In this document: positions 1-64,000 of the stretch, in pieces
Position numbering within the stretch: position 1 is the stretch's first letter
Layout: the number at the start of each line of letters is the position of its first letter
Source: a virus
Direction: 5' to 3' (one strand)
DNA: 64,000 bases
Virus record (IMG/VR): IMGVR_UViG_3300035181_000829
Location: 26,232-90,231 of that record
Made by a program: the position numbers and the translations under genes
Notes under the pieces: generated by a model
The model's input: the letters and a program-made list of their open reading frames with translations, nothing else
What the model was told of the DNA's origin: nothing
Database searches by the model: none

Positions 1-461
1 CCGACGAAGGCTTGCACGCCCTCCTCATCCGTGGCGACCTTCGAAACCATCTCGAACGATTCGTCGGTGGTGCCCTTCGCACGGGCGATCCAGTCGCCGT
101 CCGCGTTCTGCACGATTTCCACGTCCGCCGAATCCCATTCGGCTTCTGCAAGATAATCAAGCACGTCCGACTGGTCGGGGAAGTGCTCGCCATCGAACAG
201 CATCTTTGCCATGACCGTCTCGGTCTTCTGAACAAAATCGGCTTTCTTGCCAGTGGCGACGACCTTGTGGGCCTTCGCCTCGGTCACCGCCGCGCCGGGG
301 GCGGAACGTTTCTTGATCGCCATGTCTTTTAGTCCCTTTGTTGATTTCACTTGCTTGAAGGGGGTTTCGTTTGCCCCGCGATCCACGAGAGAAACGTAGC
401 TGGTCTGCGCTCCGTGCAGGATACTCGCATTACGCTTCGTGTGCTTGATTACAGCTTTCAT
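1..461 (-). CDS. Head assembly/scaffold-like protein, runs off the window; possible internal start at 324
   Basis: Manual translation from ATG 461 is open to the window edge (MKAVIKHTKRNASILHGAQTSYVSLVDRGANETPF...). VSLVDxxAN is a prohead-protease-associated motif. A second RBS-like AAGGGA precedes ATG 324 (MAIKKRS). Confidence 0.65.
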   Translation of the reverse strand, partial: MKAVIKHTKRNASILHGAQTSYVSLVDRGANETPFKQVKSTKGLKDMAIKKRSAPGAAVTEAKAHKVVATGKKADFVQKTETVMAKMLFDGEHFPDQSDVLDYLAEAEWDSADVEIVQNADGDWIARAKGTTDESFEMVSKVATDEEGVQAFV

Positions 462-464
462 CGC

Positions 465-1094
465 TCATCTCATGTTGTAGCGGTGCGTTTTACCCGCGAC
501 CGGATCGGTGACACTTGTCTTTGAGATGGTATGAGCCGGGGAACCATCAGAGCCGAGGCCGGTCTTGCCCCACTGAATTTCACCGTTGTTGTCCATACGG
601 ACTAGAAATGGATGAACATGTTTATCATAGGAATCAGGTTCCGTAAAGCCATAATACCACGAAGCGTATTCAATGGTAACATCGGCCTTTTCCCGGTAGG
701 TCATAATCTCGAAGCTGTATCCGTTGAGCTTCCCGTCCTTGACCTGTTTCCATACGTCTTTGTCGTTGATCTTGGTCGCCGCAACCCATGAACCTTCGCG
801 GAAATCGGGATCACCTTTGCGGGCGATGAAGCTTTCAACGATGACCGCATCCACGAGTTCGTTGTCGTGCTGCACATCGATACTGGTGAGAAGCCCATCG
901 GCCATGAAGCGGTGCGCCGTCTTGCGCAGTTCACTCGCAGTCATGAAGTGACCGTGGGCGTCTATCACATCGGGGGCATAGACCTCACCAAGAACGATCT
1001 GTTCATCCCGCAGAACCTTTTCGATCTTGTAATGCGCGGTAGCCTTGACAATGCTGGGGGCGTGACGCAGCAATTCGCGAATTGTCTTAACCAT
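465..1094 (-). CDS. Prohead serine protease, XkdF-like
   Basis: EQIVLGEVYAPDVIDAHGHFMT...IDVQHD...VESFIA...GSWV...W.QVKDGKLNGYS matches the XkdF family pattern. GGAGG RBS before ATG 1094. Follows the portal gene. Confidence 0.85.
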   Translation of the reverse strand: MVKTIRELLRHAPSIVKATAHYKIEKVLRDEQIVLGEVYAPDVIDAHGHFMTASELRKTAHRFMADGLLTSIDVQHDNELVDAVIVESFIARKGDPDFREGSWVAATKINDKDVWKQVKDGKLNGYSFEIMTYREKADVTIEYASWYYGFTEPDSYDKHVHPFLVRMDNNGEIQWGKTGLGSDGSPAHTISKTSVTDPVAGKTHRYNMR

Positions 1095-2898
1095 CGATGA
1101 CCTCCGAATCACTTGCAATCGATTGCAGCCGCTTTGCTTCAATCTGTTCAGCCATCTTTAGCATAGCGGCTTCGCTCAGTCTACGCAACATTTTCGTAAC
1201 CGGGGAAACACCATCTTCTTCCGAGCCGGGAGGCGTGACCTCTGTCTCTTGCGGCATCACATCGGTTAGTTGCTGCACAATATCGGTAAGGCCGGGGACT
1301 TGACCGCCCGCCATGATTGCCGTCATACTGCTTTGGAACGGCACGTCGCCCCATTCTTCCTCGATGGGCTGAATGTCCGCGTCAAGATAACGGTTGGCAA
1401 TCTTGATAGCGATGTTCGGGGTAATGGCCCCTTCCGCGCCAAGGGTGGCAACAAGGCGGGAGACTTCGGCAGGGTCCGACAGGCCGGGGCCTGCCGACCG
1501 CAAACGCCAGAAGCGGAAGTTGTGGCTTGCCAACACAAGCTGATCGAACATTTCATCCCATGCAATACGTTCGGGAATGAAAATCTGCTGGTCAGCGGTC
1601 AGCATTGATGCGAAGGCCGATGCGCGGTTATACTCGGATGCGCTGCCAATGTAGATCGGCGGAAGTCGGAAGGATGACCGGCCCTTGCGTTCTGCATCGC
1701 CGACATAGTTTTGAAACAGTCCCTCATGTTGGCGTTCAGACAGCATCGGCTTAATGTCAACCTTGGGGGCTGGCAGTGATCCATCGATTGCAGCGGCATC
1801 GGCACCCTCGGAAGTCGCTTCGAGCACCACGATCCTGTTCATGGAGGCTTGCCCGCGCACGCCAAGGATATATTGCTCAATCTTGTCGTAGCTTTCTTCG
1901 GTAAGCGCGCCCCCGGAGACGAGCACGGCCATTGCCGGGATTGCGTTGTCGCGGAAGAAGCCAAGGTTGACCATTTCTGCTTCCCGCGCACCGAGAAGGG
2001 CCGGGATTGCGCCCGCCCAGCGTGGAACGCCAACCGGAATGCCGGGAGAGTAGTGTCCATCGTAGAAAATGGACGTGGCTTCTTCCTCAATGGTCAGGTC
2101 TTCGTTGACTACTCCGCTGGTGGGATCAATGATGCGAGGGTCGCCAAATTCCTTGAACCATGTGCGCCGCCCGTATTCATCGATCTGTATGAAGCGACGG
2201 AAACGCCGGGTGAACGTCACCTTTTGACGAAGCACCGGGTCGAACATGGTTACCTCGGTCGCTTCGCGGTCCTTCATGGTCATCCGCATCGTGATCATGG
2301 GAACGTGCTCGAAGCTGACTACACGGCCAGCCGCATCCTCGATTACTTCAAAGCAACGTGCGCCGAGCACTTCCTTGTCGATGCGGCTTTCCTCACGGTG
2401 TTTTCGCAGGGTGCGGCCATCTGTCGTGATGGTTCCGAGTAGCCGCATGATGCGCTGGCGTTCGTTCTGTGCCGCGCGGCCCATCTCTTGTCCATCCGGC
2501 CCGCAGTATTCGAGACGCAGGCCGTAGCTCTCGATGTTGGTCACATAGGAATCGACACATTGGCGCAGAATGGTCGAAGCGTTGTAAATCTTGATCAGGT
2601 CACGGTAAGGGAACAGTGGAACAACGATCCGCATGGCATTGGACCGGAACACGTCGATACCTAGCGAGTTGCCGTCAACGTTGTCGTAACCGAGAAGGTT
2701 GAAGTCATCATGGAAAAGGCCGTAGATGCCTTTCTTCATGTTTTCCATGCTGGTGAGGCCGGAAAGGGCGGAAGTATAGCCCACCTCGGACTGGCCGGGG
2801 ATTCCGCCTTCAACAATCCCCGTGCCGCTTTTCTTGCTGTTTGCCGCCGCTTTGGTAGTGGAAGGCGTATTGATTTTGCGGACAAGCCTGCGCGCCAT
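1087..2898 (-). CDS. Portal protein
   Basis: About 600 aa with GVPRW...NLGFFRDNAIPAMAVLVSGG, FRLPPIYIG and YNRASA motifs typical of PBSX-like portals. AAGGAG RBS before ATG 2898. Lies between terminase and protease. Confidence 0.88.
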   Translation of the reverse strand: MARRLVRKINTPSTTKAAANSKKSGTGIVEGGIPGQSEVGYTSALSGLTSMENMKKGIYGLFHDDFNLLGYDNVDGNSLGIDVFRSNAMRIVVPLFPYRDLIKIYNASTILRQCVDSYVTNIESYGLRLEYCGPDGQEMGRAAQNERQRIMRLLGTITTDGRTLRKHREESRIDKEVLGARCFEVIEDAAGRVVSFEHVPMITMRMTMKDREATEVTMFDPVLRQKVTFTRRFRRFIQIDEYGRRTWFKEFGDPRIIDPTSGVVNEDLTIEEEATSIFYDGHYSPGIPVGVPRWAGAIPALLGAREAEMVNLGFFRDNAIPAMAVLVSGGALTEESYDKIEQYILGVRGQASMNRIVVLEATSEGADAAAIDGSLPAPKVDIKPMLSERQHEGLFQNYVGDAERKGRSSFRLPPIYIGSASEYNRASAFASMLTADQQIFIPERIAWDEMFDQLVLASHNFRFWRLRSAGPGLSDPAEVSRLVATLGAEGAITPNIAIKIANRYLDADIQPIEEEWGDVPFQSSMTAIMAGGQVPGLTDIVQQLTDVMPQETEVTPPGSEEDGVSPVTKMLRRLSEAAMLKMAEQIEAKRLQSIASDSEVIDG

Positions 2899-2927
2899 AT
2901 CTGCTAACTCCTTTTGGATTAGCAGCA

Positions 2928-2972
2928 ACTATACTCCACAACTTTTTTTGGCACAAGCTACAATCGATTGCA
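2928..2972 (-). promoter_or_regulatory. Sigma70-like promoter for portal, with palindrome just upstream of the -35
   Basis: TTGTGC(2956-2951)-N17-TATAGT(2933-2928); TACAATCGATTGCA at 2959-2972. Confidence 0.55.
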
Positions 2973-2974
2973 GG

Positions 2975-3463
2975 CTATTTCTTGAGGATGAACCTGCGTT
3001 TCTTCTTGATAACTAGCTTCTTTGGGGCGGGTGGTGGTGGTGGTATACGCAGTATGTATGGCTTGTTCACGTGTTCCTTGAGGAACGGCTTAATACCCCA
3101 CAGGAACGGCTGCGAGTATTGTAGGCCCGCGTTCATAATCTTTTCTTCGGTAGTCTGTGCGAAGATATGGCTCTGCAACTGTTCGTAGGTCGGACGCGAA
3201 ATTAACATCTGACCGTCATAGGTCTTGGCTAGTAGCGTGTTGAAGAAGTAGAAGAATACCTTCTCTTGAATCGTCATCGTTTTGATCCAACGCGGCTCGT
3301 GCATCTTATAGGCAAGTTGCATGAGGTTTGCAGGAGAGGCGTCGAAGCCAGCGTAACGCACCATACCCCCGATCAGACTATGCTGTAGCAGCATTGTCCA
3401 ATGCTGGCCGAACATTTTGTTAAGCCGCTCACTGTCGTTTAGGCGTCTTACAATTGCCATCAT
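2975..3463 (-). CDS. Hypothetical protein with Pro-rich linker and basic tail
   Basis: ORF with AAGGA RBS; ends PPPPPAPKKLVIKKKRRFILKK. Confidence 0.7.
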   Translation of the reverse strand: MMAIVRRLNDSERLNKMFGQHWTMLLQHSLIGGMVRYAGFDASPANLMQLAYKMHEPRWIKTMTIQEKVFFYFFNTLLAKTYDGQMLISRPTYEQLQSHIFAQTTEEKIMNAGLQYSQPFLWGIKPFLKEHVNKPYILRIPPPPPAPKKLVIKKKRRFILKK

Positions 3464-3885
3464 TACTTCCTTAGCGAATGCCAATCGGCGAAGCGGTTAT
3501 CCCAGATCAGCCGTGCATCAGGATCGGGGTTGAGAAGTCCATCGCGGATTTCCTCGAACAACATCTGGCAGCGGGCATTGGCTGACTCGAAATCCCCGGC
3601 GTTCCACTGGTAACCGTGATTCAGCGGCTCCAACAGGCGTCCGCGCAGAGTGGTTACGGCAACGGCTGTGTCATTGATGGCGCCCTGTGTGTAATTGCTG
3701 TTGAATTTGGGGTCCAGCGCCCACACGGTCATTTCGTGTGTATCGCCTTTGAAGTAGACGGGGGCCGGTGGCACACCCGGAACGTCACGAAGTTCAACAA
3801 GAAAAATGGCATACCAAGACCAGAACGGGTTCGCTGCAATCGATTGCACGACCCAAGTGCCGCTTTGAAGTGGCGTATCATCCAT
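3463..3885 (-). CDS. Hypothetical protein
   Basis: TAAGGAG RBS before ATG 3885; packed between neighbours. Confidence 0.7.
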   Translation of the reverse strand: MDDTPLQSGTWVVQSIAANPFWSWYAIFLVELRDVPGVPPAPVYFKGDTHEMTVWALDPKFNSNYTQGAINDTAVAVTTLRGRLLEPLNHGYQWNAGDFESANARCQMLFEEIRDGLLNPDPDARLIWDNRFADWHSLRK

Positions 3886-3895
3886 AGTATGCTCC

Positions 3896-4324
3896 TTATT
3901 TTTTACGACCAAAGAAGGGATCGTTCCCGAGGCGAAAGGCCCATAGTGGGCAGTCGGTGGCTAGGCATTCAGCCACAAGTTTGCGCGAGCCGGTGCATAC
4001 GATGCACATGGCGGTGATAGCAGTGCCGCGATTGCGCACGCGCACCCTGTAGCGAAGTTCGGTAGGGTTGTTCTTGTCGTATGGCGTCCGCATTGCGATA
4101 ACGCGATCCTTTGCAGTAAGCGCGCTGTCGATGCTCTTGTCCCCGCACGCTTCCGCGACAAGTATCGTTCGGCGAATACTAGTTGCATCGGGGTTGTCAC
4201 CGTAAACCGCTTCGATAAGGCTTTCTTCGGGCAGAGGCTTCTTATCCGCCGCGACGATGACAAGTGGTTTGCGTTCCTCGGTGGGGACGTATGCTCCGAT
4301 TTCGCTTCGTCTTTTAATTGCCAT
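3896..4324 (-). CDS. Cys4 (putative Zn-binding) protein, paralog A
   Basis: C-terminal AITAMCIVCTG...ECLATDCPLWAFRLG. Confidence 0.75.
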   Translation of the reverse strand: MAIKRRSEIGAYVPTEERKPLVIVAADKKPLPEESLIEAVYGDNPDATSIRRTILVAEACGDKSIDSALTAKDRVIAMRTPYDKNNPTELRYRVRVRNRGTAITAMCIVCTGSRKLVAECLATDCPLWAFRLGNDPFFGRKK

Positions 4325-4326
4325 GC

Positions 4327-4830
4327 TTATTCCTCCGTATCCGCATCATCGCCGTCGCCGCCGTCATCGAACAACGCATCGTCCTCGTCCGTTTCGAAAA
4401 CGATTTCGACCTTCGGTAGCTCGAACCCACGAAGCGGGTCTTTGCCCATGCGGAATGGGTGCAGAGGGCAGGTGATGCTGTTGCACTCCCTGACCCCAAT
4501 CATTTCGCCTTGGCAATCCATGCAGTAAGCCCGGATAGCCGTAGCACGATTCCTGATCCGCGCCCGCGACTGGTTGACGACAACGTTGTCGCCGCTAGGT
4601 CTGCGGATATGCGCTAGCAGTTCTGACTTCGGCAAGGATTTTGGATTTGCCCCGTGCCAGTCAAGACGTTGTTGCAGGTATATTACCCGTTCACCAAGCT
4701 TTATTGCACGAATGCCCGTCGCTTCATCCGCGCGGACTTCGCACAATGCGCATTCTTCTTCCAGCAGTTTTCGCGCTTGGACGCTTTCTGCGGATAAGCT
4801 TCCTTGATACTTTGGGGGTATGCTGACCAT
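4327..4830 (-). CDS. Cys4 (putative Zn-binding) protein, paralog B, with acidic tail
   Basis: AIRAYCMDCQG...ECNSITCPLHPFRMG; GAGGA RBS before ATG 4830. Confidence 0.75.
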   Translation of the reverse strand: MVSIPPKYQGSLSAESVQARKLLEEECALCEVRADEATGIRAIKLGERVIYLQQRLDWHGANPKSLPKSELLAHIRRPSGDNVVVNQSRARIRNRATAIRAYCMDCQGEMIGVRECNSITCPLHPFRMGKDPLRGFELPKVEIVFETDEDDALFDDGGDGDDADTEE

Positions 4831-5293
4831 AGTCCTCTCCGACAACGAGTTTAAGCATGGACGTGATGTTGGGGCGCTCTGTAACGTGGTGCCCCGTGCC
4901 TGCCGCGAGGTCAATCGCGGTTACGGTATACCAGTGGCAAAACTCTGGATCGAGTTTCTTGAAGTTGTCCCGAAGAAACTTGGCTAGGCCATCGAAAGCG
5001 CCGTCCGACATGATGACGTAAGCCGGGTATTTCTCGTAGAGGATCGAGGCTAAAACATAGAGTTCTGTGGCCTGCTTGAAGCATCCGTCCATGAACTCCC
5101 ACGAATGCTTGGACTCTGCTTTCGCTACAATCGATTGCAAGCGCGCGAGCATGTTCGCATGAAACAGATCGAAGTATTCCTCGGCGTTTTCTTGCGAACC
5201 TTTTCCGGCTTCAAGAATCTTCCCCATACGAACGATAGGATCGACCGGCTTCGGTCGCTTCTTAACGACGATAATTCTACGTTTGATTGGCAA
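4724..5293 (-). CDS. Hypothetical protein with weak resemblance to a DNA-ligase N-terminal helical element
   Basis: YVLASILYE...IMSDGAFDGL recalls the Y-x(5)-I/MSDxxF/YD element; TTG start. Confidence 0.6.
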   Translation of the reverse strand: MPIKRRIIVVKKRPKPVDPIVRMGKILEAGKGSQENAEEYFDLFHANMLARLQSIVAKAESKHSWEFMDGCFKQATELYVLASILYEKYPAYVIMSDGAFDGLAKFLRDNFKKLDPEFCHWYTVTAIDLAAGTGHHVTERPNITSMLKLVVGEDYGQHTPKVSRKLIRRKRPSAKTAGRRMRIVRSPRG

Positions 5294-5353
5294 GGCTGGA
5301 CCCGTTGGCTGTTAGGGCTAGATTACCCGATTTACCCTACGCAGTCAAGGCGT

Positions 5354-7450
5354 TTAAGCGCGTCTTACTGGCAGTCGTGAGACAGATTTACGTTCAGATA
5401 CGCTACGACGACCCCGGCGACGTATTAGGTAGTCCAAGTCATCGGCAGTTAGATTTTCTAGTTTCACATTGCCAATACTAGTTCTGTTACCGTGTAGCAT
5501 AAGCCCACGATCACCCTTGTATTTCGGTTGAGTGGTCCACGTAGCGCGGCGCGTAAGCAGGTAAGAGGCTACGCCACACACGGCATCGGCAATATCCTTC
5601 GAGCCGCGCGGCTTGTGGTCGATCTTTTCCTTTGATCCGTTCCGAACATACTCAAGTTCGGTCAGTTCCTTAATCAAGTGCTGGTTCCGCAGAAGCATAA
5701 CTCGTTCTTCATACAGTGCATCGCGAAACGTCTTGTAAGGTTGCGTCGTCCTGTCAAGGGACAGATATTCCGTAGCAAAACCTTTAGCGGCGAGTGTCTG
5801 CCGGAAATCTACCGACTGAAAGCCATCTGTCGTTACCACCTTGATTGGCAGTTGGTGTTCATCCCGCAGCCGATAAATGATTTCACGTATTTTGCTAAAC
5901 TCGATTTCACCGTCACGCGGCGGCAGCACACGGAGAATCAAGTCGTAGCCAATGACAGGCAAAACTTCTACCGTGCTTATGCCGCTGTCGGGATGCTTAC
6001 GCTCAATAGTCCTCATACCTGCAATGTGGCCGATAGCTATGCCCGCGCTGTCTCTGGTAACGGCAAGGTCAACGTGGCATACACGCATCGTCTTAATGTC
6101 ACGACGCACCCTGCTATCATCGATTGTAGGAATCGATATTTCAAGGTCGATATACTCATTGTCAATGACAGACTGATAGCCATACTGGTCTGCCAACGTC
6201 ATACACGAGAATAGGCTTTCACGGTTTTGGATGAACGGGTGAGTAGCTAGGGTAGTGATGCCCGCGAAGTCTCGAACGCAACCATCAATGTCCTTCTCAA
6301 ATTCGCTGCGGAAATCTTCTGGCACCGAAATAACCGTGCTGCTTTCCAACATGGACGCAGGGATGACTTCATTGTCATGCAGTATGCGCGACCGCATCCG
6401 TTCATCGCCGACTAACACTCGGAACGATTTGTCCATATACTTGTCCCGCCCCTTCGAATCCCAGAGGGATCGAGAGAACACGTAAATCTCTGGATCGTCG
6501 CCACCATACATGGCAGCTTCCTTAGCCTTTTCTTCTGTGAAGTCGTCGGGGTAGCGGGACGATGACACAAGGAACAGTGTGCCGGGCAACTTACCTTTGT
6601 GCATGAAGCGTGAGCGGCGGCGTTTCGACAATGTGAGGTATAGTGCCTTGGCTTGGTCATACTCGCCCTTTTCATCCGCGCTGCTGTTCTTAGACTTAAT
6701 CACTTTCTGCATGAAGTTTACTTCGTCAAGCAGGCCACCGATCACGTTCATGGAGATAGCGCCAGTATCCGCCGATGATACGGGCATGATGGTGATATTG
6801 TGCTCATGGAACAGCATCTTTGATGTGATGCGGTGATCATAAGGGAAAATCTCGCGAAAGAACGGGCTTGAGTTCAAGAACTTGCCAAATTCTTCGAACA
6901 CCGCATTCTTTGCAGTAGAAAGACGCACAGACTGAATGGTGAACACGATGGAGGAATGCTGTTGAATGCCGAAGGTCTGTTGCGGATTCCGCATACATGA
7001 CAGCTTGTAAATCTGTCGAGCCATGCCAAGGTTAGCGATGGTAGTCTTACCGCCGCCGATGGCACCTTTCAGGATGGCTTCGACATATTTCTCTGTATCG
7101 ATTTCACGCAAGGCTTCAATTACGCCGGGATAGATTTCGCGCTCATCAAGACCAAAGTAGGTGTCACCGAAAAGGAACTCGTCAAGCGGAACGACACCGC
7201 GACGATAACGGGTAAGCTCCAATATATGCTCAAGGTCGCCGTCCTTGGCGACCTCGGTGAGTGCGAATTGGAATTGATCCCGTAGTAGTTTATCGGGTAG
7301 CGAATTTACCTCGCTTGCAATCGCTTGTAGCGTATCCCGAAGCGCAATTTCCCGCGTAAGGTCTTCGTCGGGTATGGAAGCCGCCCGAATAAGCTTAGGC
7401 TTTTTTCGGACGATAATTTTGCGCGATGGCTTGACAAGTTTGCTAACCAC
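5354..7450 (-). CDS. terL: Terminase large subunit
   Basis: Walker A GAIGGGKTT, Walker B LLDEVN, coupling motif SSS, RNase H-like nuclease HVDLAVTRDSAG...TDGFQS...KIDH..GSKDIADA. Confidence 0.92.
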   Translation of the reverse strand: MVSKLVKPSRKIIVRKKPKLIRAASIPDEDLTREIALRDTLQAIASEVNSLPDKLLRDQFQFALTEVAKDGDLEHILELTRYRRGVVPLDEFLFGDTYFGLDEREIYPGVIEALREIDTEKYVEAILKGAIGGGKTTIANLGMARQIYKLSCMRNPQQTFGIQQHSSIVFTIQSVRLSTAKNAVFEEFGKFLNSSPFFREIFPYDHRITSKMLFHEHNITIMPVSSADTGAISMNVIGGLLDEVNFMQKVIKSKNSSADEKGEYDQAKALYLTLSKRRRSRFMHKGKLPGTLFLVSSSRYPDDFTEEKAKEAAMYGGDDPEIYVFSRSLWDSKGRDKYMDKSFRVLVGDERMRSRILHDNEVIPASMLESSTVISVPEDFRSEFEKDIDGCVRDFAGITTLATHPFIQNRESLFSCMTLADQYGYQSVIDNEYIDLEISIPTIDDSRVRRDIKTMRVCHVDLAVTRDSAGIAIGHIAGMRTIERKHPDSGISTVEVLPVIGYDLILRVLPPRDGEIEFSKIREIIYRLRDEHQLPIKVVTTDGFQSVDFRQTLAAKGFATEYLSLDRTTQPYKTFRDALYEERVMLLRNQHLIKELTELEYVRNGSKEKIDHKPRGSKDIADAVCGVASYLLTRRATWTTQPKYKGDRGLMLHGNRTSIGNVKLENLTADDLDYLIRRRGRRSVSERKSVSRLPVRRA

Positions 7451-8072
7451 CGTGGACCTCTACGAGATTGCTCACTAGCATGGCGAGGGTGTTACGCTGT
7501 TGTTCATCCTGCTTGATCCCGCGAAGGTCTTCCTTGACACTTTCGCTGTAGCCGTGCAGGTTCACGTCCATTGCTCCATTCATGCGTCCGCGCAGCTTGG
7601 CGAGGGCGATCAATAGTTCACGCAACTGTTCGACTTCCTTTCCGCCGGTCGCCAGCAACGCCCCTACTTGACGTTCGTTGTTGAAGTTGATGCCGATGCG
7701 GGCCTTCTGCAACGCAACGAGACGAAGTAGTTCTGTTTCCTCGTCCATGACGATGCCGTTGCCATCAAACAAGTGATCGAAGCCGGGCATTTCGTCATCT
7801 TGGTGCTCTTGTGGGCGGCACTGCGCTGGATTCTTGGCGCGGAAGTATTGCAGATAGGCCACTAGTGTCTTCTGGTTGACGTTTGCGTAGCCTCGTTGAA
7901 TGCAAAACTCCGCTATCTTGCTGTTAGGCTGGCCTTGACGTATCGCCTTGATGATAATCGGATAGAACGGGTTCTCATTGATGAAGCGGACGGCTGTCCG
8001 AGCTTCACGTTCAGATGCCGTCTCTTGCTGCTGTCCCGCTATCTTGATACGCCGAAGGATTTTCTTTGCCAT
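7443..8072 (-). CDS. Probable terminase small subunit
   Basis: Overlaps the TerL start; N-terminal HTH-like segment followed by helical region. Confidence 0.55.
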   Translation of the reverse strand: MAKKILRRIKIAGQQQETASEREARTAVRFINENPFYPIIIKAIRQGQPNSKIAEFCIQRGYANVNQKTLVAYLQYFRAKNPAQCRPQEHQDDEMPGFDHLFDGNGIVMDEETELLRLVALQKARIGINFNNERQVGALLATGGKEVEQLRELLIALAKLRGRMNGAMDVNLHGYSESVKEDLRGIKQDEQQRNTLAMLVSNLVEVHGG

Positions 8073-8077
8073 GTCTG

Positions 8078-8944
8078 TTACTTCGTCTTGCTACGGCTTA
8101 CCGTGCGTTTCTTCGCGGTGACGGTAGGGGCGGCGGGTTTCTTCGCATTTGCCGACGCTACAATCGATTGCAAGTCGGCGGCGGCGACCATCGCTTCCAT
8201 GATCTTGGTGTATGGAACGTCTGCCGCGTCCGCCATCTTGATCACTTCTTTCAGCTTCACATTGGTCGCTTCATCAATCTGGAAATAGTGGTGCTCTTTA
8301 CCGCCGAACGAGAACACCATGTATCCACGGTCGAGCTGACTTCCGCTTTCCTTGAAGATGCGGTTCAGCACAGATGACAGGTCGTCAACCGACTTGATCG
8401 TTTCCTTCGCCTCGTCCAACTTCTTGCGCTGCGCGGGCGTCATGTTGGCCTTTGCCGATTCGATCAAAACCTCGAAACGTTTGGAGTCATGGAAGCCCAT
8501 CTCGCGCTGCACCGTCTTGGGGTCACTGCCTTTTACAAGCTGACTATACAGCTTGACCAGTTTTGCCTTGTCGGTCACGTCGCCGCGAAGAACGTTCCGC
8601 TTGGTCAACGCGAGCTTCTTTTCACGGTCGGTCCAGTTCTTTAGGATAACCGGAACCTCGTGGTATCCGAGAACCTTCGCCGCTTTCAAGCGGTGGTGCC
8701 CGGAACCGATTTCATACCAGCCTTTCTTGCCGGGGGCTTCGCGAGCGAGGATCGGTTCATCGAACCCTTGCTCGCGGATTTCTTCCACAAGCGCGTCAAA
8801 CACTGTTTCCGACATGACGTTGGGGTTGTCCTCGTCGGGGATCAACCTATCAACCGAAATGTAGACAATATTCGGCTTCGTTTTGTCATCTGTTGCCTCC
8901 TGCACGGGGGCGGGCGTAATGGCAGCGCGCTTACGGATGGGCAT
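8078..8944 (-). CDS. ParB/Srx N-terminal domain protein
   Basis: NPNVMS...LVEEIREQGFDEPIL...EIGSGHHRLKAAKVLG..EVPV is the ParB-N GxxR box. Confidence 0.88.
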   Translation of the reverse strand: MPIRKRAAITPAPVQEATDDKTKPNIVYISVDRLIPDEDNPNVMSETVFDALVEEIREQGFDEPILAREAPGKKGWYEIGSGHHRLKAAKVLGYHEVPVILKNWTDREKKLALTKRNVLRGDVTDKAKLVKLYSQLVKGSDPKTVQREMGFHDSKRFEVLIESAKANMTPAQRKKLDEAKETIKSVDDLSSVLNRIFKESGSQLDRGYMVFSFGGKEHHYFQIDEATNVKLKEVIKMADAADVPYTKIMEAMVAAADLQSIVASANAKKPAAPTVTAKKRTVSRSKTK

Positions 8945-8947
8945 GGG

Positions 8948-9295
8948 TTATGTCCTGTTTTTGGTGAGGCGTTGATACAGATCGGGGTAGAGCCGCGCCA
9001 ATTGCTCGTTGCTAAGGCGCGTGAACGTGTTCGATTGACAACGACAATACCAGTCTCCGGGGTAAAGGTAAACCTCCCCGAATGCAGCGGGCGCGGCGAG
9101 ACCGTAGGTGAATGGCGGCTTGTCACCTTTTCGATGTTGCCGAAACCCTCTTGGCAGAGTGTAGGGCTGTATCTTCTTGCCGGTAGCCCACTCCACAAGC
9201 TTCTGGTCATTGGCCCCCGTGTATTGCATTGCATCGACCGGATTCAGCAATGCAACAGGCTTGCGTGACTCTGGCATATAGTCATTGTAGGACAT
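8948..9295 (-). CDS. Hypothetical protein
   Basis: Tightly packed ORF (VDAMQYTG...PGDWY). Confidence 0.65.
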   Translation of the reverse strand: MSYNDYMPESRKPVALLNPVDAMQYTGANDQKLVEWATGKKIQPYTLPRGFRQHRKGDKPPFTYGLAAPAAFGEVYLYPGDWYCRCQSNTFTRLSNEQLARLYPDLYQRLTKNRT

Positions 9296-9296
9296 T

Positions 9297-10859
9297 TTAC
9301 ACCTTTTTCTTTAGAAGAACTTTTCGTTTGGTTACCGACTTCATGTTGTCGAACACGTCGCGCCGAACGAACACTTCGTCGGGGCCGGTGCAAACATCGA
9401 TGTATCCTACATAGCGCATCGCATGGTGGATAGTTCCCCTGCCGTATGTCCACGTAGAACGTATGCCTAGGTCGCCGATGGAGATGCCCATATTACCGCA
9501 TTCGCGCAGATACTCGACAATATCACCAAACGTATACCGCTCGCCTTTCAGTTCGGACAAGAAGCCAAGAATAGCCCCGGAAGTTTTGAAGCGCGAAAGA
9601 GGTTCCCGCGCTACGGCTTCGATCTTGTCGCACAAGATGATCATGTTGATCGGCGCGTTGAAAGTTTCCCTGATCCTTTCGCGCCACGGGGCAATCTGAT
9701 CCCGCGCCCATTGCGGATCGTCCTTGATGGATGCAAGGTGAGCGATCAGTTGTGGCTTATCGCTACGCTTAACAACGAACGGGTAGTCAGGGAAGAAGGT
9801 CTGTTGGTAGTCCGCTTCCGGCATGATGATCGGAACGCCCATGTAAATTGCCTCGGACAAACCAACCGGGCAGTCAAGGTGCGACATGGGGGCGATACCT
9901 GCGTGCATTGTCCGCAGCAGCTTCAAGAAGTTCAAGCGCGGGTTATTTTCGATAAGGCGATACTGCGGGCTGTTGGCGTCGAAGTTCACGCCTACTTTTC
10001 CGAGTGCCTTTTTCATAGGCCCCCCAAGCGATCCAGAAAGCGAAACAATAAGCTGCGCATCGACGCCGGATTTATACAGATACTCGAACCATGCAAGATG
10101 TTCCCTATAGCTGACGCCCATGATACGACCGACTGAGATGACCTTGAAGCCTGTTTCAAGCTTCCATCGATCCGCATCGTAGATGGCATCGAGTTGGGAA
10201 ATCTCGATACCGGATGGAACGATTATCGTCTTATCAAGCCATTTGCGGATCGTGCTCTGGGTATAAATTCCCTGCATCCCTTCGACCACTTCGGAACGGT
10301 TATGGTCAGAGATGAAAACGCTGCAATCGCTTGTAAGGTAGCCTTGGCACTGATTAAGCCAATAGGCGTCGCCTACGTGCGACCGTTTCGGTGTCTGTGG
10401 GAACTCCTCGATAAGTACCATTGGCAGGCCGTAGTGCTTGTCGGTGTAGTCGGTCCCTTGGTCATGAAACCGTGGGCTTTCAAGCACACGTTTCTGCATG
10501 GAAGCCGCGCCGGTGCGGGCGGTGCAGATAACATCAATATGGTATTTGCCCGCGATCCGGTTGAACATGTTGAAGAAGTCGTCTGTAATAAGACCATCAA
10601 CAATGAACTGGTCCTGAATATAGCTGGTGCGGATGATCCCAACGTTCGGATGGTTCTCGATTTCGTTGGCCTGATACTCAACGTCCGGTAGCATCCAGTA
10701 AACGAAATGGCCGCGCTTTACTAGTTCGCGGACCATCGAAACATACTTATTGTAGGTAGAAGATGAACCGAGGTTTGCAACCTGCACGTAAACGGGGTCT
10801 ACAAGAACACGAAGGCGTGGCGCAGCTATCTGGCGATGCTGCCATTTTTGGTCTGACAT
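9297..10859 (-). CDS. GT-B fold glycosyltransferase (GT4-like)
   Basis: VFISDH, IVPSGI, VISVGRI and GLSEAIYMGVPII motifs typical of GT-B/Glycos_transf_1. Confidence 0.75.
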   Translation of the reverse strand: MSDQKWQHRQIAAPRLRVLVDPVYVQVANLGSSSTYNKYVSMVRELVKRGHFVYWMLPDVEYQANEIENHPNVGIIRTSYIQDQFIVDGLITDDFFNMFNRIAGKYHIDVICTARTGAASMQKRVLESPRFHDQGTDYTDKHYGLPMVLIEEFPQTPKRSHVGDAYWLNQCQGYLTSDCSVFISDHNRSEVVEGMQGIYTQSTIRKWLDKTIIVPSGIEISQLDAIYDADRWKLETGFKVISVGRIMGVSYREHLAWFEYLYKSGVDAQLIVSLSGSLGGPMKKALGKVGVNFDANSPQYRLIENNPRLNFLKLLRTMHAGIAPMSHLDCPVGLSEAIYMGVPIIMPEADYQQTFFPDYPFVVKRSDKPQLIAHLASIKDDPQWARDQIAPWRERIRETFNAPINMIILCDKIEAVAREPLSRFKTSGAILGFLSELKGERYTFGDIVEYLRECGNMGISIGDLGIRSTWTYGRGTIHHAMRYVGYIDVCTGPDEVFVRRDVFDNMKSVTKRKVLLKKKV

Positions 10860-10865
10860 GGGGGA

Positions 10866-11282
10866 TTACTCCGCTGAGAGTGGATAGATGGTCGCCACCT
10901 TGTTCATGTGCATGGCAAGCCCGATGGAATCTGGGATAGTGCCCGCGTAGCCATCCCAGAACACGACGATATGAGTTGCCGACGCGACAATCTGACCGTT
11001 GCGAGCTTTGAATGCACTTTCGGGGCCAAGCTCACGGATTCTCGGTGATATTTTCGTCACTGGAATCCCGTTACTCTCCGCCCATTTGACGATGATTTCC
11101 TCGACGCCTTTGCCCCCTCCGGTGAAGATGGCAATGTCTCGCATCGATAGATTGTGTCTTACAAGGTGGTTCATCAAAACCTTGATGACATAGGCTTCGT
11201 TCTTGTAGACACTTCCACGGAAATCCCGAACTCCGATGATGCCTACCGAGTGGTTGTGCTTGCCGGGATTTGGGATTGACAT
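10866..11282 (-). CDS. SLOG-family (YspA/DUF2493-like) protein
   Basis: GIIGVRDF...TGGGKGVE...ARNGQIV...VVFWDG pattern. Confidence 0.75.
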   Translation of the reverse strand: MSIPNPGKHNHSVGIIGVRDFRGSVYKNEAYVIKVLMNHLVRHNLSMRDIAIFTGGGKGVEEIIVKWAESNGIPVTKISPRIRELGPESAFKARNGQIVASATHIVVFWDGYAGTIPDSIGLAMHMNKVATIYPLSAE

Positions 11283-11309
11283 GGGCTACCTCTGGCTGAG
11301 CGTGTTGAA

Positions 11310-11834
11310 TTACTTATCTATGGTAGTATAATCTCCTTCGATAATCAAGCTGCTGTCGTGTTGCAAATCAATCTTCCGAACTTCGGTCACTTTTACCCTT
11401 TGTTTATAAGCACTTCGGGGTGTAGATGGTGGAGCTACAACACTAATTTTCTTGGAACTGATGATGGTGGCCTTGCCTGTTTGCCTCTGTGGATCGGCAA
11501 GCTCGGCGACCGCCCCAAGAACACCATTAGCATCCCGCGTGAGCGATACCGTTACCGAAACCCGTAATGGACGCTCATCTGCTTTATCAGCCTGTGACCT
11601 ATCCGTAACTATAAGCGTCCGCACGTTGATGCCGCTGGATGAAAGTTTCTTTTCGCCGATAGGTTCGTAAAGATAACCTTCGTCTATCAATTCCTTGATG
11701 CGAGCCGTGCAGCTCGACATGGTAAGTCCGGTGCCTTTGGCTACTTCCTTGCGAGTGCATCCGGGGTTCATATCGACGTAGTTGTAAACGTCAAAGCGAA
11801 CACCTTGTAATACCGAGTTTCTGCCGCCGTTCAT
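11310..11834 (-). CDS. Winged-helix DNA-binding protein
   Basis: NPGCTRKEVAKGTGLTMSSCTARIKELIDEGYL. Confidence 0.75.
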   Translation of the reverse strand: MNGGRNSVLQGVRFDVYNYVDMNPGCTRKEVAKGTGLTMSSCTARIKELIDEGYLYEPIGEKKLSSSGINVRTLIVTDRSQADKADERPLRVSVTVSLTRDANGVLGAVAELADPQRQTGKATIISSKKISVVAPPSTPRSAYKQRVKVTEVRKIDLQHDSSLIIEGDYTTIDK

Positions 11835-12784
11835 ATCACGATTCCTTTGTCTTTGAGAAGGTAATCTTGCCGTTCGAGAAATTTGGAACTGGTTGGCACT
11901 TTTGGTAATACACGACCTATGTGTTCCTCCACAAAGTTAACTAATATAGCAATTACGGCAATATAAGAATCGGTGAAGTTACCACCTTCAACGAGATACT
12001 GATGAATGTAGCAATCGATTGCAAGAAGTGTGGTTATCACTGCAACTCGGTAGGCGTCATCCACCTCTTGCAAAAAGTTAAGCCTAATAGTGCCCATATC
12101 GCACACAAGCGGCTTTTCGTCAGCGAGAAATCCGTGATTTACGTTCTGCTCAACAAGAGTGACGATATTTTCTTGAGTAAGCCCTCGGGAATGGCGAAGG
12201 AATAGCCCAACCCCTACGTCAATGGCGGTGCGCGGGTTACAAATTCCAGCAGTCTGATAGAATTTGTCTGCCCTATCACTTCGCATGTTAAGTGATGCCA
12301 TATGCAAGAGGGCACCGTATACCTGTTTCCAATATTTAGATATTTGGCTGGACGGCCTATCGTAATCGCCATTTGTTACTGCAACCATCTGCGCAAGTTG
12401 CAAGAGTATAAGGTCAGAATAAGACTGCCTACGCATGAAAAGCTCAACGTAGGCTTTGTGCCGAATGGCTGGGTTAGGGTTTGCCGCAGTGTCTACACCG
12501 CCGCTCCACACTGACTGTCGGTGTAATGCGAAGTCAAAGATTTTTTCGTGATGGGTTATAGCGACAAGCAATGGCTGTTCATACTTTTCAGAATCGCTGG
12601 CCTCTATATTCACAAGAACGGATTCAACATCTTCGTGTGTCCACCCGCTATTCGTCATCCACTCTACAAATTTTGCAGTCTTATCCGGCGCAACAGCAAG
12701 CTGTTCTGCCATCCTCTTTATGAGTTCTTCGCGCCGCAATTGCCTAGCCGCAAAGGTGGTGCCGGTTACGTTGATATTTCTCAT
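11831..12784 (-). CDS. Hypothetical helical protein
   Basis: 317-aa ORF with 4-nt overlaps on both sides; AT-richer than flanks. Confidence 0.7.
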   Translation of the reverse strand: MRNINVTGTTFAARQLRREELIKRMAEQLAVAPDKTAKFVEWMTNSGWTHEDVESVLVNIEASDSEKYEQPLLVAITHHEKIFDFALHRQSVWSGGVDTAANPNPAIRHKAYVELFMRRQSYSDLILLQLAQMVAVTNGDYDRPSSQISKYWKQVYGALLHMASLNMRSDRADKFYQTAGICNPRTAIDVGVGLFLRHSRGLTQENIVTLVEQNVNHGFLADEKPLVCDMGTIRLNFLQEVDDAYRVAVITTLLAIDCYIHQYLVEGGNFTDSYIAVIAILVNFVEEHIGRVLPKVPTSSKFLERQDYLLKDKGIVI

Positions 12785-13185
12785 ATGAATTTGCCTACTT
12801 GCTTGCAGAGCCGAAGATAGCAGCCGAGGACAGCACGCCAGTAAATGTCATCGCAGCTTACCTGCATAGTGACGGGACGCAGGTATCCGTAATCAGGCTC
12901 CACGTCATAATTCGTGTAAGTCATTGTGACCCGAAAAGTAGGGTGTGCTTTATTCAACTGCAATGTGCTGGTTTGGCAATCGGCGCGTGTAGATATACGG
13001 GTAGCAAATTCGTATGCGCCTTTGTTCGGCTTTTCGCCTACGCACTCCGCAATGCGCATGACCGTGGCGGCTTCTGCGCCTTCCTCGGTTTGCTGCAATC
13101 GATTGTAAAGGTCGTCAACGAGTGCGGTGAACTTGGCTTGCGCAAGTTTCTTGACGGGCACTCGGACGATGATTTTCCGAGACAT
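12781..13185 (-). CDS. Hypothetical protein
   Basis: ORF starts MSRKIIVRVPVKK; contains palindrome-derived YNRLQ. Confidence 0.7.
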   Translation of the reverse strand: MSRKIIVRVPVKKLAQAKFTALVDDLYNRLQQTEEGAEAATVMRIAECVGEKPNKGAYEFATRISTRADCQTSTLQLNKAHPTFRVTMTYTNYDVEPDYGYLRPVTMQVSCDDIYWRAVLGCYLRLCKQVGKFI

Positions 13186-13204
13186 GGTATGGACCCTTAA
13201 ATGT

Positions 13205-13235
13205 GTTAGCCGGGCGAGGAAACGACCCGGCTAAC
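13205..13235. terminator. Hairpin downstream of endolysin
   Basis: GTTAGCCGGG...CCCGGCTAAC perfect 10-bp stem; no clear U tract. Confidence 0.5.
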
Positions 13236-13278
13236 TTGAGATGAGAAGATCGACGGAGAACCGATCCTGATGGAAAGT

Positions 13279-13911
13279 TTAGACGAATTGGCCGGGATTG
13301 TCAAGGTAGTAGCGGTTCTCTATTGGGGAGATATGTGTGGCATTGGGGGAGAAGAACTGCTGCGCCCGGATGATCCAGCCACCAAGCTGCCCGTTGGGCG
13401 TAATTGCATACTTGCGCATGGCCGGATTTCGGGCAACGAGGCCGTAGTAGAACTTTAGCCTTGCGTGAACGTAAACGTCGTTCAACTCGCCCGGATAGCT
13501 GTCCATCGCGACGGCGCGGAAGGTCGCACCAAGGGTATGCGGGCCAATGGCACCGTCGATGGTCAGCGGCGCGTCGATCCTGTATGACACGATTTCCTGT
13601 AGCAGCTTGACCGACTGTGACCCCGCGTTCACGTTCATGTCGTAGACGTTCGCTTGCAGCGAATCCGGCAACATGTTGATCTTTGGCCCAACGAAGTAGT
13701 TCTTTTCGAAAATTTGGGCGGCGAGGTCAGGGGTCATCAGTTGCACATCGAGGGCGTTGATCGTGCCATCGTGGTTGAGGTCGAGGCCAAGCCCGCGCAT
13801 CGTGGCGAGTGTGACGCCATCCTTTGTCGGTCCTCCGGGGTCAGCCGGATCGTTGGTATATTTGTCACCTTCGCTACGAAGGATGCCAAGGGTTATATCT
13901 CTCACATTCAT
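13279..13911 (-). CDS. Endolysin, glycoside hydrolase family 108 N-acetylmuramidase
   Basis: EG.Y.NDP.DPGG.T..GVT catalytic motif, EF-hand-like DLNHDGTINALDV insert, DGAIGP.T peptidoglycan-binding motif, C-terminal GGWI.RA. Confidence 0.9.
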   Translation of the reverse strand: MNVRDITLGILRSEGDKYTNDPADPGGPTKDGVTLATMRGLGLDLNHDGTINALDVQLMTPDLAAQIFEKNYFVGPKINMLPDSLQANVYDMNVNAGSQSVKLLQEIVSYRIDAPLTIDGAIGPHTLGATFRAVAMDSYPGELNDVYVHARLKFYYGLVARNPAMRKYAITPNGQLGGWIIRAQQFFSPNATHISPIENRYYLDNPGQFV

Positions 13912-13921
13912 CGGAAGCTCC

Positions 13922-14140
13922 TTAAACTTGTTTGTCCATCCACCATTTGGCGATGTCTATTTCGATCATATCGCCGGGGGCGGCGGTTTCGATTACTTCC
14001 AAGCTTTCTCCGCTCATGTTGGATTTGGGTATCCAGAGGCCAGACCGGACACCGTAGTCTGGGTGCGTGAAGGAACAACAGAACGCCAAGTCACGCTCGT
14101 CCTCTGCACGCACCAACATCGTAATAAAGCGGTCGATCAT
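13922..14140 (-). CDS. Hypothetical protein
   Basis: Small ORF coupled to HU (WIPKS...I.KW pattern). Confidence 0.6.
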   Translation of the reverse strand: MIDRFITMLVRAEDERDLAFCCSFTHPDYGVRSGLWIPKSNMSGESLEVIETAAPGDMIEIDIAKWWMDKQV

Positions 14141-14415
14141 TACAACACCATTTCCTTGAGGACTTTGGCCGGGGTGAACTTGATTTTCTTCTTGGCAGGA
14201 ATGTCGATGGGTTCCCCGGTCATCGGGTTGCGGCCCTTGCGCGCCGCGCTTTCCTTGGCAGAGAACTTGCCGAAGCCCGTTATAAGCACGGAATCATCGT
14301 TTGCCATGATGGTGCTGATGTTAGCAAATGCTGCATCGATGATTTCCCGCACATCGGCGCGGCGGATGCCGGTCTTCGCCGCAACGATAACGATGAGGTC
14401 ATTCATGGTAGCCAT
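14140..14415 (-). CDS. hup: HU/IHF-family DNA-binding protein
   Basis: ITGFGKF...ARKGRNPMTGEPIDIPAKKKIKFTPAKVLK signature; GAGGA RBS before ATG 14415. Confidence 0.95.
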   Translation of the reverse strand: MATMNDLIVIVAAKTGIRRADVREIIDAAFANISTIMANDDSVLITGFGKFSAKESAARKGRNPMTGEPIDIPAKKKIKFTPAKVLKEMVL

Positions 14416-17400
14416 AGTAGTATCCTCTCTCTGGTTTGATTGTCTCAAAGATGGTTGACAGGGGGGTGAGGGCACTAAGACCCTCAGGCCAAGGCCCGCT
14501 ATAGACGATACATATAACGTCTATGGATACCTTGCGATATTCGACTGTAAGGGCTACAGGATCAAAGATTGCGTAGCCGTTGATTGAGGGGTTTCGCACA
14601 CAGAGGTAGCCGTCGCCGCCCGGAGCGTATTCAGTGCACAACAGCGGCCCTACGACCGTATCAAGTATGAGAATCTGATCCCTTAGCTTTGCCATCGACA
14701 TACATCGCCTCAAATAAAAGAACGCGCCGCAGCGCCGCCTTCCTCATGTCCTCTGTCGCAGGCTTATCCGGCGACAGCAATTCACGCATGTCGCGAATAA
14801 GTAACTTACCCGCTTCCTCCGGTATGTCTGGCATGACGTTCCCTTTCGCTTGCAATCGATTGTATTACGCGGGTTAACGTAGCGTAGTCCTGTTCCAGAG
14901 TGATGATATTGATGGTTTTCCCCGCGCGCAGGACCAAGGTCGGTGTAAACCCGGCTGGGGCGTTGGCGATAAGGGCAAGCGCCGCAGCGCGGTCATTTTC
15001 GCTTAGCAATAGCGTCGGCATTGCCGGTGACCTGCGACGGATGCCCACTAGAATACCCTCGGTGTGCGGCCACGTAGTTTGCCAGCCCAAGAATCCCGCA
15101 TGATCTTGGGCATTTGCGCCACAGTCAATTTGTCCTCTTTCAGCATGGCAAGCCCGCGAAAGCGCAGTTCAGTTGCGCACTGTTGCGCGGTATACGTCCG
15201 CAGGCAAACACCTTCCCGCCATTCTTCGGCATACACCATAGGCCGGTTGGGTAGTATCTGTGGCGACCCCTCGTTGTCGAACACGATCATACCATCGGGT
15301 TTGACCATAAAGAACGTGCTCGGTTTCCTGGGATCGACAGTCATATCAACAAACGCACCAGTGGCGAGTTGCCTTTGTCGCACCGATTCCTTCACACCTA
15401 TGTATGATGGAAGTGCCAGCCACGGACAAACGCGCAATGCGTATTCCGCACATTTCTGGTGCATCGGCGGATCACGATAGCAGCCGCGCGGATCGAGTGC
15501 AGACCGAATACCACCAAGCAGGAAAGCATCCTTGTTCAGTTTCTCCCCGCAGATCGCACACAGACCGCCAAGAATAGCCTGCATCACCATCCGGTTATCG
15601 TTGATCGCAAATTCCGGTCTGTTCATGGGTCCACGGTAAGCGATGAACGGAACAGGGTATCCGTTGTGCATCGGCAGCTTGGCTATGCCTTCTGTCATAA
15701 CGGCCATACCTGAACCCTTATGTTGCCGCATGATCGACCACATCAGTCTTTTCCACATCAAGAAAATGTTTGAGCGTATCCAGCAACGCTTGTGTGCACC
15801 AAGCCTCCCGCTCTCTGCGCACCATCACAGTATCCGTAACGATGAACCCATCATCAACCTTGGTTCCCGCTGTAACGAGGTGAATCGTAATCCCACTGTA
15901 GTAAGTCGTCCGTTCGTCTGCCATTATTTCAACTTTCGGGATAGAGTTTTTCTAGTTCTCCGAGGCTCATGTGCTCGTGTTCGACGGGAAGTGTTACAGC
16001 GTCCTTGATCTTGCGTTTTCTCCCATCAGAGTTGATCGTCATCGGGAAGGAATCCTGCGAACGAGCGGACCATTGTCCGGTGATAAGCATCTCCCTGTAG
16101 AAGTATACGGCCATCTGACAACCTCTTATGTTCTTCGTCGTCGTTTTCTGGAAGCAATTCCTCGTATACTCTTTCCGTGACCTCTTCATAACCAATTTCA
16201 GCGGCGAGGAAGTCGGTGACCCGCTGCGCGACGGCGTTGACTAACTCACGGTCGCGCCGGTCGCGGACGCCTATACTGGACAGGCCATCGAGCATCTCTA
16301 ATCTTGCCATCATCCGCTGCTCGACCTCAGTGAAATCGACAGTGACAAGAGTGTCTGTTGCCAACAACTCGCTAAGCAATGGCATGTGCGCGATCCCCCC
16401 TCGGTGGTAGAGCAAACTCGAACACCGTAACGCCATTCGGTCTTACAACTTCTCGACGTAGCAGCTTGCCAATACGATGTTTTTGATGCAGCCGGTAAGC
16501 ATGTATTCCAATCTTTGCGCTGGACTGAAATACATGCGACAGCCCTTTGATCGAATCACTCATGGGGGTGTTCTCCGTTCAATGAGCCGACAGTTTAGAC
16601 GATCTTGCCCCGCATGTCCATATAGAAATGTGGAAGATCGGGGTCCGCGTCCCGCACATACCCCCGCCGCTCTAGATAATTCGCAAGGTGAGGGTTAAGC
16701 ACGTTCTCGAACTGGACGATGGGCGACAACGCCTCGCAAGCAGCGCAGATCACATTCATCCGACCGCGCTGCTCAGTTGGAGCAATGATGTTGGCGATGA
16801 CGATCTTGTCTTGCCGAAGTCGCATGTAAGCGTCGAAGGCTGGAACCTCGCAACCACGGTAATGTATCCAGTCCGATACCGTTTGAAGCGGCCCGTATAC
16901 AAGCTTGGGTATCGAAGCCGCCTTGAACGTTGCAATCGAATGTAGCACGGTATACTTGATCATCCTCGTAGCTCCGCAATGGGTTGGTTTACGCTATTAG
17001 CGCAGTTCAGCATTCAGCTCTAGTTTTGTGGGAATGATGGATTCCTATTTGAAGTCGCGCAGGCGCTTGGCGTAGTCGGTGACAAGCTTTTCGTATTTCT
17101 GAGTAGAGAAGCGAATACCATCGGCATATCCAAGCCAATACATTGCATAGCCAAGAGCCGCGATTCCGATTGCACCGACGATGATGTTGAAGACGGAACC
17201 GAACATCATTTCTGAACCCCATGCTTTTTGATGCAATCGACGCTAACGCACTCGCCAAGGTGGTTCACCTGAGTCGGCCCGCACCCTTCGCACAACACGA
17301 CAGGATACAGCCCGGCCTTGGTGTCTTCCTCGGTAGAAAGGCCAGCAAGGTCTTTGTAGTCTGTCTCGGAACACTGTTTGCAGAAATCAGCCACGTTTGT

Positions 17401-17885
17401 CTCTCCTGTCAATCCGTTCAATAGCCGCGAGCCGTTCGATCCTATTTCGTCTCGCAGAATATGAGTTCCATGTAGTTGATGTATCGCATAGGGTATTCAC
17501 CAACAAGAGCAAGAGGTCTGACGCCGACCGAAAGGCTGCTGTCGGCAGTAGCGTAGGCCGTCATCACTTCCAGCCGAACGTGAGGCGCTTTTACCCACGT
17601 GCATTGATGGCCGATGTTGGTTCCGATTGATTTCAGATAATTGCGCTGAAATTCAATCATCGGAAGACTCTTACCGGGAGGTAGCTTGTGTTCGCTCGAC
17701 AGACGAATGTATTCCATCAGGTCGTCGTATTCCTGATCGACCAGCCTGCGGCGACGTTCGAGTTCCGCGAGTTTTCTCGCAGGTGTATATATGATGCGCA
17801 TTAGTGTGGCTCCGGTGTTTATAGTGGATTGTAGCATCGGGCCATCAGTGGTGCAAGTGGTAGTCCGCGTTCTGCTTTTGGACAT
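14399..17885 (-). other. Cluster of about 12 small hypothetical ORFs
   Basis: Contiguous overlapping minus-strand ORFs of 60-220 aa with RBSs; individual starts uncertain. Confidence 0.6.
15048..15707 (-). CDS. Cys/His-rich phage protein
   Basis: GYPVPF...LCAICGEKL...DPPMH.KCAEYALRVCPWL. Confidence 0.7.
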   Translation of the reverse strand: MAVMTEGIAKLPMHNGYPVPFIAYRGPMNRPEFAINDNRMVMQAILGGLCAICGEKLNKDAFLLGGIRSALDPRGCYRDPPMHQKCAEYALRVCPWLALPSYIGVKESVRQRQLATGAFVDMTVDPRKPSTFFMVKPDGMIVFDNEGSPQILPNRPMVYAEEWREGVCLRTYTAQQCATELRFRGLAMLKEDKLTVAQMPKIMRDSWAGKLRGRTPRVF

Positions 17886-18001
17886 TTTCGTTATATCTGC
17901 TAGGATTTTTCGTTATATCTTTTCGCTATATATGCTGGAAATTTTTAGACATTTTCGTTATAATCATTTGTACATTTTTGCTGGAAATTTTTAGACATTT
18001 C
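17881..18001. repeat. AT-rich short direct repeats
   Basis: TTTTCGTTATA x3 plus one variant; TGCTGGAAATTTTTAGACATTT x2. Confidence 0.8.
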
Positions 18002-18244
18002 ACGCTAGGGGGGTGTGTTTTAGGCGAATTGTGAAAGAATTGTGGCTTAAATGTGGCGGCTAGCGTAGGTGGCATATGCAGCGCAAGCGGCGATTGTCGC
18101 GATTAGCGCAAGGATAGGGTGCGCATTAGCATATCCCGTAATGGTATGGAGAAGGTCGGTATAGGTGGTATGGGCTTGCATAGTGTTATCCCGCGATGGT
18201 GTAGACGCGGGGCTTGAACCCCGCGTCGTGTTGAAGCTTGCGGC

Positions 18245-18766
18245 TTAGGCGGTGACGCTACCGTAGGTTTTGCCGCTTGCGGTGAATCGCAGCAGCAGTT
18301 GGGTTTGCCCGTCGGTGTAACCCGAATGCCCGTCCGCAAAGGTATGCTTCGCGCCGGTGCCCGCGACGGGTTCGAGAATGCCCGCGTTGATGAAAACGGC
18401 GGCAACCGCATTGTCGAGCCCGCGTGCAGGGAAGGGTTTGTCCGTGCCGTAGGTTTTGCGAATATTGTAGAGAAGCGGCATATCCCGTTCGGTGGAAGGC
18501 TTGCGCGCGTGAGCCGTGAGTTTGATAGCCGTTTTACGGTTGGCGTTGATCGGCTTCGATGCGCCGCCGTAACCCGATTGCAAGCCCGCTTCGCGATGGA
18601 AATGAACGAGAGGTGCTTTCGCCGGGATGGTGGTCGCCGGGATGGTGGTGACGGTTTCCGCTTTCGTGATGCGCTTGGCGCTTGCCGATTTCGCCGGGGT
18701 GCGCTTGGCGCGCGCCGGTTTCGCTGGGGCGATGGTAGCAGGAAGATTCGTGATGGTGTTTTGCAT
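18245..18766 (-). CDS. Lys/Ala-tailed putative DNA-binding protein, paralog 1
   Basis: PAK-rich N-terminus; clearly alignable to 22764..23258. Confidence 0.75.
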   Translation of the reverse strand: MQNTITNLPATIAPAKPARAKRTPAKSASAKRITKAETVTTIPATTIPAKAPLVHFHREAGLQSGYGGASKPINANRKTAIKLTAHARKPSTERDMPLLYNIRKTYGTDKPFPARGLDNAVAAVFINAGILEPVAGTGAKHTFADGHSGYTDGQTQLLLRFTASGKTYGSVTA

Positions 18767-19259
18767 GTCGTTAGTCCCGTTTGCGGCGCGCTTGATTGCG
18801 GTTGTGCCGTGACGCGATATTACGCGGCAATTGTGGCAAGAATAAGGCGCTTGCAATGGATTGTAAGCCGCGCGCGGGGGCCGCCGTGGAGTTGGGAAGG
18901 GGCGTCGGGAAGGGGCCGCCGTGACGCTGGAAGGGGTGCTACGCGGCAAGGTCGGGTTTAGGCTGTAAGGATATGTCGGGCGGCAGAGTTCGCCGTGTAG
19001 GACGAAAAAGGGTTTTCCGTAGGTGGAAACGGATTGTTGACCGCTATATGTAGTGTTACCCCGCGTTAGGTGCGGATTAGGTATTGACGCCGCGCCGGAA
19101 GTATGAATCGAGGCGGCAGGGCGATTCGCGCAAGAATGTTTCGTCGCTGATTTGGGGCGAATGCAAAAGTCGTTATGTGATGCCGCGCCGGAAACGATAA
19201 AGAGTGATTAGTCGTTATAACGAAACGGTAACGAATTGTTACGGAAGGCATTTTTCGGA

Positions 19260-19288
19260 TTGACGGTTGGGCGGTGGCATGTTATAAT
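19260..19288 (+). promoter_or_regulatory. Near-consensus rightward sigma70 promoter
   Basis: TTGACG-N17-TATAAT with extended -10 TG; opposite to all genes. Confidence 0.7.
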
Positions 19289-19303
19289 AGGGTGCCGGAC
19301 TGT

Positions 19304-19351
19304 GCCGCACAGCCTGTCAGCCGCACAGCCTGTCAGCCGCACAGCCTATCA
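19304..19351 (+). repeat. 16-bp tandem repeat x3
   Basis: GCCGCACAGCCTGTCA x2 plus GCCGCACAGCCTATCA. Confidence 0.9.
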
Positions 19352-19364
19352 ATCAATCAGCCTG

Positions 19365-19506
19365 TCATCTTCACCATCTCCATCATCTTCTACTCCTACA
19401 TGCACATTAACTACCCATCTTCTTCATCTTCGTTATCATGCACATTAACTACCCTACAACTTCTTCATCTTCATCATCTACTCCTACATATACATTAACT
19501 ACCCTA
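19365..19506 (+). repeat. G-poor tract with 3x CATTAACTACCC
   Basis: Copies at 19405, 19443 and 19493; only about 3 G in 140 nt. Confidence 0.9.
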
Positions 19507-19510
19507 GACA

Positions 19511-19549
19511 AAGAAAAGCCCCACATCTTTCAATGTGAGGCGATTCTTC
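19511..19549 (-). terminator. Intrinsic terminator, possibly bidirectional
   Basis: AAGAAAAGCCCCACAT-CTTTCA-ATGTGAGGCGATTCTT directly after the stop of 19548..19859. Confidence 0.6.
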
Positions 19550-19859
19550 ACCAATCGGTGTTGGCTTCGTCGTAGGCACGCTGGCTATGTGTGCCATAGA
19601 GTTCGATGCTGATGATCCTCGATTCGGGATAAGCTTCCCGCGCCTTGGTCCGCGCGTCGTTGGCCGACTTGGCGGTTTCTTCGACGGTAAATTCCATCCC
19701 GTCTTCGCCGAGGAGCAGGATTTCATACTTGATCTGCTTGATGGGTTCCGGCCCGGTGAGCACACGCATCTGGTGCTCCGTGAGGGCACGCTTGCCCGCC
19801 GCGACCTTGGTGATAGACTTCTGTGCGAGAAACGCCGCGATCAGTTCCGAGTCATTCAT
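19548..19859 (-). CDS. Small early hypothetical protein
   Basis: AACGGAGCAAA RBS and its own promoter cassette. Confidence 0.75.
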   Translation of the reverse strand: MNDSELIAAFLAQKSITKVAAGKRALTEHQMRVLTGPEPIKQIKYEILLLGEDGMEFTVEETAKSANDARTKAREAYPESRIISIELYGTHSQRAYDEANTDW

Positions 19860-19940
19860 TTGTTTGCTCCGTTTTTAGGGCATAAGTGCCCGCAGTTGTA
19901 TTCGCACGGGCACTTCTTTGTTGCAATGTATCGCAGCAGA
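19860..19940 (-). promoter_or_regulatory. Repeated promoter/leader cassette, copy 1
   Basis: Palindrome variant supplying TTGCAA, N17, GAATAC, then GGGCA-CTTA-TGCCC hairpin and AACGGAGCAAA. Confidence 0.75.
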
Positions 19941-20243
19941 TCAGATGCGGTATTTCAGGATGGTGTCGCCCTCGCGCAGTTCCCGGCTGAGAATGTAGTC
20001 TTCATACGGAATGTCGTGGGTGCCGCCCGCGTCGTAGTGGCGCATCACGCATCGAGCGAAGGCTTCCGGGTTTGCTTCCCACTCACCCATGATGGCCGAA
20101 CGTCCTACCTTAACGGTGAACCCGCCATCAACCATGCGGGAATGATCGTTGAACCAAACTTTCCCGGTTTCGCCGTCGAACTCGGCGGTGATGACCTGCC
20201 CACGATCAGTGTAGAGACGGGAGGTATTGAACGTGATCTTCAT
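19941..20243 (-). CDS. Small early hypothetical protein
   Basis: AGGAG RBS. Confidence 0.75.
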   Translation of the reverse strand: MKITFNTSRLYTDRGQVITAEFDGETGKVWFNDHSRMVDGGFTVKVGRSAIMGEWEANPEAFARCVMRHYDAGGTHDIPYEDYILSRELREGDTILKYRI

Positions 20244-20476
20244 TTGCTGTCTCCTGTGGAGGCAAAGTGCAGGTTGTAGACGCCATAGAAGCCGTTATCG
20301 GGGCAATCCCGCAGGCGAGTGCTTTCCGCCTTTGCTTCGAGTTCCGTGAATTTCTCGCGCGGGAAAAGGCGGCGATCCGAGTAGTCTTCGCTCCAACCCT
20401 CCATTCCGTGATAGGTGGTGTAGTATTGCGTCCCATCTTGGTTCCGCATGGTGATGTATCCGAGTTCCGTGGTCAT
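20240..20476 (-). CDS. Small early hypothetical protein
   Basis: ATG 20476 after the cassette RBS. Confidence 0.7.
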   Translation of the reverse strand: MTTELGYITMRNQDGTQYYTTYHGMEGWSEDYSDRRLFPREKFTELEAKAESTRLRDCPDNGFYGVYNLHFASTGDSK

Positions 20477-20558
20477 GGTCTTTGTTCCGTTTGTTATGGG
20501 CATAGGTGCCCGCAGAAACGTTACCGCGAGCACTTCTTTGTTGCAATGGATTGTAGCA
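20477..20558 (-). promoter_or_regulatory. Repeated promoter/leader cassette, copy 2
   Basis: TACAATCCATTGCAA-N17-TAACGT, then GGGCA-CCTA-TGCCC hairpin and AACGGAACAAA. Confidence 0.8.
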
Positions 20559-20885
20559 TTACTTTCTCGTCGGATCGTCCCCAACAATGAAGTAGAGAAA
20601 GCGGGTGGCTATGCTGTGGGCGGGAATGACGAACTCGCTCACGTCGTTATTCTCCTGTGCAGCAATACAGTAGGCGAGCGCAGCAAGCGCGTTCTCCACC
20701 GTGTTATACCAGCCTTTCGCATTGAGGAAATCACTGACCACGTAGGCGGCTTGGCCGGGTTGCTCGAACTCGGTGTCCATCACCGATCCGCCGCTAAGTG
20801 CGATGGTGCCGAGCGGTTCGCCAGTCTCGTTGGCATACTCCGCCATATCCACGTTGTCGATCACTTCACAGGTAACTTTGACCAT
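20559..20885 (-). CDS. Small acidic early hypothetical protein
   Basis: ATG 20885 after a GGAG RBS. Confidence 0.7.
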   Translation of the reverse strand: MVKVTCEVIDNVDMAEYANETGEPLGTIALSGGSVMDTEFEQPGQAAYVVSDFLNAKGWYNTVENALAALAYCIAAQENNDVSEFVIPAHSIATRFLYFIVGDDPTRK

Positions 20886-20967
20886 TTTATCGCTCCATTT
20901 GTTCATGGGCATGAGTGCCCGTGTTAACGTTCGCAGGGGGACAACATTGTTGCAATGGATTGCAGCG
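20886..20967 (-). promoter_or_regulatory. Repeated promoter/leader cassette, copy 3
   Basis: TGCAATCCATTGCAA-N17-GAACGT, then GGGCA-CTCA-TGCCC hairpin and AATGGAGCG. Confidence 0.75.
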
Positions 20968-21568
20968 TTACTTGTCATACCCAGCTTTGATGAGTTCGCG
21001 GATTGCAAGCAGCCCGCTAAGATGGGACTCGACCATCCTGTAGTAGGCGCCCGGTGTCACCCTTTTCAGTTCTTTCTGGTAATCTTCCACCAGCCAATCA
21101 ATTTCTGGCAGGATGAAGCCGCAGGCTGATTTTGACAACTTGACACCCGCGTTCGGGTGGAACTCCAAGCTGTCCTTGAACATTTCCTTGTAGGTGATCG
21201 CCATTTCATTTGCTCCGTTTGTGGTGGGCGGGTTGTTAGCCCGCCCGGTTTCGTTAGTAGCTTGCAAAAGTTTGCTTGCGACGTTTGCTAGGGTAAACGA
21301 CGCTAAACCGTTCCGTGGTTTTCCCGTTTACCGTGGCGATGATTTGCCGCGCGGCAGTGCAGCGCAGGATAACGAGTCCGCCGCAAGCGATTGCAGCAGT
21401 TTCGCCGGGTTGCAGTTCGATGATTTTGGCAACGTTGGAAAACGGATGCACGGGTTGCAGGTCGAAAGACCGCGTGCATTCCGAGCCGCGCGGAAAGAAG
21501 TTAACCGACGCACCCGTAAACGGGTTGTAGGAGAAGGAGAAGACGCTAGGCGTTTGCTTGCTAAGCAT
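20968..21568 (-). other. Two small hypothetical ORFs (20968..about 21204 and 21254..21568)
   Basis: ORF track; AACGGAGCAAA and AACGGGGC RBS. Confidence 0.65.
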
Positions 21569-21699
21569 GTTGGTAGCCCCGTTTGCTAAGGCATCCGCTT
21601 ATTACGGAATGCCGCAGCTTTATGTTATACGGACCCCTACATTGCTACAATTGATTATTATTATTCTTTGTTGCTGCCCGCGATCTATCTTCGCACTGC

Positions 21700-21860
21700 T
21701 ACATAACATCTTCTCCTTCTCCCGCGTATACTTCTCCTTCTCCTTCTTCTCCATCCGCATGTAATTCACCATCATCTCCATCAACTTCGTTATACCCATT
21801 AACTACCCTTCTTCTTCATCTTCAATGACTTACAATGCTCATTAACTACCCATCAACAAA
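21700..21860 (+). repeat. G-poor tract with CTTCTCC repeats and 2x CATTAACTACCC
   Basis: Copies at 21797 and 21840. Confidence 0.85.
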
Positions 21861-21897
21861 AAAATGGGAGACTCGACCATTGCTGGGAGTCTCCCTA
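21858..21897 (-). terminator. Intrinsic terminator
   Basis: A7 then GGGAGACTC...GAGTCTCCC. Confidence 0.7.
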
Positions 21898-21945
21898 GTT
21901 ACCCGCCCCAAACGGAACTAAAGAACGGGTTCGTTCGAATATCTG

Positions 21946-22329
21946 TTAGGCGATTACCACGAAGGACGTATGCTTGGTATCGCTGTAGAAGTTGTTCACG
22001 CATTCCTCGATCTGGTCCATTGCGTTGAACGCGCCCGCGCCCATGTCAGCGAAGCGGGCCGCTACTGTTTCCGCGTCCATTGCATTTAGTGCTCGGTAGA
22101 AGTGGGCGATCGGCACAACAAATCGGTCGCCCGGAACGTAGGAAGGTCCGCCGGGAATCACTCTCGTCAATGCAGAACAGAACGCGATGCCCGCCGCCGT
22201 TTCCACTTCTGTGTGGAGATACGCCGTGTTGATTTCCGCCACTTCCACGTCTTCGAGGGCAAGTGCCATCTGCACGAAAGTGGGACTATTCTCGAATTCG
22301 ACTTTGAAGATTGCGAGTTCCATTGTCAT
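21946..22329 (-). CDS. Early hypothetical protein
   Basis: AACGGAGCAA RBS; promoter TTGCAA-N17-AAATAT overlapping the palindrome variant at 22388. Confidence 0.7.
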   Translation of the reverse strand: MTMELAIFKVEFENSPTFVQMALALEDVEVAEINTAYLHTEVETAAGIAFCSALTRVIPGGPSYVPGDRFVVPIAHFYRALNAMDAETVAARFADMGAGAFNAMDQIEECVNNFYSDTKHTSFVVIA

Positions 22330-22549
22330 TTGCTCCGTTGTAGCGGGTCGTTCCCGCGATGTGATATTTGCAGGTAATCTCCCGCGTTGCAAGCGATTGT
22401 AGCGTTACAACCGGTATTCCGCAGGAACCCACGCATTACGTGCCAGTTCTTTTTCCGTTTACTTTGCTCCGTTTATGGCGGGTTGTTCCCGCAAGGATAT
22501 GATTGCACGTTACCATCGGTGCAGCAATCGATTATAACAGGTCTGCTAA

Positions 22550-22705
22550 TTTACCTTGTCTTCATCTACATAACGATCTTCATCTTCTTCTACTTCTTCA
22601 TCATCGTTATATTCATTAACTACCCATCTTCTACTTCTCCATCTTCGTTATCATTATATTCATTAACTACCCATCAACTTCAATGACTTAACCTATTAAT
22701 CTACA
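22550..22705 (+). repeat. G-poor tract with 2x CATTAACTACCC
   Basis: Copies at 22614 and 22661. Confidence 0.85.
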
Positions 22706-22706
22706 A

Positions 22707-22734
22707 GAAAAAAGGCGGACCTTACGATCCGCCC
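22707..22734 (-). terminator. Intrinsic terminator
   Basis: A-run then GGCGGA-CCTTACGA-TCCGCC after 22764..23258. Confidence 0.7.
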
Positions 22735-22763
22735 TCTATCTAGGCTTATTAGGCTTATTAGGC

Positions 22764-23258
22764 TTACGCCTTGCCGTATTCCATGCCGGCCTTGGTCAGA
22801 TGCACGGTGACTTGCGTCGTTCCATCGGTCAGGCATTCCTTGCCATCGATGTTGACCTTCATGCCGCCCGCCGTGCTGATGAGGCCGCAGGCCAGCAGAT
22901 CACGCAGCACCCCATTGTCAAGGCCCTTGGCGGGGAACGCTTGCGCGCCATACTTCGTCCGCAAGCCGTAGAGCGATTTCTGCATCCGGTCGGTCACCGC
23001 GTCCTTGGCGCGGGTGATGCCCAGCACGATCTGGACCTTGCGACCGGCGTTGATCGGGCTGGACGGGCCGCTGTAGTCAATGGTCAACCCCGCGTCGCGG
23101 TGCACATGCACCACCGGCTGCTTGGCGACCTTCGTGGCCGGAATGTTGTCGGCCTTCGGCGCAGCCGCCACCTTCGCCTTGGAACCCGGCAGGGTGATCT
23201 TGCGGGCCGGTTTGGTCGTTTTCGCAGCGGGAACAATAATTTCGCTTTTCGTGTCCAT
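22764..23258 (-). CDS. Lys/Ala-tailed putative DNA-binding protein, paralog 2
   Basis: High GC3 codon usage; C-terminal L...GLI...LTKAG is winged-helix-like; homologous to 18245..18766. Confidence 0.8.
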   Translation of the reverse strand: MDTKSEIIVPAAKTTKPARKITLPGSKAKVAAAPKADNIPATKVAKQPVVHVHRDAGLTIDYSGPSSPINAGRKVQIVLGITRAKDAVTDRMQKSLYGLRTKYGAQAFPAKGLDNGVLRDLLACGLISTAGGMKVNIDGKECLTDGTTQVTVHLTKAGMEYGKA

Positions 23259-23361
23259 GATGAACCTCTTTGGTTTGGACCCCAACCGTGTCGTTATTGG
23301 CGCGGCTGATGTGTTATGTTAGCATGTCGTTATAGTCGATTGCAACGATATAACGAGTTTC

Positions 23362-23571
23362 TTAGCTGTTGATGACTTCTTCGAGGTCACCAATGATTTC
23401 CTTCCACGGCGTTGTCCGCTTGTAGGTCTTCTTCGTGTTCGCCGCGCATTTGGCCCTCAACTGCGTTGCGGTCATCCTGCTGTTCTTCATCCCCGCTGCA
23501 AACAGTCGGCAATGCCCTTTAAGGAATACCGCTTGCACACGAGGTTCGGCAGGATTCAAGATCGTTGTCAT
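23362..23571 (-). CDS. Small basic hypothetical protein
   Basis: AACGGAGCAAA RBS. Confidence 0.7.
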   Translation of the reverse strand: MTTILNPAEPRVQAVFLKGHCRLFAAGMKNSRMTATQLRAKCAANTKKTYKRTTPWKEIIGDLEEVINS

Positions 23572-23689
23572 TCGCTTTGCTCCGTTATAACGTGTTTCCG
23601 TGCAGTCGATTGTAAGCGAAAATCACCGTGAAAACCACGCGAAAATTAGTGTTCTAAGCCTGCTTTTTCATGCTTTTTAATGTTCAATG

Positions 23690-23975
23690 TTATCAATGAC
23701 TTACGTATATAACGAATAATACACCTTCAACATCAATGACTTATAAGGCACCTATCGATTGTAAGGAAAAACAACAACAATATCAGTGGCTTATACGTAT
23801 AACACATATTACGCCTTTAATATCAACAACTTACAAGGTGCCTATCGATTGTAAGAGAATCATCAACAATATCAACTACTTAACATATAACGGATAATAC
23901 ACCTTTAATATCAACAACTTACAGGAGCCTATCGATTGTAAGGAAAAACAACAACAATATCAATGGTTTGTAGAC
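23690..23975. repeat. AT-rich degenerate tandem repeat of about 88 bp x3 (candidate origin or terminus)
   Basis: CCTATCGATTGTAAG at 23751, 23841 and 23928; ATCAAYRACTTA-like sub-repeat every 40-49 bp. Confidence 0.85.
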
Positions 23976-26133
23976 CATCATAACGACTTCTTCATCATTG
24001 ACTTCATCTAATACATTAACTACCCTTCATCATCATTTCCTTTATTATCAATGACTTAGCCTACTAATCTACATTGCCATCACGCAAAACTTGGGGGACT
24101 GTTTAGCTGTGTTTAGCTATACTTAATCATATTATTACTATATATACTATCTATTAGTTTTTAGTAGTTTAGACCCGCGATGGAAGTTCTAGGCCCGCGA
24201 TTCTTCTAGAGAACCCGCGATTATGCTTACAATCGATTGTAGCGAAGTTTACACTATGCGTAGTGAACGCAAAAGAGATGTTATAGAACAAAGAAAGCAA
24301 TGACTTAAAAAATAAGTCGTTATATGCACAATGACTTTATCTTGGATTTTATTATAGTGGGGCTACCTATAGCCTGTCTATCGGTTTACCCCGCGTTTGT
24401 CGCCATAGGCTGCGTTGTATCCCATTTCAGTATTATCAAATGGATCAGTTGCCGTAGAATACTATCCATAGAATGCTTGACGCCACGGTGATCGTAATGC
24501 CAGTAAAGATGCCGAGGAAGAAAACCACGTTGACTACTACGGTGCTATGTTTGTTAGGTCTATCTAGCTTTGGTAGTTCTGGTGGGTAGACCCGCGTATG
24601 TGGTGTATATTCTATCTCCCCGCGATCCATTTCATACCGCGACCTGAAATCAGGGTGTTTCATTTCGGTTTCTGTTATCAGCAGACGCCGGTGATCCCGT
24701 ATTACCTTTGCGAGCGCGGGTATAAGGTTCTTGGATACCTCGTTCTCTCTCATGCGCAAATGGCAATATTCGTTATATTCTTCCATCTGTTAATTCGATC
24801 CTAACGGAGTGCGGCTACTTTATTCGGCATACTATCTATCTATTATCATACCTCTGGTGTTTCATGCTCAAACTTGTCTCTGTAGTAGATTGCCATATGA
24901 CGGCTTACCCCGCAAACGACAGGTCGCGCTTGGCCGTAGAATACCATATTCCCCTGTTGTTTGATGTTTTCAACGTCTTTCACACGAAAGACGGCCCAAC
25001 TGTAAATACTGTCGCCGTCATAGCGCCGGATCGTGAATACTTTCTTTGTCATGTTTACTCCCCGCGCCGCGCGTGCATTCCGGCGCTATCTATTGCCATC
25101 CATGCGTCGTCCCACGGATACCCCCGCGCGCACGGTCCATCTTGTCTTTTGCTGAACGCAGCGTCCTTGAACGGGGTTGCGAGCATGTCACGCAAAAGGA
25201 CCGTCCCGCCGTTCTCCAACCAAGTCTCGAAGTTAGAGGCGTAGAAGGCATCATCCATCGACTTCTGGATAATGGCACGCCAAAGAGGCAGCGCGTGTGC
25301 GCGGCTGACATGCTGATCATCTGGTTGGGCGTTGAGCATTTCTTCGATGCGGTCGAACACCTGATGGCAGGTAGGATTGTCTGGACGGCGAATCATCAGT
25401 CAATCTCCCATGTCGTGCGCCAGCCTGCGAGCTTTACTACACGCTCTGACTTGACTTGCTTGCGGTCGGGATTGGCAGCTATCAACCTACGCATTTCAGC
25501 GTCCGAAATGCGTCTGCCATTGAGGTAGTAACGAAGGCGATAGAGGTTGCCCCACTTCGATGCTGTCTCAACAAGTTTCATTTGATTTATCCTTGCTTAC
25601 GGCGAGCGAACCGAGCATACGGATGGAAGTCACCGCCCGTATTTTTGTCAATGAGGAATGCTTGCATGACGGGTTGCCCGTCATGGTTGTCGTTCAAGAT
25701 ACCATTGTTGTCATAGACGCCGTTGAATTCGCAGGCGACGACATTGAGGTGTGCTACCAAACACTTCGCAACGCTGATCGATTCAGACAAGAGGATCGAG
25801 TCATACTCCTGCGTGAGCGAAAGCATGACATTGTGGTCATAGTTGATAGAAATTTCTTCGAACACGTCGTTGTCGCGAAACACCGAATCAAGCACGAACG
25901 CAGCCGCTCCTGTATTCACGAAGTTGTCAGAATCAATCTCGAAAATATCTTTGACACACATAGCACCGAATTCATTCCTCTCTAGGAAGATTGCGCGAAC
26001 AACGCGCTTGGTTTTTTTGTCGAAAGAGGTGATTCCACAATCTATGATGAGTTTCATTCTGGTTTGCTCCGTTTGCTTGCGCGGTTACGTTCCGCGTATA
26101 TGTAGGGTAAACCCGTTACTTCTTCGTTGCAAT

Positions 26134-26177
26134 CGATTGTAGCATATCAAGAAGGCGATTGTAGCATATCAAGAAGG
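26134..26177. repeat. 22-bp perfect tandem duplication
   Basis: CGATTGTAGCATATCAAGAAGG x2. Confidence 0.9.
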
Positions 26178-26609
26178 CCATGAATCATCGTTGGATTTCA
26201 GCGTTAGGTGCACAAGGCCAATACAGTTGCACTGAACAAATAGAGATGTAGTCTTTGATCTTATTACCTTCGCGGTGCCATCGCAGTTAGGACAAGCGAA
26301 CCTAAGTGTTTCCCCCGCCATCACCGGCCTTGGCACATGTCCGATAACATTTGACAAAAGCACTTGACTTTGAGAAACGTAGTCATCCCATTCTGCCCGT
26401 TCATTGGCAGTAAATTCCTTTCGGCCATTACAAGGCTTGATCAACGCAGGTGGATTAGGCAAGCACTTGAGAACAATGTCATTCTCGCCAAGCAATTGCA
26501 TGTCACACTTTGGCCCACCTTCATGGTGGTAGAAACGACAGTGGTGTGTCGCGTGCAGAGGCATAGCCTGTGAATGGTATTTGGCTCTGTGTTTCTTTAC
26601 CATGGGCAT
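26169..26609 (-). CDS. Zn-ribbon-containing hypothetical protein
   Basis: CPNC...CNC plus an N-terminal Cys/His cluster. Confidence 0.65.
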   Translation of the reverse strand: MPMVKKHRAKYHSQAMPLHATHHCRFYHHEGGPKCDMQLLGENDIVLKCLPNPPALIKPCNGRKEFTANERAEWDDYVSQSQVLLSNVIGHVPRPVMAGETLRFACPNCDGTAKVIRSKTTSLFVQCNCIGLVHLTLKSNDDSWPS

Positions 26610-27415
26610 GATTCAGTTCATCAGTGGGGGACGGGGGCGGGGGCCGCAAACTTCTTCGCAATACTTGGCTTCTTCCGGCGTCATCGCATCATTGTAGGTT
26701 TTGGGAAGTATGGTCGAGAACAGTGCGAGCGGCCCTACAAATGACTTTCTGCGTTCATCGGGTATGTCCGTCTCCTCAAGTCTGCTAAGAGTAACCGAGC
26801 CATCATCCTTATATTCGAGGATGGACGTAAAGATGCGCACAGCGGAATCGATAACATGCACATAAACAAGGTTGGGCTGGGCCGTCATGTTGGCGGGATC
26901 AACGCGAATGCCATGAATGAAACCAACAAGTTTGCGAATCCGCATCCACTTCAATGCAAGCGCAAGCTTGTCGAAGAAAGGTAAGGTAGACACGAAGTCG
27001 GCGTTAGCTGGGGCGGGGAAGATGATCTTCTTCTCTTGCATGTTGATTGCAATGAACACGGGATCAGCCCGCGTATGTGTCTCGATACATCTCAGCACTT
27101 CATCGTATAGTTCAACAACCTCTTTGGGAAAATCGCTCATTCCGTTTTCACTTTCGTTTGAACCCGCCCGCCGACATATGTATGCGCAACGATGATCAGG
27201 CGTTTTTCTTCGACAGGAAGTTCGTTGGCATCAAACACAACGAATCGTCTACCAGATTCGTCTGTCTGCACATGCAGCCGCACTTGGCGCTCGCCGGTCG
27301 ATTGGCCGTTGAACGTTTTGCGGACAGTGAAGCCCTCGATGGGTGGTCCGTCATTTCGTGCCATGGTTTGCTCCAGATGGTTCGAGGGTGAGGACGGGTA
27401 TGATGTTGCAGGGGG

Positions 27416-27727
27416 TCATTTCGATACCCCGCGAAACTCATGGCAGGTGATACGGCGGGGGTTTGCCTCCTTATCAGCATCTTCCTTAGAAAAGTAATGA
27501 ACTCGGGAAAGTCCATTTGGATACTCATTCACCCAGATCGTCTGGGGCTCGCGGACCTCGACGATATAAGGGATACCATGATACATAAAATCGCGGTCGG
27601 TCTGCACGGTAATCCAATTACCGCCATTATTCACTTTCCACAGAAGCGGATGAGAGCCGCCCATGCTGCCATCCAAGAATTTGGCTTCGTTACCGCACAG
27701 CACGGTCTTGTATTTCTTCTCGGTCAT
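27416..27727 (-). CDS. Hypothetical protein, tandem duplicate A
   Basis: MTEKKYKTVL...GG.HPLLWK...TDRDF...IVEVREP. Confidence 0.8.
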   Translation of the reverse strand: MTEKKYKTVLCGNEAKFLDGSMGGSHPLLWKVNNGGNWITVQTDRDFMYHGIPYIVEVREPQTIWVNEYPNGLSRVHYFSKEDADKEANPRRITCHEFRGVSK

Positions 27728-28050
27728 TTCACCACCTCACGAAACTCGCGGCAGGCGATGCGATCGAAGCCTGCAACAATATCAGCCTCTTTTTTCGTGG
27801 TATAACTAGCTTGGGCAAGACCAGTTGGATAATCGTTTATCCATCGTGTTAGAGGCTCGCGTGTTAGAGGCTCGCGGACCTCGACAATGCAGGGTTTGCC
27901 GTAATGCAAAAAATCACGGTCGGTGCGAAGGATATACCACTCACCCTCTACAAGAGCCTTCCACAGAAGCGGATGCTTTCCACCCATATTGTCATCCAGC
28001 AATACGGTTTTGTGGCCGTGAAGCACGGTCTTGTATTTCTTCTCGGTCAT
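27724..28050 (-). CDS. Hypothetical protein, tandem duplicate B
   Basis: Same motifs, with an internal REPLT duplication. Confidence 0.8.
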   Translation of the reverse strand: MTEKKYKTVLHGHKTVLLDDNMGGKHPLLWKALVEGEWYILRTDRDFLHYGKPCIVEVREPLTREPLTRWINDYPTGLAQASYTTKKEADIVAGFDRIACREFREVVK

Positions 28051-28371
28051 TTCATTTCTCCGGGGAATGTGAGATTGTGTTCCATAGCAAGCTGTTTGGC
28101 CTTCTTGAGGAAGTCACAAAGGTCATCTGCGCCGTCATGCACAAATTGTAGCTCGACGCAGAATTCAGTTTCTGGGGCTAGTTCCAGCGCCAGTTCATCA
28201 TCGGGGAAATACCGAACGATATTTTCAACAAGGGCGCACTTGGCTTCGTCATACTTGGTGCGCTGCTCGTCTGTCATCAACTGACCGATGGCGCAGCCTG
28301 CGGTGTAAGAGCATCTGCAATTTTCACCATATCCTAGCCTGCCTTGCGCCATGAGGCCAAGGATTGCCTTG

Positions 28372-28752
28372 TCAAAGATTTCCTGTTTGGTCATCCTTCG
28401 ACTCCTTCAAAGGGATAATCGCCATTTTCCCCGGCTTAGTCATCCACGGCTGCAATACAATTGATTGTAGCCAATCCTGAGGCGTAGGGATCAGCCCAGC
28501 GCAATCTTCCCGCACATGCTGTTCCCCGATGAACCGAACTGGTATTTGTTTGCCATCCGAGTTGGTGATCGTCACCCCAAACACGCGCTCGGCTTCGAAG
28601 ATGCCATGCGTGTGATGGCGCAATGCCCGATGCCGGAAATCGGGCACAAGTTCTTTGGTGGCATCGAACCAGTTATGGATCGGAAGATAATCTTCTGCCT
28701 TGCCGCCGAACTTATGAACCGAAGACAGTGCATGATGATGCGGATGAGCCAT
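28372..28752 (-). CDS. DUF6915-like His-rich protein
   Basis: MAHP.HHA.SS..KFGG..EDY..IH.WFD..K....DFRHRALRHH..GIF.AERVFG...NSDG..IPVR.IGEQHV.ED (family recalled from memory). Confidence 0.75.
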   Translation of the reverse strand: MAHPHHHALSSVHKFGGKAEDYLPIHNWFDATKELVPDFRHRALRHHTHGIFEAERVFGVTITNSDGKQIPVRFIGEQHVREDCAGLIPTPQDWLQSIVLQPWMTKPGKMAIIPLKESKDDQTGNL

Positions 28753-28765
28753 CAGATGTTCTCCT

Positions 28766-29218
28766 TCAGAATGAGTCGCTGCTGCTGATCGTCTCAATCA
28801 CGTTTTCATTGTGATCGAGTTTCAGCTCATCTTCGGGGAGCAGCCATTCGAACTCACCTTGGCCCCCCTCATTGTTCTCGAAACCCGGATGCGTGGACAT
28901 CAGCAAGTCCCAGAACATTTCTTGCAAGGCATTATGAACGCTGTCCACGGCTAACACTCCCGGCCTCGTGTCTGTAAGAGAAGACACCTTCTTCCAAAGG
29001 ACTTCATCGAGTCTTTTGAATCCATCCGTGCCGCCGAAAATATCCAGATCATCAATCTGCCCGCTGTCCCCATAACCGCTATAGGTGCAGGTTACCCGGA
29101 TTACCCCAAGGCCTGTCAGGATCGTGTGCAGGAGCTTGCGATTAGCCAAGGCCACTCTCAGTCTCTGGTTCTGCTTCGCATCCCAGTCTTTCATGAAATC
29201 AGTCACTTGGTCCGTCAT
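28766..29218 (-). CDS. DUF6878-like protein
   Basis: V..TYSGYGDSGQI...HPGFENNEGGQGEF (family recalled from memory). Confidence 0.7.
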   Translation of the reverse strand: MTDQVTDFMKDWDAKQNQRLRVALANRKLLHTILTGLGVIRVTCTYSGYGDSGQIDDLDIFGGTDGFKRLDEVLWKKVSSLTDTRPGVLAVDSVHNALQEMFWDLLMSTHPGFENNEGGQGEFEWLLPEDELKLDHNENVIETISSSDSF

Positions 29219-29551
29219 GGTTCTTTCTCTCTTTCTCTTTAGTTTAGGGGCGTTTGTTTCTTAGCGTTTCCGTAATTAGAATGATATGACGCTGCTAATT
29301 TACCGCAGGATGCCTTGCGGCACAATACGGTTTATGACTGAGAAGACGCGATGATTGCAGCATTTAGCTTACCAAGTTCAACGTCCGTTTCGTCAAGCCG
29401 CCGACGCAGATCGGAAAGCGCATACTTGGCTGGGCCTTCGTAGTGTGGCCCACGTCTTTTCATCATGTCTTCATACTGCGCGATGTTGTCAAGCAGGTGC
29501 AACCTGTTCTCACGAAGCTGATCACGCCTGCTAATAATATTCGCCAGCATA

Positions 29552-29884
29552 TCAGTTGCCGTTGATCGATTTCATGCAGGCGTTATACCACCACGCCTCG
29601 GTTTCGTTTTCGGTCTGCTTTTTCAGATCGTCGCTGTTGTAGATCGGCCCGGCGTAGACCTTGCTGACGACCGCCCGAAGCAACTTGGTCAGGTCCGGGT
29701 CAGTGGAGGTCTTGTCGATGATGTTCAACGTATCAATGATCGACGTATTGGATTGGTGCGCTTTCTCGGTCGCGTTGGCAACCATTGCGAGATTGCGACA
29801 CGCAGTTTCATCCGCGTGAAGCGGGCCGGATACACCGCACATTGCGATGGAAAGCAACACGGCGAATTTGGTAGAACTTTTCAT
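29552..29884 (-). CDS. Secreted/periplasmic small protein
   Basis: Signal-peptide-like MKSSTKFAVLLSIAMCGVSGPLHA; two Cys in the mature part. Confidence 0.65.
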   Translation of the reverse strand: MKSSTKFAVLLSIAMCGVSGPLHADETACRNLAMVANATEKAHQSNTSIIDTLNIIDKTSTDPDLTKLLRAVVSKVYAGPIYNSDDLKKQTENETEAWWYNACMKSINGN

Positions 29885-29913
29885 TGTGGCTCCATTGGGT
29901 TGGGGTTATGCCG

Positions 29914-29950
29914 TGCAATCGATTGTAAGCCCGCTACTAGGATAACGCAA
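29914..29950 (-). promoter_or_regulatory. Promoter whose -10 is supplied by the palindrome
   Basis: TTGCGT(29950-29945)-N17-TACAAT(29927-29922). Confidence 0.65.
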
Positions 29951-32900
29951 GACGATTGGAGGATACTGGAAGTAAGGGTGGAATAGACGGGTTTTCCGTT
30001 CTTGGAACGTCGTTGTAGGGGCTATTTTAGGCGATTTTAAGGCCAATGTCGGTGGTGCCCGCTAGGGTGGTAGCTTGAGAGACGGGAAACCAGTGTATGA
30101 TCAAGCCGTGACGCTTTCGAAGAAGGCTTCAAGCTCTCGGGGGTTGGCATCCGCCGTGGCGTAGTTCATCATCATCGCAAAGGCAATGTAGCCTTTACGA
30201 TGGTCAGGTATCATCCTGAAAACATCGCGTGCTTTCGCTTTCTGACCATTTTCGTAGGCCATGAGAATTTCCGCCGCGAGGTCTTGCAACGCCTCAAGTG
30301 TGCGGTCGTTAACGAGGCCGGTGACACTCATACTTTTATTCTTTCTTGAATGAGCTTGACAAGCATGTCCTTGCGCATGAGCAAGGACATGTCGGCGAAG
30401 TTGTTAGGCCCACCCGTATAGTCCCGCAGTCCATTGCAGGACCGGAACAAAATGTCCTGCGTGTGATCACGCCATGGAGCATGACTGACCTGCACATAGA
30501 GCTTCTCCATGTGCAAGGTAACCTCGCCGCTGACCGCGATGCCGCCTTTGTTGCTGCGAACATCATACGCACCGTAGCGCAGGGTCAGTAACTTGCCGAG
30601 TTCTTTCAGTTGCTTTCTGGCCTCACGATGGAAAGCTTCTTTGTTTACCGGCTCATAATCGCACACTGCGATCAGAGTCTCGTAGGGATCGGCTTTTGAC
30701 ATGACATATCAATCCTTAAATTTGAGCATGGTTCTCGGGTGGTTGCGGATTTCGGCTCCTAATTCCCGCGCTTTCTCGACATAGGTATCAAGATGCACAA
30801 AGGACATGGCATGAACTTCGCCCTTGTCTATCCGAGCCGGGTCGTCAACAGCGACCATCGGTAGTCCGACGCTTTTGATCACATTCGGCATTTTACGAAT
30901 ATCAATGAGCGTGACGCCGCAGTGCTCAACAAGGACGCGGGTCAGTGCCCATTCATCCCACGGGGCGTAACCGCTGTGCGTCTTGTTTTTCATGTGGATG
31001 GTGGTCCCGCCGAAGCCGCACGACACGTAGCAATCCGGCGTCCTGATGGCGTAGCGGATGGTTTCAAGGTTGCTACGAAGCGTCCGGTGCTCTAGCTTGA
31101 CCGCATCGGTAACCTCGCCGAACTGGCGCAGTTGCGCATGATACCACCAGTTCTGCGCTTCGTCTCTAAGCGGCTTGAGGATGCTGGTATTCATTTCTTC
31201 CCCCACTTTTCCTCGTAGTGGCGAATCTCCATCCGCGCTGCCTTGATGTGGAAGATGCGCATCGAATGCGCTTTGCACAGGTATCCGGTAAAAACCTTGT
31301 GCTCGATAAATTCCATGACAGACTCGGGACTGTCGTCGGACATCATCGTGAATGCCGCGAGGCGTTCAACGAGAACGTTGAGAAGTTCCTTGCCGACCTG
31401 ATGGGCAATGTCTTCATCTGACACATCGATGGGGCTAGGTGCCGCTTGCTTGGTTTCAAACAGTTCAACGATGAACTTGTTGAGGTCATACTTGCGAGCG
31501 TGTGACACATGCAAGCAGGCAAGCCTAAGCGCATTTTGCGCTTTGATAATTTCGTCTAAGCTGTCCATTCCCGGTGCTCCGTTGGTGAATGCTACGCTGT
31601 AGGCATAGCGTAGCAATCGATTGCAAGGGGCACAAGCTGATTATATCAGCCTGCTTTGTCGCGGCAGACTTGGAGCGCATTCGAGTAGGCTACAGGGGAG
31701 TCGAACTCACTTACACGGCAGATGAATGCAATCTGGTGGACGATCAGGCGAACAGCCGGATCAGTGTCCTGCTGCACGCCTTCATCCAAACACTCTTTAC
31801 ATGCGGCGACGAGCGAGCGGGCCATGCCGATGGGGTTGACCGCGCCTTCTTGGATCAGCGCTGCATCCTTGAATCGCTGCGGCATTCCTGCCATGTATAC
31901 ACCCCAGATACGGGGGTAATGGTGCGCGATTTCAGTTGGCAGCATCTCACCAAGTGTGGTTTCCCACATTTCGGCTTCCTCCATGAACATTTTCTCATGT
32001 TCATCAGTCTCCATGATGTTCCCGGTGATCATCATCACTGCGGAAGAGAGGGTGACCGACTTCGCCGTGGTCAGCCGACGAACGGTCGATGGTTCGGGCG
32101 CCGGTTGCCCGTAGTTCATGTGACCCGCGATTGCCGCGAGGATTGTCAACGTTTTCTTGTCGTCCATGTCACTACTCCGTGAAACAAAGGTCAAAGCCAT
32201 AGTAAGGTTCCGTGAAGCCCCAAGGGCCGGTGATCTGAAACGAGGCGGCGGTGGCCCACTCAAACGGGCCAGCTTCCCACGATACGCAGTGCTGCGCGTA
32301 GCCGTGTGGCTTCGACTCTGGTTTGTGCCAGTATACTTCACTGTTGGGGTCTTGCCCCACAGCGGCGGAAACTTTACGCAAGGCGAGGTAGGTTTGCTCC
32401 GCTGCCTCTGCGATGGTTTTGCAAGACTTCGGGTCGAAGTCAAGCACGGCGAAATCATAGAGACGGTCATAGCCGATGGCGGGATCGAACCGAAGTTCCT
32501 TGATCTTGACAGGCATATTGGTTGCTCCGTTTATATGCGCGTGCTTATAGGCTAGCTGCTTGCCTCGTCCGTTGCAATCGATTATAGCGTCTCATTGTAG
32601 CCTGCCGCGTAGATTGTGCGCGCATACTCAACGAGCACATCGATGCGTTTGATCATCTCTTGGAAGGTGGCAATATCTTCCATTCGCGCGTTCCAGCCGT
32701 TCTGCGCAGTTTGGTAGTTGCGACCATGCAGAACATCTCTGTAGATAATATTCATGGCCGCTCGGCAGGTAGTGGTAGCTTCTAGAAGAAGGTGCGCCGC
32801 GCAGCTAAAATCAGCAGTGGTGTTGCCATTTAGCTTTGGGCGCGCATTGATATTGACCTGCATTAACGTTACTCCGTTGCGGTTGAATTAAGGAAATCGT

Positions 32901-35212
32901 TCAACCGTGCCAGTGTCAGTTCTTTCCCGAGAATGATCTTGGCGAGGGCTTCACGTTCCTTCCGCAGAAGCCCGTAGGTTGTGATGACGATTGCGTCATC
33001 AGGCGGTGCCTTACCATCGTCCGTTGGTGCCAGCAGCTTGAAGATGGACGCCCGCAGTATCGCGGCCAGAACCTTATCGCTGACGGCCTTTATGTCAACA
33101 TCGACGGTATGCGGTTCTTTCTTGGGCGCTTTGACCTTGGGTTCTTCCGCCTTTATGGTAAACCCTTTCTCAGTCGCAACAGCAATAATCTTCTGGATCG
33201 CAAGGCTCTTGGCTTGGGATACCTTACGAATGTCTGCCATTGTAAGGTAACCAGCGGCGTCGAACTTGCTCCGCAAAGCTTTCACGATTTCTCGTTGTCG
33301 TGTCGATGTGAGTTCCATCATTTCAAAAGTATACCCGCCGCGTGTCGTCGTCAGGGTTGGGTGCCATCTTGTCGTAGTCGAAGGACCATGCTTGCGGAGC
33401 CTCTGCCTTGCCGATGTAGCGAAAGCCCCTGTAGCGCCCGCGCTGATGCAGGATGCTTTCAACAAAGCTGGTGATAGACCTCCTGTAGAGAATCGACTCC
33501 GGCGACGATCCAGCCAGCGAGAGGTTCATCTTTTCGATAAGAAGGTCGAGAGAGACAGTCTTATTCTTTGCCATGATTGCTCCTTAGCCTACTCGGGGCC
33601 ATACGATTTCCGGCATGACGTAGCCCGCGAAGATGCCACGATGTTCCTCCGAAAGCTTCTTGAGCTTCGCGCGGTTTTCATCATTCAACGCATTCGCAAC
33701 CACGCGATATGCGCTGGCAGTGAAGGTATCCACCATGAGCGGCCCGCTGGGAAATTCCCATCCTTCGGTATGAAACCCTTTGTGAAATTTCCACTCCCCG
33801 TCGATGAACCCACCTTCTACGGGCCACACGTAGCCAGTGTAGTCGGACTGTGCCATGAGTGCTTCATGGGAGAAGACGGTGATGAGCCGTCCGCCTTTGT
33901 CTTTCCATGTGTGTGTTGTTTCGGTCATCTCTGTCCCTCTGCTCTGTCGTGGATCGGAATGGCAACGCGCATCTTCACCCCGCACAATTTTTCAACAAGC
34001 TCTCCAAATCGACTGTCGCTGCAATCGACGTAGTTGCCGCCGAACATCGTCCACTTATCGCTCGCAAGGTCGTCCTCGGCGATGGCGTGAACAACCGTGA
34101 ACCCGCAGAGGTTCACGGCGACAAGTCTTACCGCCGGGCAACTTGGACTTGGATGAAATGGGCCGTCTGCGTTCGTAATGCAGCAGGTGACGAAACGGCT
34201 GGACCACCCGTTGAGGGTTGTGTCAACTCGTTTGTCGCGCATGTCCTTGTGCGAAAGCACATTAGCAATAAGTCCCATGCTAGGCTCCGTTGGGTAGTTG
34301 CTATGCAATCGATTGTAGGGGATTGCCAACTACGGCGCTATAATAAAGCGCGCTACTTACCTAGGTATTTGCTTCTGTCGTCAAGGATTTGATTCGGCAA
34401 TTCGTGCAGCTTACCTAGGTGCTCCCACTGCACCATTATGTATACGCCCTTGAATTCCAGATACGTAACATCATCGAACGTAAGTATATAGGAAGCTAGC
34501 GCGCGTGCGTTTTTGGTCATGCTCTTGGTGATTGGACGTTCACCTTCCGTAGTATCCCACACATCTTTGAAGAACAGGTTGCGTTTCGGCGTGAACACGA
34601 TGCTGAATGACTTGCCCCATTCAGTAAGATGATGTGTCCAAACTTCTTGCCGAAACGCATGGTAGTTCTTTGGCCGTGGCCTGATTATGTCGGAAGGCCG
34701 GATGATACTCACGGCGCTGTAACCTTGTCGAAGGCTTCCTGAGCCGCAGCTTGCATGATGTAAGTGTCAACGAGTCGCCATGCCAACGAGGGTGGTGTAT
34801 CTTCGAGCATGTTGACGGTAACGACATGGTAAAGATGACGACTGCCATGCGTATCGCCCGTTGACTCGCCCGTTGGGCCAAAGATCGCGCAAAGTGTGAA
34901 CGTGTTCGGCATCACCTTCCATGCAGACGCCTTGATGAATGGGGTGCCACGGTAATGCGGAATCGGGAAAAACTGCGTTTGGCCGAACACCTCGTCATCA
35001 TCCTCGCCAACGAGATAATCGCTTTTGTTCGGATTGCCCTTCATCGGGCGAAGGAGGGCTTTGAAACCATCCGGGCCGCGAACGAACCGCACAATACGGC
35101 TCGGCCCTGTCATGGTCGGCACATTCGAGTAGCGGTGAAAAATAACATCGCTAACCGTCAGATCGGTAAAGTTCTTGCGCATCGTTTAGCCCCGCGTGTT
35201 TGCTACTCGCAT

Positions 35213-35250
35213 ATATTAGCACGGAAGCACTATCGATGCAATCGATTGTA
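35213..35250 (-). promoter_or_regulatory. Promoter whose -35 is supplied by the palindrome
   Basis: TACAATCGA-TTGCAT-N17-TAATAT with extended TG. Confidence 0.65.
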
Positions 35251-35512
35251 ACGTTACTATTTACGCGGTTTACTGCCTAAAAGTTTCATTAGCAATTCGC
35301 TTTTCTCCGCGCGATGAACAGGTGTCACCTTCTTATGCTAAACTGGCCTTGGAGGAACCAAACAAAGCGAGTATCAACATTGATAACATCTTGCTATCCA
35401 TTATCAGTTTCTTCCGCGTTTACTACATCATGAGTTATCAAAATTCATTAACTATCCATCTTCTACGCTTTTTGGCACATCGTCATTGGTTACAAAAAAC
35501 CATTAACTAATA

Positions 35513-37364
35513 TCAAATATCAGACATTGCCTTGTCGAGAATCTTGTAAAATTTGCTGGCACCATCTATATCGCAGCCAATTGTCGATTCGATCTGTCTG
35601 GCGTTGAAGAAAAGCGTGTCTAGCACGTAAGCACGATGTGTGCCTTCGGTGGGTTTGAAGCGTCCGCTTGTAACGCATTTCATTGCACCAAGCAATGCTG
35701 TCTCAAGCTGAAACTTCATAACTCTGCGCCCTACCTTGATGCGTTCATGGTTCACTACCCGCAGCATCTCTTGCATGACGTTCTCTGGCTGTCTGTCAAG
35801 GTAATGCGAAATTACTTGTGCGATGTGCTGGATAGTCGGATTGTTTTCCGGCTTCTCGCCGTTGCGAATGGCGATTTCTTTAATGATGATGGCAAGAATA
35901 ATAAGGCCGAGAATGAACCGACATTCCGTTTTGCGCTCGGGTGATAGCTGGGTTTTCATGGATGATGTGTGCCGCGCGCTGCAATCGATTGTAACGCGCG
36001 GCACGCTCCTTATTCGTCGGTATGTTCGATGGGGGTCGGGTGCTCGGCGTAGAAGTCAGGATCGACGCGCGGGTGCATTTCCCCGAGAGCCTGTTGCTCG
36101 ACTTCGGCGAAACTCACTTCCTTGTGGGCTTTCGCTTCTTCGAGCGTTTGGTAAAGCTCGACCGCGTATTCCGTGCTGACCGAAAGATCATACACGCCAT
36201 ATCCCGTTGTGATCGGCGGATCATTTTTGGGATTCAAAGCGACGATCTTTTCCCTCGTCGTCTGCGTCGGGTAGTAGTGAAACTCGCTATCGATCGTCAC
36301 GCGATAGAAGTCTCCAAGCGAGATAATCAGTGGCATCATGTATCCTTTCATAGATCAAAGATGCGGAAGTCTGGGACACTTTTCAAACGTTGTATGGTGA
36401 GGAACGAGTAGATCATCAGGCACCGCATCGCCGGATTGGAGTGTATCAAAACCATACCGCGTTGCTGTGTATAGTTCAAGACATGAGTTGCACGGATCAA
36501 GACATGCTGCGTATTCACGACCGGCTCGAACTCGTTCGCGATCCGCAAGTCTTGCCCTTGCACGAAGTAGTGCTTCTGTAAGAGGCCGCTCTTGATGAAA
36601 TTGTCTGTGAATAGCTCCGTTGGCATAAGCTTGTTCGGCGATATATAATCTCTTACAATTCGTAGGCGGAAGTCAAAAGGCCACTTTGCGGTATCTGGTG
36701 GAGTTCGGACATTGATTATCCCATCCTCCACGAAGACGTATGTAGATTGCTCAAGATCACTTCTCTTGCGAATAGCCATTGGACCCCACCGTTTCGCTTA
36801 GAACCTGAACTCCGGTTCGTCGTTAATGAGTGACGCTTTTTCCCGCGCAAGCTGCAACAGCGCGCCGACGATTGCAGCGTTGATATTTCGGCCCGGAAAA
36901 AGCGAAGTTACCTTTTCCCCGCGCTCGTAGACAAGAGCAACGGCAACAATGGCATCTGGCATGAAGTCGAAATCGCCGACCGGCCACTGATGCGATTTCG
37001 GGGTGATCGCAAGCATGTCAAACCCCATCGCGAGAGGAAGCAATGTGAAATTCACGTTGATGTTCATCGCTAACGACACATTGTAGAGTGGCGATAGTTG
37101 CAGATACTCCGAGATGATTTCCTGAAACAGAAGATCGAAGGTCGGATCATCAAATGCTTCCTGTATAACGCAGGATAGCATTTCTTCGATTCGGGCGTCG
37201 ATTACCTGATCATCGACAAGTTTGATGTAAGGCCTGCTGTAGTCCATTTGCCCCTCTAATACCACATTGAATCTGTGTGCGCCCACAACCATTTTGGAAT
37301 CCACTTGGCATCCCCCCACTTGCAATCGATTGTAGCGTGTTGGCGGAACGCTAAATGACGCCAT
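35513..37364 (-). other. Four hypothetical ORFs (35513.., 36010.., 36348.., 36798..)
   Basis: ORF track, tightly packed. Confidence 0.65.
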
Positions 37365-38611
37365 GCAACGCCATGATACGCTCCGCAGTAACGAAAGTCT
37401 ATATCCGTCTGATCCGCGCCGGGCCTTAATTGGATTGCCCCATATTGGCGCATTTTCGCCTTACCCTCCCACGTATGGTTGTCGTTAGCATATAGTGGAA
37501 CCCGCCGCAGGTCCGCTAGCGGGGCGCGATAGCGTGTAGGGTTGTTTATTAGCCGCTTGTGGTCCGTTGGCGCTAGGCTACGCACCGTTGCGGCGCTTTC
37601 CCCGCTTAGGGCATCCGCAAGCGCGTTTATCTCGTGGTAGCCGGGGGCACCGTAGTTCTTGTTGCGTTCGGTTAGCAAGCCGACAAGCTGCATGGCATAG
37701 TCGTGATCTACCTCGAATTTATTCGGGTGTTCTCCGTTAAGCACGTCGATCAACACGTTGTAGATTTGCACCCGCAACTTGAAGTGCCCGTCCTCGGTTC
37801 CTTCTGGATTCTTGGTTTTGTAAATCCCTTTTAGCCCTTTTTGAACGAGCACCCGGTCACCTTTGGCAAACCCTAACAGCAGCGTAGCTTCGAGCCTACC
37901 GCGTTCGCTGCAATCGATTATAGAATGCCCCTTGGCAACATCTGTGCCATAGTCCTTGATAAGTTCCGCATACCCGCGCATCTCGTCAAGGAAAACTTCT
38001 AGCCTTACCGGCAACTCCCATTTTTTAGGGGCAGCGGTGAAGCGGGCGACCGCGTTATACATTTCAGTGGCCGTGACCGAACGACCTTTGGCTGAAAGCT
38101 TCAAGATATGTGCGAGCAAAGGAAGATCGCGCGTTTCCTCGAAGACGATGTTGCGCAGATAGGTGATAACACCTTGCTTGCCGCGATGCGCTATCATCAC
38201 ACATGCCCAATATTTCGCGGCTTCGATTTGACCCCGCCGCATTTCCTTGTGCATGGCGGATACGGCAACGAAAGGGTTGTATCTTTTGCCTAGCTGAATT
38301 TCATATTCATCATACAACGATTGGTCGCCGGTAATATCGATGAGGGAGGCTAACGCCCGCATCTTATGTGCGCACCACGGCGCTGCCATCCATCGTTTTC
38401 CTGAGAACTTGAACGCCGCGCCATGTTGGCAATCGCATTCGTTCGTATCGAAGTTCACAGTAAATTTCATGTTCTGGTCGCTACCGTTTACGATAGCTAC
38501 CCCACGCAGCGCCGGATTCGGCGGCACATAGGCCGGTGGGTTATCTTGGGGCATTTGGCATTGGCTCGCTATAGGTGGTGTAAGCTTATCGTGGGCCGTC
38601 AATGCTTGCAA
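37256..38611 (-). CDS. SWIM Zn-finger plus RarA/MgsA C-terminal-like helical domains
   Basis: CDC...WCAH (SWIM); VSAMHKEMRRGQIEAAKYW resembles the RarA SAxxKSxRxxDxxAAxYW motif; VPLYANDNHT..GK; no Walker A seen. Confidence 0.65.
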   Translation of the reverse strand: MQALTAHDKLTPPIASQCQMPQDNPPAYVPPNPALRGVAIVNGSDQNMKFTVNFDTNECDCQHGAAFKFSGKRWMAAPWCAHKMRALASLIDITGDQSLYDEYEIQLGKRYNPFVAVSAMHKEMRRGQIEAAKYWACVMIAHRGKQGVITYLRNIVFEETRDLPLLAHILKLSAKGRSVTATEMYNAVARFTAAPKKWELPVRLEVFLDEMRGYAELIKDYGTDVAKGHSIIDCSERGRLEATLLLGFAKGDRVLVQKGLKGIYKTKNPEGTEDGHFKLRVQIYNVLIDVLNGEHPNKFEVDHDYAMQLVGLLTERNKNYGAPGYHEINALADALSGESAATVRSLAPTDHKRLINNPTRYRAPLADLRRVPLYANDNHTWEGKAKMRQYGAIQLRPGADQTDIDFRYCGAYHGVAWRHLAFRQHATIDCKWGDAKWIPKWLWAHTDSMWY

Positions 38612-38612
38612 G

Positions 38613-39194
38613 TTAAATTAGACTACCATCTACCCATCTTACGCCGAACTTATCGGTATTTTCAAGCATCTTCGTTTCGATACGGTCGGCATAGTAACTC
38701 TCAAGGAACTCAGTTCCCCGCCGCACCATTTCAATGTGGTGCTCCCGCGTTTTCATAAACTGCATGACACCATTTTTCTCTAGATCACGTAACGCAACAT
38801 CTAGCGCATATATCGTGAACAAGGACCAGTGGTGTGCTGCAACTGACCGACGACGAACAATATCAAAAGGATCAGGTAGAATGTGCTTCTTGAAGTAATT
38901 CGCGGAATTTACTGACAAGCCGTAGCGCAAGGCTATAGCTTTCATACTATACAATGGTGTTATGTAGCCCGCATCAACGCTAGGTAGTGAAGCGTTATCT
39001 ACCCATTTATGCGAGCGCATGAAGGCTCCAATGATCGGGCCTTCGCTTTTGTAGAAGTCTGCATCGTTATGTAGGGGATCAACGTGGCGTAGATACCTAG
39101 GCACCCGCACTTGCTTGCGAACCCAATGGTAGTCTTCCCACCACATACGCTTGAGTGGCATAAACCTAGGCATCGTAACCGATCCCTTTGACAT
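38613..39194 (-). CDS. MerR-like HTH protein
   Basis: YSMKAIALRYGLSVNSANYF.KHILPDP. Confidence 0.55.
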   Translation of the reverse strand: MSKGSVTMPRFMPLKRMWWEDYHWVRKQVRVPRYLRHVDPLHNDADFYKSEGPIIGAFMRSHKWVDNASLPSVDAGYITPLYSMKAIALRYGLSVNSANYFKKHILPDPFDIVRRRSVAAHHWSLFTIYALDVALRDLEKNGVMQFMKTREHHIEMVRRGTEFLESYYADRIETKMLENTDKFGVRWVDGSLI

Positions 39195-39199
39195 GAATG

Positions 39200-39223
39200 A
39201 AGGGGCGAGTTTCCCCGCCCCTT
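39200..39223 (-). terminator. Hairpin terminator abutting the palindrome at 39223
   Basis: AAGGGGCG-N8-CGCCCCTT. Confidence 0.6.
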
Positions 39224-39242
39224 ACAATCGATTGTAGCTGGA

Positions 39243-40403
39243 TCAGGCCGCTTTCTTGGTCGTGGTCTTGGCCGGGGCCTTTTCCGCTTCCGCCGCTTGC
39301 CGCTGCTTCGCCATGACCTTGACCTTGGCCGCGATCTTTTCCTTGTGTGCCTTGGTTTCGAGATGCTCGGAAGCCCATTCGGAGCAGATGCGTTCGATCA
39401 TCATGTCAGCGGACGCGATGCCGAATTGCGTCATGCCATACTTGATCGCCAGTTCGACCGTTTCCGCCGCCGCTTCTTCCAGCTTGAAGATGATCGTTTT
39501 CTTGGTGATCACTTGCCGCGAAGCCGCGCGCCCGGAGGCGGTCGTTCCCGCCGCCGTTTCATACTTTTCTTTCAACACCATCGGCAGGTTGTTCTGGGTC
39601 GATTCGGCGGCGAGCGCCAGAACTTCTTCGACGTTCTCGGACGTGACGAACCGTTCAGCAATCGAAACCTTCGACCAACCGATCCCACCAAGCGCCGTCG
39701 GATCGAACCCTTCGAGCTTCGAGTAGGTCAGGTAGATGCGCGCGAGCGCCCGGCCCTTCGACGCCTTGAAGCCGAACTCGGTCTGGCAAAATTCGTTGAA
39801 GGCGTCTTCGCCCTCGTATTCACCGCCATTCTCTTTCAGGTGCGCGCCGGTTTGGAGGATGATGGCGAGCGAGCCGCCCATCCAGAAATAGCTTTCGGCG
39901 ATTTCCGAGTTCAGGGCGCGGGCGACTGCAATCGGGTCTTCGGAATTGTCGTCCATCAATTCTTGCAGGTGGCCGACGACCGTGACGGGCATGTAGGCAT
40001 CCTGTGCCTTTTCGAGCGCGCTGCCTTTCAGTTCGCGGACCTCATTGTGGGCGACTTCGCCGCCATCGACGGCATCTTCACCGTCCGAGAGATAGGCCGC
40101 GACTTCATCGGCCTTGCAGGCCGCGTAGCGCACGCTGTCGGCGGTTTCTTCGACCGAGATGATATACAGCACTTGGTCTTTCTCGAAGACCCGCTCGTCC
40201 TGCGGCAGTTCGGTCGCGTAGCCTTGGAAGGTAACAAACGTGTGGGCGTCCAGCAGCTTTTCCGGCTTCTTGGAAGACGGGACGACTGCGGTCGATTCGG
40301 CGGCTTTCGGCGCAGCGGCCTTGCCTTTGGCGGCGGTGCCTTTCGATTTGGCCGAGGCGGTTGCCTTCGCCGCAGGGGCTTTCGTGCGAGGGGTGGTTGC
40401 CAT
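39243..40403 (-). CDS. Probably abundant DNA-binding protein with Lys/Ala tails and a DUF3102-like HTH core
   Basis: Histone-like termini; F.MG..L...G.F..FC..EFGF....RALARIY...IGWSK; strong GC3 bias. Confidence 0.7.
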   Translation of the reverse strand: MATTPRTKAPAAKATASAKSKGTAAKGKAAAPKAAESTAVVPSSKKPEKLLDAHTFVTFQGYATELPQDERVFEKDQVLYIISVEETADSVRYAACKADEVAAYLSDGEDAVDGGEVAHNEVRELKGSALEKAQDAYMPVTVVGHLQELMDDNSEDPIAVARALNSEIAESYFWMGGSLAIILQTGAHLKENGGEYEGEDAFNEFCQTEFGFKASKGRALARIYLTYSKLEGFDPTALGGIGWSKVSIAERFVTSENVEEVLALAAESTQNNLPMVLKEKYETAAGTTASGRAASRQVITKKTIIFKLEEAAAETVELAIKYGMTQFGIASADMMIERICSEWASEHLETKAHKEKIAAKVKVMAKQRQAAEAEKAPAKTTTKKAA

Positions 40404-40456
40404 GATATTCCTCCGATGGGATGATGTGGCAGGGGTTGTTTTGCAGTAGTGAGCTT

Positions 40457-40507
40457 ACGTTAGAAGCGTGTCGCGGGTTTGTCAAGCGGTGTTTGCAATG
40501 GATTGTA
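40457..40507 (-). promoter_or_regulatory. Strong sigma70 promoter with a palindrome variant upstream
   Basis: TTGACA(40485-40480)-N17-TAACGT(40462-40457); TGCAATGGATTGTA at 40494. Confidence 0.75.
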
Positions 40508-40516
40508 GCAAATGTA

Positions 40517-41077
40517 TTACCTTAGATTTTCCCGGCTGTAATTGACGTTTACCTTTTGCCCGTCAAGAAGCATCCGCGCAAGCTTGGCACAGAAGTAAGC
40601 ATCGGCCTCGTCGCTGCAAGAGGCAATAAACCCCTCATGTGCTGCCCAACCCATGATTTCGTCTTTCTTCGCATTGGCCTTGCCGGTAGCGAATTTCTTG
40701 AGGGAAGTTGGCGGCACTGCGATGATAGGCACTTTCAGTTCGCGGATGAAATGCCACTTTAGCAGTCCGATCATTTCCGCCCGCGCCGTTATCTTGCCAG
40801 ACCTTGCATTGATCGGACCGTAGTCCTCGATACATACGGATACAATCGGACGGGGCAGGTTGCCAAGGGTAGTGATAATTTCCTCATACAACCACTGTGT
40901 GCGGTAGGTGTCGCTGCCGAGTTTGGGGTCAGAACCAAGTGCAAACCCATAGTGTTCGCCGCCACACTTGTATGGTAAGCAGTAAACACCGAATGATGTG
41001 ATCGACGCATCAAGCCCAATCACATAACCCGAAACGTTTTCTTTCTCCGTTCGAAGCAGCTTACCGCTACTGGACAT
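40517..41077 (-). CDS. ruvC: RuvC-like Holliday junction resolvase
   Basis: IGLDAS, CIED, PTSLKKFATGK.NAKK, DEADA. Confidence 0.85.
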   Translation of the reverse strand: MSSSGKLLRTEKENVSGYVIGLDASITSFGVYCLPYKCGGEHYGFALGSDPKLGSDTYRTQWLYEEIITTLGNLPRPIVSVCIEDYGPINARSGKITARAEMIGLLKWHFIRELKVPIIAVPPTSLKKFATGKANAKKDEIMGWAAHEGFIASCSDEADAYFCAKLARMLLDGQKVNVNYSRENLR

Positions 41078-41907
41078 TTCTTCGCTCTCCCACAATCGAT
41101 TTTGTCACATATCCTATCAGGAAGTTGCCGAGTTGCAAATGCCTTCTGCACTTGTTTGGCCGGGACATAGATGCGCGCTAGACGCTTCAAATCGATGCAC
41201 TGCGCTTCTAGCTCCTTGAATGGGGGAGTCCTGTATAGTTCGGTCATGGAGCGATCAATGTAGATGAACCTAACAATCGGGCTAACAGTGTAGCCTAATT
41301 TATCCGCAATCGACAGAAGCATGTAGCGGTAGTTGCTAGCCTGCACTAAGTGATCACCTAGAGGTTCTGCAAGCGTATCCCACGGAACGTCCGCGCGATC
41401 AATGGTCTTTACTTCGTAGACGTGGAATACATTGTCGGTATCAAGCAGGATTATGTCAGCGTGGCCGATGACGGTCTTGCTCTTGTTGAACAGATCGGTT
41501 TCAACGTAATTCGTTATGCCGTGTCCGCACTTGTTACATTTGGCAGAATGATCGTAACTGGCATGTATCCGCTTGGTTTCCCCGCAAGCGCATATCCAGT
41601 CCCCCCAAAGCATACCGCGAAACTCCGGGTTACGTTGGATGAACTGTGTGATGATGTAGTCACCTAGGAACTTGCCGGTATCCCATAGCAGTTGGAACTT
41701 GGGAGGCACGCCCCCGCCAAGACTATCTCTATCCTCTGCGTGTGTGAGCACAAATTCCCGCGCGCAGAACCGATCCGTATCTGTAAGGCGTATAAGCGAG
41801 CTTACATGGATAAGCGGGATACTGCGGTCTTTTTTCTTGCCCCGCTGTTCACGCCGGAAAGACAGATTCAATGTCTCTGCAAATATCTTACTTGGCAAGC
41901 TTGGCAT
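41020..41907 (-). CDS. Cas4-like PD-(D/E)XK exonuclease
   Basis: IHVSSL...C.R, GHADII...YEVKT, Q...Y, C-terminal Cys cluster; extra CxC/CxxC insert. Confidence 0.75.
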   Translation of the reverse strand: MPSLPSKIFAETLNLSFRREQRGKKKDRSIPLIHVSSLIRLTDTDRFCAREFVLTHAEDRDSLGGGVPPKFQLLWDTGKFLGDYIITQFIQRNPEFRGMLWGDWICACGETKRIHASYDHSAKCNKCGHGITNYVETDLFNKSKTVIGHADIILLDTDNVFHVYEVKTIDRADVPWDTLAEPLGDHLVQASNYRYMLLSIADKLGYTVSPIVRFIYIDRSMTELYRTPPFKELEAQCIDLKRLARIYVPAKQVQKAFATRQLPDRICDKIDCGRAKKCPVAVSCFERRKKTFRVM

Positions 41908-42283
41908 GGGCCAGAAGTTCCTCTAGGTCGTCAACACGAATGCAAGCGATGGAGTGGGTAGGCTTTCCTTTGGGATCAACAAGCTCAACGATGATGATAG
42001 GCATTTCATCGCACCCGCGAGCGGCAAGTTCAATGGTGTCGATCATTTCCTTGGTGACACGGAAGCTATCATGCTTGGTCGCCTTGTGTTCAATGCGCGC
42101 GACGTTCTTGACGCGCACATCACCTTTTTCTTTCTTGTTACCGCTTCCCGCAGTGCGATGCCCGCCGAACTTGGCCGCAACCTTTTTTTCCAAACCCTTC
42201 GACGCCCTGTAAGCAGGTCCGGGCTTTACCGCATCACGGGCAAGGCGTCGAATGATCGGATTGTCGCTCACACCAAGTCCCAC
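41888..42283 (-). CDS. PD-(D/E)XK resolvase-like endonuclease
   Basis: EKKVA...GSGN...KGDV...IEHKAT. Confidence 0.75.
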   Translation of the reverse strand: MGLGVSDNPIIRRLARDAVKPGPAYRASKGLEKKVAAKFGGHRTAGSGNKKEKGDVRVKNVARIEHKATKHDSFRVTKEMIDTIELAARGCDEMPIIIVELVDPKGKPTHSIACIRVDDLEELLAHAKLAK

Positions 42284-43467
42284 CGCTTACGGAAAGCGTC
42301 AACGATGTTGTTCTGCAATCGATTGTAAGCTATCGAGTTTTCGACTGCCCAAGTATTAAAATCTTCGGCGGATTTGAACTTGTAATTTACATCGTCATAC
42401 TCGAACGAAGTCGGACCTCCTATGCACACACCAACCTGAATGCCGAATGCACGCATCGACTTGGCCTGATCAACCCATCCTTCGGGACAACCGTCAAGAT
42501 TGATCTGGCGGATAAGCTTGAACTTGGCTTCTTTCATCGGACCGCCACCTTTGTTCTTGGTGACTTTTAGGTCATGCTCATTGTAGATGACAAGCGAATT
42601 ACCGTCGCTATCATCTTTGAGGATTTCCTTGTTCTTGCATTCGAGTTGCTGGGTAGTTGAGAACTCCAACGCCTTACCTCCCGGCAGCACGCGAGGATCG
42701 CCGAAGACAAGGCCGACCTTCGTCCGGAACTGGTTGATGTTGATGAGGGTAGGCGAGTGACCCCGCATCCTCTCTTTGAGAAGTCCGTTGTTGGTGCGGC
42801 GCACATACTTGCCAACAAGACGTGCTTGGATTGCCATTGTGTCCTGCATCGAGCTTTCATCAAGCTCTTTCATGGGCACAAGCATGGCGATACTATCCAT
42901 TACGACCATCTTGATTTCTTTCGCCCGCAGCATCGCATCTGCAAGGTCAACGGCGTGCTCGCCCGTTTCTGGCTGCACAACAACGATGCGTTCAAGATCA
43001 CAGCCAATCTTGCGTGCCCACGATTTGTCGAGCGTGCCCTCAACATCGACCCATGCTGTGATAGCGTAGGGGTCATCGCGCTGTAGGGTGGCAATAGACT
43101 TGAGGGCTAGAGTGGTTTTCCCCGACGATTTCTCCCCATAGAGCATATGGGCGCGGCTTGTGGTCCAGCCGCCTCCGAGCGCCAAATCACATGCAAGTAT
43201 CCCGGTGCGTGTGCGGGCGCTATCCATTGAACGGCTGGACGCCCGAACGAAGGGTGAGCCATACTGGCCGCTCTTGACGATGGTATCGATTACTTCGCCA
43301 AGCTCACCGTTGAATGAAGGAATTTCTGCTGCGGCTGGCATTACTGACCGCCTCTTGATGCCGCCCTTCTTTACAGGTTCGTTATCATCTATCGGCGTAG
43401 ATGCTTCGGGGGCAGGTTTCCCCACCCCCGTGCTACGTCCGACAGGCCGACGCTTAATGCCTGCCAT
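42268..43467 (-). CDS. recA: RecA/UvsX recombinase
   Basis: TG...DLALGGG, YGEKSSGKTT, DVE, QPETGE, VVMDSIA, QARL, INQFR.KVG..FG.P...PGGKALEF. Confidence 0.95.
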   Translation of the reverse strand: MAGIKRRPVGRSTGVGKPAPEASTPIDDNEPVKKGGIKRRSVMPAAAEIPSFNGELGEVIDTIVKSGQYGSPFVRASSRSMDSARTRTGILACDLALGGGWTTSRAHMLYGEKSSGKTTLALKSIATLQRDDPYAITAWVDVEGTLDKSWARKIGCDLERIVVVQPETGEHAVDLADAMLRAKEIKMVVMDSIAMLVPMKELDESSMQDTMAIQARLVGKYVRRTNNGLLKERMRGHSPTLININQFRTKVGLVFGDPRVLPGGKALEFSTTQQLECKNKEILKDDSDGNSLVIYNEHDLKVTKNKGGGPMKEAKFKLIRQINLDGCPEGWVDQAKSMRAFGIQVGVCIGGPTSFEYDDVNYKFKSAEDFNTWAVENSIAYNRLQNNIVDAFRKRWDLV

Positions 43468-43479
43468 ATCGTTCGTCCC

Positions 43480-44379
43480 TTATCCGGCCTGAGCCGCGAG
43501 CAGCGCCTTGATGTAAGCGGGCTTCTTCGCGGACAGCTTCGACCCCTTCGGCAGGACGGGGTGTTTGATGCCCCATTCCTCGACGATGCCTTGCAGTTCT
43601 TCGAGCGTCATGGCCGTAAGGTCTTCCTCGGTGAAGGCTTCTTCCTCGCCTTCTTCCTCGCCGCTTTCCTCGCCTTCTTCCTCGTCGCCGAACAGCTTCT
43701 CGTAGGCTTCGATCAGCTTGTCTTCATCGGCGAAGGCTTCGAGGGCCTTGCGCTTGATGGCAAGGGTTTTGCCCTTGATACCGAGTTCATTGCAAAGCGC
43801 CGTGGCGTCGTCGTCATCGAGCGAAGCGAGGTCGATTTCCTCGCCTTCTTCCTCGCCTTCTTCCGCTTCCGCTTCTTCCTCGGCCTCGTCTTCGGTGAAC
43901 AAGGCTTCGACCACCGCCGCGCGCAGCTTGACGACCGGCAGTTTGGTATCGACTTCGAGGCCATGTTCCTTGACGAGCGCAACAAGATCAGGCTTGCCCA
44001 TCGCGGCAACGTCTTCCTCGGTCAGTTCGGCTTCTTCTTCGGTCTCGTCTTCGGCTTCTTCTTCGGCTTCTTCTTCGGCCTTGCCTTCGGCCTCGGTGAT
44101 GGGATCGGTATCCGGGTAAACTTCGAGCAACGAGGTCACCCAGCCGTTGACCCGTTCGGTCACTTCGGTCTGTGTCGCGTCGAGGTCAGCTTGCGTGCAC
44201 ATGATTTCGATGCCGGGGGCGATGAACACTTCCGAACCATCGGGAAGCCTGCGCTTCACGGATACGGTAAGTTTGGCGGTCGCGGCCTTGGCCAACAGCT
44301 CACCCGAGGATGCGCTTTCGGGGGCTGGCGACGATGCGACCTTTGCGACTGGCGGTTTTCCGCTGCGCTTGATTGCCAT
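43480..44379 (-). CDS. Highly acidic protein with three small helical (HeH/Rho-N-like) repeats
   Basis: Glu-rich linkers; repeats TEEDVAAMGKPDLVALVKEHGL, DLASLDDDDATALCNELGI, TEEDLTAMTLEELQGIVEEWGI. Confidence 0.75.
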   Translation of the reverse strand: MAIKRSGKPPVAKVASSPAPESASSGELLAKAATAKLTVSVKRRLPDGSEVFIAPGIEIMCTQADLDATQTEVTERVNGWVTSLLEVYPDTDPITEAEGKAEEEAEEEAEDETEEEAELTEEDVAAMGKPDLVALVKEHGLEVDTKLPVVKLRAAVVEALFTEDEAEEEAEAEEGEEEGEEIDLASLDDDDATALCNELGIKGKTLAIKRKALEAFADEDKLIEAYEKLFGDEEEGEESGEEEGEEEAFTEEDLTAMTLEELQGIVEEWGIKHPVLPKGSKLSAKKPAYIKALLAAQAG

Positions 44380-44905
44380 GTTGATGTTCTCCTGTCAGAT
44401 ATTTGTTGCGGATGGTATCGACTTCATCATTCACCTTTTGAATTGTCTCGTCATGGTTCTTCTGATAACGACGAAACCTGTTCAAGTGGTTTCCGATGAC
44501 GGTGAGGATCACCCGAACTTCTTCGGGGTGATAGACACCTAGTTTCCGGCCATGCGGTTCATGCAGGACCGGATTTGGCAGTTGCTTGGTAGAGCCGGTC
44601 CAGCGCCAGACGGTCTGATAGGACATTCCAAGCAACGTAGCCAAATGGGTAATGCGGATGATCGGTAGAACTTCCGCTTTGTTTGTGAGAGTATTGAAGA
44701 CAAGCATCGACTCAGTTTCGCTTGCAATCGATTGCAAGCCTTCGAGCACGCGGTTGCCACAGAATCCAGCCGGATCGTTGTTAACCCCTGTGCGAGTCTT
44801 TTGCAGATGCCTATCGGCAACGTTCCCTTTCGGGAATACAAGCTTAGGCCGACGAGTTTCTACCGGCGGCGGTGCCGGTTTCCTTTTGATGATCTTGAAT
44901 TTCAT
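44300..44905 (-). CDS. MerR/Xis-like HTH protein
   Basis: RITHLATLLGMSYQTVWRW....QLPNP...VY.PEEV. Confidence 0.65.
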   Translation of the reverse strand: MKFKIIKRKPAPPPVETRRPKLVFPKGNVADRHLQKTRTGVNNDPAGFCGNRVLEGLQSIASETESMLVFNTLTNKAEVLPIIRITHLATLLGMSYQTVWRWTGSTKQLPNPVLHEPHGRKLGVYHPEEVRVILTVIGNHLNRFRRYQKNHDETIQKVNDEVDTIRNKYLTGEHQHGNQAQRKTASRKGRIVASPRKRILG

Positions 44906-46503
44906 TGACGCTTTACCGTTGCCCCCGCGAGACGCAATGCCCGCATCCTTGCCTTTGTCCGTGCCTCGCACAGATCGGCAAGGGCTTTCGCTTTCGTAAC
45001 CCCAAAGGGGTTGTCAGTTTCGACCACATCGTTTACAGCATACCATTCTGGTGTCGGCTTGCCTTTGGCGATTCGCAGGATACGACCAAGAGCTTGCTTG
45101 ATGTTCCCCCACGGGCTAAGCTCGACTCCCGTATCGAGACGCTGCACGTTTATTCCCTTTTCAAAGATTTTGTATGTGGCAAGGATAATCTGGCAGGTAT
45201 TCGTTATATTGTCAAGTTCGTTTTCGTCAGGGACATAGGTTTCCGTATGACATGAGAATATAACGAGTTTTCCGTTAGCGATATGTTTCATCAATGCAGA
45301 TGGAAGTTCAATACCATCGACAGGCTTACCCTGTTTCAGCTTGCGTATTGCCGCTTTTGCTTCATTTTCGGTATCTAAAACGACAATCTTATGTTTACTA
45401 CCTTCCTCGGAGTATGAATAAGAGACAACATAACGATCTGTTTGATAGCTTCCGGCGTGTATGCCTATAACGTCCGCTGGTAATCCGCGAGCAATCAACA
45501 ATTTCTTGATAACCCACAGGTGCGCGGTGCGTTCTGAGAAAGCCAAGACATTACGACCACGTTGGTAGCCGCGTTCATCTATGAGACGTGCTAGCTTTGC
45601 ATTACGTTCATCATGGTGGGCAAGATACTGGATTACCGCCGGATCATTCCAGAACGAGCGATTATCTTCATGTTTGAACGTGAGCGACCAAGCATGGGGT
45701 TTAAGCACTTCCTGCTTTGATACCGCCTTCGTATCCCCTATATGCGCTTTGATTACTCTACCATATGCGCCAGTCTTATTCTCCGCCGTGAAACCGTAGC
45801 GAAGCCGTGCTGGGAACATGGAGAAGACGCGCGAAAAGCTCGGCGACCCGAACACTTGAATTTCATCTAGTATGACAAGGCCAAAGTAAGTGTAGAAGCT
45901 GGGGTGGTAGCGTCGGCTGACAAGAGACTGCGCAAGAGTGATGGTTATAAGCTTGTCTTCATAGCTTACAAAATCCTGCTGAACACGTCCAACATATTTG
46001 TCTGTCCAAGAATCCCCGAAGAATTTCTTGGACTCTTTGATCCATCCGGCAGCAATCTTGTTCGAGTCAACAATAATCAAAGTTGGTGTCATCGTTGTAG
46101 ACGCTAGGTATAGGCCAGTAACTGTCTTGCCCGCGCCAGTGGTAGCGTTTGCAAGCGCATCCTGAACGCCGGGTTCCTTTGCAATCGATTGTAGCGTGTG
46201 GAAGAACTTGGCTTGCTTCTCGTCACGCGGTAGAATGGAGACAGGTTTCATCGCGCCGCTATGTGGGCTGTATGTCTGGTCGTTCCAATCTAGCTTCTCG
46301 AAGTGACGCAGTGCGAATGCTCTTGGAATGCTGACGCCGCCCGTCACTTCGCGAAATTCATGGACGGATACCGTCTCGTCTTCGCCTGTGAGAATGTTGC
46401 GAGCCGGATTGACAAAGGTCAATTCCCTACGCAACCATAGAAGCTTTTCAGCGTCTAGCAGATGCGTAGGGATAAAGGCCCGACTACCAAGGATCGGGCG
46501 CAT
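44902..46503 (-). CDS. Superfamily 2 helicase
   Basis: TTGAGKT, ILDEIQ, GFTA, KGINV..L, QALGRILR. Confidence 0.9.
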   Translation of the reverse strand: MRPILGSRAFIPTHLLDAEKLLWLRRELTFVNPARNILTGEDETVSVHEFREVTGGVSIPRAFALRHFEKLDWNDQTYSPHSGAMKPVSILPRDEKQAKFFHTLQSIAKEPGVQDALANATTGAGKTVTGLYLASTTMTPTLIIVDSNKIAAGWIKESKKFFGDSWTDKYVGRVQQDFVSYEDKLITITLAQSLVSRRYHPSFYTYFGLVILDEIQVFGSPSFSRVFSMFPARLRYGFTAENKTGAYGRVIKAHIGDTKAVSKQEVLKPHAWSLTFKHEDNRSFWNDPAVIQYLAHHDERNAKLARLIDERGYQRGRNVLAFSERTAHLWVIKKLLIARGLPADVIGIHAGSYQTDRYVVSYSYSEEGSKHKIVVLDTENEAKAAIRKLKQGKPVDGIELPSALMKHIANGKLVIFSCHTETYVPDENELDNITNTCQIILATYKIFEKGINVQRLDTGVELSPWGNIKQALGRILRIAKGKPTPEWYAVNDVVETDNPFGVTKAKALADLCEARTKARMRALRLAGATVKRQ

Positions 46504-46508
46504 GGTGG

Positions 46509-47333
46509 TTACCAGCCGCCAACGTTACCGAGGTCGCCGTCTTCTTCGTCGCCGCCAAAGTCTGCGGAGCCTGCAACACGCTTGGTTCCGCCGCCGCTAC
46601 CGAGGCCATAGGTTTTCGACATTTCATCGGCAGAGAGGACGGTGAAAATATTCGAATAGTCGGCAGGTTTTGCGAGGTCTTTATACTTCGCCAGAACGGG
46701 TTCCGCGATTCGCTTGTCGAATGAAATGTCCTCGCCGATACCCGCCTCTTTTTCGCCGGAACGTGCACAGTTGATGACAACACCACGGAAGTCTTTGGCA
46801 AAGCGTTGTTCGAACGCTCGCTTGAACTTCGCCATGTTGCGGCCCTTGACGGGAAGCAGTTTCTTGCTGATCTTGACGGTCTCCCCTTTTTTGTTGGTGT
46901 AGGGGCGACGGTCGAGCACAGTGAGCATAAGGGTGTAAGACCCCTCGCGGCCTTCGTGCTCACACAGAGGGCATGTGACACCGGAGTCCGCGATGCAGAC
47001 AACGTTCTCCCACCGACCTTTGTGCTTGATGGTATGTTCCGACACGAAGAAAAGTTCTTCGGAGTCGAGGATGACGAGTTCCGCTTCTTCGCCCGGTTTG
47101 AGCCTGAAACGATACGGCGTATCCTTCATCTTGTCGTAGCGGGCCTGTTGAGCAGCCTGCTTCTGTTCGCCCACTTCGAAGCCCTTGGCCCCGTGAACGA
47201 TGGGTGTGGCCTTGACAGGTGCCCCCGATTTCTTCGCACCGACTTTAGCGACGGTGCGCTTAGGTGAGACGGTGCGTTTAGATGAGGCGGTAACCGGCTT
47301 ACTTGCCGGGGTGGCGATTTTACGGCGGATCAT
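46509..47333 (-). CDS. Single-stranded DNA-binding protein (gp32-like)
   Basis: FRLKPGE...H...C...CPLC Zn motif, acidic/aromatic C-terminal tail, position next to primase; AAGGA RBS before ATG 47333. Confidence 0.65.
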   Translation of the reverse strand: MIRRKIATPASKPVTASSKRTVSPKRTVAKVGAKKSGAPVKATPIVHGAKGFEVGEQKQAAQQARYDKMKDTPYRFRLKPGEEAELVILDSEELFFVSEHTIKHKGRWENVVCIADSGVTCPLCEHEGREGSYTLMLTVLDRRPYTNKKGETVKISKKLLPVKGRNMAKFKRAFEQRFAKDFRGVVINCARSGEKEAGIGEDISFDKRIAEPVLAKYKDLAKPADYSNIFTVLSADEMSKTYGLGSGGGTKRVAGSADFGGDEEDGDLGNVGGW

Positions 47334-47419
47334 ATCGTGTCCTTGAGGTTCAGGTTTTTCCAAGTGTCCGTAGACCTGCTAAGCTAACCATATCGGAACA
47401 TGAAGTGCAAGTCCTTTTT

Positions 47420-48523
47420 TTATAGCGTCCTTGCCCATTTTGGCTTGGTTGCTATCCGATCACCATTGGAATTAAAGGGGGCACGACCGTTAAACAACCA
47501 TGCGTTATTGATCATCCGGTGTAGAACTTCGGAAGGCAGGCTTCCGGGGTCTGAGCCGTCGAAGCTTCTCTCGTATGGCACAATCCATACGGATAATTCG
47601 TTATATAGCTGGAATGCCCATGCTCTTGATGTGTTTAGTGAACCATCCTTGTCCGGTATTCCGAACGCAGCTTGCCATCCCGCCACATCATTGTCGAACA
47701 GCAGGTATACAGGTTCACCGGAGTCAATGAGTATGCGTATTTTTTCCGGCGTGCTAGCAGTGCCTAAGACAGCATGTGTGCCAAGATAATTGTTATGGAC
47801 AAGATTTGCGTAGTCGAACAATCCCTCAACAATGATCTTGCGTTGCTCTTTGTGTCTATTGCGCAGATGCAGGAACAGTTCGAGTTTATTGAGGCCAAAG
47901 TAATCCCTGACCTTTGGGTTCGCTTTGCTATAGGTGGACTCTGGCAGGATAGACCGGCCCGTGAAGCCACGGAAGCGTTGTCGATAATCGTAGACCGGAA
48001 AGAGCACTCGTTGCTGTATCGGGTCGAACCGTAGCTGCATCCGCATTACGTCAAGAAAAGTGACGTTGCGTTGCGATAGGTAGGGCAATCCGAGGGCTTG
48101 CGGGAATAGGTTTAGGGCCGTTTCCGGCAGAACGGTTTCGCCCGCCGTTGCCGCGTTGTAATCGATTGTAGCGACGGCTTCCCAATCGGGCAGAGGCTTG
48201 GAAGCGATGCCGTCCATTTCCGCCGCTTCCGCCCACGAACGAAGCTTGGAGTAATCTTTCTTACGGTAGCCCCCCAAACGTGTCGGCAAGCTGGCGAGTC
48301 GGCCAGTCATGTTGCAAGAGAAACACTTGTAAGCGGATGGTGCATCATCATGTAGCGATATGCCAAATGACGGGTGGCTATCATAGCCATCAGAATGTGT
48401 CCACTGCGCAAAGGGGCAGCGGATATTCATCCATCTCGTCCGCTGCTTATTCCCGGTGTATTCGACCTTGATAAGATCGATCCCTAGTTGACCTAGGACA
48501 TACCGGACGTTCGTTTCATCCAA
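47420..48523 (-). CDS. dnaG: DNA primase (CHC2 Zn finger plus TOPRIM)
   Basis: CPF...H...D.HPS...CFSC; IVEGLFD; LLFDNDVAG; TTG start with GAGG RBS. Confidence 0.88.
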   Translation of the reverse strand: MDETNVRYVLGQLGIDLIKVEYTGNKQRTRWMNIRCPFAQWTHSDGYDSHPSFGISLHDDAPSAYKCFSCNMTGRLASLPTRLGGYRKKDYSKLRSWAEAAEMDGIASKPLPDWEAVATIDYNAATAGETVLPETALNLFPQALGLPYLSQRNVTFLDVMRMQLRFDPIQQRVLFPVYDYRQRFRGFTGRSILPESTYSKANPKVRDYFGLNKLELFLHLRNRHKEQRKIIVEGLFDYANLVHNNYLGTHAVLGTASTPEKIRILIDSGEPVYLLFDNDVAGWQAAFGIPDKDGSLNTSRAWAFQLYNELSVWIVPYERSFDGSDPGSLPSEVLHRMINNAWLFNGRAPFNSNGDRIATKPKWARTL

Positions 48524-49013
48524 CGTATACCTCGTAGTTGCTCGCGATGGTGAGCGGATGCAACCATTCATCTGTTCGCATCCGCAAGTTCATGTTCCAG
48601 AAGGTGTCAAGCGTGGACATGATGCAGTTGCACTTCATGAGAAATTTCGCCTGCGTTTCATCCTCAATTTTCACTTGAAGGTTATGGCGTAGCACATCAT
48701 GCAGCGTCGGGTCCATACGCGGGTTTTCATTCTTGATGCGATTGAACTCTGCATCTTCGATTGCGGTGATGACGGAGAGCGCGCTTTCATGAATGATCGC
48801 CGAGAGCTTGAAGGTTTTGCACTCCACCGCGTTGAGGGTTGTAAGATAGACAAGCCCAGATTGGGGCGGTTCAAGGTCGAGACCAAATTCGTCCCAATCG
48901 GCGGGCAAAATCTTTTCGTTCTTCGACCATGCAATAATCTGCTCGATCCATCCCTCGTAGGATGCTGCCGTAGGCATCCCCCCTACAATACGCAGTGGAG
49001 TGACGTTGGTCAT
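48516..49013 (-). CDS. Hypothetical protein
   Basis: Coupled ORF in the replication operon. Confidence 0.7.
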   Translation of the reverse strand: MTNVTPLRIVGGMPTAASYEGWIEQIIAWSKNEKILPADWDEFGLDLEPPQSGLVYLTTLNAVECKTFKLSAIIHESALSVITAIEDAEFNRIKNENPRMDPTLHDVLRHNLQVKIEDETQAKFLMKCNCIMSTLDTFWNMNLRMRTDEWLHPLTIASNYEVYVG

Positions 49014-49549
49014 TTCTTGAGCATCCCTTTTATCCTGATGTTACGTTTGGCATTGCCGCTCGTTTTGGAGATAACGCGACGATGCAATGGTTCTTTTGTT
49101 TGTATCATCTTGGATTGCTCAAAGATGAACTCGTCGGCTTCATTCTCGACCGGAAGATCGGACACGCGAATGTCTGCTTTATCGCCGGTAGTGATCTTGG
49201 TGGCCGCAAGGGCAATATCACCGCCAAGCAGCGTCTGCACATCGGACTTGCTGGCAGTTATGCACGCGAGGAAGTTTTCACGGCTGATTTTGCCTTCCTC
49301 AAACATCGTGAGAATGTAGTTGGCATTCACCGTCTCACGTTCGGTAGCCTCGTATCGGAACTCCATCCCGCCAGTGCGGATAAAGGAGCCGATTGGCATG
49401 GAGTTCTTTAGCCAGTATTCCTTGACCGCATTGCGAAGCACAGTCTTTTCGCGATTGGCCGCGTTACCCGCGTCTTTCGCTTTTTCCTTGGCTTTTACGA
49501 ATGACAATGCGGCGACTTTGATGTTTTCTGGCAGCTTGAGCTTGGGCAT
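49010..49549 (-). CDS. Hypothetical protein
   Basis: ATG 49549 (MPKLKLP) overlapping the pol 3' end. Confidence 0.7.
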   Translation of the reverse strand: MPKLKLPENIKVAALSFVKAKEKAKDAGNAANREKTVLRNAVKEYWLKNSMPIGSFIRTGGMEFRYEATERETVNANYILTMFEEGKISRENFLACITASKSDVQTLLGGDIALAATKITTGDKADIRVSDLPVENEADEFIFEQSKMIQTKEPLHRRVISKTSGNAKRNIRIKGMLKK

Positions 49550-52500
49550 TTGGTTGGGTTCCCCGTGATATGGTGATTTTACGCCGTGGTGACTGCATTG
49601 TGAAGGGTTTACCGTCTGACAATGCAGCATCCGCTTCGATAGTGGCTATCTGTTTGGTCAGTTTCGCTATGTCCTTTTCGCTAGTAGCTTTCGACAGGGC
49701 ACCATTGGTATCCCGCCATACATGTTCGAGCATGTCCCGGTATGACTTATTCCGGTTGTTCGCTCCTTCGAACCATTCACTGTCAAGTTCATAGGTAGAT
49801 GCAAGGTCACGCCCAACCTCGGCATCCGCGATGATCGGGATGGAAGGATTCCAGCTAAACCATTTTTCTAGCGGGTTGTTCTCCATGAATTGCTTTACGA
49901 GGGCGCAGCCGTGGGCAACATGTTCTTCCCGCACTAGACAAACGATAGCGTCGTGGATGAACCCGCACGGCTTCAACCAGTCAATCCCTTTTGAAAGGAT
50001 ATAGGGTATAAGCCGTCCTAGAGTCATAAGCCCAAGATCGCTTGCAATCGATTGCACGGGGCTGTTGATTGCCTGCCGCATTGCCTGCTTAGCGATTGCT
50101 TCATCCCGCGAAAAGACGTTCGGCAGGTGGCGGATGCGGCCATCGTAAGTTCGAACAAAGCCGGTTTGTGCAACATACTCTTGGACTGTATTATGCCATG
50201 TCAAAAGGCGCGGGTATGTCTTGAAGAACATAGTCCTGATGTTCTCCGCTTCCTCGTCGGTGAAGTCGATCCCGTAGTCGGTCTTGGCGTAGGCACGGAA
50301 CTTTTTCCACCACATACCATACAGGAATCCGAAGTTCACCGCTTTGGCTTGGAAGCGTTTCAGCGATTGTAATTCTTTATCAAGCTTCAGAAACTGGTCG
50401 AGCGTAAGCCCCATAGTTCCTGCTGCTGTCATCCTGTGAATATCGCCACCATCGCGATACACTTGCAGCATGTTTTCGTCGCCGCTCATCATAGCCGCGA
50501 TGCGAAGCTCTGCTTGAGACAAGTCTAGCGAGATGAACACCCATCCTTTAGGTGCACGAAAGATGCGGCGATACTTCTTAGCCATATCGCCGCGCTTTGG
50601 AAAGTTCTGTCCATTCGGATCGGCAGAATTGTGATTAAACACACCACATGCCAAGTAGCTATGGTCGTCGGCTACTTCGAGGTCAAACACAGGATAGCTT
50701 CCGCAATGGTGAACTTGCGTAATAGTCACTTCATTGTGGTTAAGGCAAGGTTGTCCAGTTGATTGTTCTCTGTATTCTCGTTTATGTGATGAACTTCCAG
50801 CCAATCGGGTAGTTGCAGGGGGTGCAGGTTCAGGGCTTCCGCAATTACTACCCGGTGAACAAAGTATCGCTTTTTGTCTACTACCGTTGTTAAGTATCCA
50901 TGACCATCCTTTTGAAACTTCCCCGGTAGATGGTTGCCCGGTTTCATTCCGAGCATGGGATTTCTGCCGCCCATTTTCGACGCAGAGTATTTCGTGTAAA
51001 GCCTTAACACTCTCTTGCGGAAGTTCTTGTCGGCCAAGTGCCGCTTGGATACAGATATTGCGAAGTGAAGTCCAACCTTTAGGTGTATAGAAACGGTGTT
51101 CTTCTGTGCATCGGATTTTCTCCCCCGCGCTTGTCGTAACGTCATACATAGCTTGAACGGGCTTCAAGTATTTACGCACAACAGGTTTACGGTTTCCTTT
51201 GTGGGTAGTGACCGTATCCCCAATCGCTATGTCGGCTATCCGAACAAGGCCGCGTTGCGTAGGTATGAGAGTATCTGCGTGGACACAGGCTGAGCGACCT
51301 GTAACGGTCGCCGCAAGCTTGTAGGTTGGTCTGATCAATCCGTCGAAGATATACTTGTGAAACCCCTTGGCATAGGTATTCAGCATCTTATCGTTCTTGA
51401 TGTATGTCGTAAGCCGCGCAAGCACAGGATGGTCCGCGACATAGTAAGGAAGCGCCTGCTTTGACGACACCGAAGGCAAGCCGGTCTTGGTAAATGCAAC
51501 AGGTTTAAGTTTCAATCCATCGGGGTGATGGTATAGCCAATCTGCAAGCAAGTCGCGTCTCGTTACTTTAACACCGACGCCGCTATTCCGCCACTTATCA
51601 CGAATGGATTTGGGTATCTGGTTTATGAGGTATCCGCGCTCTTTCTTTTGTATGAGGCGAAGATCGGTTTCGAACTCATTGAGCCGGTTTTCATCGACCG
51701 GGAAGCCGTTACGTTCTACATGGCAGAATGCGCGGCTGGCGGGCATGGACACGTAATCGTAGGTTGCCCGCAGTCGAACGTCCTCGTCAAGTTGTGCGAG
51801 TAGGCGACCTAGCAGGTGCAGCGCCGCGTCCGTATCTCCTGAACCATAGACGAGCATTTTCTCCGGGCTAAGTAAGTCCATGCGGGTCTTACCGTGGTGT
51901 TCCGGGTCGTTATTCAGTGTATCATTGTAGCCCGCCATCTCAGGCACATGCTGTCGAACAAGGTCATCGATATTGATACGCCGCTGGTTTTCATCGAGAA
52001 GGTGCGCGATAAGCATCGTATCGTGCGCGTAGTTCTGCACATCGATGCCCATTTGATAGTGAAGCATCTGAATGTCGAACTTGAGATTTTGCCCGATCTT
52101 TTCAATGCGCGGGTCTTCGAGAATTGTTTTAAGATCAGCGAAAAGCTTTTTCCTATTGATGGTATCCCAAGGGATGAAATTATGGTGCCGATATTTACCA
52201 TAATCATAATTGATCGGGATGATGATAGACTTCCCCGTTTCCCATGACATTTGTATAGTGAGAACAGTTGTCTTCTTAGCGAACGGAACTAGTCCAACGG
52301 TTTCAACGTCGAGCGATATGAGCTTTGGTCTATTTTTCAAAACATCGGTAAGGTCGTAGCACCACTTGTAGTCGCGCTTATAATCGATTGCAGCGGACTC
52401 AATGTCGAAATCAGCTTCGAAGATACGCGAGGCCGTGCGAAGATCAGCGTTGAATGTTCCCTCGGTTTCTGGCTGGCGCTGGGCGTAGAACGTTGACAGC

Positions 52501-52943
52501 ATAGGCAGAACAGGGATACCTAGCGCCGGGTCTTCGAACACTTGTCCCCGCGACTTGGTGATCTGCACCGCTCGACCAATTATCTGCTGCGTGGCTTTGG
52601 CCCCGAGCGTCATAATGAACTTGGGTTTGTTACGGTTGATCAAGTTCATAAGCGTTTGGCGATGTTCCTTTAGATGCAGCCCGAGCATCTTGTTGGATTT
52701 CCACGTCTCGCCGTCAACAGGTAGCGCGCACGAGATGATGCACACATCTGCACGCTCAAACTTTGTGTGTGCCTTGATCCGCGTGAACAACCACTTGGCT
52801 TGTTCTGGTGACAGAGGGTTGTTGGCACTCAAGTTTCCTACGACCGGATCAAGAATCATATAACATGGTGCGGACAGATCGCCATAATAGGGAAATGGGA
52901 AGTCCATGAACTTTGCCTGCGGCTTGCGCTGGATGATTGCCAT
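49464..52943 (-). CDS. polA: DNA polymerase family A (N-terminal UDG-like domain, 3'-5' exonuclease), intein-containing
   Basis: Exo LDVETVGL, GQNLKFD, HDTML, Y...D; pol TGR.../PN.QN, DLSQAELR, R.QAKAVNFGFLYG, RQAINSPVQ, IHDAI; N-terminal INRNKPKFIMTLGAKA..ITK.RG is UDG4-like. Confidence 0.95.
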   Translation of the reverse strand: MAIIQRKPQAKFMDFPFPYYGDLSAPCYMILDPVVGNLSANNPLSPEQAKWLFTRIKAHTKFERADVCIISCALPVDGETWKSNKMLGLHLKEHRQTLMNLINRNKPKFIMTLGAKATQQIIGRAVQITKSRGQVFEDPALGIPVLPMLSTFYAQRQPETEGTFNADLRTASRIFEADFDIESAAIDYKRDYKWCYDLTDVLKNRPKLISLDVETVGLVPFAKKTTVLTIQMSWETGKSIIIPINYDYGKYRHHNFIPWDTINRKKLFADLKTILEDPRIEKIGQNLKFDIQMLHYQMGIDVQNYAHDTMLIAHLLDENQRRINIDDLVRQHVPEMAGYNDTLNNDPEHHGKTRMDLLSPEKMLVYGSGDTDAALHLLGRLLAQLDEDVRLRATYDYVSMPASRAFCHVERNGFPVDENRLNEFETDLRLIQKKERGYLINQIPKSIRDKWRNSGVGVKVTRRDLLADWLYHHPDGLKLKPVAFTKTGLPSVSSKQALPYYVADHPVLARLTTYIKNDKMLNTYAKGFHKYIFDGLIRPTYKLAATVTGRSACVHADTLIPTQRGLVRIADIAIGDTVTTHKGNRKPVVRKYLKPVQAMYDVTTSAGEKIRCTEEHRFYTPKGWTSLRNICIQAALGRQELPQESVKALHEILCVENGRQKSHARNETGQPSTGEVSKGWSWILNNGSRQKAILCSPGSNCGSPEPAPPATTRLAGSSSHKREYREQSTGQPCLNHNEVTITQVHHCGSYPVFDLEVADDHSYLACGVFNHNSADPNGQNFPKRGDMAKKYRRIFRAPKGWVFISLDLSQAELRIAAMMSGDENMLQVYRDGGDIHRMTAAGTMGLTLDQFLKLDKELQSLKRFQAKAVNFGFLYGMWWKKFRAYAKTDYGIDFTDEEAENIRTMFFKTYPRLLTWHNTVQEYVAQTGFVRTYDGRIRHLPNVFSRDEAIAKQAMRQAINSPVQSIASDLGLMTLGRLIPYILSKGIDWLKPCGFIHDAIVCLVREEHVAHGCALVKQFMENNPLEKWFSWNPSIPIIADAEVGRDLASTYELDSEWFEGANNRNKSYRDMLEHVWRDTNGALSKATSEKDIAKLTKQIATIEADAALSDGKPFTMQSPRRKITISRGTQPNAQAQAARKHQSRRIVIRKSQGKSERRG
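50628..51287 (-). mobile_element. Intein (220 aa) in DNA polymerase
   Basis: Starts CVHADTLI; block B CTEEHRF; ends VFDLEV..DHSYLA.GVFNHN followed by Ser; removal restores TGRSA-SADPNGQN. Confidence 0.92.
50726..51145 (-). CDS. HNH homing endonuclease in the +1 frame inside the pol intein (possibly C-terminally truncated)
   Basis: G.NPM.G (NUMOD3-like), DGHGY...FVHRVV.AE...EVHHINENTENN.LDNL. Confidence 0.75.
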   Translation of the reverse strand: MTLRQARGRKSDAQKNTVSIHLKVGLHFAISVSKRHLADKNFRKRVLRLYTKYSASKMGGRNPMLGMKPGNHLPGKFQKDGHGYLTTVVDKKRYFVHRVVIAEALNLHPLQLPDWLEVHHINENTENNQLDNLALTTMK

Positions 52944-52946
52944 GAT

Positions 52947-54413
52947 CTATACCGCCTGATTGAGTCGCATGAAGTCTGTCCTTTGCTCGGGCGGAATGTC
53001 GCGGGGGTTACGGCGAGTGCGAGGCTCCGCCGCTTGCGTCTCGTTCAGAATAGCGTCCAAGCGGGCATAGATCGGATCGGATCGTTCAAGCACATCGATA
53101 CGAACTGGCGACCATTGATGGCGCATGAAGTTTGTGATCCACCAACCGCTTTCACCCTCGCGACCTTTGAGGAAGCCAAAGACTCGGTATTCATCGTGTG
53201 GCATACCAGCGGGCAGAAAATCAATGCCGAACACATGGCTTGCCACTTGGCCTATAACGTCGGTTTCACCAATCTCAGAAAGCGAAAGGTGAGCGATAGG
53301 GGAATAAGCAGGTCCAGCACGGCGGCGGACATCAGCTTGACGATTGAACTGTGACGTGATGACAACCGGAATGTTCAAGTTCATCCCGAGTTCCTTTAGT
53401 TCTTCTACAACGTCCGATACAGTCTCACGACGACTTGACGATCCGTAGCGAACCTTGTGCGGTGATAGTAGGTATCCCGCGTCGATAAACAGAATATCAG
53501 GCTCATACTGATCACATAACGCGGCGACCTGATCTATGGTTCTAGAAAAGTTGGCGGTCGCCATATGCAAAGGCCGCTGCACCATAAGTTCGTTTACCGC
53601 CCGCTCAAGGATTGGCTGAAACAGCGATTGCACTTGGCCGCGACGAATGAAGGTCGGATTGATACCGGAATGGATACCAATCAATCGGCGCATGTTTTGG
53701 ACGCCGCCCATTTCCATCGAAATATACAGAGGCTTATGACCGGCCTGCCATGCGGCATAGCACTGTTTCAGAAGGAACCACGACTTTGCACGACCGGGGC
53801 GCGCTAACCATACCACCAAGTCTCCGGGGTTGTAGCCATCCATTGCCGAATCCACTTCGGCTAGTCCGGTAGTTATGCCCGCGAGGTCGGTGAACTGGCC
53901 CTGCCTTAGCCTATATTGGTGCATCACGTCTGCAAGCAAGGTCTGCGAAGTTTCGATGCCGGTGCCGCGCTCGATAAACCTTGTCTTTAGTGCAGCAAGC
54001 TCGTCAATAGATTGCGTGAGTTCCAGCATCTGTGTGCGCGGGTTCTGCAACGCTTCAACAAGTTTCTGGTAAGGCTCTCGAATGTTCCGCGTCAACGCCC
54101 GTTGTTTAAGCCGGGTGAGGTAGTATGATGTAGGCTGGTCAACATGCGGCAAGACAATGCCGGTGTTGTCGTAGATCACTTCAAGCGAAGGTATTTCCCG
54201 GTGCGAACCGAAGTGCGAGAACATGAACCTGTAAGCACGAAGCTCAAGACTGCTACGTTCTTTGTCGAGATAAAGGTCAGCGTCAATCTCTCGTAGTGTT
54301 GATGTTCCTTTGTCCCTTGCTATGCAGGCCAGTAGTTGAAGCCCTGCCGTGTTTCCCGATGCCGGGGGCAACGATGCGGCGGGTCTGCGGGCGCGTTTGA
54401 TCTTGATCGGCAT
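52947..54413 (-). CDS. dnaB: DnaB-like replicative helicase
   Basis: GITTGL...D....G...GDL...ARPGRAKS, ISMEM, LFIDAGY, SQFNR. Confidence 0.9.
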   Translation of the reverse strand: MPIKIKRARRPAASLPPASGNTAGLQLLACIARDKGTSTLREIDADLYLDKERSSLELRAYRFMFSHFGSHREIPSLEVIYDNTGIVLPHVDQPTSYYLTRLKQRALTRNIREPYQKLVEALQNPRTQMLELTQSIDELAALKTRFIERGTGIETSQTLLADVMHQYRLRQGQFTDLAGITTGLAEVDSAMDGYNPGDLVVWLARPGRAKSWFLLKQCYAAWQAGHKPLYISMEMGGVQNMRRLIGIHSGINPTFIRRGQVQSLFQPILERAVNELMVQRPLHMATANFSRTIDQVAALCDQYEPDILFIDAGYLLSPHKVRYGSSSRRETVSDVVEELKELGMNLNIPVVITSQFNRQADVRRRAGPAYSPIAHLSLSEIGETDVIGQVASHVFGIDFLPAGMPHDEYRVFGFLKGREGESGWWITNFMRHQWSPVRIDVLERSDPIYARLDAILNETQAAEPRTRRNPRDIPPEQRTDFMRLNQAV

Positions 54414-54942
54414 TGATTACTTCGAAGCTCCGTTCGATAAACTTTTCAACGGCTGGGCCGAAACCATCGTAACCCGACGACTTGTCCTTGTCGTTTGCAG
54501 GACAGATGATACACGTTCCGTCATTTCGTTGCGCTTTCAGAAAATCCAGCAGTATATACCTGTCGTGATCCGACAAAGCCTTGTGGGCTTCCCGGTAAAA
54601 CATCAGGTCGCGGATCAGGATGCAGTCGGCGTCATAGAACTGGTCCGACAAATGTTCAGACTTGTCGAAGTAAATGCCGCCCCGCCATCGGCAAATGCAC
54701 TCCCACACCGTTGCATTGTATACCTTGTAGTTCGCCCGGATCAAGCAGGATTGCCAGATCAATATTTCGTCGGCGGCATGGATACCGTTAAGAACGGTCC
54801 AAGGGCTTGAACGCATGTAGGCGTTTTCCTTTACGCCTTTCTCGAAGATGGCACGGTAGCCGTCGCGCATATGCTCGATTGTTTTGGTAGCATGGGCGCT
54901 TGATTGGTTCATCCCTAGCGGGTTCATTCGTCGTCCTCCCAA
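54283..54942 (-). CDS. Possible degenerate DnaC/loader-like protein
   Basis: Directly upstream of DnaB; ADCILIRDL resembles a Walker B strand, no Walker A. Confidence 0.4.
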   Translation of the reverse strand: MGGRRMNPLGMNQSSAHATKTIEHMRDGYRAIFEKGVKENAYMRSSPWTVLNGIHAADEILIWQSCLIRANYKVYNATVWECICRWRGGIYFDKSEHLSDQFYDADCILIRDLMFYREAHKALSDHDRYILLDFLKAQRNDGTCIICPANDKDKSSGYDGFGPAVEKFIERSFEVINADQDQTRPQTRRIVAPGIGKHGRASTTGLHSKGQRNINTTRD

Positions 54943-56204
54943 TCGGGCAGGCTGACCGATGGTGCCCGCAGTATCTTGCGTTTTTTCAGTTGCCGATTTT
55001 CTTCGGCGAGAAGGGCGACCTTTGTTTCAAGTGCTTCGGCTACCTTACCAAAGTCCTTGGTAGCAGCGTCCGCACGTTTTGCCTTGGCGGCTACCGCGCT
55101 ATAATCGATTGCAGCGCCAAGTTCGATAGTGTCACGCTCCATGAAAGCTTTGGTGTAGGTTTCGAGGCAGCGGACAAGCCAGCGGAACGCCGGTTCATGC
55201 GGGTATTGCTTTGTCTTGGCGAAGTAGGTAGCCCCGATGCCACCCCAATTAAGCGTAACCCACTTCGAGAATTCCTCAACGTCTAGGTTTGCATCGCGGA
55301 ACGGTATGATGATCTGGGATTTCAGCAGCGCAATATCGCGGGACGCAACGATCCTTGTCGCGGGGGTGCCGGGACTAGCTTCCCGTTGGCCCGCAGTCCA
55401 CCCCGCTTCGAACAGCTTGCAGAGGTCGGGTAGCGTCCCTCGCTTCTTCCGCTTGTCAGCTACCTTGCCTTGGCGGGCTGCGACGGATGCCAGTAGTCTA
55501 TCCCGCAGTTCGTCTACCTTGCTCATTAACCATCCCTTCGCGCGTATATCTGAGAAAGATTTATCTTTCGAAGATACTGTTCTATAGAAGTAGCTATAGC
55601 TACCGAGCCGGTTCCCTAGGGGAATTTGGCGCTTTTCGCTGTTAGGCTTCTCCCATTGGTCCGTAGTATCGTCGCTGATTTCCAGCGGTGCAGATTCGAC
55701 TTCCGCCGCAGGTTCCGCGTGCTTGTCCCGCAAGAGCCATTCTGCCCGCTGCATAAGCCAAAGCATTACGCCATTCTCCGTGCGAAGCTTGGGATTATGC
55801 CGGTTGGCGTTGATGATGCTCTTGATGACCCGCTCGTGTTGCGCAAGGTCAAGTGCCGTGACAGATAGGTCGATATGCGTTTCGCCCGCGTCGTCTTCGA
55901 TGATGACGCCAAGTTCGATGCCAGTCTTGAATGCGTTCTCTACCCCGCGCAGTTCATGCGGTAGCGGGTGAACGCCTGAGAAGTTGGTTTCATCGTTCCG
56001 TTCAATCCCGCTCACGAGCAATCGCGGGGTAACTCTGGTGATATTCCGGCACTTGCTGCGAATTGTTGCAATCGAGTGCACGACCATGCAGACAAGATCG
56101 GGAAGCACGCCGCGCCACTGTCCCTCGATATGGTCTATGATGCTCTGAAAGTTCTCGTATGAAAAATCCTTAGAAGGGACTTGACTTCCTATAGAGGATG
56201 GCAT
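54924..56204 (-). CDS. Hypothetical replication-region protein (possible initiator)
   Basis: 426-aa first gene of the replication operon; GAGG-like RBS region; function inferred from position only. Confidence 0.55.
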   Translation of the reverse strand: MPSSIGSQVPSKDFSYENFQSIIDHIEGQWRGVLPDLVCMVVHSIATIRSKCRNITRVTPRLLVSGIERNDETNFSGVHPLPHELRGVENAFKTGIELGVIIEDDAGETHIDLSVTALDLAQHERVIKSIINANRHNPKLRTENGVMLWLMQRAEWLLRDKHAEPAAEVESAPLEISDDTTDQWEKPNSEKRQIPLGNRLGSYSYFYRTVSSKDKSFSDIRAKGWLMSKVDELRDRLLASVAARQGKVADKRKKRGTLPDLCKLFEAGWTAGQREASPGTPATRIVASRDIALLKSQIIIPFRDANLDVEEFSKWVTLNWGGIGATYFAKTKQYPHEPAFRWLVRCLETYTKAFMERDTIELGAAIDYSAVAAKAKRADAATKDFGKVAEALETKVALLAEENRQLKKRKILRAPSVSLPDWEDDE

Positions 56205-56240
56205 AGAATACTTCCTATCTTGAGAAGATCTTGTGTTATG

Positions 56241-56279
56241 AAAAGGCCCCCAAAACTTGGCCGTAGCGGGGGTCTTTTC
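56241..56279. terminator. Bidirectional-type hairpin terminator
   Basis: AAAAGGCCCCC...GGGGGTCTTTT. Confidence 0.65.
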
Positions 56280-56374
56280 TATTTTACGGTCGGATTACCG
56301 TAACCGTAAGTTGTAGCAAAATAGCCACAGTCTTGCAAGTCATTTTTTTGGACGTGGCAGTATCGTCCTTTTAC

Positions 56375-56734
56375 CTAAGCAAAGGTAACACCGGAGAGCC
56401 TCATACGGTTGAGGCATTCCACTTCGTAGGCCACGGCTTCGGCGTAGCTTCCGAACAGCAGCACTTCGGAAACAATAGACAAGTCGAGGGGGTATACCGG
56501 GCCTACCTCACCCTGAAAAACCAACAGGTGCTTGCTGTAGTCATGGACTTCGCCCGCATACGGCCCAAGCATCCATTTGATGTAGTATTTCGGTTCGTCG
56601 GTCACCTTTTGAATATCGGTGACGCGGGCCATTTCCCCGCGACCTTCGAACATGGCTTCGAGTTCCGGGTTGCGGGTGAATTGAAGCTCACCATTCTCGT
56701 TGACGGTGATGACGTGACGACGATTATCTGGCAT
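56375..56734 (-). CDS. Hypothetical protein
   Basis: GGGAG RBS; palindrome at 56755 gives an extended -10 TGnTACAAT. Confidence 0.7.
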   Translation of the reverse strand: MPDNRRHVITVNENGELQFTRNPELEAMFEGRGEMARVTDIQKVTDEPKYYIKWMLGPYAGEVHDYSKHLLVFQGEVGPVYPLDLSIVSEVLLFGSYAEAVAYEVECLNRMRLSGVTFA

Positions 56735-56799
56735 GTATTGCTCCCGACAAGCATTGCAATCGATTGTAACACGGGGGAGAGACCAACGGAGCTAACGCA

Positions 56800-57005
56800 A
56801 AACCCCTCCCCCGTTCCAGTATCCCACAGATCGAACGACCGAGGAACTGGAAAGGATAAGGTGCTAAGCCGACTACCTTGGTGTCGGGCCGTAGCAGCCG
56901 TCGAGCGATGACCAAGATGGAACCACTTGCTCCGTAGGAGTTCGTAAGCCCGTCTCAAGCACGTTTCGTTTTAAGCCGCACCTTATCCGTTGCAGTTTCC
57001 CGCTA
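56800..57005 (-). ncRNA. Candidate structured non-coding RNA or leader
   Basis: 11-bp closing stem (56854-64 with 56978-88), internal hairpins, upstream TTGCAA-N17-TACGGT. Confidence 0.45.
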
Positions 57006-57077
57006 TGGCTGACCGTAGCTAGTAGATCAGCGGCTTGCAAGAGCTTACCGCTGACCTGTATTGCATAGCTTGTGGGC

Positions 57078-57641
57078 TTAGTTGGTGCCGGAATCGCCCG
57101 TATTGGGCGTTTTTTCGCCGCTGGACGGGCTTGCCGGGCCGGGGCTGGCTTCGGTGCCGGAATCGTTGGGCGCTGCCGTTTTTTCGTTGGCGTCAAGCGC
57201 ATAGCCCGCTGCGGCCTCTGCTACTGCGGCCTCTGCCGTGGCGCGCACCACGAAGTCCCCCGGTGGGATACCAAGGTGATCCGCCGCATTCAGTCCGATG
57301 GTCAGCACTTCATCATCGTTGTCCCATACCACGTCATTCATAATGACGTGCAATATATCGTTTTCTGCCCTGCGCGCAGCACCGCCGACCGTGCTCATCA
57401 GTTCGTCAGGCCGGAATGCTTGCAGGTAGGAGGTCAGGTGTTGCGGAACACCTGCGGGATTGCCGGTCATCAGCGCATGGACGCCGAAGGCCAGTGAACG
57501 GCGGATGGTATCCGAAGCGGTGTTGCCGTAGTCTTTGATAAAACCTTCGATAAGGGCTTCCGCCGCACTGACCTGCAAGCCGTTTGGCTTTGGCGCAGCG
57601 GGCGCAACAGTCGTGTTGTCATTGGATTGGTCGGGCATCAT
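57078..57641 (-). CDS. Hypothetical protein
   Basis: AGGAG RBS before ATG 57641. Confidence 0.7.
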   Translation of the reverse strand: MMPDQSNDNTTVAPAAPKPNGLQVSAAEALIEGFIKDYGNTASDTIRRSLAFGVHALMTGNPAGVPQHLTSYLQAFRPDELMSTVGGAARRAENDILHVIMNDVVWDNDDEVLTIGLNAADHLGIPPGDFVVRATAEAAVAEAAAGYALDANEKTAAPNDSGTEASPGPASPSSGEKTPNTGDSGTN

Positions 57642-57660
57642 GTTTCTCCTGAATGAACGC

Positions 57661-57686
57661 GGGGCACGCCCTCTCGAACGTGCCCC
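57661..57686 (-). terminator. Hairpin next to the palindrome at 57689
   Basis: GGGGCACG-N10-CGTGCCCC. Confidence 0.5.
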
Positions 57687-57720
57687 ATTGTAATCGATTG
57701 CAGTGGCGGGCGTCAAGTCA

Positions 57721-57918
57721 TCAATGACCGACGCGCTCACCGAAGTCGCGGTTGATCGGGACACACTCGCCCGTCGCTTGGCGCGGCGTAGCAACGTCGC
57801 TGAACATTGCTTCGAACGCCGCTGTGGCGTCCATGCAAGTGCCGCCCTCGAAACCTTCGGCTTCGATCTTGGTGCGCCCGTCTGGCTGGACGTGCAGGGT
57901 GATTTTCTGTTGTGCCAT
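57721..57918 (-). CDS. DUF2997-like protein
   Basis: ITLHVQPDG.TKIEAEGFEG..C..AT..FE. Confidence 0.8.
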   Translation of the reverse strand: MAQQKITLHVQPDGRTKIEAEGFEGGTCMDATAAFEAMFSDVATPRQATGECVPINRDFGERVGH

Positions 57919-57956
57919 ATTGTCCTCGTGATGGTTTGGGTTGGGGGTGATGTGGC

Positions 57957-58355
57957 CTAAGCCGCGCGGACCATTTCCAGCGAGACGGTGCCGTCCTTCT
58001 GCATGAACCGGCTGCACGAGTAGCCGTCCATCGCCGCCCTGTATTCAGCCTGCCGCAGCACGTATTCCTGCACCAGCTTGCCGATGGTATTGAAGCCCGA
58101 CTGGAACACGCGGTCCATCCCGTAGGGGTCAAACTTGAGGGTGTAGAAGTCGCCCGGCTGCTTCACGAGGCCGATGTCGTGAATGCCCGGCATTTCCAGC
58201 TTTGCATCGCAACTCGTGTCCTGCCCGCGATAGGTGCGGAACGACTTGGCGTCCATGACGAGCTTGACCTTTCCGTCCGACAGATCGTTGGCGATTTCCG
58301 CAAGAAGCAACAGATCGCTGATCTGCACGCCCCTGAGTGTGATATTGTGTGACAT
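57957..58355 (-). CDS. DUF1257 (Ycf35-like) protein
   Basis: MSH.....I.D...L...DIGL....D.Y....D.Y...KLVQEY...A...GY......DGTVSL. Confidence 0.75.
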   Translation of the reverse strand: MSHNITLRGVQISDLLLLAEIANDLSDGKVKLVMDAKSFRTYRGQDTSCDAKLEMPGIHDIGLVKQPGDFYTLKFDPYGMDRVFQSGFNTIGKLVQEYVLRQAEYRAAMDGYSCSRFMQKDGTVSLEMVRAA

Positions 58356-58424
58356 GTGTGTAGCTCCCGTTAGGTTGACGTGGTTAAAATATACGCGCTG
58401 ATCAGTCGTGGCGCAACCGATTTG

Positions 58425-59081
58425 TCAGGTCTTGATGTGCCGCGTCCGACGAATTTTCAGCACAGGTTTGCCCTTTTCGTTGATCTTGATAGATTGCGAA
58501 GCGTCCGGTGTCGCAGCCGCTTCGACCTCAGACACCGAGAAATGCTCGTTGTTCAGGTCAAACAGGTAGGTGATACGTGGCAATTCTTCCTCGGTGCATT
58601 TGAACCATGAACGCCATGCTGCAATCGATTGCACGGAGAGTTCTTCGTCCTCGGTGATGAAGCGGAGCCGACCTTCAAAGAAGACGTATTTCACCGCTGA
58701 GTATTCATGCTGCGGGGTAAGTTCAAGCCTGATGATGTTCAGCGCCGTGGTCGGATCGGCCACCAACAAGGCATAGATGATTTCCTGCGAGAAGCCGGTG
58801 GACGCTCTGTATCGATACTCCACCAGTATCTCAGTCAGTGGCGCAATATCGTAGCGCGTTCGGAACCACTGGCCCGTTGCCGAAGGTGAGAACAAGCTTG
58901 TCGGCGGAATACTCTGCACGACAGACTGACCTTTGTAACCCGGCTGTCGCTGTTGCACAGCCTCGAACAATGGGATGATCTTGTCGCCTATGCGGGTGTA
59001 GCACAGAACCGAGACGTTACGCCTCGGACTGGAACCACGGGCAAGAAAGCTATCATGCCCGGTTGTAACTTCAATTTGCAA
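58425..59081 (-). CDS. Hypothetical protein
   Basis: Follows the AAA ATPase; basic C-terminal tail. Confidence 0.7.
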   Translation of the reverse strand: MQIEVTTGHDSFLARGSSPRRNVSVLCYTRIGDKIIPLFEAVQQRQPGYKGQSVVQSIPPTSLFSPSATGQWFRTRYDIAPLTEILVEYRYRASTGFSQEIIYALLVADPTTALNIIRLELTPQHEYSAVKYVFFEGRLRFITEDEELSVQSIAAWRSWFKCTEEELPRITYLFDLNNEHFSVSEVEAAATPDASQSIKINEKGKPVLKIRRTRHIKT

Positions 59082-59086
59082 TTCAG

Positions 59087-61627
59087 TTATCCTTTCGGTG
59101 TGGGTTTGCGGACAACGCGGGCACGACCACGAATACCACGGCTACCAACAGTCAATGGTCGCATGTGGTGCTCACCAGTATTGACGGCACTTGCCGCGCG
59201 GGCATTGACTTCCGCCCATTCGCGCATTGCATCAAATTCTGCCGCCCGTGTCTTGTGCATGGGCCGCAATGTTGACCATGCCTCCCGCAGATCGTTCAAG
59301 TCAACCGCTGTATCGCCTCTGCCTAGGCACATCACAAGGGCTTCCTCGCACAAGCTTTCGATTTCGGCCCCGACCAAGTTCTCGGAAATGCTTACAATCG
59401 ATTCGAGGTCATCTTCGCTGATTTCCTGCCCGCGCTTGGCAAGGTGGATTTCGAAGATTGTCCGACGTTCCTGCGCGTTTGGCACGTTGACCGCCCAGAT
59501 TTCATCGACGCGGCCCTTGCGCAGAAGTTCTGGCGGCAGATTGTCGATACGGTTTGCCGTCATAATCAAGAAGACGGGGCGGTGCCGCTGGTTACGCTCC
59601 TGCATCCACGTAAGAAACGTGCCGAACACCCGTTGCGTCGTGCCGCCATCGTTCGCACCGCCCGCCATGCCAGAAAAGCCCTTGTCAATTTCGTCAAGCA
59701 TCAGAACGCACGGAGACATTGCATCGATCATTCCGAGCACGTTTCGCATCGCACTCTCGGATTGGCCGATGTATGCGCCGAAGACGCGGCCAACGTCGAA
59801 GCGGATGACCGGAAGATTCAAGATGGACCCTGCGGCTTTTGCAAGCATACTCTTGCCTGTATTATGCACGATCAGGCCGTTGTTGACGTGGAAGTTGGCA
59901 GCAGGCATTTCCATTTGCAAATCGTAGGTATCCTTGATCCCGACGACGCTTACCTTGCGTACCTTGGTTATCCTCGTATGTTCCACGTTGAGGTTTGCAA
60001 CCGAAATGTCGCGGTGTTGTGCCAAGTGATCGCTATTGGCAAGAACCTCAAGATTGGAGATTGCATCGTTCAACGCATCTCCGTCCAGATGGTGAACCTC
60101 ACGCGAGTCTGGCAGCACAATTCGGTGCGGATGGTCCGGTGTGCCACGAAGGGCGGCGACATACGCATCGTAGGATAACCCATTCATACGGGCCTCTATG
60201 ACAAGCCGTGCTTTGTGCTGGCGTTTGTAGTGGAAGATACGGTGCGAAGTTTCGATAACGTGGGGCCAACCACTATCGTAGTATTTCAGCCCCTCTACGA
60301 CGATACTCGGTCGATTGACCGACCGACCGCCCTGCGGCATGGGCTTCATGCTGCCGCGCATAACTAGCTTATCGCCCCGACGAACGTCCGCTACGCGCTT
60401 GAACGTGCCATCGATTGTAAGGACGCTATCCTCGGGTGTGATAACGACCTCATCGTCGTCTGTGGTGATACGGATGCAGGGTTTCTTTCCGCTGGCATAC
60501 GCTCCGATCACACGATTGTAGAACATGGTGCCAGTTTCGCTGTCCCACGATTGAACGTAGGTTGGCTTGGTCAAATCCCACGGTCTGCTTTTGGCAACAG
60601 GCAAACCATTGAATTTGGCAACAAAATCCTCGATAGGCATAGACCTCGAAGAATTGCGCTTGCCTCGTTTGTAGTGAATGATGGTTCCAGCGGCTTTGCA
60701 ACCCGGTGGGCCGACCACTAGCGCACCCTTGGACGGGGTGATACCAAGTTCCTTGGCACCTTCGCCGTAAGTTCCCGCACGCTGCACCATCCACTTTTTG
60801 AAAAGCTCCAAGCCGCCAACCTCCTCGATGGCAACAGGCGGCTGGAGTTCGAGCACGTTCGTCTTGCGCAGCAGTTGCGTCTTGTAGTCCCGCAACCATC
60901 GCAGCATTTCGGGTGCGCCGAAACCTGTCAGGTTACCGTGCTCGTTACCATAGTCGGTAACCGACAACGCGATAGCGGTTTCGAAGGCCGTGGCCGTCAT
61001 GCCGCGTCCGTTGGCGATGATCGCCGCCATTTGCTCGTCGGTGATGCTGGCAGAGATTTCCTTGTTTTCGAACGCCCGCGTAATGTCAGAGAGGCTTTCC
61101 CGCAGTTCATCGTCAGACGGATAGCCGAAGTCCACGATATGCAGTAGCGGGGCCACGGCGTCGGGAATGGTGGCGCTCTGCGGGATGATGATGAATACTC
61201 GCTGATTGACCGACAACGCACGCTGCACTTGCTTGCGTAGCAAGAATTGCGTGCGCATTTCGTCCAGCGTGAAGTAAAGATCGAGCATGACGAAGTAGCC
61301 TTCGGCCATATCCCGATTTTCGAAAAGGTTGGTGAAGGCTGACAGCACGTCCGCTGCACGTTTGTCATCGCTTTCCGGTTCAAGCGGATTGAAGACCGGC
61401 ATCTGTGAAAGGCCAACCTCAATACGCGGGAATTTCATCCATCCGCGTTCGACGGTGTGCATCCTGAACGGTTGCTCATTCGTGACGGACAACGCATAGA
61501 TTTCGTCAACGACGCGGAACACCTCTGTTTCATGGCACCGAACGGCGATCAGGCCGATTGAGGCATCTGTCGCGATAGTTAATTCGAGGGCAAGTGCCTC
61601 GGATGAAGTTTTGGTAGTCTTTGGCAT
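59087..61627 (-). CDS. Ycf46-like AAA+ ATPase, intein-containing
   Basis: VGGLE..K.W, GPPG/TGKS..AKA, FDVGRVF..YIGQSE..MR, PCVL.LDEIDKGF, FLTWMQE, TAN....LPPELLRKGR.DE. Confidence 0.9.
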   Translation of the reverse strand: MPKTTKTSSEALALELTIATDASIGLIAVRCHETEVFRVVDEIYALSVTNEQPFRMHTVERGWMKFPRIEVGLSQMPVFNPLEPESDDKRAADVLSAFTNLFENRDMAEGYFVMLDLYFTLDEMRTQFLLRKQVQRALSVNQRVFIIIPQSATIPDAVAPLLHIVDFGYPSDDELRESLSDITRAFENKEISASITDEQMAAIIANGRGMTATAFETAIALSVTDYGNEHGNLTGFGAPEMLRWLRDYKTQLLRKTNVLELQPPVAIEEVGGLELFKKWMVQRAGTYGEGAKELGITPSKGALVVGPPGCKAAGTIIHYKRGKRNSSRSMPIEDFVAKFNGLPVAKSRPWDLTKPTYVQSWDSETGTMFYNRVIGAYASGKKPCIRITTDDDEVVITPEDSVLTIDGTFKRVADVRRGDKLVMRGSMKPMPQGGRSVNRPSIVVEGLKYYDSGWPHVIETSHRIFHYKRQHKARLVIEARMNGLSYDAYVAALRGTPDHPHRIVLPDSREVHHLDGDALNDAISNLEVLANSDHLAQHRDISVANLNVEHTRITKVRKVSVVGIKDTYDLQMEMPAANFHVNNGLIVHNTGKSMLAKAAGSILNLPVIRFDVGRVFGAYIGQSESAMRNVLGMIDAMSPCVLMLDEIDKGFSGMAGGANDGGTTQRVFGTFLTWMQERNQRHRPVFLIMTANRIDNLPPELLRKGRVDEIWAVNVPNAQERRTIFEIHLAKRGQEISEDDLESIVSISENLVGAEIESLCEEALVMCLGRGDTAVDLNDLREAWSTLRPMHKTRAAEFDAMREWAEVNARAASAVNTGEHHMRPLTVGSRGIRGRARVVRKPTPKG
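59861..60700 (-). mobile_element. Intein (280 aa) with in-frame HNH endonuclease, inserted in Walker A
   Basis: GPPG|CKAAGT...EVHHLDGD.LND.ISNL.....DH...H...TYDLQM...NF..NGLIVHN|TGKS. Confidence 0.92.
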
Positions 61628-61650
61628 GATCGCTCCGTGTTGGCTGCTGG

Positions 61651-61687
61651 TGCAATCGATTGTAGCACGGATACCTGCGTAGTTGAA
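61651..61687 (-). promoter_or_regulatory. Promoter for the AAA operon, -10 supplied by the palindrome
   Basis: TTCAAC-N17-TACAAT with extended TG; ACGGAGC RBS. Confidence 0.55.
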
Positions 61688-61957
61688 ATGGAAAAGCGCG
61701 AACTACCACTTGGGCAATCCGCGCTCTCCATGACAGCGAAGCAAGCTCCGGCGTCACGCACCAAGGATATGTATAAAGCACAGGGATGGCTCTGTCAACA
61801 GCAATGTAGGTGCCCCTCCCATAATCCTAGAAGCGAAGCCAACACCGAAGGATTATAGGAGGGGCGGCGGGGTCCATTCCGCGAACGCTTGTTAGGCGCG
61901 TATTAGAATGATAGCAAAAGATTCTTCGCTTTGCAATAGCAGAATCCTTACCTTGCA

Positions 61958-62767
61958 TCAGCTAAGATTGCCTACAAGAGATGGAACAGTATTCGCCGAC
62001 GACACTGCAATGGTGACAGGCCCATTGTTGCCGAGCGATGATACCTGCGTTGCGAAGTGGAACAACGTCGCCGCATTGTTTTTCAACGCCGTCAATGCGT
62101 CGTTCACGCCCGTCAACACTAGCGTCGAGCCACCGACTGCGGGAGAGGCCGCAGTGTCCGCACTATCGTAGCTCGTCCAACCATTGCCAGCCACACGATC
62201 AAACAAGCCGCCGGTGCCATCGGGCAGCACAACAGCACCGATTGCAACACGAACAAAGTTCAGGGCTGAACATATCGCCGCCTGCGTATTCTTCGCGTTC
62301 ACGATCTGTATATAGCCCGATTGTGCATCGACAGTGCCGGTTGCCGCGCCTGTCAACGTTGACGTAATCAAATCAAGATTACCATCAGGTCCGGTTGCTC
62401 CGGTCAAATCCCGAACAATGCCGTAGGCTCCTTTGCTGATGAAACCTATGAACATGTTGATGATCCCTATGGATTCTTGGTTCGCATCACGAATCGCAGC
62501 GATGGCCGCGTCGAACTCCGTCTTCGGTGCAAACAGCGTCATACCATCGACAACCGATCTGGCGGGGATATTGACGGGCAGAAGCTCGGTTCCGACAACA
62601 CCAGTCGAGTTGTCAGCATAAACCGCGCCGCCAAAGTTTATGCCGATTCTTGTGCGGGCGGCTTCTTGGGCCAGCGCCGCGATGGCGAGTTGCAGTGATA
62701 GGGCATCACTGTGCAACGTAGAAATTGAGATTTCTTGGACATTCTGGATTTTAACTGCACGGGCCAT
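61958..62767 (-). CDS. Probable virion structural protein, paralog 1
   Basis: Ala/Thr/Gly-rich; colinear with 62843..63664. Confidence 0.65.
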   Translation of the reverse strand: MARAVKIQNVQEISISTLHSDALSLQLAIAALAQEAARTRIGINFGGAVYADNSTGVVGTELLPVNIPARSVVDGMTLFAPKTEFDAAIAAIRDANQESIGIINMFIGFISKGAYGIVRDLTGATGPDGNLDLITSTLTGAATGTVDAQSGYIQIVNAKNTQAAICSALNFVRVAIGAVVLPDGTGGLFDRVAGNGWTSYDSADTAASPAVGGSTLVLTGVNDALTALKNNAATLFHFATQVSSLGNNGPVTIAVSSANTVPSLVGNLS

Positions 62768-62842
62768 TGCTCTACCTAGGTTAAGAAAAAAGCCCCACCA
62801 AGTGAGCAGGGCCAGTTGTTTCCAACAGGGAGGTGGAAAGGG

Positions 62843-63664
62843 TTAGCCCGTGATACCGTTCGCGAACTGCGGAACCAGCCGACGAGCGGCCACGGCAACG
62901 ACGATGGGGCCTGCCGCCGTGATGGCGATGGCATCGTTCAGGTATTTTGCCAGCGTGGCAATGTTGTTCTTGATCACGCCCAGCAAGGTATTCACGTCCG
63001 TCAATGCCAGCACGTTTTCGTGCGCCGCGCCAACACCCGTTCCGGTCGTCGCCGAATCGTAGGTCGCCCAATGGGCATTGGTAACATCGAACACACCCCC
63101 CGAGTTGTCGGGAAGGGTCGCCATACCGAGCGACACGCGGACGAAGTTCACCGCCGCCGTCAGCGAAGCTTCGGTGTTGCGCAATGCAACGATTTGCGCG
63201 ATGGCATCGGCAGCGGGCACAGCCGCCGTGGCGGAGCCGGTCAGGGCCGAGGAAATCGCGCCGATGGTGCCGTCTGCTGCGGTGGCCCCGGTCAGGGCGC
63301 GGACGGTCGTATACAGCGAGCCTGCGATGTATCCGATAAGGACGTTGGTGCGGGCCACAATCTCCTGATGCGCATCACGGATCGCGGCAATCGCCGTATC
63401 GAACCCAGCCTTGGGTGTGTAAAGCGTCGTGCCGTCCGCAACAACCGGCGTCGGGGTCACCAACGCGGCCACTGTCGATCCGGGGGTGCCGCCCGTCGAG
63501 TTGGTCAGCGCGGCAAGGGCCGCAGCCGTCACGGCGGCTTTCACGTTGGCGCGGGTTTGCGATTGCGCGAGTGCGGCCAGTGCCCGGTCGATGAAAATCG
63601 GGTCATGGTAAGACTGCGAAAGCGGAACTTCGAGGACATTCGGGATTTGATCATAGCGCGACAT
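62843..63664 (-). CDS. Probable virion structural protein, paralog 2
   Basis: Ala/Thr-rich, strong codon bias, AAGGAG RBS, own promoter. Confidence 0.7.
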   Translation of the reverse strand: MSRYDQIPNVLEVPLSQSYHDPIFIDRALAALAQSQTRANVKAAVTAAALAALTNSTGGTPGSTVAALVTPTPVVADGTTLYTPKAGFDTAIAAIRDAHQEIVARTNVLIGYIAGSLYTTVRALTGATAADGTIGAISSALTGSATAAVPAADAIAQIVALRNTEASLTAAVNFVRVSLGMATLPDNSGGVFDVTNAHWATYDSATTGTGVGAAHENVLALTDVNTLLGVIKNNIATLAKYLNDAIAITAAGPIVVAVAARRLVPQFANGITG

Positions 63665-63734
63665 GCGGATTCTCCTTTTGCAGTCGTTACATTCGGGCCT
63701 CTAGGGCGCATCCCCGTTGGCCGACAGTGATTAC

Positions 63735-63763
63735 ATAGTATTGCAATCGATTGTAAGCGTCAA
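63735..63763 (-). promoter_or_regulatory. Promoter with the palindrome filling the -35/-10 spacer
   Basis: TTGACG(63763-58)-cttacaatcgattgcaa-TACTAT(63740-35). Confidence 0.75.
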
Positions 63764-63807
63764 GCGAAACTTATGCCGCTGACTTGATACGGTTCACGTG
63801 AATGCGA

Positions 63808-64000
63808 TCAAGTCGCCGAGAGCAGCCCGAGTTCCAGCCCGGAGAGGTCAGTCGTCGCCCAAACTGCGCTTGTCGCCGGATTGACGGCCCACTCTTGGAT
63901 CATCTGACTAACGCCGTCTGGGATGACCGCTCCACCGTCGTAGTTCGCGCCGGAGATGCGAAGAAACTGATTGAGATGCTGAGGCCCAGATGCACCCTTG
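63808..64000 (-). CDS. 3' end of a probable tail/virion protein
   Basis: Manual translation ...IQEWAVNPATSAVWATTDLSGLELGLLSAT*. Confidence 0.5.
   Translation of the reverse strand, partial: KGASGPQHLNQFLRISGANYDGGAVIPDGVSQMIQEWAVNPATSAVWATTDLSGLELGLLSAT

Follow-up and report, generated by a model that had tools for sequence, protein, structure and literature searches.

The window analysed here, a stretch of 64,000 nt corresponding to bases 26232-90231 of a 90,231-bp IMG/VR virus record from an uncultured phage, encodes portal-like, terminase, HU-family, RecA-like, SF2 helicase, primase-like, DNA polymerase and AAA ATPase proteins, and carries a 14-bp palindrome, TRYAATCGATTRYA, that recurs at intervals of 1.6 to 2.4 kb, intragenic DNA included (Table 1). 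The 29 exact copies listed by a first-pass annotation were all reproduced, each at its coordinate; 100 dinucleotide-preserving shuffles of the window gave a mean of 0.01 and a maximum of 1. Allowing up to two mismatches, 52 sites were found (2.25 +/- 1.36 in shuffles, maximum 7), including the 16 variants already named, 15 of which differ at a single position and one, 59393, at two, and seven additional sites at 6115, 17820, 17959, 21382, 21646, 36644 and 60406. Across the entire 90,231-bp record the palindrome occurs in 38 exact copies and a backwards-read control pattern in none. Dispersed dyad repeats without known function have already been published for Cluster O mycobacteriophages (PMC4351075).

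Table 1. Palindrome copies, promoters and candidate binding proteins in the window
Feature	Position	Strand	Context
Exact copy	1114..1127		portal-like gene 1087-2898(-), codon 591/603; RcDurkin portal gene has copy at same place
Exact copy	2959..2972		60 nt before start, 1087-2898(-)
Exact copy	3835..3848		gene 3463-3885(-), codon 13/140
Exact copy	5126..5139		between called genes
Exact copy	8159..8172		ParB-like gene, codon 258/288
Exact copy	13094..13107		gene 12781-13161(-), codon 19/126
Exact copy	14851..14864		gene 14806-15048(-), codon 62/80
Exact copy	24228..24241		long early non-coding region
Exact copy	26128..26141		70 nt before start, 25587-26057(-)
Exact copy	29914..29927		29 nt before start, 29552-29884(-)
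Exact copy	32573..32586		56 nt before start, 32172-32516(-)
Exact copy	34304..34317		25 nt before start, 33925-34278(-)
Exact copy	35237..35250		54 nt before start, 34709-35182(-)
Exact copy	35980..35993		20 nt before start, 35513-35959(-); within longer G+C-rich inverted repeat
Exact copy	37321..37334		gene 37256-38554(-), codon 407/432
Exact copy	37909..37922		gene 37256-38554(-), codon 211/432
Exact copy	39223..39236		49 nt before start, 38613-39173(-)
Exact copy	42314..42327		RecA-like gene 42268-43467(-), codon 381/399
Exact copy	44723..44736		uncalled helix-turn-helix-like ORF 44300-44904(-)
Exact copy	46180..46193		SF2 helicase gene 44902-46503(-), codon 104/533
Exact copy	48157..48170		primase-like gene 47420-48523(-), codon 118/367
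Exact copy	50043..50056		DNA polymerase gene 49464-52943(-), codon 963/1159; copy at same codons in RcDurkin
Exact copy	52379..52392		DNA polymerase gene 49464-52943(-), codon 184/1159
Exact copy	55100..55113		gene 54924-56204(-), codon 364/426
Exact copy	56755..56768		20 nt before start, 56375-56734(-)
Exact copy	57689..57702		47 nt before start, 57078-57641(-)
Exact copy	58620..58633		gene 58425-59081(-), codon 150/218
Exact copy	61651..61664		23 nt before start, AAA ATPase gene 59087-61627(-)
Exact copy	63742..63755		77 nt before start, 62843-63664(-)
One-mismatch copy	6115..6128		terminase gene 5354-7450(-)
One-mismatch copy	7316..7329		terminase gene 5354-7450(-), codon 41; exact copy at aligned place in RcDurkin
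One-mismatch copy	10322..10335		gene 9297-10859(-)
One-mismatch copy	12010..12023		gene 11831-12658(-)
One-mismatch copy	16931..16944		5' end of gene 16595-16963(-)
One-mismatch copy	18852..18865		early region; 85 nt before a start; coding-strand centre CC
One-mismatch copy	20542..20555		early cassette; 65 nt before a start; centre CC
One-mismatch copy	20951..20964		early cassette; 65 nt before a start; centre CC
One-mismatch copy	22388..22401		early cassette; 64 nt before a start
One-mismatch copy	22523..22536		early region
One-mismatch copy	23331..23344		72 nt before start, 22764-23258(-)
One-mismatch copy	23601..23614		29 nt before start, 23362-23571(-)
One-mismatch copy	28456..28469		gene 28372-28752(-)
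One-mismatch copy	31612..31625		43 nt before start, 31191-31568(-)
One-mismatch copy	40494..40507		90 nt before start, 39243-40403(-); centre CC
One-mismatch copy	56067..56080		gene 54924-56204(-)
One-mismatch copy	60406..60419		AAA ATPase gene 59087-61627(-)
Three tandem sigma-70-like early promoters	23758..23963	-	(T/C)TGATA-N16/17-TACAAT then CGATAGG
Candidate reader 1, 386 aa	39243..40403	-	predicted fold
Candidate reader 2, ParB/Noc/KorB-like, 288 aa	8078..8944	-	Pfam ParB_N; two genes upstream of large terminase
Lesser candidate, helix-turn-helix-like ORF	44300..44904	-	between helicase and RecA genes; carries a copy
Lesser candidate, winged helix (HTH_24/MarR_2)	11310..11834	-	Pfam
HU-family DNA-binding protein	14140..14415	-	Pfam Bac_DNA_binding 9.6e-28

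Selection and turnover of an evenly spaced motif

The motif is under selection, is turned over between lineages and is spaced more evenly than chance. Called genes of the whole record hold 19 exact copies, as compared with a mean of 0.23 and a maximum of 3 in 1000 within-gene synonymous shuffles; synonymous choice could write the motif at 21 peptide positions of the called proteome and it is present at 19 of these. In the window, called genes hold 14 of the 29 exact copies, distributed over frames 0, 1 and 2 as 2, 7 and 5, in agreement with the earlier statement that roughly half are genic and occupy all three frames, and the peptide readings then given for named genes, xQSI(A/V), YNRLQ and xID(Y/C), hold as well. 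The copy at 44723 is a further genic one, in an ORF missed by the gene caller.

This genome and that of the Rhodobacter phage RcDurkin share 65 reciprocal-best orthologues with a mean identity of 46%, and only 2 of 13 aligned genic copies are conserved in RcDurkin, the remaining 11 meeting 7-12 mismatches of 14 and different residues. In the reciprocal comparison 2 of 11 aligned RcDurkin genic copies are conserved, one has 2 mismatches, one has 5 and seven have 8-11. Several copies have a close neighbour in the other genome that is displaced from the aligned position and lies in a different frame. Since most genic copies are not retained at the orthologous position, number and spacing rather than position are the selected properties.

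With regard to spacing, the 29 exact copies of the window taken alone are not significantly even (gap CV 0.75 versus 0.95 +/- 0.16, P = 0.084), whereas addition of the one-mismatch copies (46 sites) lowers the CV to 0.44, a value equalled by none of 20,000 random placements. The largest gap among the 46 sites, estimated at about 2.7 kb in the first-pass annotation, was computed as 2721 bp (null mean 5989, 0/20,000). Every one of the 10 family genomes or loci tested showed gaps more regular than expected by chance (this genome, RcDurkin, SM1, DLP_5, RHph_I4, PG28, L155, L157, L159 and L165), with CVs of 0.21-0.72 against null values of 0.85-1.13, the null keeping genic and intergenic classes for the first four. 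When one-mismatch copies are counted, the maximum gap reaches 4112 across the whole genome (P = 0.0006) and, for RcDurkin, 3735 (P < 0.0002), while the largest gaps of exact copies are chance-like (P = 0.32 and P = 0.29, respectively).

Part of the copies occupy promoter-like positions. In the early promoters the -10 element coincides with the left half of the palindrome, and for copies adjacent to gene starts, in this phage and in the RcF phages, the coding strand tends to show TACAAT; the left half-site of upstream copies can therefore have a second role as a -10 element in these phages.

Sister palindromes in related phages

The palindrome array is family-wide. The same motif is present in the Rhodobacter phages RcDurkin (40 copies) and RcTiptonus (38), and sister palindromes of 14 bp occur in Rhizobium, Pseudomonas, Stenotrophomonas and Vibrio relatives; most have the form TGCA-N6-TGCA, the inner part differing by lineage. 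Copy numbers were 53 in RHph_I4, 17 in TM16, 30 in SM1, 31 in DLP_5, 9 in RcZahn, 15 in Y1_11 and 33 in PG28. Five IMG/VR records contain 12-25 copies each, every copy among the matches listed being TGCAATCGATTGCA. Of the 39 IMG/VR loci surrounding ParB homologues, 23 had a clear palindrome, of the CAATCGATTG type (13), TGCAAACGTTTGCA, TGCAGCCGTCTGCA, TGCAGGNNCCTGCA, TGATAACGTTATCA or ATAAC-N2/3-GTTAT; 15 of the 39 showed no motif within the approximately 10 kb searched on each side. Backwards-read control patterns gave 0-1 matches in relatives and IMG/VR records, and a scan of bacterial genomes gave at least 120 stretches, mostly single and in scattered taxa among the matches listed. The spacer is 1 bp in 7, 2 bp in 45 and 3 bp in 1 of the 53 RHph_I4 copies, and 2 or 3 bp are tolerated in L152-L154, a tolerance uncommon among rigid dimers that bind duplex DNA.

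Candidate readers and proposed function

The first-pass annotation had interpreted the sites as bound by a dimeric protein, with LacI-family operators as a lead and host LacI regulators among the possible binders. Its view of a real, selected, evenly spaced motif embedded in coding sequence stands, and a strictly conserved palindrome of 14 bp is most simply explained by a dimeric reader of double-stranded DNA; the LacI lead is not supported. The coating, marking and protection of the genome that it further proposed are putative. The operator reading drew on the shape of the core and does not generalise, as the centre is other than CG in DLP_5 (TGCAATCAATTGCA), RcZahn (TGCAATYRATTGCA), RHph_I4 (TGCAAC-N-GTTGCA) and PG28 (TGCARTTAAYTGCA), and no LacI-family protein was detected in a Pfam scan of 50 of the approximately 92 called window proteins. 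A regulator supplied by the host is unlikely, given that the RcF phages and RcZahn, which share one R. capsulatus strain as isolation host, use different palindrome centres. It is rather probable that the copies constitute a docking lattice for a phage-encoded protein, putative as that protein is.

Among the binders proposed earlier, 39243-40403 and 8078-8944 remain the best, and a ParB-type reader is the leading, if tentative, possibility. An AF2 model of the first (pLDDT 82) shows a basic, disordered N terminus, then an SH3/KOW-like barrel (~50-125) and, at ~165-287, a helical domain. In a fold comparison this helical domain came closest to the DNA-binding domain of ParB bound to parS (VIA wide; 6s6h_B, Z 7.0, rmsd 3.2, 98 aligned; 1vz0_A, Z 6.1), scores in the zone that VIA terms middling and common for helical domains; no sequence match was found in Pfam or PDB. 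For 8078-8944, the N-terminal domain superposes on ParB/Noc/KorB folds (Z 14-16, rmsd 1.5, 93-97 residues aligned), and against KorB (8qa9_B) the aligned region reaches residue 166; GHHR takes the place of the GERR of CTP-binding ParBs.

Neither candidate tracks the motif cleanly, and motif-gene associations across relatives are all confounded by shared ancestry. Homologues of 39243-40403 occur in RcDurkin, SM1, DLP_5, TM16, RcZahn, VHB1 and PG28, and its profile matches RcDurkin, SM1, DLP_5 and PG28, with no match in the searched parts of motif-less Kitkat or of Corndog. However, no homologue was found in RHph_I4, the genome with most copies, and the Vibrio phage VHB1 has a homologue and only 7 copies. 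Arthrobacter phage Kitkat encodes a full-length homologue of 8078-8944 (37% identical), and no dispersed palindrome was found over 50,000 bases of its 58,560-base record, nor any family-frame match in the whole of that record; the motif-less ParB-homologue loci also count against a simple correspondence, and RHph_I4 and SM1 have only the N-terminal domain in common with this protein. In SM1 the homologue of 39243-40403 adjoins a ParB_N-only gene. Corndog has its own, different 17-bp repeat.

Other proteins appear less suitable. ORF 44300-44904, assigned as helix-turn-helix by eye and lacking a Pfam match at E 0.01, corresponds in gene order to RcDurkin gp76, which is annotated as HTH, and to DLP05_060, annotated as a regulator. 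11310-11834, for which RcDurkin alone of the genomes tested had a homologue, is confined to the RcF group. Nothing was found for 18245, 22764 and 38613. BLAST gave no match to the HU-family protein in either SM1 or DLP_5, and its gene is not a core gene of the phage family.

We infer the binding of a protein to the array, as well as its identity and any spreading. In the proposed mechanism, the copies would form a docking lattice on double-stranded DNA for a dimeric, sequence-specific, phage-encoded protein, with 39243-40403 and 8078-8944 as candidates that may act alone or together. Selection maintains copy number and spacing, not exact places; where a gap would open, a new copy arises in coding sequence, and gaps here stay at or below ~4.1 kb when one-mismatch copies are included. 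The model for loading and spreading is KorB of plasmid RK2, described as sliding as far as 1.5 kb away from its operator (PMC11790492), a distance comparable to half of the largest gaps in this phage; by this analogy, KorB-like sliding or spreading from the copies would be a possible extension, less likely than not. The composite of docking lattice, phage-encoded dimeric ParB-type reader and KorB-like action stands, in our estimate, at even odds. In such a scheme the protein would load at every copy and move or spread over the adjacent 1-2 kb, making the entire chromosome reachable, and the consequence for the phage may be global transcription control, the marking of its own DNA, or both.

Abundance, coding context and spacing of the palindrome

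The virus record, rated by IMG/VR as linear and 96% complete, contains 120 genes according to our own ORF scorer, all of them on the window minus strand and covering 88% of the genome. The 29 exact copies of the 14-bp palindrome TRYAATCGATTRYA counted in the first-pass annotation were recovered in the window position for position (dinucleotide-preserving shuffles gave 0.01), and the whole record holds 38 exact copies and none of a backwards-read control pattern. When up to two mismatches were allowed, 52 matches were detected in the window (2.25 expected), among them each of the 16 variants named previously; at up to one mismatch the count is 46 in the window and 57 in the genome. Half of the exact copies in the whole record (19/38) lie inside called genes, in agreement with the earlier estimate, and the other 19 fall within the 12% of the genome without a coding call, a fraction that depends on ORF-scorer gene calls and overstates the true intergenic DNA (e.g., copy 44723). 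Synonymous permutation within each gene, repeated 1000 times, gave a mean of 0.23 and a maximum of 3 copies versus the 19 genic copies observed, so that the codon-shuffled null proposed earlier does not account for them. Furthermore, the called proteome offers no more than 21 peptide positions at which synonymous choice could encode the motif, and 19 of these carry it; this nearly full use indicates that the peptides xQSI(A/V), YNRLQ and xID(Y/C) are present because of the DNA motif and not the reverse. The array is selected and is not a coding by-product, and it constitutes a dispersed dyad element with more than 30 copies genome-wide, partly genic and not bound to promoters (38 exact copies, 19 genic, no -35 element).

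The spacing had been described as even. This held in all ten genomes or loci analyzed, in which the gaps between copies are evener than random placement (gap coefficients of variation, CV, in the table of related phages; null 0.85-1.13, P from 0.005 to <0.0001), but not for the exact copies of the window taken alone (P = 0.084). For this record, RcDurkin, SM1 and DLP_5 the null preserved the genic and intergenic copy numbers. With one-mismatch copies included, the maximum gap is 4112 bp in this record and 3735 bp in the Rhodobacter phage RcDurkin, versus about 7300-8000 bp expected, and the gaps crowd just below this ceiling (3453, 3486 and 3502 bp in the former; 3414, 3427, 3475 and 3735 bp in the latter); when exact copies alone were considered, the maximum gaps of these two genomes were no different from chance. 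Mean gaps between copies range from 1.6 to 3.3 kb. The expectation that orthologous genes would keep the sites was not borne out, as just 2 of the 13 genic copies that can be aligned to RcDurkin are conserved (VQSIA in the polymerase and the portal C-terminus). The remaining 11 have 7-12 mismatches in 14 positions and different residues in the RcDurkin orthologue, and the reverse comparison, from RcDurkin genic copies to this record, gave 2 conserved of 11. Long genes (tape measure, 1373-aa tail protein, polymerase) carry private internal copies in each phage, some of them near a copy of the other phage in a different frame. What is preserved is the density of copies and the absence of long gaps, their positions being mostly not inherited.

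Features of the window
Position (strand)	Feature	Observations
5354-7450 (-)	Terminase	698 aa vs 1046 aa in RcDurkin (own gene calls)
8078-8944 (-)	ParB-like (ParB_N) protein, candidate reader	288 aa; Pfam ParB_N 3.5e-10
10866-11282 (-)	SLOG-family (YAcAr) protein	Flanked by the winged-helix gene and a 520-aa protein; RcDurkin counterparts at this locus annotated DprA-like and glycosyltransferase
11310-11834	Winged-helix protein	Found in the RcF group only
14140-14415	HU	Not a core gene
18245-18766; 22764-23258; 38613-39173	Proteins	No Pfam or PHROG match
19260-19288 (+)	Near-consensus promoter TTGACG-17-TATAAT	Upstream TG; opposes all genes
20470-20560; 20880-20970; 22320-22540 (-)	Repeated cassette	Variant palindrome, ~40-nt hairpin, AACGGAGCAAA, start codon
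23750-24400 (-)	0.9-kb A+T-rich non-coding region, probably the early control region	Three tandem promoters and TAGACA-18-TATAAT
28372-28752 (-)	DUF6915 protein	6.6e-47; adjacent to the next
28766-29218 (-)	DUF6878 protein	1.9e-20
35960-36010	10-bp G+C-rich inverted repeat	Copy 35980 lies in its loop, giving a much longer palindrome
39243-40403 (-)	386-aa protein, candidate reader	SH3/KOW-like barrel and helical domain (model)
49464-52943 (-)	DNA polymerase	1159 aa vs 943 aa in RcDurkin (own gene calls)
59087-61627 (-)	AAA ATPase, 846 aa	Intein with HNH endonuclease (Pfam Intein_splicing 373-589, HNH_3 505-534); extein 32% identical to Corndog gp96

Sister palindromes in related phages

At the DNA level the record matches a cultured phage in the terminase gene only (RcDurkin, 72.7%), and at the protein level the two phages share 65 reciprocal-best pairs with 46% mean identity; the size differences of their polymerases and terminases are probably due to insertions, e.g., inteins, that differ between them. 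Five large IMG/VR records contain 12-25 copies of the motif, with the fully symmetric TGCAATCGATTGCA in every copy among the matches listed. In more distant relatives (portal 26-35% identical) the core is absent (0 copies) and sister palindromes built in the same frame occur instead (see table below). Among 39 IMG/VR loci around ParB homologues, 23 have a clear palindrome, one a weak one and 15 none; 13 of the 23 are of the CAATCGATTG type and the other ten have TGCAAACGTTTGCA, TGCAGCCGTCTGCA, TGCAGGNNCCTGCA, TGCAGGWWCCTGCA, TGATAACGTTATCA or ATAAC-N2/3-GTTAT. No palindrome was found in a Streptomyces phage whose portal is distantly similar. The spacer is variable in some lineages: RHph_I4, of which 45.3 of 108.4 kb were examined as sequence and the remainder by pattern and protein searches, has spacers of 1, 2 and 3 bp in 7, 45 and 1 of its 53 copies, respectively, and the loci L152-L154 have 2 or 3. 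The centres of the 30 SM1 copies are ACGC or GCGT in 21 cases and GCGC in seven, and never ACGT.

Palindromes and gap variation in the phage family
Genome or locus	Host genus	Palindrome	Copies	Gap CV
This record		TRYAATCGATTRYA	38	0.66
RcDurkin	Rhodobacter	Same pattern	40	0.72
RcTiptonus	Rhodobacter	10-bp core	38	
RcZahn	Rhodobacter	TGCAATYRATTGCA	9	
RHph_I4	Rhizobium	TGCAAC-N-GTTGCA	53	0.59
RHph_TM16	Rhizobium	TGCAAYWWRTTGCA	17	
RHph_Y1_11	Rhizobium	TM16-type palindrome	15	
SM1	Pseudomonas	TGCAARCGYTTGCA	30	0.55
DLP_5	Stenotrophomonas	TGCAATCAATTGCA type	31	0.48
PG28	Vibrio	TGCARTTAAYTGCA type	33	0.40
IMG/VR locus L155				0.21
IMG/VR locus L157				0.48
IMG/VR locus L159				0.23
IMG/VR locus L165				0.40

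Candidate readers and alternative functions of the array

A Pfam search of 50 of the ~92 window proteins revealed three DNA-binding candidates, the ParB-like, winged-helix and HU proteins, and no sigma factor, RNA polymerase, LacI-family protein or methyltransferase. The genes common to this record, RcDurkin, SM1 and DLP_5 comprise a replication/recombination set, the AAA ATPase, packaging and head genes, the ParB-like protein and the 386-aa protein; the winged-helix and HU proteins were discarded as readers on account of their distribution. In the model of the ParB-like protein (pLDDT 84), the N-terminal domain superimposes on ParB, Noc and KorB (VIA Z 14-16, rmsd 1.4-1.7 over 92-97 residues), and the alignment to KorB 8qa9_B, ParB 6t1f_B and Noc 7nfu_B extends up to model residue 166. 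The CTP-binding motif GERRxRA is absent from this protein, which has GHHRLKA opposite GERRWRA of Noc and may have another kind of nucleotide binding. Modelled as a homodimer it scored 0.28 (mark, 0.42), and no ParA or KorA-type partner was seen among the 50 proteins scanned. Its gene is located two genes upstream of the large terminase, also in RcDurkin, DLP_5, RcZahn and PG28. Full-length homologues occur in the RcF phages (the Rhodobacter group of RcDurkin and RcTiptonus), DLP_5/DLP_3, TM16, Y1_11, RcZahn and four Vibrio phages, and RHph_I4 and SM1 have the N-terminal domain only; a 3.8-kb locus of RHph_I4 (record 86800-90600) contains three separate ParB_N ORFs. The Arthrobacter phage Kitkat encodes a 37%-identical ParB homologue, yet a palindrome array was not found in it (50,000 of 58,560 bases searched without bias, the last 8.5 kb, where the homologue is located, being covered by the frame pattern only). 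In the Vibrio phage VHB1, in which the ParB homologue was not found, there are 7 copies versus 33 in PG28.

The 386-aa protein (model pLDDT 82) has no sequence relative in the PDB, profile search included, and no Foldseek match at E 0.001. Out of 48,161 chains, the best match to its helical domain is the parS-bound DNA-binding domain of ParB (6s6h_B; Z 7.0, rmsd 3.2, 98 residues), with Spo0J at Z 6.1, a zone that is common according to the tool; Atlas leads (DUF3102, 'ParB HTH') reached 0.78, under the bar of that tool. Homologues were detected by profile in RcDurkin, SM1, DLP_5 and PG28 and by protein search also in TM16, RcZahn and VHB1; searches of RHph_I4, Kitkat (1-50 kb) and Corndog (20-70 kb) gave none. 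In SM1 the homologue lies directly ahead of the ParB_N-only gene. Both candidate readers are putative, and every association between reader and array is confounded by common descent.

It could be argued that the motif is primarily a compact promoter without a -35 element, by which a phage transcribed from one strand starts host RNA polymerase every few kb, perhaps assisted by a phage factor, the evenness reflecting a need for distributed starts; this we regard as rather unlikely. In its favor, position 2 is A (TA.AAT) 37 times on the coding strand versus 11 on the other strand in this record and RcDurkin (P = 0.0002). In this record TACAAT or TATAAT forms the left half on the coding strand in 23 of 38 copies (7 at the mirror position on the other strand), so that the A at -11 and the T at -7 of a -10 hexamer occur in these 23 and not in the other 15. 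In five of five genomes, 27-42% of copies, versus 8-10% of random places, have a start codon no more than 60 nt downstream (16/38 versus 9% in this record), and the A-type copies are enriched at this distance (pooled Fisher P = 0.02; 0.043 in this record), although not significantly in RcDurkin alone (P = 0.31). Copies occur directly after terminator-like hairpins, 5-25 nt ahead of the ribosome-binding site, as in DLP_5 past the capsid gene, and many A-type copies in such a position end 12-29 nt ahead of the start codon. The early region contains three tandem promoters of the form (T/C)TGATA-N16/17-TACAAT followed by CGATAGG, in which half of the palindrome serves as the -10 (TACAATCGAT, with TTGATA or CTGATA as the -35), and cassettes with a one-mismatch form (centre CC) 64-90 nt ahead of starts. 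On the other hand, no -35 was detected 16-18 bp upstream of the copies (best score 2.68 vs background 2.41; a 5/6 match in 1/38 copies vs 1.7% of random places), the half-sites of relatives (TGCAAT, TGCAAG, TGCAGG, TGCAAC) have no A at -11, in SM1 two copies extend over the start codon itself, and 22 of the 31 copies in DLP_5 are genic. Moreover, copies in the middle of a gene (tape measure, polymerase, tail) are useless as promoters for that gene, and a promoter does not require a perfect palindrome. Promoter use is therefore best regarded as a probable secondary layer of the RcF-like lineage and not as the family-wide function. Two SM1 genes start with ATGCAAACGCTTGCA, within a copy. Since the copies are strictly conserved, lineage-specific and located ahead of genes, a T7-like promoter was also considered and was rejected, as neither a phage RNA polymerase nor a sigma factor was present among the 50 proteins scanned and no unexplained protein larger than ~700 aa occurs outside the tail genes in the family; a small or unrecognisable phage RNA polymerase may use the copies. 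TTGCA resembles the -12 element of sigma-54 promoters, a candidate discarded because the GC-to-GC distance is one base short, GG is absent and the AAA ATPase belongs to PF00004. The RuvC cleavage preference and the IHF consensus presumably resemble the motif as well, in some lineages only.

A quite improbable alternative is that the motif functions as a small hairpin formed by single-stranded nucleic acid, either a signal for RNA processing or stability or a replication-exposed DNA hairpin marking lagging-strand primer starts. A stem of 5 bp and a loop of 3-5 nt can be drawn from the family frame, an arrangement that fits the variable spacers of RHph_I4 and L152-L154; spacers of 1-3 bp are accommodated more easily by a stem-loop than by a rigid dimer and point toward a hairpin. 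The mean gaps are of the same order as bacterial Okazaki fragments, and non-palindromic centres show some strand bias (TCAA 18 vs TTGA 8 in DLP_5; CCGT 9 vs ACGG 2 in L157). Against it, no RNA structure is predicted for TACAATCGATTGCA, the most common form on the coding strand (MFE 0.0 kcal/mol), and the 26-nt windows at the 38 copies fold with energies (-3.7 sense, -4.4 antisense) like those of random windows (-3.4 +/- 2.5), by which an RNA hairpin element of the terminator or REP-like type was rejected. The stem sequence is fixed within a genome without covariation, and the frequent A at position 2 produces an A-C mismatch in the sense RNA. It is very unlikely that a host protein, e.g., of the LacI type, binds the copies, or that a DNA methyltransferase or a restriction system targets them. 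The AANCGNTT core is shaped like the operators of the LacI family, as had been remarked, the centre includes ATCGAT, and methyltransferases are annotated beside ParB_N genes in several relatives. Nevertheless, the LacI comparison was set aside, given that the centres of relatives are without CG and that neither a LacI-family protein nor a methyltransferase was found among the 50 proteins scanned; restriction targets, in addition, are normally avoided and not enriched. The RcF phages and RcZahn were isolated on one R. capsulatus strain and have different centres, and the outer bases are common to phages from different hosts, so that the reader is more likely phage- than host-encoded. A bacterial scan with one genome per species gave, among the matches listed, mostly single and taxonomically scattered hits, as by chance. 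Finally, that recombination microhomology or a short self-spreading element without function for the phage accounts for the repeats is hardly credible. The identical short repeats at many gene boundaries and the repeated promoter-hairpin cassettes of the early region would lend themselves to such a notion. The even spacing, the insertion into conserved proteins at the price of residue changes, the near-saturation of encodable positions and the persistence of the array, with altered sequence, across a wide phage family argue for selection on the array itself.

Comparison with known systems and biological meaning

To judge from the available part of its description, the closest mechanism in print is that of KorB of the IncP plasmid RK2, a CTPase clamp of the ParB family that silences promoters by sliding over up to 1.5 kb from the 16-bp operator at which it loads, its short palindromic operator (OB) being scattered near and far from promoters on a mobile genome, as occurs here (PMC11790492). 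The phage likewise encodes a protein with an N-terminal domain that matches KorB, Noc and ParB (Z 14-16). Unlike RK2, which carries 12 KorB sites, the phage has ~40-57 sites per 90 kb that are evenly spaced and written into genes, and its ParB-like protein, with predicted binding, has GHHR instead of GERR. Noc of Bacillus subtilis, also of the ParB family, spreads from many dispersed 14-bp palindromic sites and, being a cellular protein, anchors DNA to the membrane in the control of division. Two Noc structures, 7nfu and 7ol9, rank with the best fold matches of the ParB-like protein, and the Noc site sequence is absent from this record. The conserved inverted repeats of phiC31, the C1 operators of phage P1 and the centromere sites of N15 can be mentioned as well. 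Since the canonical CTP motif is absent and binding to the palindrome is putative, the array is not classed in the ParB/KorB family; by analogy, it most likely works like a ParB/KorB system.

As a phenomenon, the closest case in print, according to the accessible sections of the report, is the 17-bp dyad repeat TGTTCGGNNNCCGAACA of the Cluster O mycobacteriophages, present in more than 30 copies of which about one third are in coding regions and which are mostly not tied to predicted promoters; its function was unassigned, a dimeric binder was predicted by the authors, and these phages, like the one described here, encode a ParB-like protein (PMC4351075). Ryadel has 31 copies of the 17-bp repeat, as stated in the available part of its description (PMC6439249). 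The AAA ATPase of Cluster O is related to that of the window (Corndog gp96, see the table of features). The repeat differs from ours in sequence and length (TGTTCGGNNNCCGAACA has 0 matches in this record), the host phylum is different, and the 30 copies of Corndog are not evenly spaced (49.8 kb examined; CV 1.04, P = 0.75), unlike those analyzed here. Corndog gp90 had no significant BLAST match to proteins of this record (best E 0.34, to another gene) and, by profile, matched the ParB alignment weakly (E 0.001). Cluster A stoperators, in which one phage protein reads all sites, are similar in being dozens of identical short genome-wide sites, boundary-biased and some of them genic, as far as the accessible text describes them (PMC4351075). 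They are asymmetric and oriented with transcription, unlike the palindrome, in which the strand bias affects position 2 alone (37 vs 11). Among related phages the stoperator and its reader co-diverge. The RcF phages are tailed and were reported as apparently virulent in the available portion of their description, which would distinguish them from the RK2 plasmid and from the temperate Cluster A phages with their immunity repressor (PMC8601537); DLP5, in turn, is described as a phagemid lysogen in the accessible part of its report (PMC5834331).

A tentative, rather doubtful reading is that the lattice would act as a whole-chromosome self-label, in which a partner-less or split ParB-type protein would load at private palindromes placed within its sliding range, so that its cover would span the entire phage DNA and distinguish it from that of the host and of rival phages. 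The purpose might be silencing, nuclease protection or choice of the packaging substrate; the ParB_N gene is grouped with terminase genes. Private motifs would diversify among lineages like incompatibility or immunity groups, which would explain the different centres in two phages of one Rhodobacter strain.

Neither the accessible text of the RcF paper (PMC8601537), whose S7 Fig genome maps could mark repeats, nor that of the DLP3 paper (PMC7326821), where promoters are not mentioned either, refers to the repeat. A search of the full-text literature for the motif strings retrieved no phage paper, the two papers with a string containing it in cloning primers. Phage dyad repeats of this dispersed kind, their function unassigned, have been described at least since 2015, according to the available sections of PMC4351075. 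As the array is common to culturable phages of Rhodobacter, Rhizobium, Pseudomonas, Stenotrophomonas and Vibrio, the question can be addressed in culture. The sequence shifts from lineage to lineage and the layout is constant, even spacing being kept at a cost in protein sequence. RcDurkin and R. capsulatus offer a possible system, with two candidate readers and with RcF phages versus RcZahn as natural specificity swaps for use as controls. Were the reader a ParB-type clamp, the long-range sliding control described for KorB, on a plasmid of a dozen sites, would extend to whole tiled phage chromosomes, and a function would be provided for the very common phage genes annotated as 'ParB-like nuclease domain'.

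What the first reader, a model, noticed from the sequence alone, without database searches (positions are those of the whole stretch)
19260..19549. Near-consensus promoter points the wrong way, into a repetitive non-coding tract
Seen: TTGACG-N17-TATAAT with extended TG on the + strand, while all genes are on the - strand. It is followed by 3x 16-nt GCCGCACAGCCTRTCA, then a G-poor tract with 3x CATTAACTACCC, ending at a hairpin shared with the converging gene. There is no credible ORF with an RBS. Inference: a small RNA of about 210-250 nt with repeated single-stranded motifs (protein sponge or decoy), or an RNA-polymerase-driven DNA-entry promoter.
Basis: partly seen in the sequence, partly recalled or inferred. 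Interest (0 to 1): 0.72.

Follow-up and report, generated by a model that had tools for sequence, protein, structure and literature searches.

The report
Backward promoter feeding a G-free spacer
A very strong promoter in a phage genome points against all the genes into one of four conserved stretches that almost lack G on one strand. It probably makes a short non-coding RNA that the host factor Rho would bind, but no RNA data exist to show this.

Summary
TTGACG-17-TATAAT with TG (19260-19288, + strand) is the best sigma-70 match in the whole 90-kb phage genome: 17.3 bits against 14.5 for the next. Only 1 of 300 genome shuffles reached 17.3 bits.

The promoter faces three 16-nt repeats, a 195-nt tract with 9 G, three CATTAACTACCC copies, and the terminator hairpin of the converging gene.

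The tract is not unique. It is the last of four such tracts, plus one short one, at boundaries between early transcription units. Cultured Rhodobacter phages of cluster RcF and one metagenomic relative have four tracts each. In RcDurkin they lie at matching positions, shown by four flanking protein matches. Each lineage has its own motif, all sharing CATTWAC.

All 12 tracts show a 3-base periodicity and have no usable reading frame.

The + strand RNA (about 250 nt) would be unstructured, untranslatable and C-rich with a hairpin after it. That is the published sequence signature of a Rho loading site.

My best reading (0.38) is that backward transcripts are made here and are loaded and stopped by Rho. 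A trans-acting sponge RNA (0.24) or a DNA-level role (0.2) remains open. The strong promoter is not conserved in RcF. No RNA data exist.

The parts
19212..19242 (.). Two operator-like palindromes just upstream of the -35: TCGTTATAACGA (19212-19223) and GTAAC-GAATT-GTTAC (19228-19242)
   Evidence: Read. TCGTTATA is found on both strands at 19212 and 19223. The 8-mer occurs 16 times in the genome against about 2.8 expected for both strands.
19260..19288 (+). Sigma-70-type promoter TTGACG-17-TATAAT with extended TG. The inferred start is near 19295.
   Evidence: 11 of 12 plus TG; 17.3 bits, the best of the genome; 1 of 300 shuffles reaches this score. The start site is inferred, not shown.
19304..19367 (+). 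Three 16-nt direct repeats GCCGCACAGCCTRTCA (19304-19351) plus a decayed fourth unit. Each holds the small palindrome ACAGCCTGT. In RNA they would form the 5' hairpin.
   Evidence: fold.
19340..19534 (+). G-poor tract T1 (9 G in 195 nt). C recurs every third base in phase-coherent blocks, and the tract holds three motif copies.
   Evidence: C/G 9.2 and 22 YC per 100 nt in the body 19352-19510.
19405..19504 (+). Three copies of CATTAACTACCC (19405-19416, 19443-19454, 19493-19504), spaced 38 and 50 nt apart
19518..19541 (-). Hairpin with a U-run: the intrinsic terminator of the converging - strand gene. On the + strand it would act as a pause or protective hairpin with only a weak U-run.
19548..19859 (-). 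Converging gene (103 aa, unknown function), 49% identical to RcDurkin gene 138
21694..21866 (+). Sister tract T2 (9 G in 173 nt, 2 motif copies), next to a - strand terminator hairpin read at about 21866-21900
22542..22714 (+). Sister tract T3 (8 G in 173 nt, 2 motif copies), next to the - strand terminator 22737-22710
23971..24083 (+). Sister tract T4 (6 G in 113 nt, 1 motif copy), just upstream of three tandem - strand promoters
35417..35473 (+). Short outlying tract with a one-mismatch motif copy
18833..19010 (-). Tract of the opposite kind in the same spacer: C-rich and G-poor when read on the gene (-) strand
   Evidence: 78-nt windows with C-G of 20 or more. The same arrangement follows the last tract in RcDurkin and G002.

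Best explanation
The window is part of a 90-kb tailed phage related to the RcF cluster of Rhodobacter capsulatus phages. All its genes run on the - strand.

The 19.3-24.1 kb region is cut into short early transcription units. At each boundary the order on the gene strand is: intrinsic terminator, then a 110-195-nt tract almost free of C (free of G on the + strand), then the next promoter.

Tract T1 (19340-19534) is the last of these before the probable pac site near 18000.

At T1 a near-perfect host-type promoter fires backwards. It would give a + strand RNA of about 250 nt with three parts: a 5' hairpin from the 16-nt repeats, an unstructured and untranslatable C-rich G-free body with C every third base, and the hairpin of the converging gene.

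This is the sequence signature of a Rho loading (rut) site followed by a pause or protective hairpin.

Most likely working: the host's Rho factor loads on backward transcripts in the tract and releases the polymerase at or just past the hairpin. The converging operon is then not read antisense. Exonuclease trimming back to the hairpin would leave a discrete RNA.

Shown: the sequence anatomy, its statistical strength, and its conservation.

Inferred: transcription from 19283, Rho loading, the RNA's ends, and any role of the 12-nt motif.
For: (1) Promoter strength. It is the best sigma-70 match of the genome on either strand (17.3 bits against 14.5 for the next). Only 1 of 300 shuffles reached it.

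(2) Rut criteria as printed in RhoTermPredict (PMC6407284, passages read). These are 78 nt with C>G (mean C/G 1.6 in E. coli), regularly spaced C, and a hairpin pause site within 150 nt downstream.
- The T1 body has C/G 9.2.
- Identity at lag 12 is 43% against 32% expected.
- The hairpin follows directly.
- The body is predicted almost unpaired.

(3) On the + strand, 78-nt windows with C-G of 20 or more fall in six places in the whole genome. Three of them are T1, T2 and T3.

(4) Conservation of composition, not sequence. Of the three genomes with tract clusters, RcDurkin and G002 each have four tracts poor in C on the gene strand, as G000 has four long tracts.
- The G000 region finds no DNA match in the 'phages' collection, which holds the RcF genomes.
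- Positions match G000 through 4 flanking RcDurkin proteins, Rc129, Rc135, Rc138 and Rc141.
- G002 is collinear with G000 overall.

(5) The same genome and its relatives place tracts of the opposite polarity where forward transcripts should stop: 18003-18080 and 18833-19010 in G000, and after the last tract in RcDurkin and G002.

(6) A stable hairpin not followed by a U-run, sitting at the 3' end of Rho-terminated RNAs, is described for E. coli (PMC6061677, abstract read).

(7) Moderate anti-gene promoter-like sites lie near the 5' edge of 7 of the 12 tracts. These are G000 T1 17.3, T2 8.2 and T3 7.4; G002 B 8.0, C 9.3 and D 9.8; and RcDurkin tract 2 7.6. From the hit density, my rough expectation by chance is 2 to 3. 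I did not test this formally.
Against: - No RNA evidence of any kind exists.
- The host is unknown, and I did not check for Rho in it.
- Rho loading explains neither the invariant lineage-specific 10-12-nt motif nor the strict 3-base periodicity. The predictor only asks for C every 11-13 nt.
- A two-way hairpin terminator would do the shielding job more cheaply.
- The strongest promoter of a genome is an odd thing to spend on an RNA that is only to be stopped.
- The strong promoter is not conserved. RcDurkin tracts 1, 3 and 4, G002 tract A and G000 T4 have no anti-gene site of 7.4 bits or more at their 5' edge.
- In Dar and Sorek's E. coli map the rut lies downstream of the protective hairpin. 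Here it lies upstream of it.
- In RhoTermPredict's own data, very high C/G did not give stronger termination.
Confidence: 0.38

Rival explanations
1. Trans-acting non-coding RNA. The roughly 250-nt + strand RNA is the product that matters. It would be an abundant, unstructured RNA whose repeated motifs or YC-rich body hold a host or phage factor (Rho itself, ribosomal protein S1 or 30S subunits, or an unknown motif-binding protein). Alternatively its motifs would pair with ribosome-binding sites.
For: - The genome's strongest promoter suggests that a lot of product is wanted.
- The predicted RNA has hairpins at both ends and an open middle displaying three identical 12-mers.
- G002 keeps a module TGnTATACT-GGAC at the 5' edge of two tracts. 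A metagenome fragment, L145, has TATAAT at the same place.
- In RcDurkin the motif's complement GGACAGTAAATG occurs 7 times on the gene strand. Two of these are the ribosome-binding site and start of annotated genes 113 and 136. The other five start mini-ORFs of 8-18 codons, one of them inside tract 4. An anti-gene RNA could therefore pair with real starts there.
Against: - The promoter is not kept at the matching tract of RcDurkin.
- In G000 the motif's complement occurs nowhere outside the tracts: 0 reverse matches with up to 1 mismatch.
- The blocks between motifs are similar low-complexity WTC repeats in all lineages, which is not what a specific pairing partner looks like.
- No Rfam family matches.
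- A G-free RNA cannot be a CsrA-type sponge.
- No RNA data exist.
Confidence: 0.24
2. DNA-level element. The tracts, their motifs and the neighbouring short repeats would be binding arrays for phage or host DNA-binding proteins. They would work as an accessory of packaging near pac, as a replication origin or unwinding element, or as an upstream element of the next early promoter. The backward promoter would serve only to open or activate the DNA.
For: - The spacers are crowded with several repeated DNA motifs. TCGTTATA occurs 16 times against about 2.8 expected, and is shared with the pac-like repeats at 17888-17955. There are palindromes at 19212-19242. IHF-consensus-like sites number 9 against 1.8 expected, and 6 of the 9 lie in 23691-24058.
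- The 16-nt repeats each hold a small palindrome and sit next to a stretch of 39% G+C, an arrangement like iterons beside an unwinding element.
- The 3-base periodicity, coherent over 40-90 nt, would fit a protein filament on single-stranded DNA.
- A pair of paralogous proteins flanks the tracts in G000 and RcF. They have a basic tail and a domain whose weak best fold matches are winged-helix regulators (E about 0.4, not significant).
- Tracts T2-T4 abut the upstream side of gene-strand promoters.
Against: - Double-strand binders give 10-11-bp phasing, which is absent.
- Extreme one-strand base depletion over 100-260 bp is not a known need of any of these DNA functions.
- The likely initiator and helicase genes lie 35 kb away.
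- Four copies would mean four origins.
- With headful packaging, only the pac site itself is needed.
Confidence: 0.2
3. Gene-strand RNA element. Transcripts that read through the terminator would carry a C-free, purine-rich leader with several ribosome-binding-site look-alikes and mini-ORFs. This leader would be immune to Rho, prone to R-loops, and able to load ribosomes.
For: - On the gene strand the motif reads as a Shine-Dalgarno-like sequence plus ATG (GGGTAGTTAATG). In RcDurkin the equivalent is a real gene start twice.
- Mini-ORFs of 2-12 codons follow 7 of the 8 exact copies; the eighth is followed by a 59-codon ORF.
- G-rich RNA on a C-rich template favours RNA-DNA hybrids (established knowledge, recalled).
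Against: - The tracts lie directly behind good intrinsic terminators, so little forward RNA should reach them.
- The mini-ORFs are not conserved in length or sequence.
- The strong promoter points the other way.
Confidence: 0.1
4. RNA-polymerase-driven DNA-entry promoter, as at the leading end of T7.
For: The promoter points away from the probable pac site, inward from the end that a first headful would inject first. This is inferred and from the likeness of 17886-18000 to the left end of RcDurkin.
Against: - The relatives package by P1-type headful, so later headfuls have other ends (PMC8601537).
- The unit meets a hairpin after about 250 nt and runs head-on into every gene.
- The promoter is not conserved in RcF.
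Confidence: 0.03

Closest known systems
Rho-dependent terminators / rut sites (consensus as used by RhoTermPredict, PMC6407284; 3'-end hairpins of Rho-terminated RNAs, PMC6061677; lambda tR1 named from recall)
   Same: An unstructured, untranslated, C-rich and G-poor RNA of 78 nt or more with regularly spaced C, followed by a hairpin.
   Different: - It is far more extreme: C/G 9.2 against a mean of 1.6.
- C recurs strictly every 3 bases, not every 11-13.
- It carries invariant 12-nt motifs.
- It is fed by its own consensus promoter.
- It acts on the strand that carries no genes.
- The rut lies upstream, not downstream, of the hairpin.
Promoter-early/stem-loop cassettes (PeSLs) at gene boundaries of T4-type phages
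   Same: Repeated terminator-plus-promoter modules flank small, variable early genes. A low-depth contig joins tract T1 to tract T3 (19479 to 22559, depth 2, run X2), which hints at exchange between such modules.
   Different: As I recall them, PeSLs have no long one-strand base-depleted tract and no backward promoter.
Protein-sponge small RNAs (CsrB/RsmZ type; recalled)
   Same: Repeated short motifs are displayed in single-stranded RNA between terminal hairpins.
   Different: Their defining GGA motifs cannot exist in a G-free RNA. No partner protein is known here.
Phage VIPR guide RNAs (bioRxiv 10.64898/2026.04.26.720920; abstract and Results read)
   Same: Several phage-encoded non-coding tracts of about 100-250 nt lie in spacers. 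Each is built from a short-period repeat and ends in an invariant element.
   Different: The period here is 3, not 5, and there is no GGY. The variable positions are not hypervariable but are the same WTC-type units in all lineages. No RAMP-like protein was identified. Only one neighbouring protein was folded, and it looks winged-helix-like.
Small backward RNAs of temperate phages (lambda oop, P22 sar; recalled)
   Same: A strong promoter points against the local genes and makes a short RNA ending at a hairpin.
   Different: Those RNAs overlap and silence a specific coding gene. This one overlaps only a spacer and a terminator.

Membership tests
Sigma-70-type bacterial promoter | -35 and -10 hexamers near consensus, with a 16-18-nt spacer | tested here: met
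   TTGACG-17-TATAAT gives 11 of 12 matches plus TG. At 17.3 bits it is the top of the genome, reached by 1 of 300 shuffles.
Sigma-70-type bacterial promoter | Transcription starts about 7 nt downstream of the -10 | not testable with these tools
   No RNA run holds this phage.
Rho-dependent terminator (rut plus pause site) | A window of 78 nt or more with C>G in the RNA | tested here: met
   C/G is 9.2 in 19352-19510. T1, T2 and T3 are three of the six + strand places in the genome with C-G of 20 or more per 78 nt.
Rho-dependent terminator (rut plus pause site) | Regularly spaced C, unstructured and untranslated RNA | tested here: met
   Period-3 C gives 43% identity at lag 12 against 32% expected. 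The body is almost unpaired in the fold. There is no ORF with a possible Shine-Dalgarno.
Rho-dependent terminator (rut plus pause site) | A hairpin or pause site within 150 nt downstream | tested here: met
   The hairpin at 19518-19541 follows directly after the tract.
Rho-dependent terminator (rut plus pause site) | Termination depends on Rho | not testable with these tools
   This needs Rho inhibition or depletion, or in-vitro termination. The host is unknown.
CsrB/RsmZ-type protein sponge RNA | Many GGA motifs in loops or single strands | tested here: not met
   There are 6 G in the 159-nt body. The feature is recalled.
VIPR vrRNA | 9-16 tandem units of 5 nt with a conserved GGY and hypervariable NN | tested here: not met
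   Identity at lag 5 is 17-31% across the 12 tracts, against 28-33% expected, while lag 3 gives 34-55%.
VIPR vrRNA | An adjacent vipr (RAMP-fold) gene | tested here: inconclusive
   Ten neighbouring small proteins have no Pfam or PHROG hit. Only one was folded (pLDDT 69), with weak winged-helix-like matches.
Iteron-type replication origin | Direct repeats beside an easily melted stretch, in or near the initiator gene | tested here: inconclusive
   Three 16-nt repeats sit beside a tract of 39% G+C. However, the helicase, primase and polymerase genes lie at 44-56 kb, and there are four such tracts.
T7-type entry promoters | Promoters at a fixed leading genome end, reading inward over a long distance | tested here: not met
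   The relatives package by P1-type headful with variable right ends. This unit ends after about 250 nt at a hairpin.
Cis-antisense RNA (oop/sar type) | Overlaps a coding gene or its ribosome-binding site on the other strand | tested here: not met
   The stretch 19295-19545 overlaps only the spacer and the terminator. The gene begins at 19548.

The most novel reading that the evidence does not exclude
The four tracts encode a family of phage non-coding RNAs of a kind not yet described. Each would be a G-free RNA with one fixed base in every three, ending in an invariant lineage-specific 10-12-nt handle. The T1 copy is made from the strongest promoter of the genome. Such RNAs could act in either of two ways. 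They could be decoys that soak up host Rho (or S1 / 30S subunits) and so lift termination or shut off the host. Or they could be periodic scaffolds bound base-triplet by base-triplet by a phage protein, a period-3 counterpart of the period-5 VIPR guide RNAs.
Probability: 0.12. Interest if true: 0.85.

Novelty: new variant of a known kind. Interest (0 to 1): 0.55.

Why it matters
If the reading holds, this phage group marks the borders of its early transcription units with two devices. A hairpin terminator stops forward traffic. An unusually pure Rho loading tract stops backward traffic.

At one border the phage also drives the tract from its best promoter.

That would be a clear natural example of designed two-way insulation in a phage. 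It would also be a possible first case of a phage RNA that engages Rho in bulk.

The element is kept in cultured Rhodobacter capsulatus phages (RcDurkin, RcTiptonus, RcMenchie, RcKickapoo). The question can therefore be settled with ordinary infection RNA-seq and a few deletions.

The unexplained parts may point to a partner protein that nobody has looked for. These parts are the invariant motif that changes from lineage to lineage around a CATTWAC core, and the strict 3-base periodicity without any reading frame.

Tried and rejected
Protein coding on either strand: rejected.
- All three gene-strand frames are broken in all 12 tracts.
- Motif spacings of 38, 50, 43 and 47 nt are not multiples of 3.
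- The + strand ORFs lack any possible Shine-Dalgarno.
- The recurring pseudo-peptide xVVN plus an acidic run has no start codon. In RcDurkin the motif repeats with a 7-nt period.

Known RNA family: none.

Phage single-subunit RNA polymerase or phage sigma factor as reader of the motif:
- PF00940 gave 0 of 2 records, but its control genomes did not ring either, so this says little.
- PF04542 gave 0 of 2 records, with the control positive in 10 of 14 genomes.

The motif as a general feature of related phages:
- CATTAACTACCC with up to 1 mismatch is absent from 5 of 5 polymerase relatives, G001-G005.
- A collection-wide pattern scan gave 28 single chance hits.

Long G-free tracts, scanned over 30 records (G000, G002 and 28 further polymerase relatives):
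- Clusters occur only in G000 and G002.
- G006, G007, G015 and G021 have one short tract each.
- The other 24 have none.
- G001, G003, G004 and G005 were scanned by script with nothing comparable. G001 is only 48% complete.

Variation among populations. Four DNA metagenome runs hold the region almost unchanged, so they give no conservation signal. The only change inside T1 is a 9-nt insertion in run X3.

The four RcF genomes are nearly identical over tract 4, so there is no covariation to read.

Expression: no RNA holder is listed.

DNA similarity to known phages: none for 18000-21000.

The neighbouring 103-aa protein has no relative in viral contigs. The paralogue family has none in viral contigs and 2 short contigs in metagenomes.

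Ten small neighbouring proteins have no Pfam hit and no PHROG hit.

Fold of the paralogue: only non-significant winged-helix-like matches. I use it as a lead only.

Literature. Searches found no paper on such tracts or on an RNA decoy for Rho. One search found 2 papers that hold the term RcDurkin, 1 of them listed. I read passages of PMC8601537, and they do not mention 'intergenic' (0 occurrences). Supplements were closed and could hold end-mapping details for RcF phages.
Full report
WHAT THE WINDOW IS

The window is bases 26232-90231 of a 90,231-base phage record from IMG/VR, estimated 96% complete. All six of the ten large ORFs that matched PHROG families lie on the - strand: DNA polymerase, portal, two helicases, a UvsX-like recombinase and an ATPase/HNH protein.

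The nearest cultured relatives, by large terminase (70% identity), are four Rhodobacter capsulatus phages: RcDurkin, RcTiptonus, RcMenchie and RcKickapoo. The paper on these phages places RcDurkin and RcTiptonus in cluster RcF. It describes P1-type headful packaging from a pac site, with a defined left end and a variable right end (PMC8601537, passages read).

THE OBSERVATION

- TTGACG (19260) - 17 nt - TATAAT (19283), with TG two bases before the -10.
- Three 16-nt repeats at 19304-19351 (3.0 copies, 96% matches). They are found nowhere else in the window.
- A tract at 19340-19534 with only 9 G in 195 nt.
- Three CATTAACTACCC copies.
- A hairpin at 19518-19541 that, read on the - strand, is followed by a U-run. 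It sits 7 nt after the stop of the - strand ORF 19548-19859.

The promoter is not a chance match. In a weight-matrix scan of both strands of the whole genome it is the single best site, at 17.3 bits against 14.5 for the next. Only 1 of 300 shuffled genomes reached 17.3. Two palindromes sit just upstream of its -35, at 19212-19223 and 19228-19242. They look like operators.

THE TRACT IS ONE OF A FAMILY

CATTAACTACCC occurs 8 times exactly and once with one mismatch. All copies are on the + strand, against 0.09 expected. None lies in the rest of the genome.

The copies lie in G-poor tracts at 19340-19534, 21694-21866, 22542-22714 and 23971-24083, plus a short one at 35417-35473. These are five of the seven + strand G-poor tracts of the genome. 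The other two, 23856-23924 and 24107-24171, flank the fourth tract in the same spacer. Only two short tracts poor in C on the + strand exist, at 18004-18189.

T1, T2 and T3 each end, on the + strand, at the terminator hairpin of a converging - strand gene. No terminator hairpin was seen beside T4.

T2, T3 and T4 begin just upstream of the next - strand promoter. So the tracts fill the gaps between a terminator and the next promoter of successive short early units.

CONSERVATION

Two other lineages have the same device.

G002 is a complete 90-kb metagenomic phage with polymerase 48% identical, collinear with G000. It has four tracts poor in C on its gene strand at 65.9-69.7 kb.

RcDurkin has four, at 87694-87932, 89156-89305, 91221-91382 and 92934-93108. 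All lie in unannotated gaps.

The DNA itself is not conserved: the G000 region finds no match in the 'phages' collection, which holds the RcF genomes. But four flanking RcDurkin proteins match G000 proteins:
- Rc138 is 49% identical to 19548-19859.
- Rc135 is 40% identical to 21254-21568.
- Rc129 is 43% identical to 22764-23285.
- Rc141 is 37% identical to 22764-23285, over 81 residues.

T1 therefore corresponds to RcDurkin's fourth tract, the last before the genome's left end.

The repeats at RcDurkin's left end resemble the 46-bp repeats at 17907-18000 of the window. The pac site of G000 is therefore probably near 18000. This is an inference.

Each lineage has its own motif at the terminator end of the tracts: CATTAACTACCC in G000, RTTTACAAYCT in G002 and CATTTACTGT in RcDurkin. 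All share CATTWAC.

In more distant polymerase relatives such clusters are absent. Of 30 records scanned, only G000 and G002 have them; four have one short tract and 24 have none. Nothing comparable was seen in G001, G003, G004 or G005.

WHAT THE TRACTS ARE MADE OF

All 12 tracts show a 3-base periodicity. Identity at lag 3 is 34-55% against about 30% expected, and about 20% at lags 1 and 2. The fixed base is C on the anti-gene strand. The phase holds for 40-90 nt and shifts at the motif copies.

The tracts are not coding. All three frames of the gene strand are broken in every tract. The motif spacings are not multiples of three.

Read on the gene strand, the motif looks like a ribosome-binding site with ATG. 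In RcDurkin, GGACAGTAAATG is the start of annotated genes 113 and 136 and of several mini-ORFs. In G000 the 12-mer occurs only in the tracts.

WHICH STRAND AND WHAT MECHANISM

Forward RNA should mostly stop at the terminators just before the tracts. Backward RNA is what the T1 promoter would make.

From about 19295 to the hairpin is about 250 nt. The fold shows a 5' hairpin built from the 16-nt repeats, about 165 nt almost unpaired, and the 3' hairpin (-40.3 kcal/mol, z = -3.9).

The body has C/G 9.2 and 22 YC dinucleotides per 100 nt. On the + strand, 78-nt windows with C-G of 20 or more fall in six places in the genome; T1, T2 and T3 are three of them.

These are the features by which Rho loading sites are defined and predicted: at least 78 nt with C>G, regularly spaced C, no structure, no translation, and a hairpin pause site downstream (PMC6407284, passages read).

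Stable hairpins without a U-run mark the processed 3' ends of Rho-terminated RNAs in E. coli (PMC6061677, abstract read).

The genome also places tracts of the opposite polarity where forward RNA should be stopped. These lie at 18833-19010 in the same spacer and at 18003-18080 before the pac-like repeats. RcDurkin and G002 do the same after their last tract.

I therefore read the family as two-way insulation of early units. The hairpin terminator serves forward traffic and the Rho loading tract serves backward traffic. T1 is actively transcribed from its own promoter.

WHAT THIS DOES NOT EXPLAIN

- It does not explain the invariant motif or the strict period of three.
- It does not explain why the best promoter of the genome should feed an RNA that is only to be stopped.
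- The strong promoter is not conserved. Anti-gene promoter-like sites of 7.4 bits or more lie near the 5' edge of 7 of 12 tracts, but only T1's is outstanding. RcDurkin's matching tract has none.
- G002 has a shared TGnTATACT-GGAC module at two tracts. A 1.3-kb metagenome fragment has TATAAT at the same relative place. So backward promoters recur but are not universal.

Two rivals therefore stay open.
- A trans-acting RNA, as sponge or decoy; Rho itself would be the obvious candidate.
- A DNA-level role. The spacers are dense with other repeated DNA motifs, and a pair of possibly DNA-binding paralogues flanks the tracts.

The DNA-entry idea fits neither headful packaging nor a 250-nt unit.

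COMPARISON WITH KNOWN SYSTEMS

The tract meets every sequence criterion of a Rho-dependent terminator that I could test. Rho dependence itself cannot be tested here.

It fails the defining features of three other kinds:
- CsrB-type sponges, because it has no GGA.
- VIPR guide RNAs, because the period is 3 rather than 5 and there is no GGY.
- Cis-antisense RNAs, because it overlaps no gene.

It resembles the terminator-promoter cassettes of T4-type phages in place and context (recalled), but adds the tract and the backward promoter.

Earlier notes of this scan report G-poor one-strand tracts at unit borders or genome ends of several other phages, mostly read as Rho pads. I treat these as leads, not support.

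VERDICT

The feature is real, strongly non-random and conserved as a kind. I class it as a new variant of a known kind: an extreme, motif-bearing, promoter-fed Rho-type tract.

Confidence in the Rho-stop mechanism is 0.38. No expression data exist. The cultured RcF phages make the question directly testable.

Noticed in passing
window 17886-18000: Tandem 46-bp repeats (2.1 copies) carry TCGTTATA and TGCTGGAAATTTTT. They resemble the repeats in the first 250 bases of RcDurkin, whose left end is reported as a pac-cut end. This is the probable pac site of this phage.
   Followed up: partly
window 18003-18080 and 18833-19010 (- strand reading): These tracts are C-rich and G-poor on the gene strand. 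The first follows a perfect 9-bp hairpin without a U-run, just after the stop of gene 18245-18766. This is the layout of a Rho-type terminator for forward transcripts before pac. RcDurkin and G002 show the same arrangement after their last tract.
   Followed up: partly
window 23691-23966: Three 90-bp tandem repeats each carry a - strand promoter (CTGATA or TTGATA, 16-17 nt, TACAAT; 10.2, 13.0 and 14.0 bits). They also carry sites fitting the recalled IHF consensus WATCAANNNNTTR. Of 9 such sites in the window, 6 lie in 23691-24058, against 1.8 expected for the whole window. This looks like a cluster of strong early promoters, or possibly an origin.
   Followed up: partly
window 18245-18766 and 22764-23285: Two paralogous 173-aa proteins (36% identical) have a basic Ala/Lys/Pro-rich tail and a conserved C-terminal domain. 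Homologues in RcDurkin are genes 129 and 141. Only 4 cluster hits turned up in 5.8 billion proteins. The fold has pLDDT 69, and its best matches are non-significant winged-helix regulators. They are candidate binders of the spacer motifs.
   Followed up: partly
window 19415 (run X3) and 19479/22559 (run X2): One metagenome population carries a 9-nt insertion (CATCTTCTT) inside T1. One low-depth contig (depth 2) joins T1 to T3 and skips 3079 bases. This hints at slippage and at recombination between tracts, or it may be an assembly artefact of the repeats.
   Followed up: no
locus L141 (RcDurkin 74001, 80747, 82066, 87262, 87399, 91809, 92892): The 12-mer GGACAGTAAATG occurs seven times on the gene strand. 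Two copies are the starts of annotated genes 113 and 136. The other five start mini-ORFs of 8-18 codons, several of them just upstream of genes.
   Followed up: partly
window, genome-wide (e.g. 20555, 22536, 24228/24241): The palindrome TRCAATCGATTGYA recurs throughout the genome. I counted 34 copies of the 12-nt half-pattern, mostly on the - strand. RcDurkin has the related TTGCAATCGATTGCAA at its early promoters. This is the subject of other notes of this scan and was not studied here.
   Followed up: no
record G015 (relative reached through L062), 17703-17838: A G-poor tract is built of repeated TTAACCATATTTC units. TTAACCAT is, from recall, a CtrA-type half-site motif of alphaproteobacteria.
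   Followed up: no

Follow-up and report, generated by a model that had tools for sequence, protein, structure and literature searches.

A class 1 intein in a viral family A DNA polymerase carries the apparent remnant of an HNH_3 nuclease gene in its +1 frame

The window, that is, the whole stretch of DNA analysed here, comprises 64,000 nucleotides of IMG/VR virus record IMGVR_UViG_3300035181_000829. On its minus strand, a family A DNA polymerase gene is interrupted by an intein, and the middle of the intein is overprinted, in the +1 frame, with what is left of an HNH endonuclease gene. The features are listed below with the evidence on which each was drawn; slashes within sequences mark junctions.

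49464..52943, minus strand: family A DNA polymerase gene, 1159 aa, one open frame through the intein (ORF and Pfam)
50628..51287, minus strand: class 1 intein, 220 aa, CVHADTLI...GVFNHN followed by S (profiles, motifs and AlphaFold2 model)
51057..51287, minus strand: N-terminal splicing part of the intein, blocks A and B, ending in GWTSLRN (alignment)
50730..51056, minus strand: intein-frame read-through of the nuclease remnant, a non-domain spacer of about 109 codons (low pLDDT and low conservation)
50628..50729, minus strand: C-terminal splicing part of the intein, VTITQVHHCGSYPVFDLEVADDHSYLACGVFNHN (alignment; pLDDT 89–96 over residues 191–220)
50726..51145, minus strand, +1 to the intein: ORF as first drawn, with ATG at 51145, 139 aa (ORF list)
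50726..51058, minus strand, +1: HNH_3 homing-endonuclease remnant, from family codon 1 (ATA, Ile) to TGA, 110 codons (family HMM)
50990..51000, minus strand: junction of in-frame deletion 1, LRLY/TKYS, about 40 codons gone (alignments and L009 model)
50726..50740, minus strand: junction of in-frame deletion 2 and the TGA stop (TTMK, then stop), about 15–16 codons gone (alignments and L009 model)
50672..50725, minus strand: former C-terminal tail of the nuclease, LLRKFTIAEAILCLTSK and a stop, readable in the +1 frame past the TGA (translation and weak alignment)

The polymerase ORF matched DNA_pol_A (E 1.1e-59), DNA_pol_A_exo1 (E 6.4e-18) and intein/Hint families in Pfam, and its layout consists of a UDG-like N-terminus, a 3′-5′ exonuclease and a PolA domain. 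The intein is inserted at ATVTGRSA/C...HN/SADPNGQNFP. Scored alone, it reached 39.0 bits against Intein_splicing (cut-off 35.8); on the whole polymerase the score was 34.1 bits, under the same cut-off. Hint_2 and PT-HINT also matched. The class 1 residues are present, namely Cys1 (in CVHADTLI), the Thr-x-x-His of block B (in CTEEH) and the terminal HN followed by Ser, and in an alignment of 15 inteins C1, H64, H219 and N220 were invariant and T61 nearly so. The N-terminal splicing part shares 25–41% identity with its counterpart in nine related viral loci. In the AlphaFold2 model of the intein, the mean pLDDT of 10-residue blocks was 92–97 over residues 1–80 and 89–96 over residues 191–220, and pLDDT fell below 50 in the spacer at residues 101–151 and 157–183. 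In Foldseek this model matched mini-intein structures, gp41-1 and DnaB foremost (E about 1e-7), with target-normalised TM-scores reaching 0.80. As modelled, the splicing fold is intact at both ends and the middle is structureless. The preliminary description of this DNA had reported normal splicing blocks in the intein frame and a non-domain middle of about 110 aa; the profile score, together with Cys1, TEEH and HN/S, agrees with the former, and the low pLDDT with the latter. Because the catalytic residues are intact, the frame is open and the allele persists in contigs of four sequencing runs, we predict that splicing most likely continues, the intein behaving as a mini-intein that carries a junk loop of about 100 residues.

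The 139-aa ORF in the +1 frame contains GGRNPMLG, GHGY, FVHRVV and EVHHINENTENNQLDNLALTTMK and then stops. It matched Pfam HNH_3 at 27.2 bits (cut-off 24.8; E 3.1e-6), the match spanning only positions 13–41 of the 46 in the profile, and it has 31 database relatives (P0001–P0031; best E 3.7e-28), which are stand-alone HNH proteins of about 180 aa. The nearest of these, P0001, is 66% identical over 62% of the query. A family HMM scored the nuclease remnant at 120 bits. The segment EVHHINENTENNQLDNL keeps the first His of the HNH motif (the general base) and the structural Asn, and H119, H120, N128 and N132 fall in invariant columns of the family alignment. On the strength of the HNH_3 score and the 31 relatives, the earlier claim of a recognisable HNH in this frame is sound. 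Residues 1–29, whose codons overlie intein block B, match nothing in the nuclease family; the idea that they form an overprinted nuclease N-terminus, hinted at by tblastn alignments beginning at residue 11 or 18, was rejected for this reason. The intein and nuclease frames are both free of stops over the overlap, as had been pointed out, and the third frame has 11; the intein frame stays open in only 0.03% of synonymous shuffles of the window's nuclease frame. None of the seven in-frame ATG, GTG or TTG candidates from 51145 down is preceded by a Shine-Dalgarno-like core, nor is the ATA. This is in line with the earlier remark that no clear ribosome-binding site is visible, and the stop after TTMK likewise confirms that the HNH ends before the helix with its last His.

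In alignments to the nuclease family, ISVSKRHLADKNFRKRVLRLY falls on positions 1–21, a placement with which MAFFT concurs; this segment, ISVSK...LRLY, has Ile (ATA) where the family has Met1. Deletion 1 equals residues 22–61 of the intact nuclease at locus L009, its helix-turn-helix-like helices, and the coordinates of the junction were obtained by arithmetic from the ATA at 51058. The L009 model has helices at 29–67 and the HNH helix at 148–169. Deletion 2 took GHxxxH, the helix of the beta-beta-alpha-metal fold, the alignment to L009 being a gap from residue 150 on. Near-invariant G, H and H columns of the family are thereby missing from the window ORF in the alignment, the two His being H151 and H155 in L009 numbering. 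The last His of the HNH motif binds metal in the beta-beta-alpha-metal fold. Past the TGA, the former tail aligns to family positions 167–182, weakly at 1.1 bits, and overlaps the run-in to intein block F; its geometry agrees with that of the intact relatives, in which the nuclease gene ends 8–74 nt before the last intein codon, so that its tail and the C-terminal splicing blocks are written over the same nucleotides.

The HMMER full-length alignment favours a different placement, in which ORF residues 20–60 are collinear with the helix-turn-helix-like segment and the 40-codon deletion is not needed. We prefer a retained N-terminus followed by the deletion on account of the isolated match of the segment to positions 1–21, the MAFFT result, the position of the start and the difference in intein length: the family start falls 76 codons into the window intein as compared with 73–87 in relatives, and the window intein, at 220 aa, is 59 aa shorter than the 279-aa inteins of L006, L008 and L041, which is roughly the sum of 40 and 15–16. 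Every lesion in the window leaves the polymerase frame open, and both deletions are multiples of three. There is one stop in the roughly 127 codons of the remnant, so either the decay is recent or some constraint is left. With an ATA in place of the start, no Shine-Dalgarno motif, two deletions and a TGA, the window's copy of the nuclease is, as its sequence reads, a pseudogene.

Related loci were gathered via the nuclease-family alignment, giving 59 in total (31 viral and 28 metagenome); no relative turned up when the intein protein itself was the query against viral contigs. An unbroken polymerase-intein frame together with a full-length +1 HNH ORF was found in 16 of the 59 loci (L006–L012, L016, L019, L037 and L039–L044, with L042 and L043 cut at the contig start), and L020 is a fragment with the same +1 phase. 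The nuclease is in frame with the intein in none of these 17 intein loci. When proteins of 320–2000 aa were searched with the L009 nuclease, no fused form was obtained at E ≤1e-5, which is weak evidence. The remaining loci, L018, L021–L036 (except L034) and L045–L064 (except L053), have an HNH match and no polymerase or intein match to the queries.

In the intact relatives, the nuclease gene has about 180 codons, begins with ATG, GTG or TTG right where the N-terminal splicing part ends and encodes a conserved N-terminus, MS(V/I)SK. A Shine-Dalgarno-like core lies 4–12 nt upstream of the start in 13 of the 16 intact loci (the exceptions being L037, L040 and L044), compared with 459 of 4428 background start triplets (binomial P 6.6e-11), and the motif is itself coded by intein residues (...EE/ED...). 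Programmed +1 frameshifting was considered for these relatives and set aside, as the genes have their own starts and Shine-Dalgarno motifs and the upstream frame is open for only 4–28 codons in the nine viral loci. A Foldseek search of the PDB with the L009 nuclease model gave nothing at E ≤0.001, the top match being I-HmuI (1u3e, E 0.13), and the HNH assignment therefore rests on Pfam.

Selection on the two frames was assessed by synonymous shuffling in the window and nine viral loci. The intein frame has no stop over the nuclease gene in any of these 10 loci, whereas the shuffles averaged 3.3–11 stops (P of zero stops ≤0.016 at each locus), which indicates that the open intein frame is selected. 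Seven metagenome loci, in which stops were counted without shuffling, also have none, and six stand-alone relatives have 19–35 stops in the frame equivalent to the intein frame. Differences between intact relatives peak at nuclease codon position 3 in all five gapless pairs. For L006 and L041, the difference counts at nuclease codon positions 1–3 are 25, 24 and 82 inside the overlap, and upstream of the overlap the peak moves to intein codon position 3 (10, 4 and 27). Amino-acid identity over the overlap in this pair is 76% in the nuclease frame versus 49% in the intein frame, and 42 of 45 pairs show higher conservation in the nuclease frame, with mean identities of 37% for the nuclease and 24% for the spacer. 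The nuclease frame is evidently under purifying selection in the intact relatives, and, judging from these comparisons, this intein family normally carries its nuclease as a separate +1-frame gene maintained by selection.

Over 50300–51600 the window was compared with Logan contigs from four runs, each belonging to a different study. The contigs of X1 and X2, which possibly derive from the source sample, are identical; X3 is independent, with three substitutions; and X4 is partial, covering 24 of 30 bins. No indel was found over this interval in the contigs of the four runs. The suggestion in the preliminary description that sequencing errors might have split an in-frame HNH was thus not borne out. 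Indels miscalled in sequencing or assembly are almost inconceivable as the source of the two frames, even in a metagenome-derived virus record, given the indel-free contigs of four separate studies and the recurrence of the same layout at 16 other loci. In the X3 contig, 50839 C>A produces TAA in the nuclease frame and changes Gly to Val in the intein frame, a variant that rests on one contig at depth 9. Within the window lineage, one of the three substitutions, all from that single contig, is a stop in the nuclease frame, which hints that selection is absent there.

The nearest named relatives of the window ORF, at 31–38% identity, are stand-alone HNH genes that interrupt family A polymerase in Acinetobacter phage APK32 (MK257722), Escherichia phage PhAPEC5 (KF192075) and loci L013, L014, L015, L017 and L038. 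These genes split the polymerase at ...SxxP/N(L/M)QNIP, which is 3–5 codons from the window insertion and the same point as that of the L007 intein, but the loci differ from the window in having no intein and in having the polymerase as two ORFs. The depositors of PhAPEC5 annotated its HNH gene as intron-located (KF192075). Rfam detected no group I intron at gathering score in L013, L014, L015, L017, L038, L002 or L003, with two tRNAs found in L017, and we therefore treat the 'intron' label of the stand-alone relatives as the depositors' statement. When cultured phages were searched by tblastn with the L009 nuclease, stand-alone genes alone were recovered (31 records), and no hidden copy lay under a polymerase-only annotation.

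The closest cultured-phage polymerase is that of Rhodobacter phage RcKickapoo (OP009274), whose exteins are 62–65% identical to those of the window and whose intein occupies the identical site, TGRSA/C...HN/S. It differs in having an HNH_3 domain in frame (34.2 bits) within an intein of about 321 aa (by arithmetic), and this nuclease domain gave no alignment with the window spacer. Three sister phages, RcMenchie, RcDurkin and RcTiptonus, are without exactly the 660 nt of the window intein (a 431-nt record span for a 1091-nt query). An in-frame endonuclease had also been claimed for the intein in the AAA gene of the window's own genome (59087–61627, minus strand), and an HNH-like stretch is indeed present there in frame, with HNH_3 scores of 20.8 bits for the entire protein and 26 bits when the genome was scanned.

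We consider it very probable that the window holds a class 1 intein from a lineage with a +1-frame HNH_3 nuclease, and that the nuclease is dead and the element at a late stage of its homing cycle. In intact members, ribosomes would start internally on the polymerase mRNA to make the nuclease, which would nick or cut intein-less polymerase alleles near TGRLSS..PNLQNIP, after which repair would copy the intein in; over the nuclease gene, the open intein frame gives no more than a disordered spacer separating the two parts of the splicing fold. Late in the cycle, after fixation, the nuclease would decay, and because the polymerase must still be made, this decay would be channelled into frame-preserving lesions.

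The preliminary description had offered two readings of the overlap, and each stands in part. Its separately translated or frameshift-expressed nuclease is matched by the separate gene of the 16 relatives, but not by the window copy, which is without a start, a ribosome-binding site or the catalytic helix. The shortened +1 ORF might nevertheless still be a working gene, expressed from the ATG at 51145, from a non-canonical start or by frameshifting, whose product would be a DNA-binding or nicking protein or a regulator of the intein-bearing allele. Such a gene would fit the 139 open codons, the score above the Pfam HNH_3 cut-off, the retained His-His and Asn-Asn motif residues and the presence of one stop only between the ORF and the old tail. 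We regard it as unlikely, since its seven candidate starts are without a Shine-Dalgarno-like core and the family start is an ATA, the helix with the near-invariant His and the helix-turn-helix-like segment are both deleted, the X3 variant adds a further TAA, and the first 29 codons have no match in the family.

The second of these readings, a domesticated remnant after compensating indels, holds for the remnant and fails for the indels, with 0 of 17 loci in frame and deletions of 3n. On this account the nuclease would once have been an in-frame intein domain that two compensating indels moved out of frame in this lineage, and in-frame HNH_3 intein domains do occur both at the same site in RcKickapoo and in this genome's AAA intein. 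It is nonetheless highly improbable: the 16 intact relatives and L020 are all in the +1 frame, the intact ones with their own start and MS(V/I)SK; no fused form appeared among the 320–2000-aa proteins, weak as that evidence is; the RcKickapoo nuclease domain cannot be aligned to the window spacer; and the lesions of the window are multiples of three. The reading of the window as a late-stage intein with a dead +1-frame passenger is the one we retain. By itself the window would then be ordinary, a dead passenger gene in an intein that probably still splices.

Intein insertions near the polymerase motif fall at three neighbouring codons, after TGRxS, after DPN and after PNLQQ. A tentative extension, which we hold to be possible though somewhat doubtful, is that a single HNH_3 lineage aimed at TGRLSS..PNLQNIP uses two vehicles, the stand-alone polymerase-splitting gene and the +1-frame intein passenger. 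If this is true, mini-inteins lying inside the endonuclease's own recognition site would have captured the endonuclease repeatedly, and overprinted inteins would be living intermediates of a 'splicing first, endonuclease later' origin of mobile inteins. At the opposite end of the life cycle, the window would show the passenger decaying, with the host frame steering its decay into 3n deletions and into stops that read as missense changes in the intein.

The layout of the window is real and of a kind already described. The preliminary description had suspected that out-of-frame intein endonucleases might have been published, and two preprints show this to be the case. Gosselin, Arsenault and Gogarten (bioRxiv 10.1101/2025.01.02.630785) report, in the accessible part of their text, actinobacteriophage inteins with the endonuclease in another frame or strand. 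As in the window, a contiguous, splicing-competent intein has a middle that encodes a free-standing type of endonuclease out of frame, with a spacer of no recognisable fold. These authors propose that a free-standing endonuclease gene invaded the intein and predict that secondary ORFs decay to leave mini-inteins. The differences, as far as that text extends, are that the same-strand out-of-frame enzyme is endonuclease VII-like and in frame 3, HNH occurring in frame only, and that the host polymerase is DNA polymerase III alpha, as opposed to a family A polymerase of uncultivated phages with a decaying HNH_3. Phillips, DeSimone and Gogarten (bioRxiv 10.64898/2026.09.14.751524), who cite Gorbalenya 1998, describe a cyanobacterial dnaX intein with a LAGLIDADG endonuclease in a +2 ORF. 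In the portion of that preprint at hand, this system shares an endonuclease ORF overlapping the intein, purifying selection on that ORF, a relaxed intein frame and coexisting mini-intein alleles, and differs in enzyme family, frame and host gene and in being cellular, not phage.

A further parallel is the ShiLan-type element, a hidden out-of-frame HNH in phage DNA methylase genes (Arsenault, Gosselin and Gogarten, Genes 2025, PMC11855218), where an alternative-frame HNH gene likewise lies in an insertion kept open in the host-gene frame. According to the sections of that article consulted, this element lacks splicing domains, no ribosome-binding site is detectable in it, and its authors invoke leaderless initiation, whereas the window has a true intein and a Shine-Dalgarno-like motif occurs in 13 of the 16 intact relatives.

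Endonucleases encoded out of frame in inteins are relevant to the origin and death of mobile inteins, and those in print belong to different enzyme families and lie in different host genes. In the literature searched, as far as its accessible text goes, we found no +1-frame HNH_3 in a family A polymerase intein, and supplements may list further types. To the published cases the locus adds an HNH_3 endonuclease in a family A polymerase and a dated-looking stage of decay in which all nuclease lesions spare the essential polymerase frame, and its relatives add a clear expression signal, a Shine-Dalgarno motif coded within intein residues. Gene callers record the endonuclease of such inteins as degenerate or missing, or present the polymerase as split, and intein surveys undercount them as a result.

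The free-standing endonuclease gene between N- and C-terminal splicing parts is also reminiscent of fractured genes, in which the halves of a split intein flank such a gene (Dassa et al., NAR 2009, PMC2677866). Going by the part of that paper available, fractured genes differ in that the window and its 16 relatives keep the intein frame whole and so encode a single precursor; the window's polymerase is a single 1159-aa ORF, with no stop after the N-terminal intein half. Among the related loci, L053 does have a fractured layout, with an HNH_3 gene.

The virus record comprises 90,231 bases and is estimated to be 96% complete, with the window as its final 64 kb. Three nested features concern us here:

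49464-52943, minus strand: family A DNA polymerase gene, one ORF of 1159 aa
50628-51287, minus strand: intein of 220 aa (CVHADTLI...GVFNHN), inserted between ATVTGRSA and SADPNGQNFP
50726-51145, minus strand: +1-frame nuclease ORF, open for 139 codons and one base out of step

The N-terminus of the polymerase ORF weakly resembles uracil-DNA glycosylase; the ORF also encodes a 3'-5' exonuclease and a family A polymerase domain. The intein carries Cys1, a block B TEEH and a final His-Asn followed by Ser, and on its own it passes the Pfam Intein_splicing cut-off (39.0 versus 35.8 bits). In an AlphaFold2 model built from an alignment of 15 inteins of this type, mean pLDDT in 10-residue blocks was 92-97 over residues 1-80 and 89-96 over residues 191-220, and pLDDT fell below 50 at residues 101-151 and 157-183; the best PDB matches were the gp41-1 and DnaB mini-inteins (E ~1e-7). 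The preliminary description of normal splicing blocks around a non-domain middle is therefore upheld by the confidence profile and the mini-intein matches. Its account of an HNH in the +1 frame, with both frames open, was likewise confirmed in every detail: the nuclease ORF matches Pfam HNH_3 (27.2 bits, cut-off 24.8), and when the window's nuclease frame is shuffled synonymously, the intein frame stays open in only 0.03% of cases. The third frame contains 11 stops across the overlap. The ORF matched 31 metagenome proteins of 114-232 aa, mostly about 180 aa (best E 3.7e-28), and its relatives in cultured phages (Acinetobacter, N4-like and other phages) are stand-alone HNH genes interrupting family A polymerase genes.

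Viral and metagenome contigs were scanned with the nuclease-family alignment, yielding 31 viral and 28 metagenome loci, to which the exteins, the intein halves and the ORF of the window were then aligned. At 16 loci (L006-L012, L016, L019, L037 and L039-L044, counting L042 and L043, which are cut at the contig start), the polymerase is unbroken through the intein, which wholly contains, in its +1 frame, a full-length HNH ORF of 172-223 codons. The related inteins occupy three neighbouring positions in one polymerase motif, after TGRxS, after DPN and after PNLQQ, and pairwise identity of their N-terminal part is only 14-65%, except for the near-identical pair L006/L041 (86%). The overprinted intein of L007 (3688-4536) follows STDPN, which is where stand-alone relatives interrupt the polymerase, and that of L010 (162-1124) follows PNLQQ; at 223 codons, the nuclease ORF of L010 is longer and has an additional N-terminal segment.

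All 10 loci tested have an intein frame free of stops over the length of the nuclease gene, whereas synonymous shuffles predict 3.3-11 (P(0) <=0.016 per locus) and the equivalent frame in six stand-alone relatives contains 19-35. In five gapless pairs, the phase of differences switches where the overlap begins: between L006 and L041, the counts over the three intein codon positions are 10, 4 and 27 ahead of the overlap, and those over the three nuclease codon positions within it are 25, 24 and 82; the encoded amino acids are 76% identical in the nuclease frame, against 49% for the intein frame. Intact nuclease ORFs start with ATG, GTG or TTG, 70-87 codons into the intein, and the N-terminus MS(V/I)SK... 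or a near variant is common to all 29 aligned database relatives except one (P0015), which is cut at that end. A Shine-Dalgarno-like core, encoded by the intein residues ...EE/ED..., lies 4-12 nt upstream of the start in 13 of the 16 loci versus 10.4% of background start triplets (P = 6.6e-11). It is absent before the ATG of the intact genes in L037 (2414), L040 (1779) and L044 (2315), whose hosts may initiate translation differently; L037 and L040 have a shorter N-terminal intein part, and their inteins are 268 aa. The nuclease stop lies 8-74 nt ahead of the intein's final codon, so the end of the nuclease gene shares its sequence with the C-terminal splicing blocks. Given the open intein frame, substitution periodicity, conserved starts, ribosome-binding site and double-coded tail, the family is best read from sequence as a contiguous intein overprinted with a nuclease gene that has its own translation initiation.

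The two frames are explained neither by an error nor by compensating indels. Sequencing or assembly errors could have displaced an in-frame HNH, yet positions 50300-51600 are indel-free in Logan contigs from four runs, each of a different study (two possibly the window's source, one with partial coverage), and the layout recurs at the 16 related loci. Genuine compensating indels, proposed earlier as the origin of a remnant, are countered by the same loci: all 16, and the fragment L020, share an identical +1 phase, and none has the nuclease in the intein frame. A fused form was not found among proteins of 320-2000 aa, which is weak evidence. The comparison of relatives is more decisive than the contigs against both explanations. 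What stands of the initial interpretation is the separate +1-frame gene, in intact relatives, and the remnant, in the window; the route through compensating indels does not. Very probably, then, a +1-frame nuclease gene overprinted on the intein is intact in relatives and has decayed in the window.

The window's copy is a remnant. ISVSKRHLADKNFRKRVLRLY corresponds to the first 21 positions of the family and begins 76 codons into the intein, like relatives' nuclease starts; position 1 is ATA, and the family's upstream Shine-Dalgarno motif is gone. Residues 22-61 of the intact L009 protein, predicted to form most helices of the N-terminal helix-turn-helix-like part, are absent, and the alignment resumes at KYSASKMGGRNPM and continues to DNLALTTMK, where a TGA replaces the GHxxxH... 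segment, the helix of the HNH fold. Beyond the TGA, the former tail is readable in the same frame as LLRKFTIAEAILCLTSK and a stop, where the family has LKRSTLAEALKSLTSK; although weak (1.1 bits), the match is in the right place. In its full-length alignment, HMMER favours placing ORF residues 20-60 collinearly on the helix-turn-helix-like segment of the family. That placement is rejected: in isolation the upstream 29 residues have no match and the isolated segment matches positions 1-21, and MAFFT, the location within the intein and the difference in length also support a deletion. The intein's 220 rather than 279 aa is accounted for by two deletions, one of about 40 codons and one of 15-16. 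The contig of an independent run (X3) differs at three sites, one of which reads as TAA in the nuclease frame and changes Gly to Val in the intein frame. All lesions of the nuclease gene keep the polymerase frame, as expected if selection persists on that frame alone.

The closest cultured polymerase is that of Rhodobacter phage RcKickapoo, with exteins 62-65% identical to the window's; its intein occupies the identical site and, unlike the window's, has an ordinary in-frame HNH_3 domain. Among four close Rhodobacter phages, RcKickapoo has an intein and RcMenchie, RcDurkin and RcTiptonus lack exactly the 660 nt of the window's, a patchiness expected of a mobile element. Stand-alone nuclease relatives split the polymerase at ...SxxP|N(L/M)QNIP, close to where the intein sits (a few codons away), and no group I intron was found at their loci at the Rfam gathering score. 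On one such viral contig (L017), the split polymerase gene is closely preceded by two tRNA genes (1100-1171 and 1317-1390; RF00005, 63.7 and 75.7 bits).

Out-of-frame intein endonucleases are already known as a kind, and the window's one distinctive feature is its stage of decay. Gosselin et al. (10.1101/2025.01.02.630785) report actinophage inteins in which endonuclease VII-like genes occupy frame 3 and LAGLIDADG or VSR-like genes the antisense strand, with HNH in frame only, and they expect such secondary ORFs to decay. Two other reports describe a LAGLIDADG gene in the +2 frame of a cyanobacterial dnaX intein (Phillips et al., 10.64898/2026.09.14.751524) and, without an intein or ribosome-binding site, an HNH concealed out of frame in a methylase gene (Arsenault et al., PMC11855218). 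Full-text literature searches returned no publication describing an HNH_3 in the +1 frame of a family A polymerase intein.

Other intein layouts were also seen, one of them in the window:

59087-61627, minus strand: AAA+ ATPase gene, 846 aa, with an intein bearing an in-frame HNH-like stretch, EVHHLDGD...NLEVLANSDH

The whole protein matches Pfam AAA, AAA_lid_3, Intein_splicing (31 bits, below cut-off) and HNH_3 (20.8 bits; 26 bits in the genome scan), so canonical and out-of-frame layouts occur in one phage. On viral contig L034, a host gene of >1000 aa with several intein-like inserts is open at 617-3679 (frame 2), and an HNH_3 ORF (2713-3501, frame 1; 55.6 bits) lies inside the last insert in the -1 (+2) frame with the host frame open, an out-of-frame HNH in a different host gene and phase. 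Locus L053 (809-3215), whose contig equals in length (31,834 bases) the viral contig bearing locus L030, has a split-intein ('fractured gene') layout:

stop at 2407: extein and N-terminal intein half
2438-3058: free-standing HNH_3 gene with a Cys-rich tail
3' of the HNH_3 gene, in a different frame: C-terminal intein half, ...IANGIIVHNS
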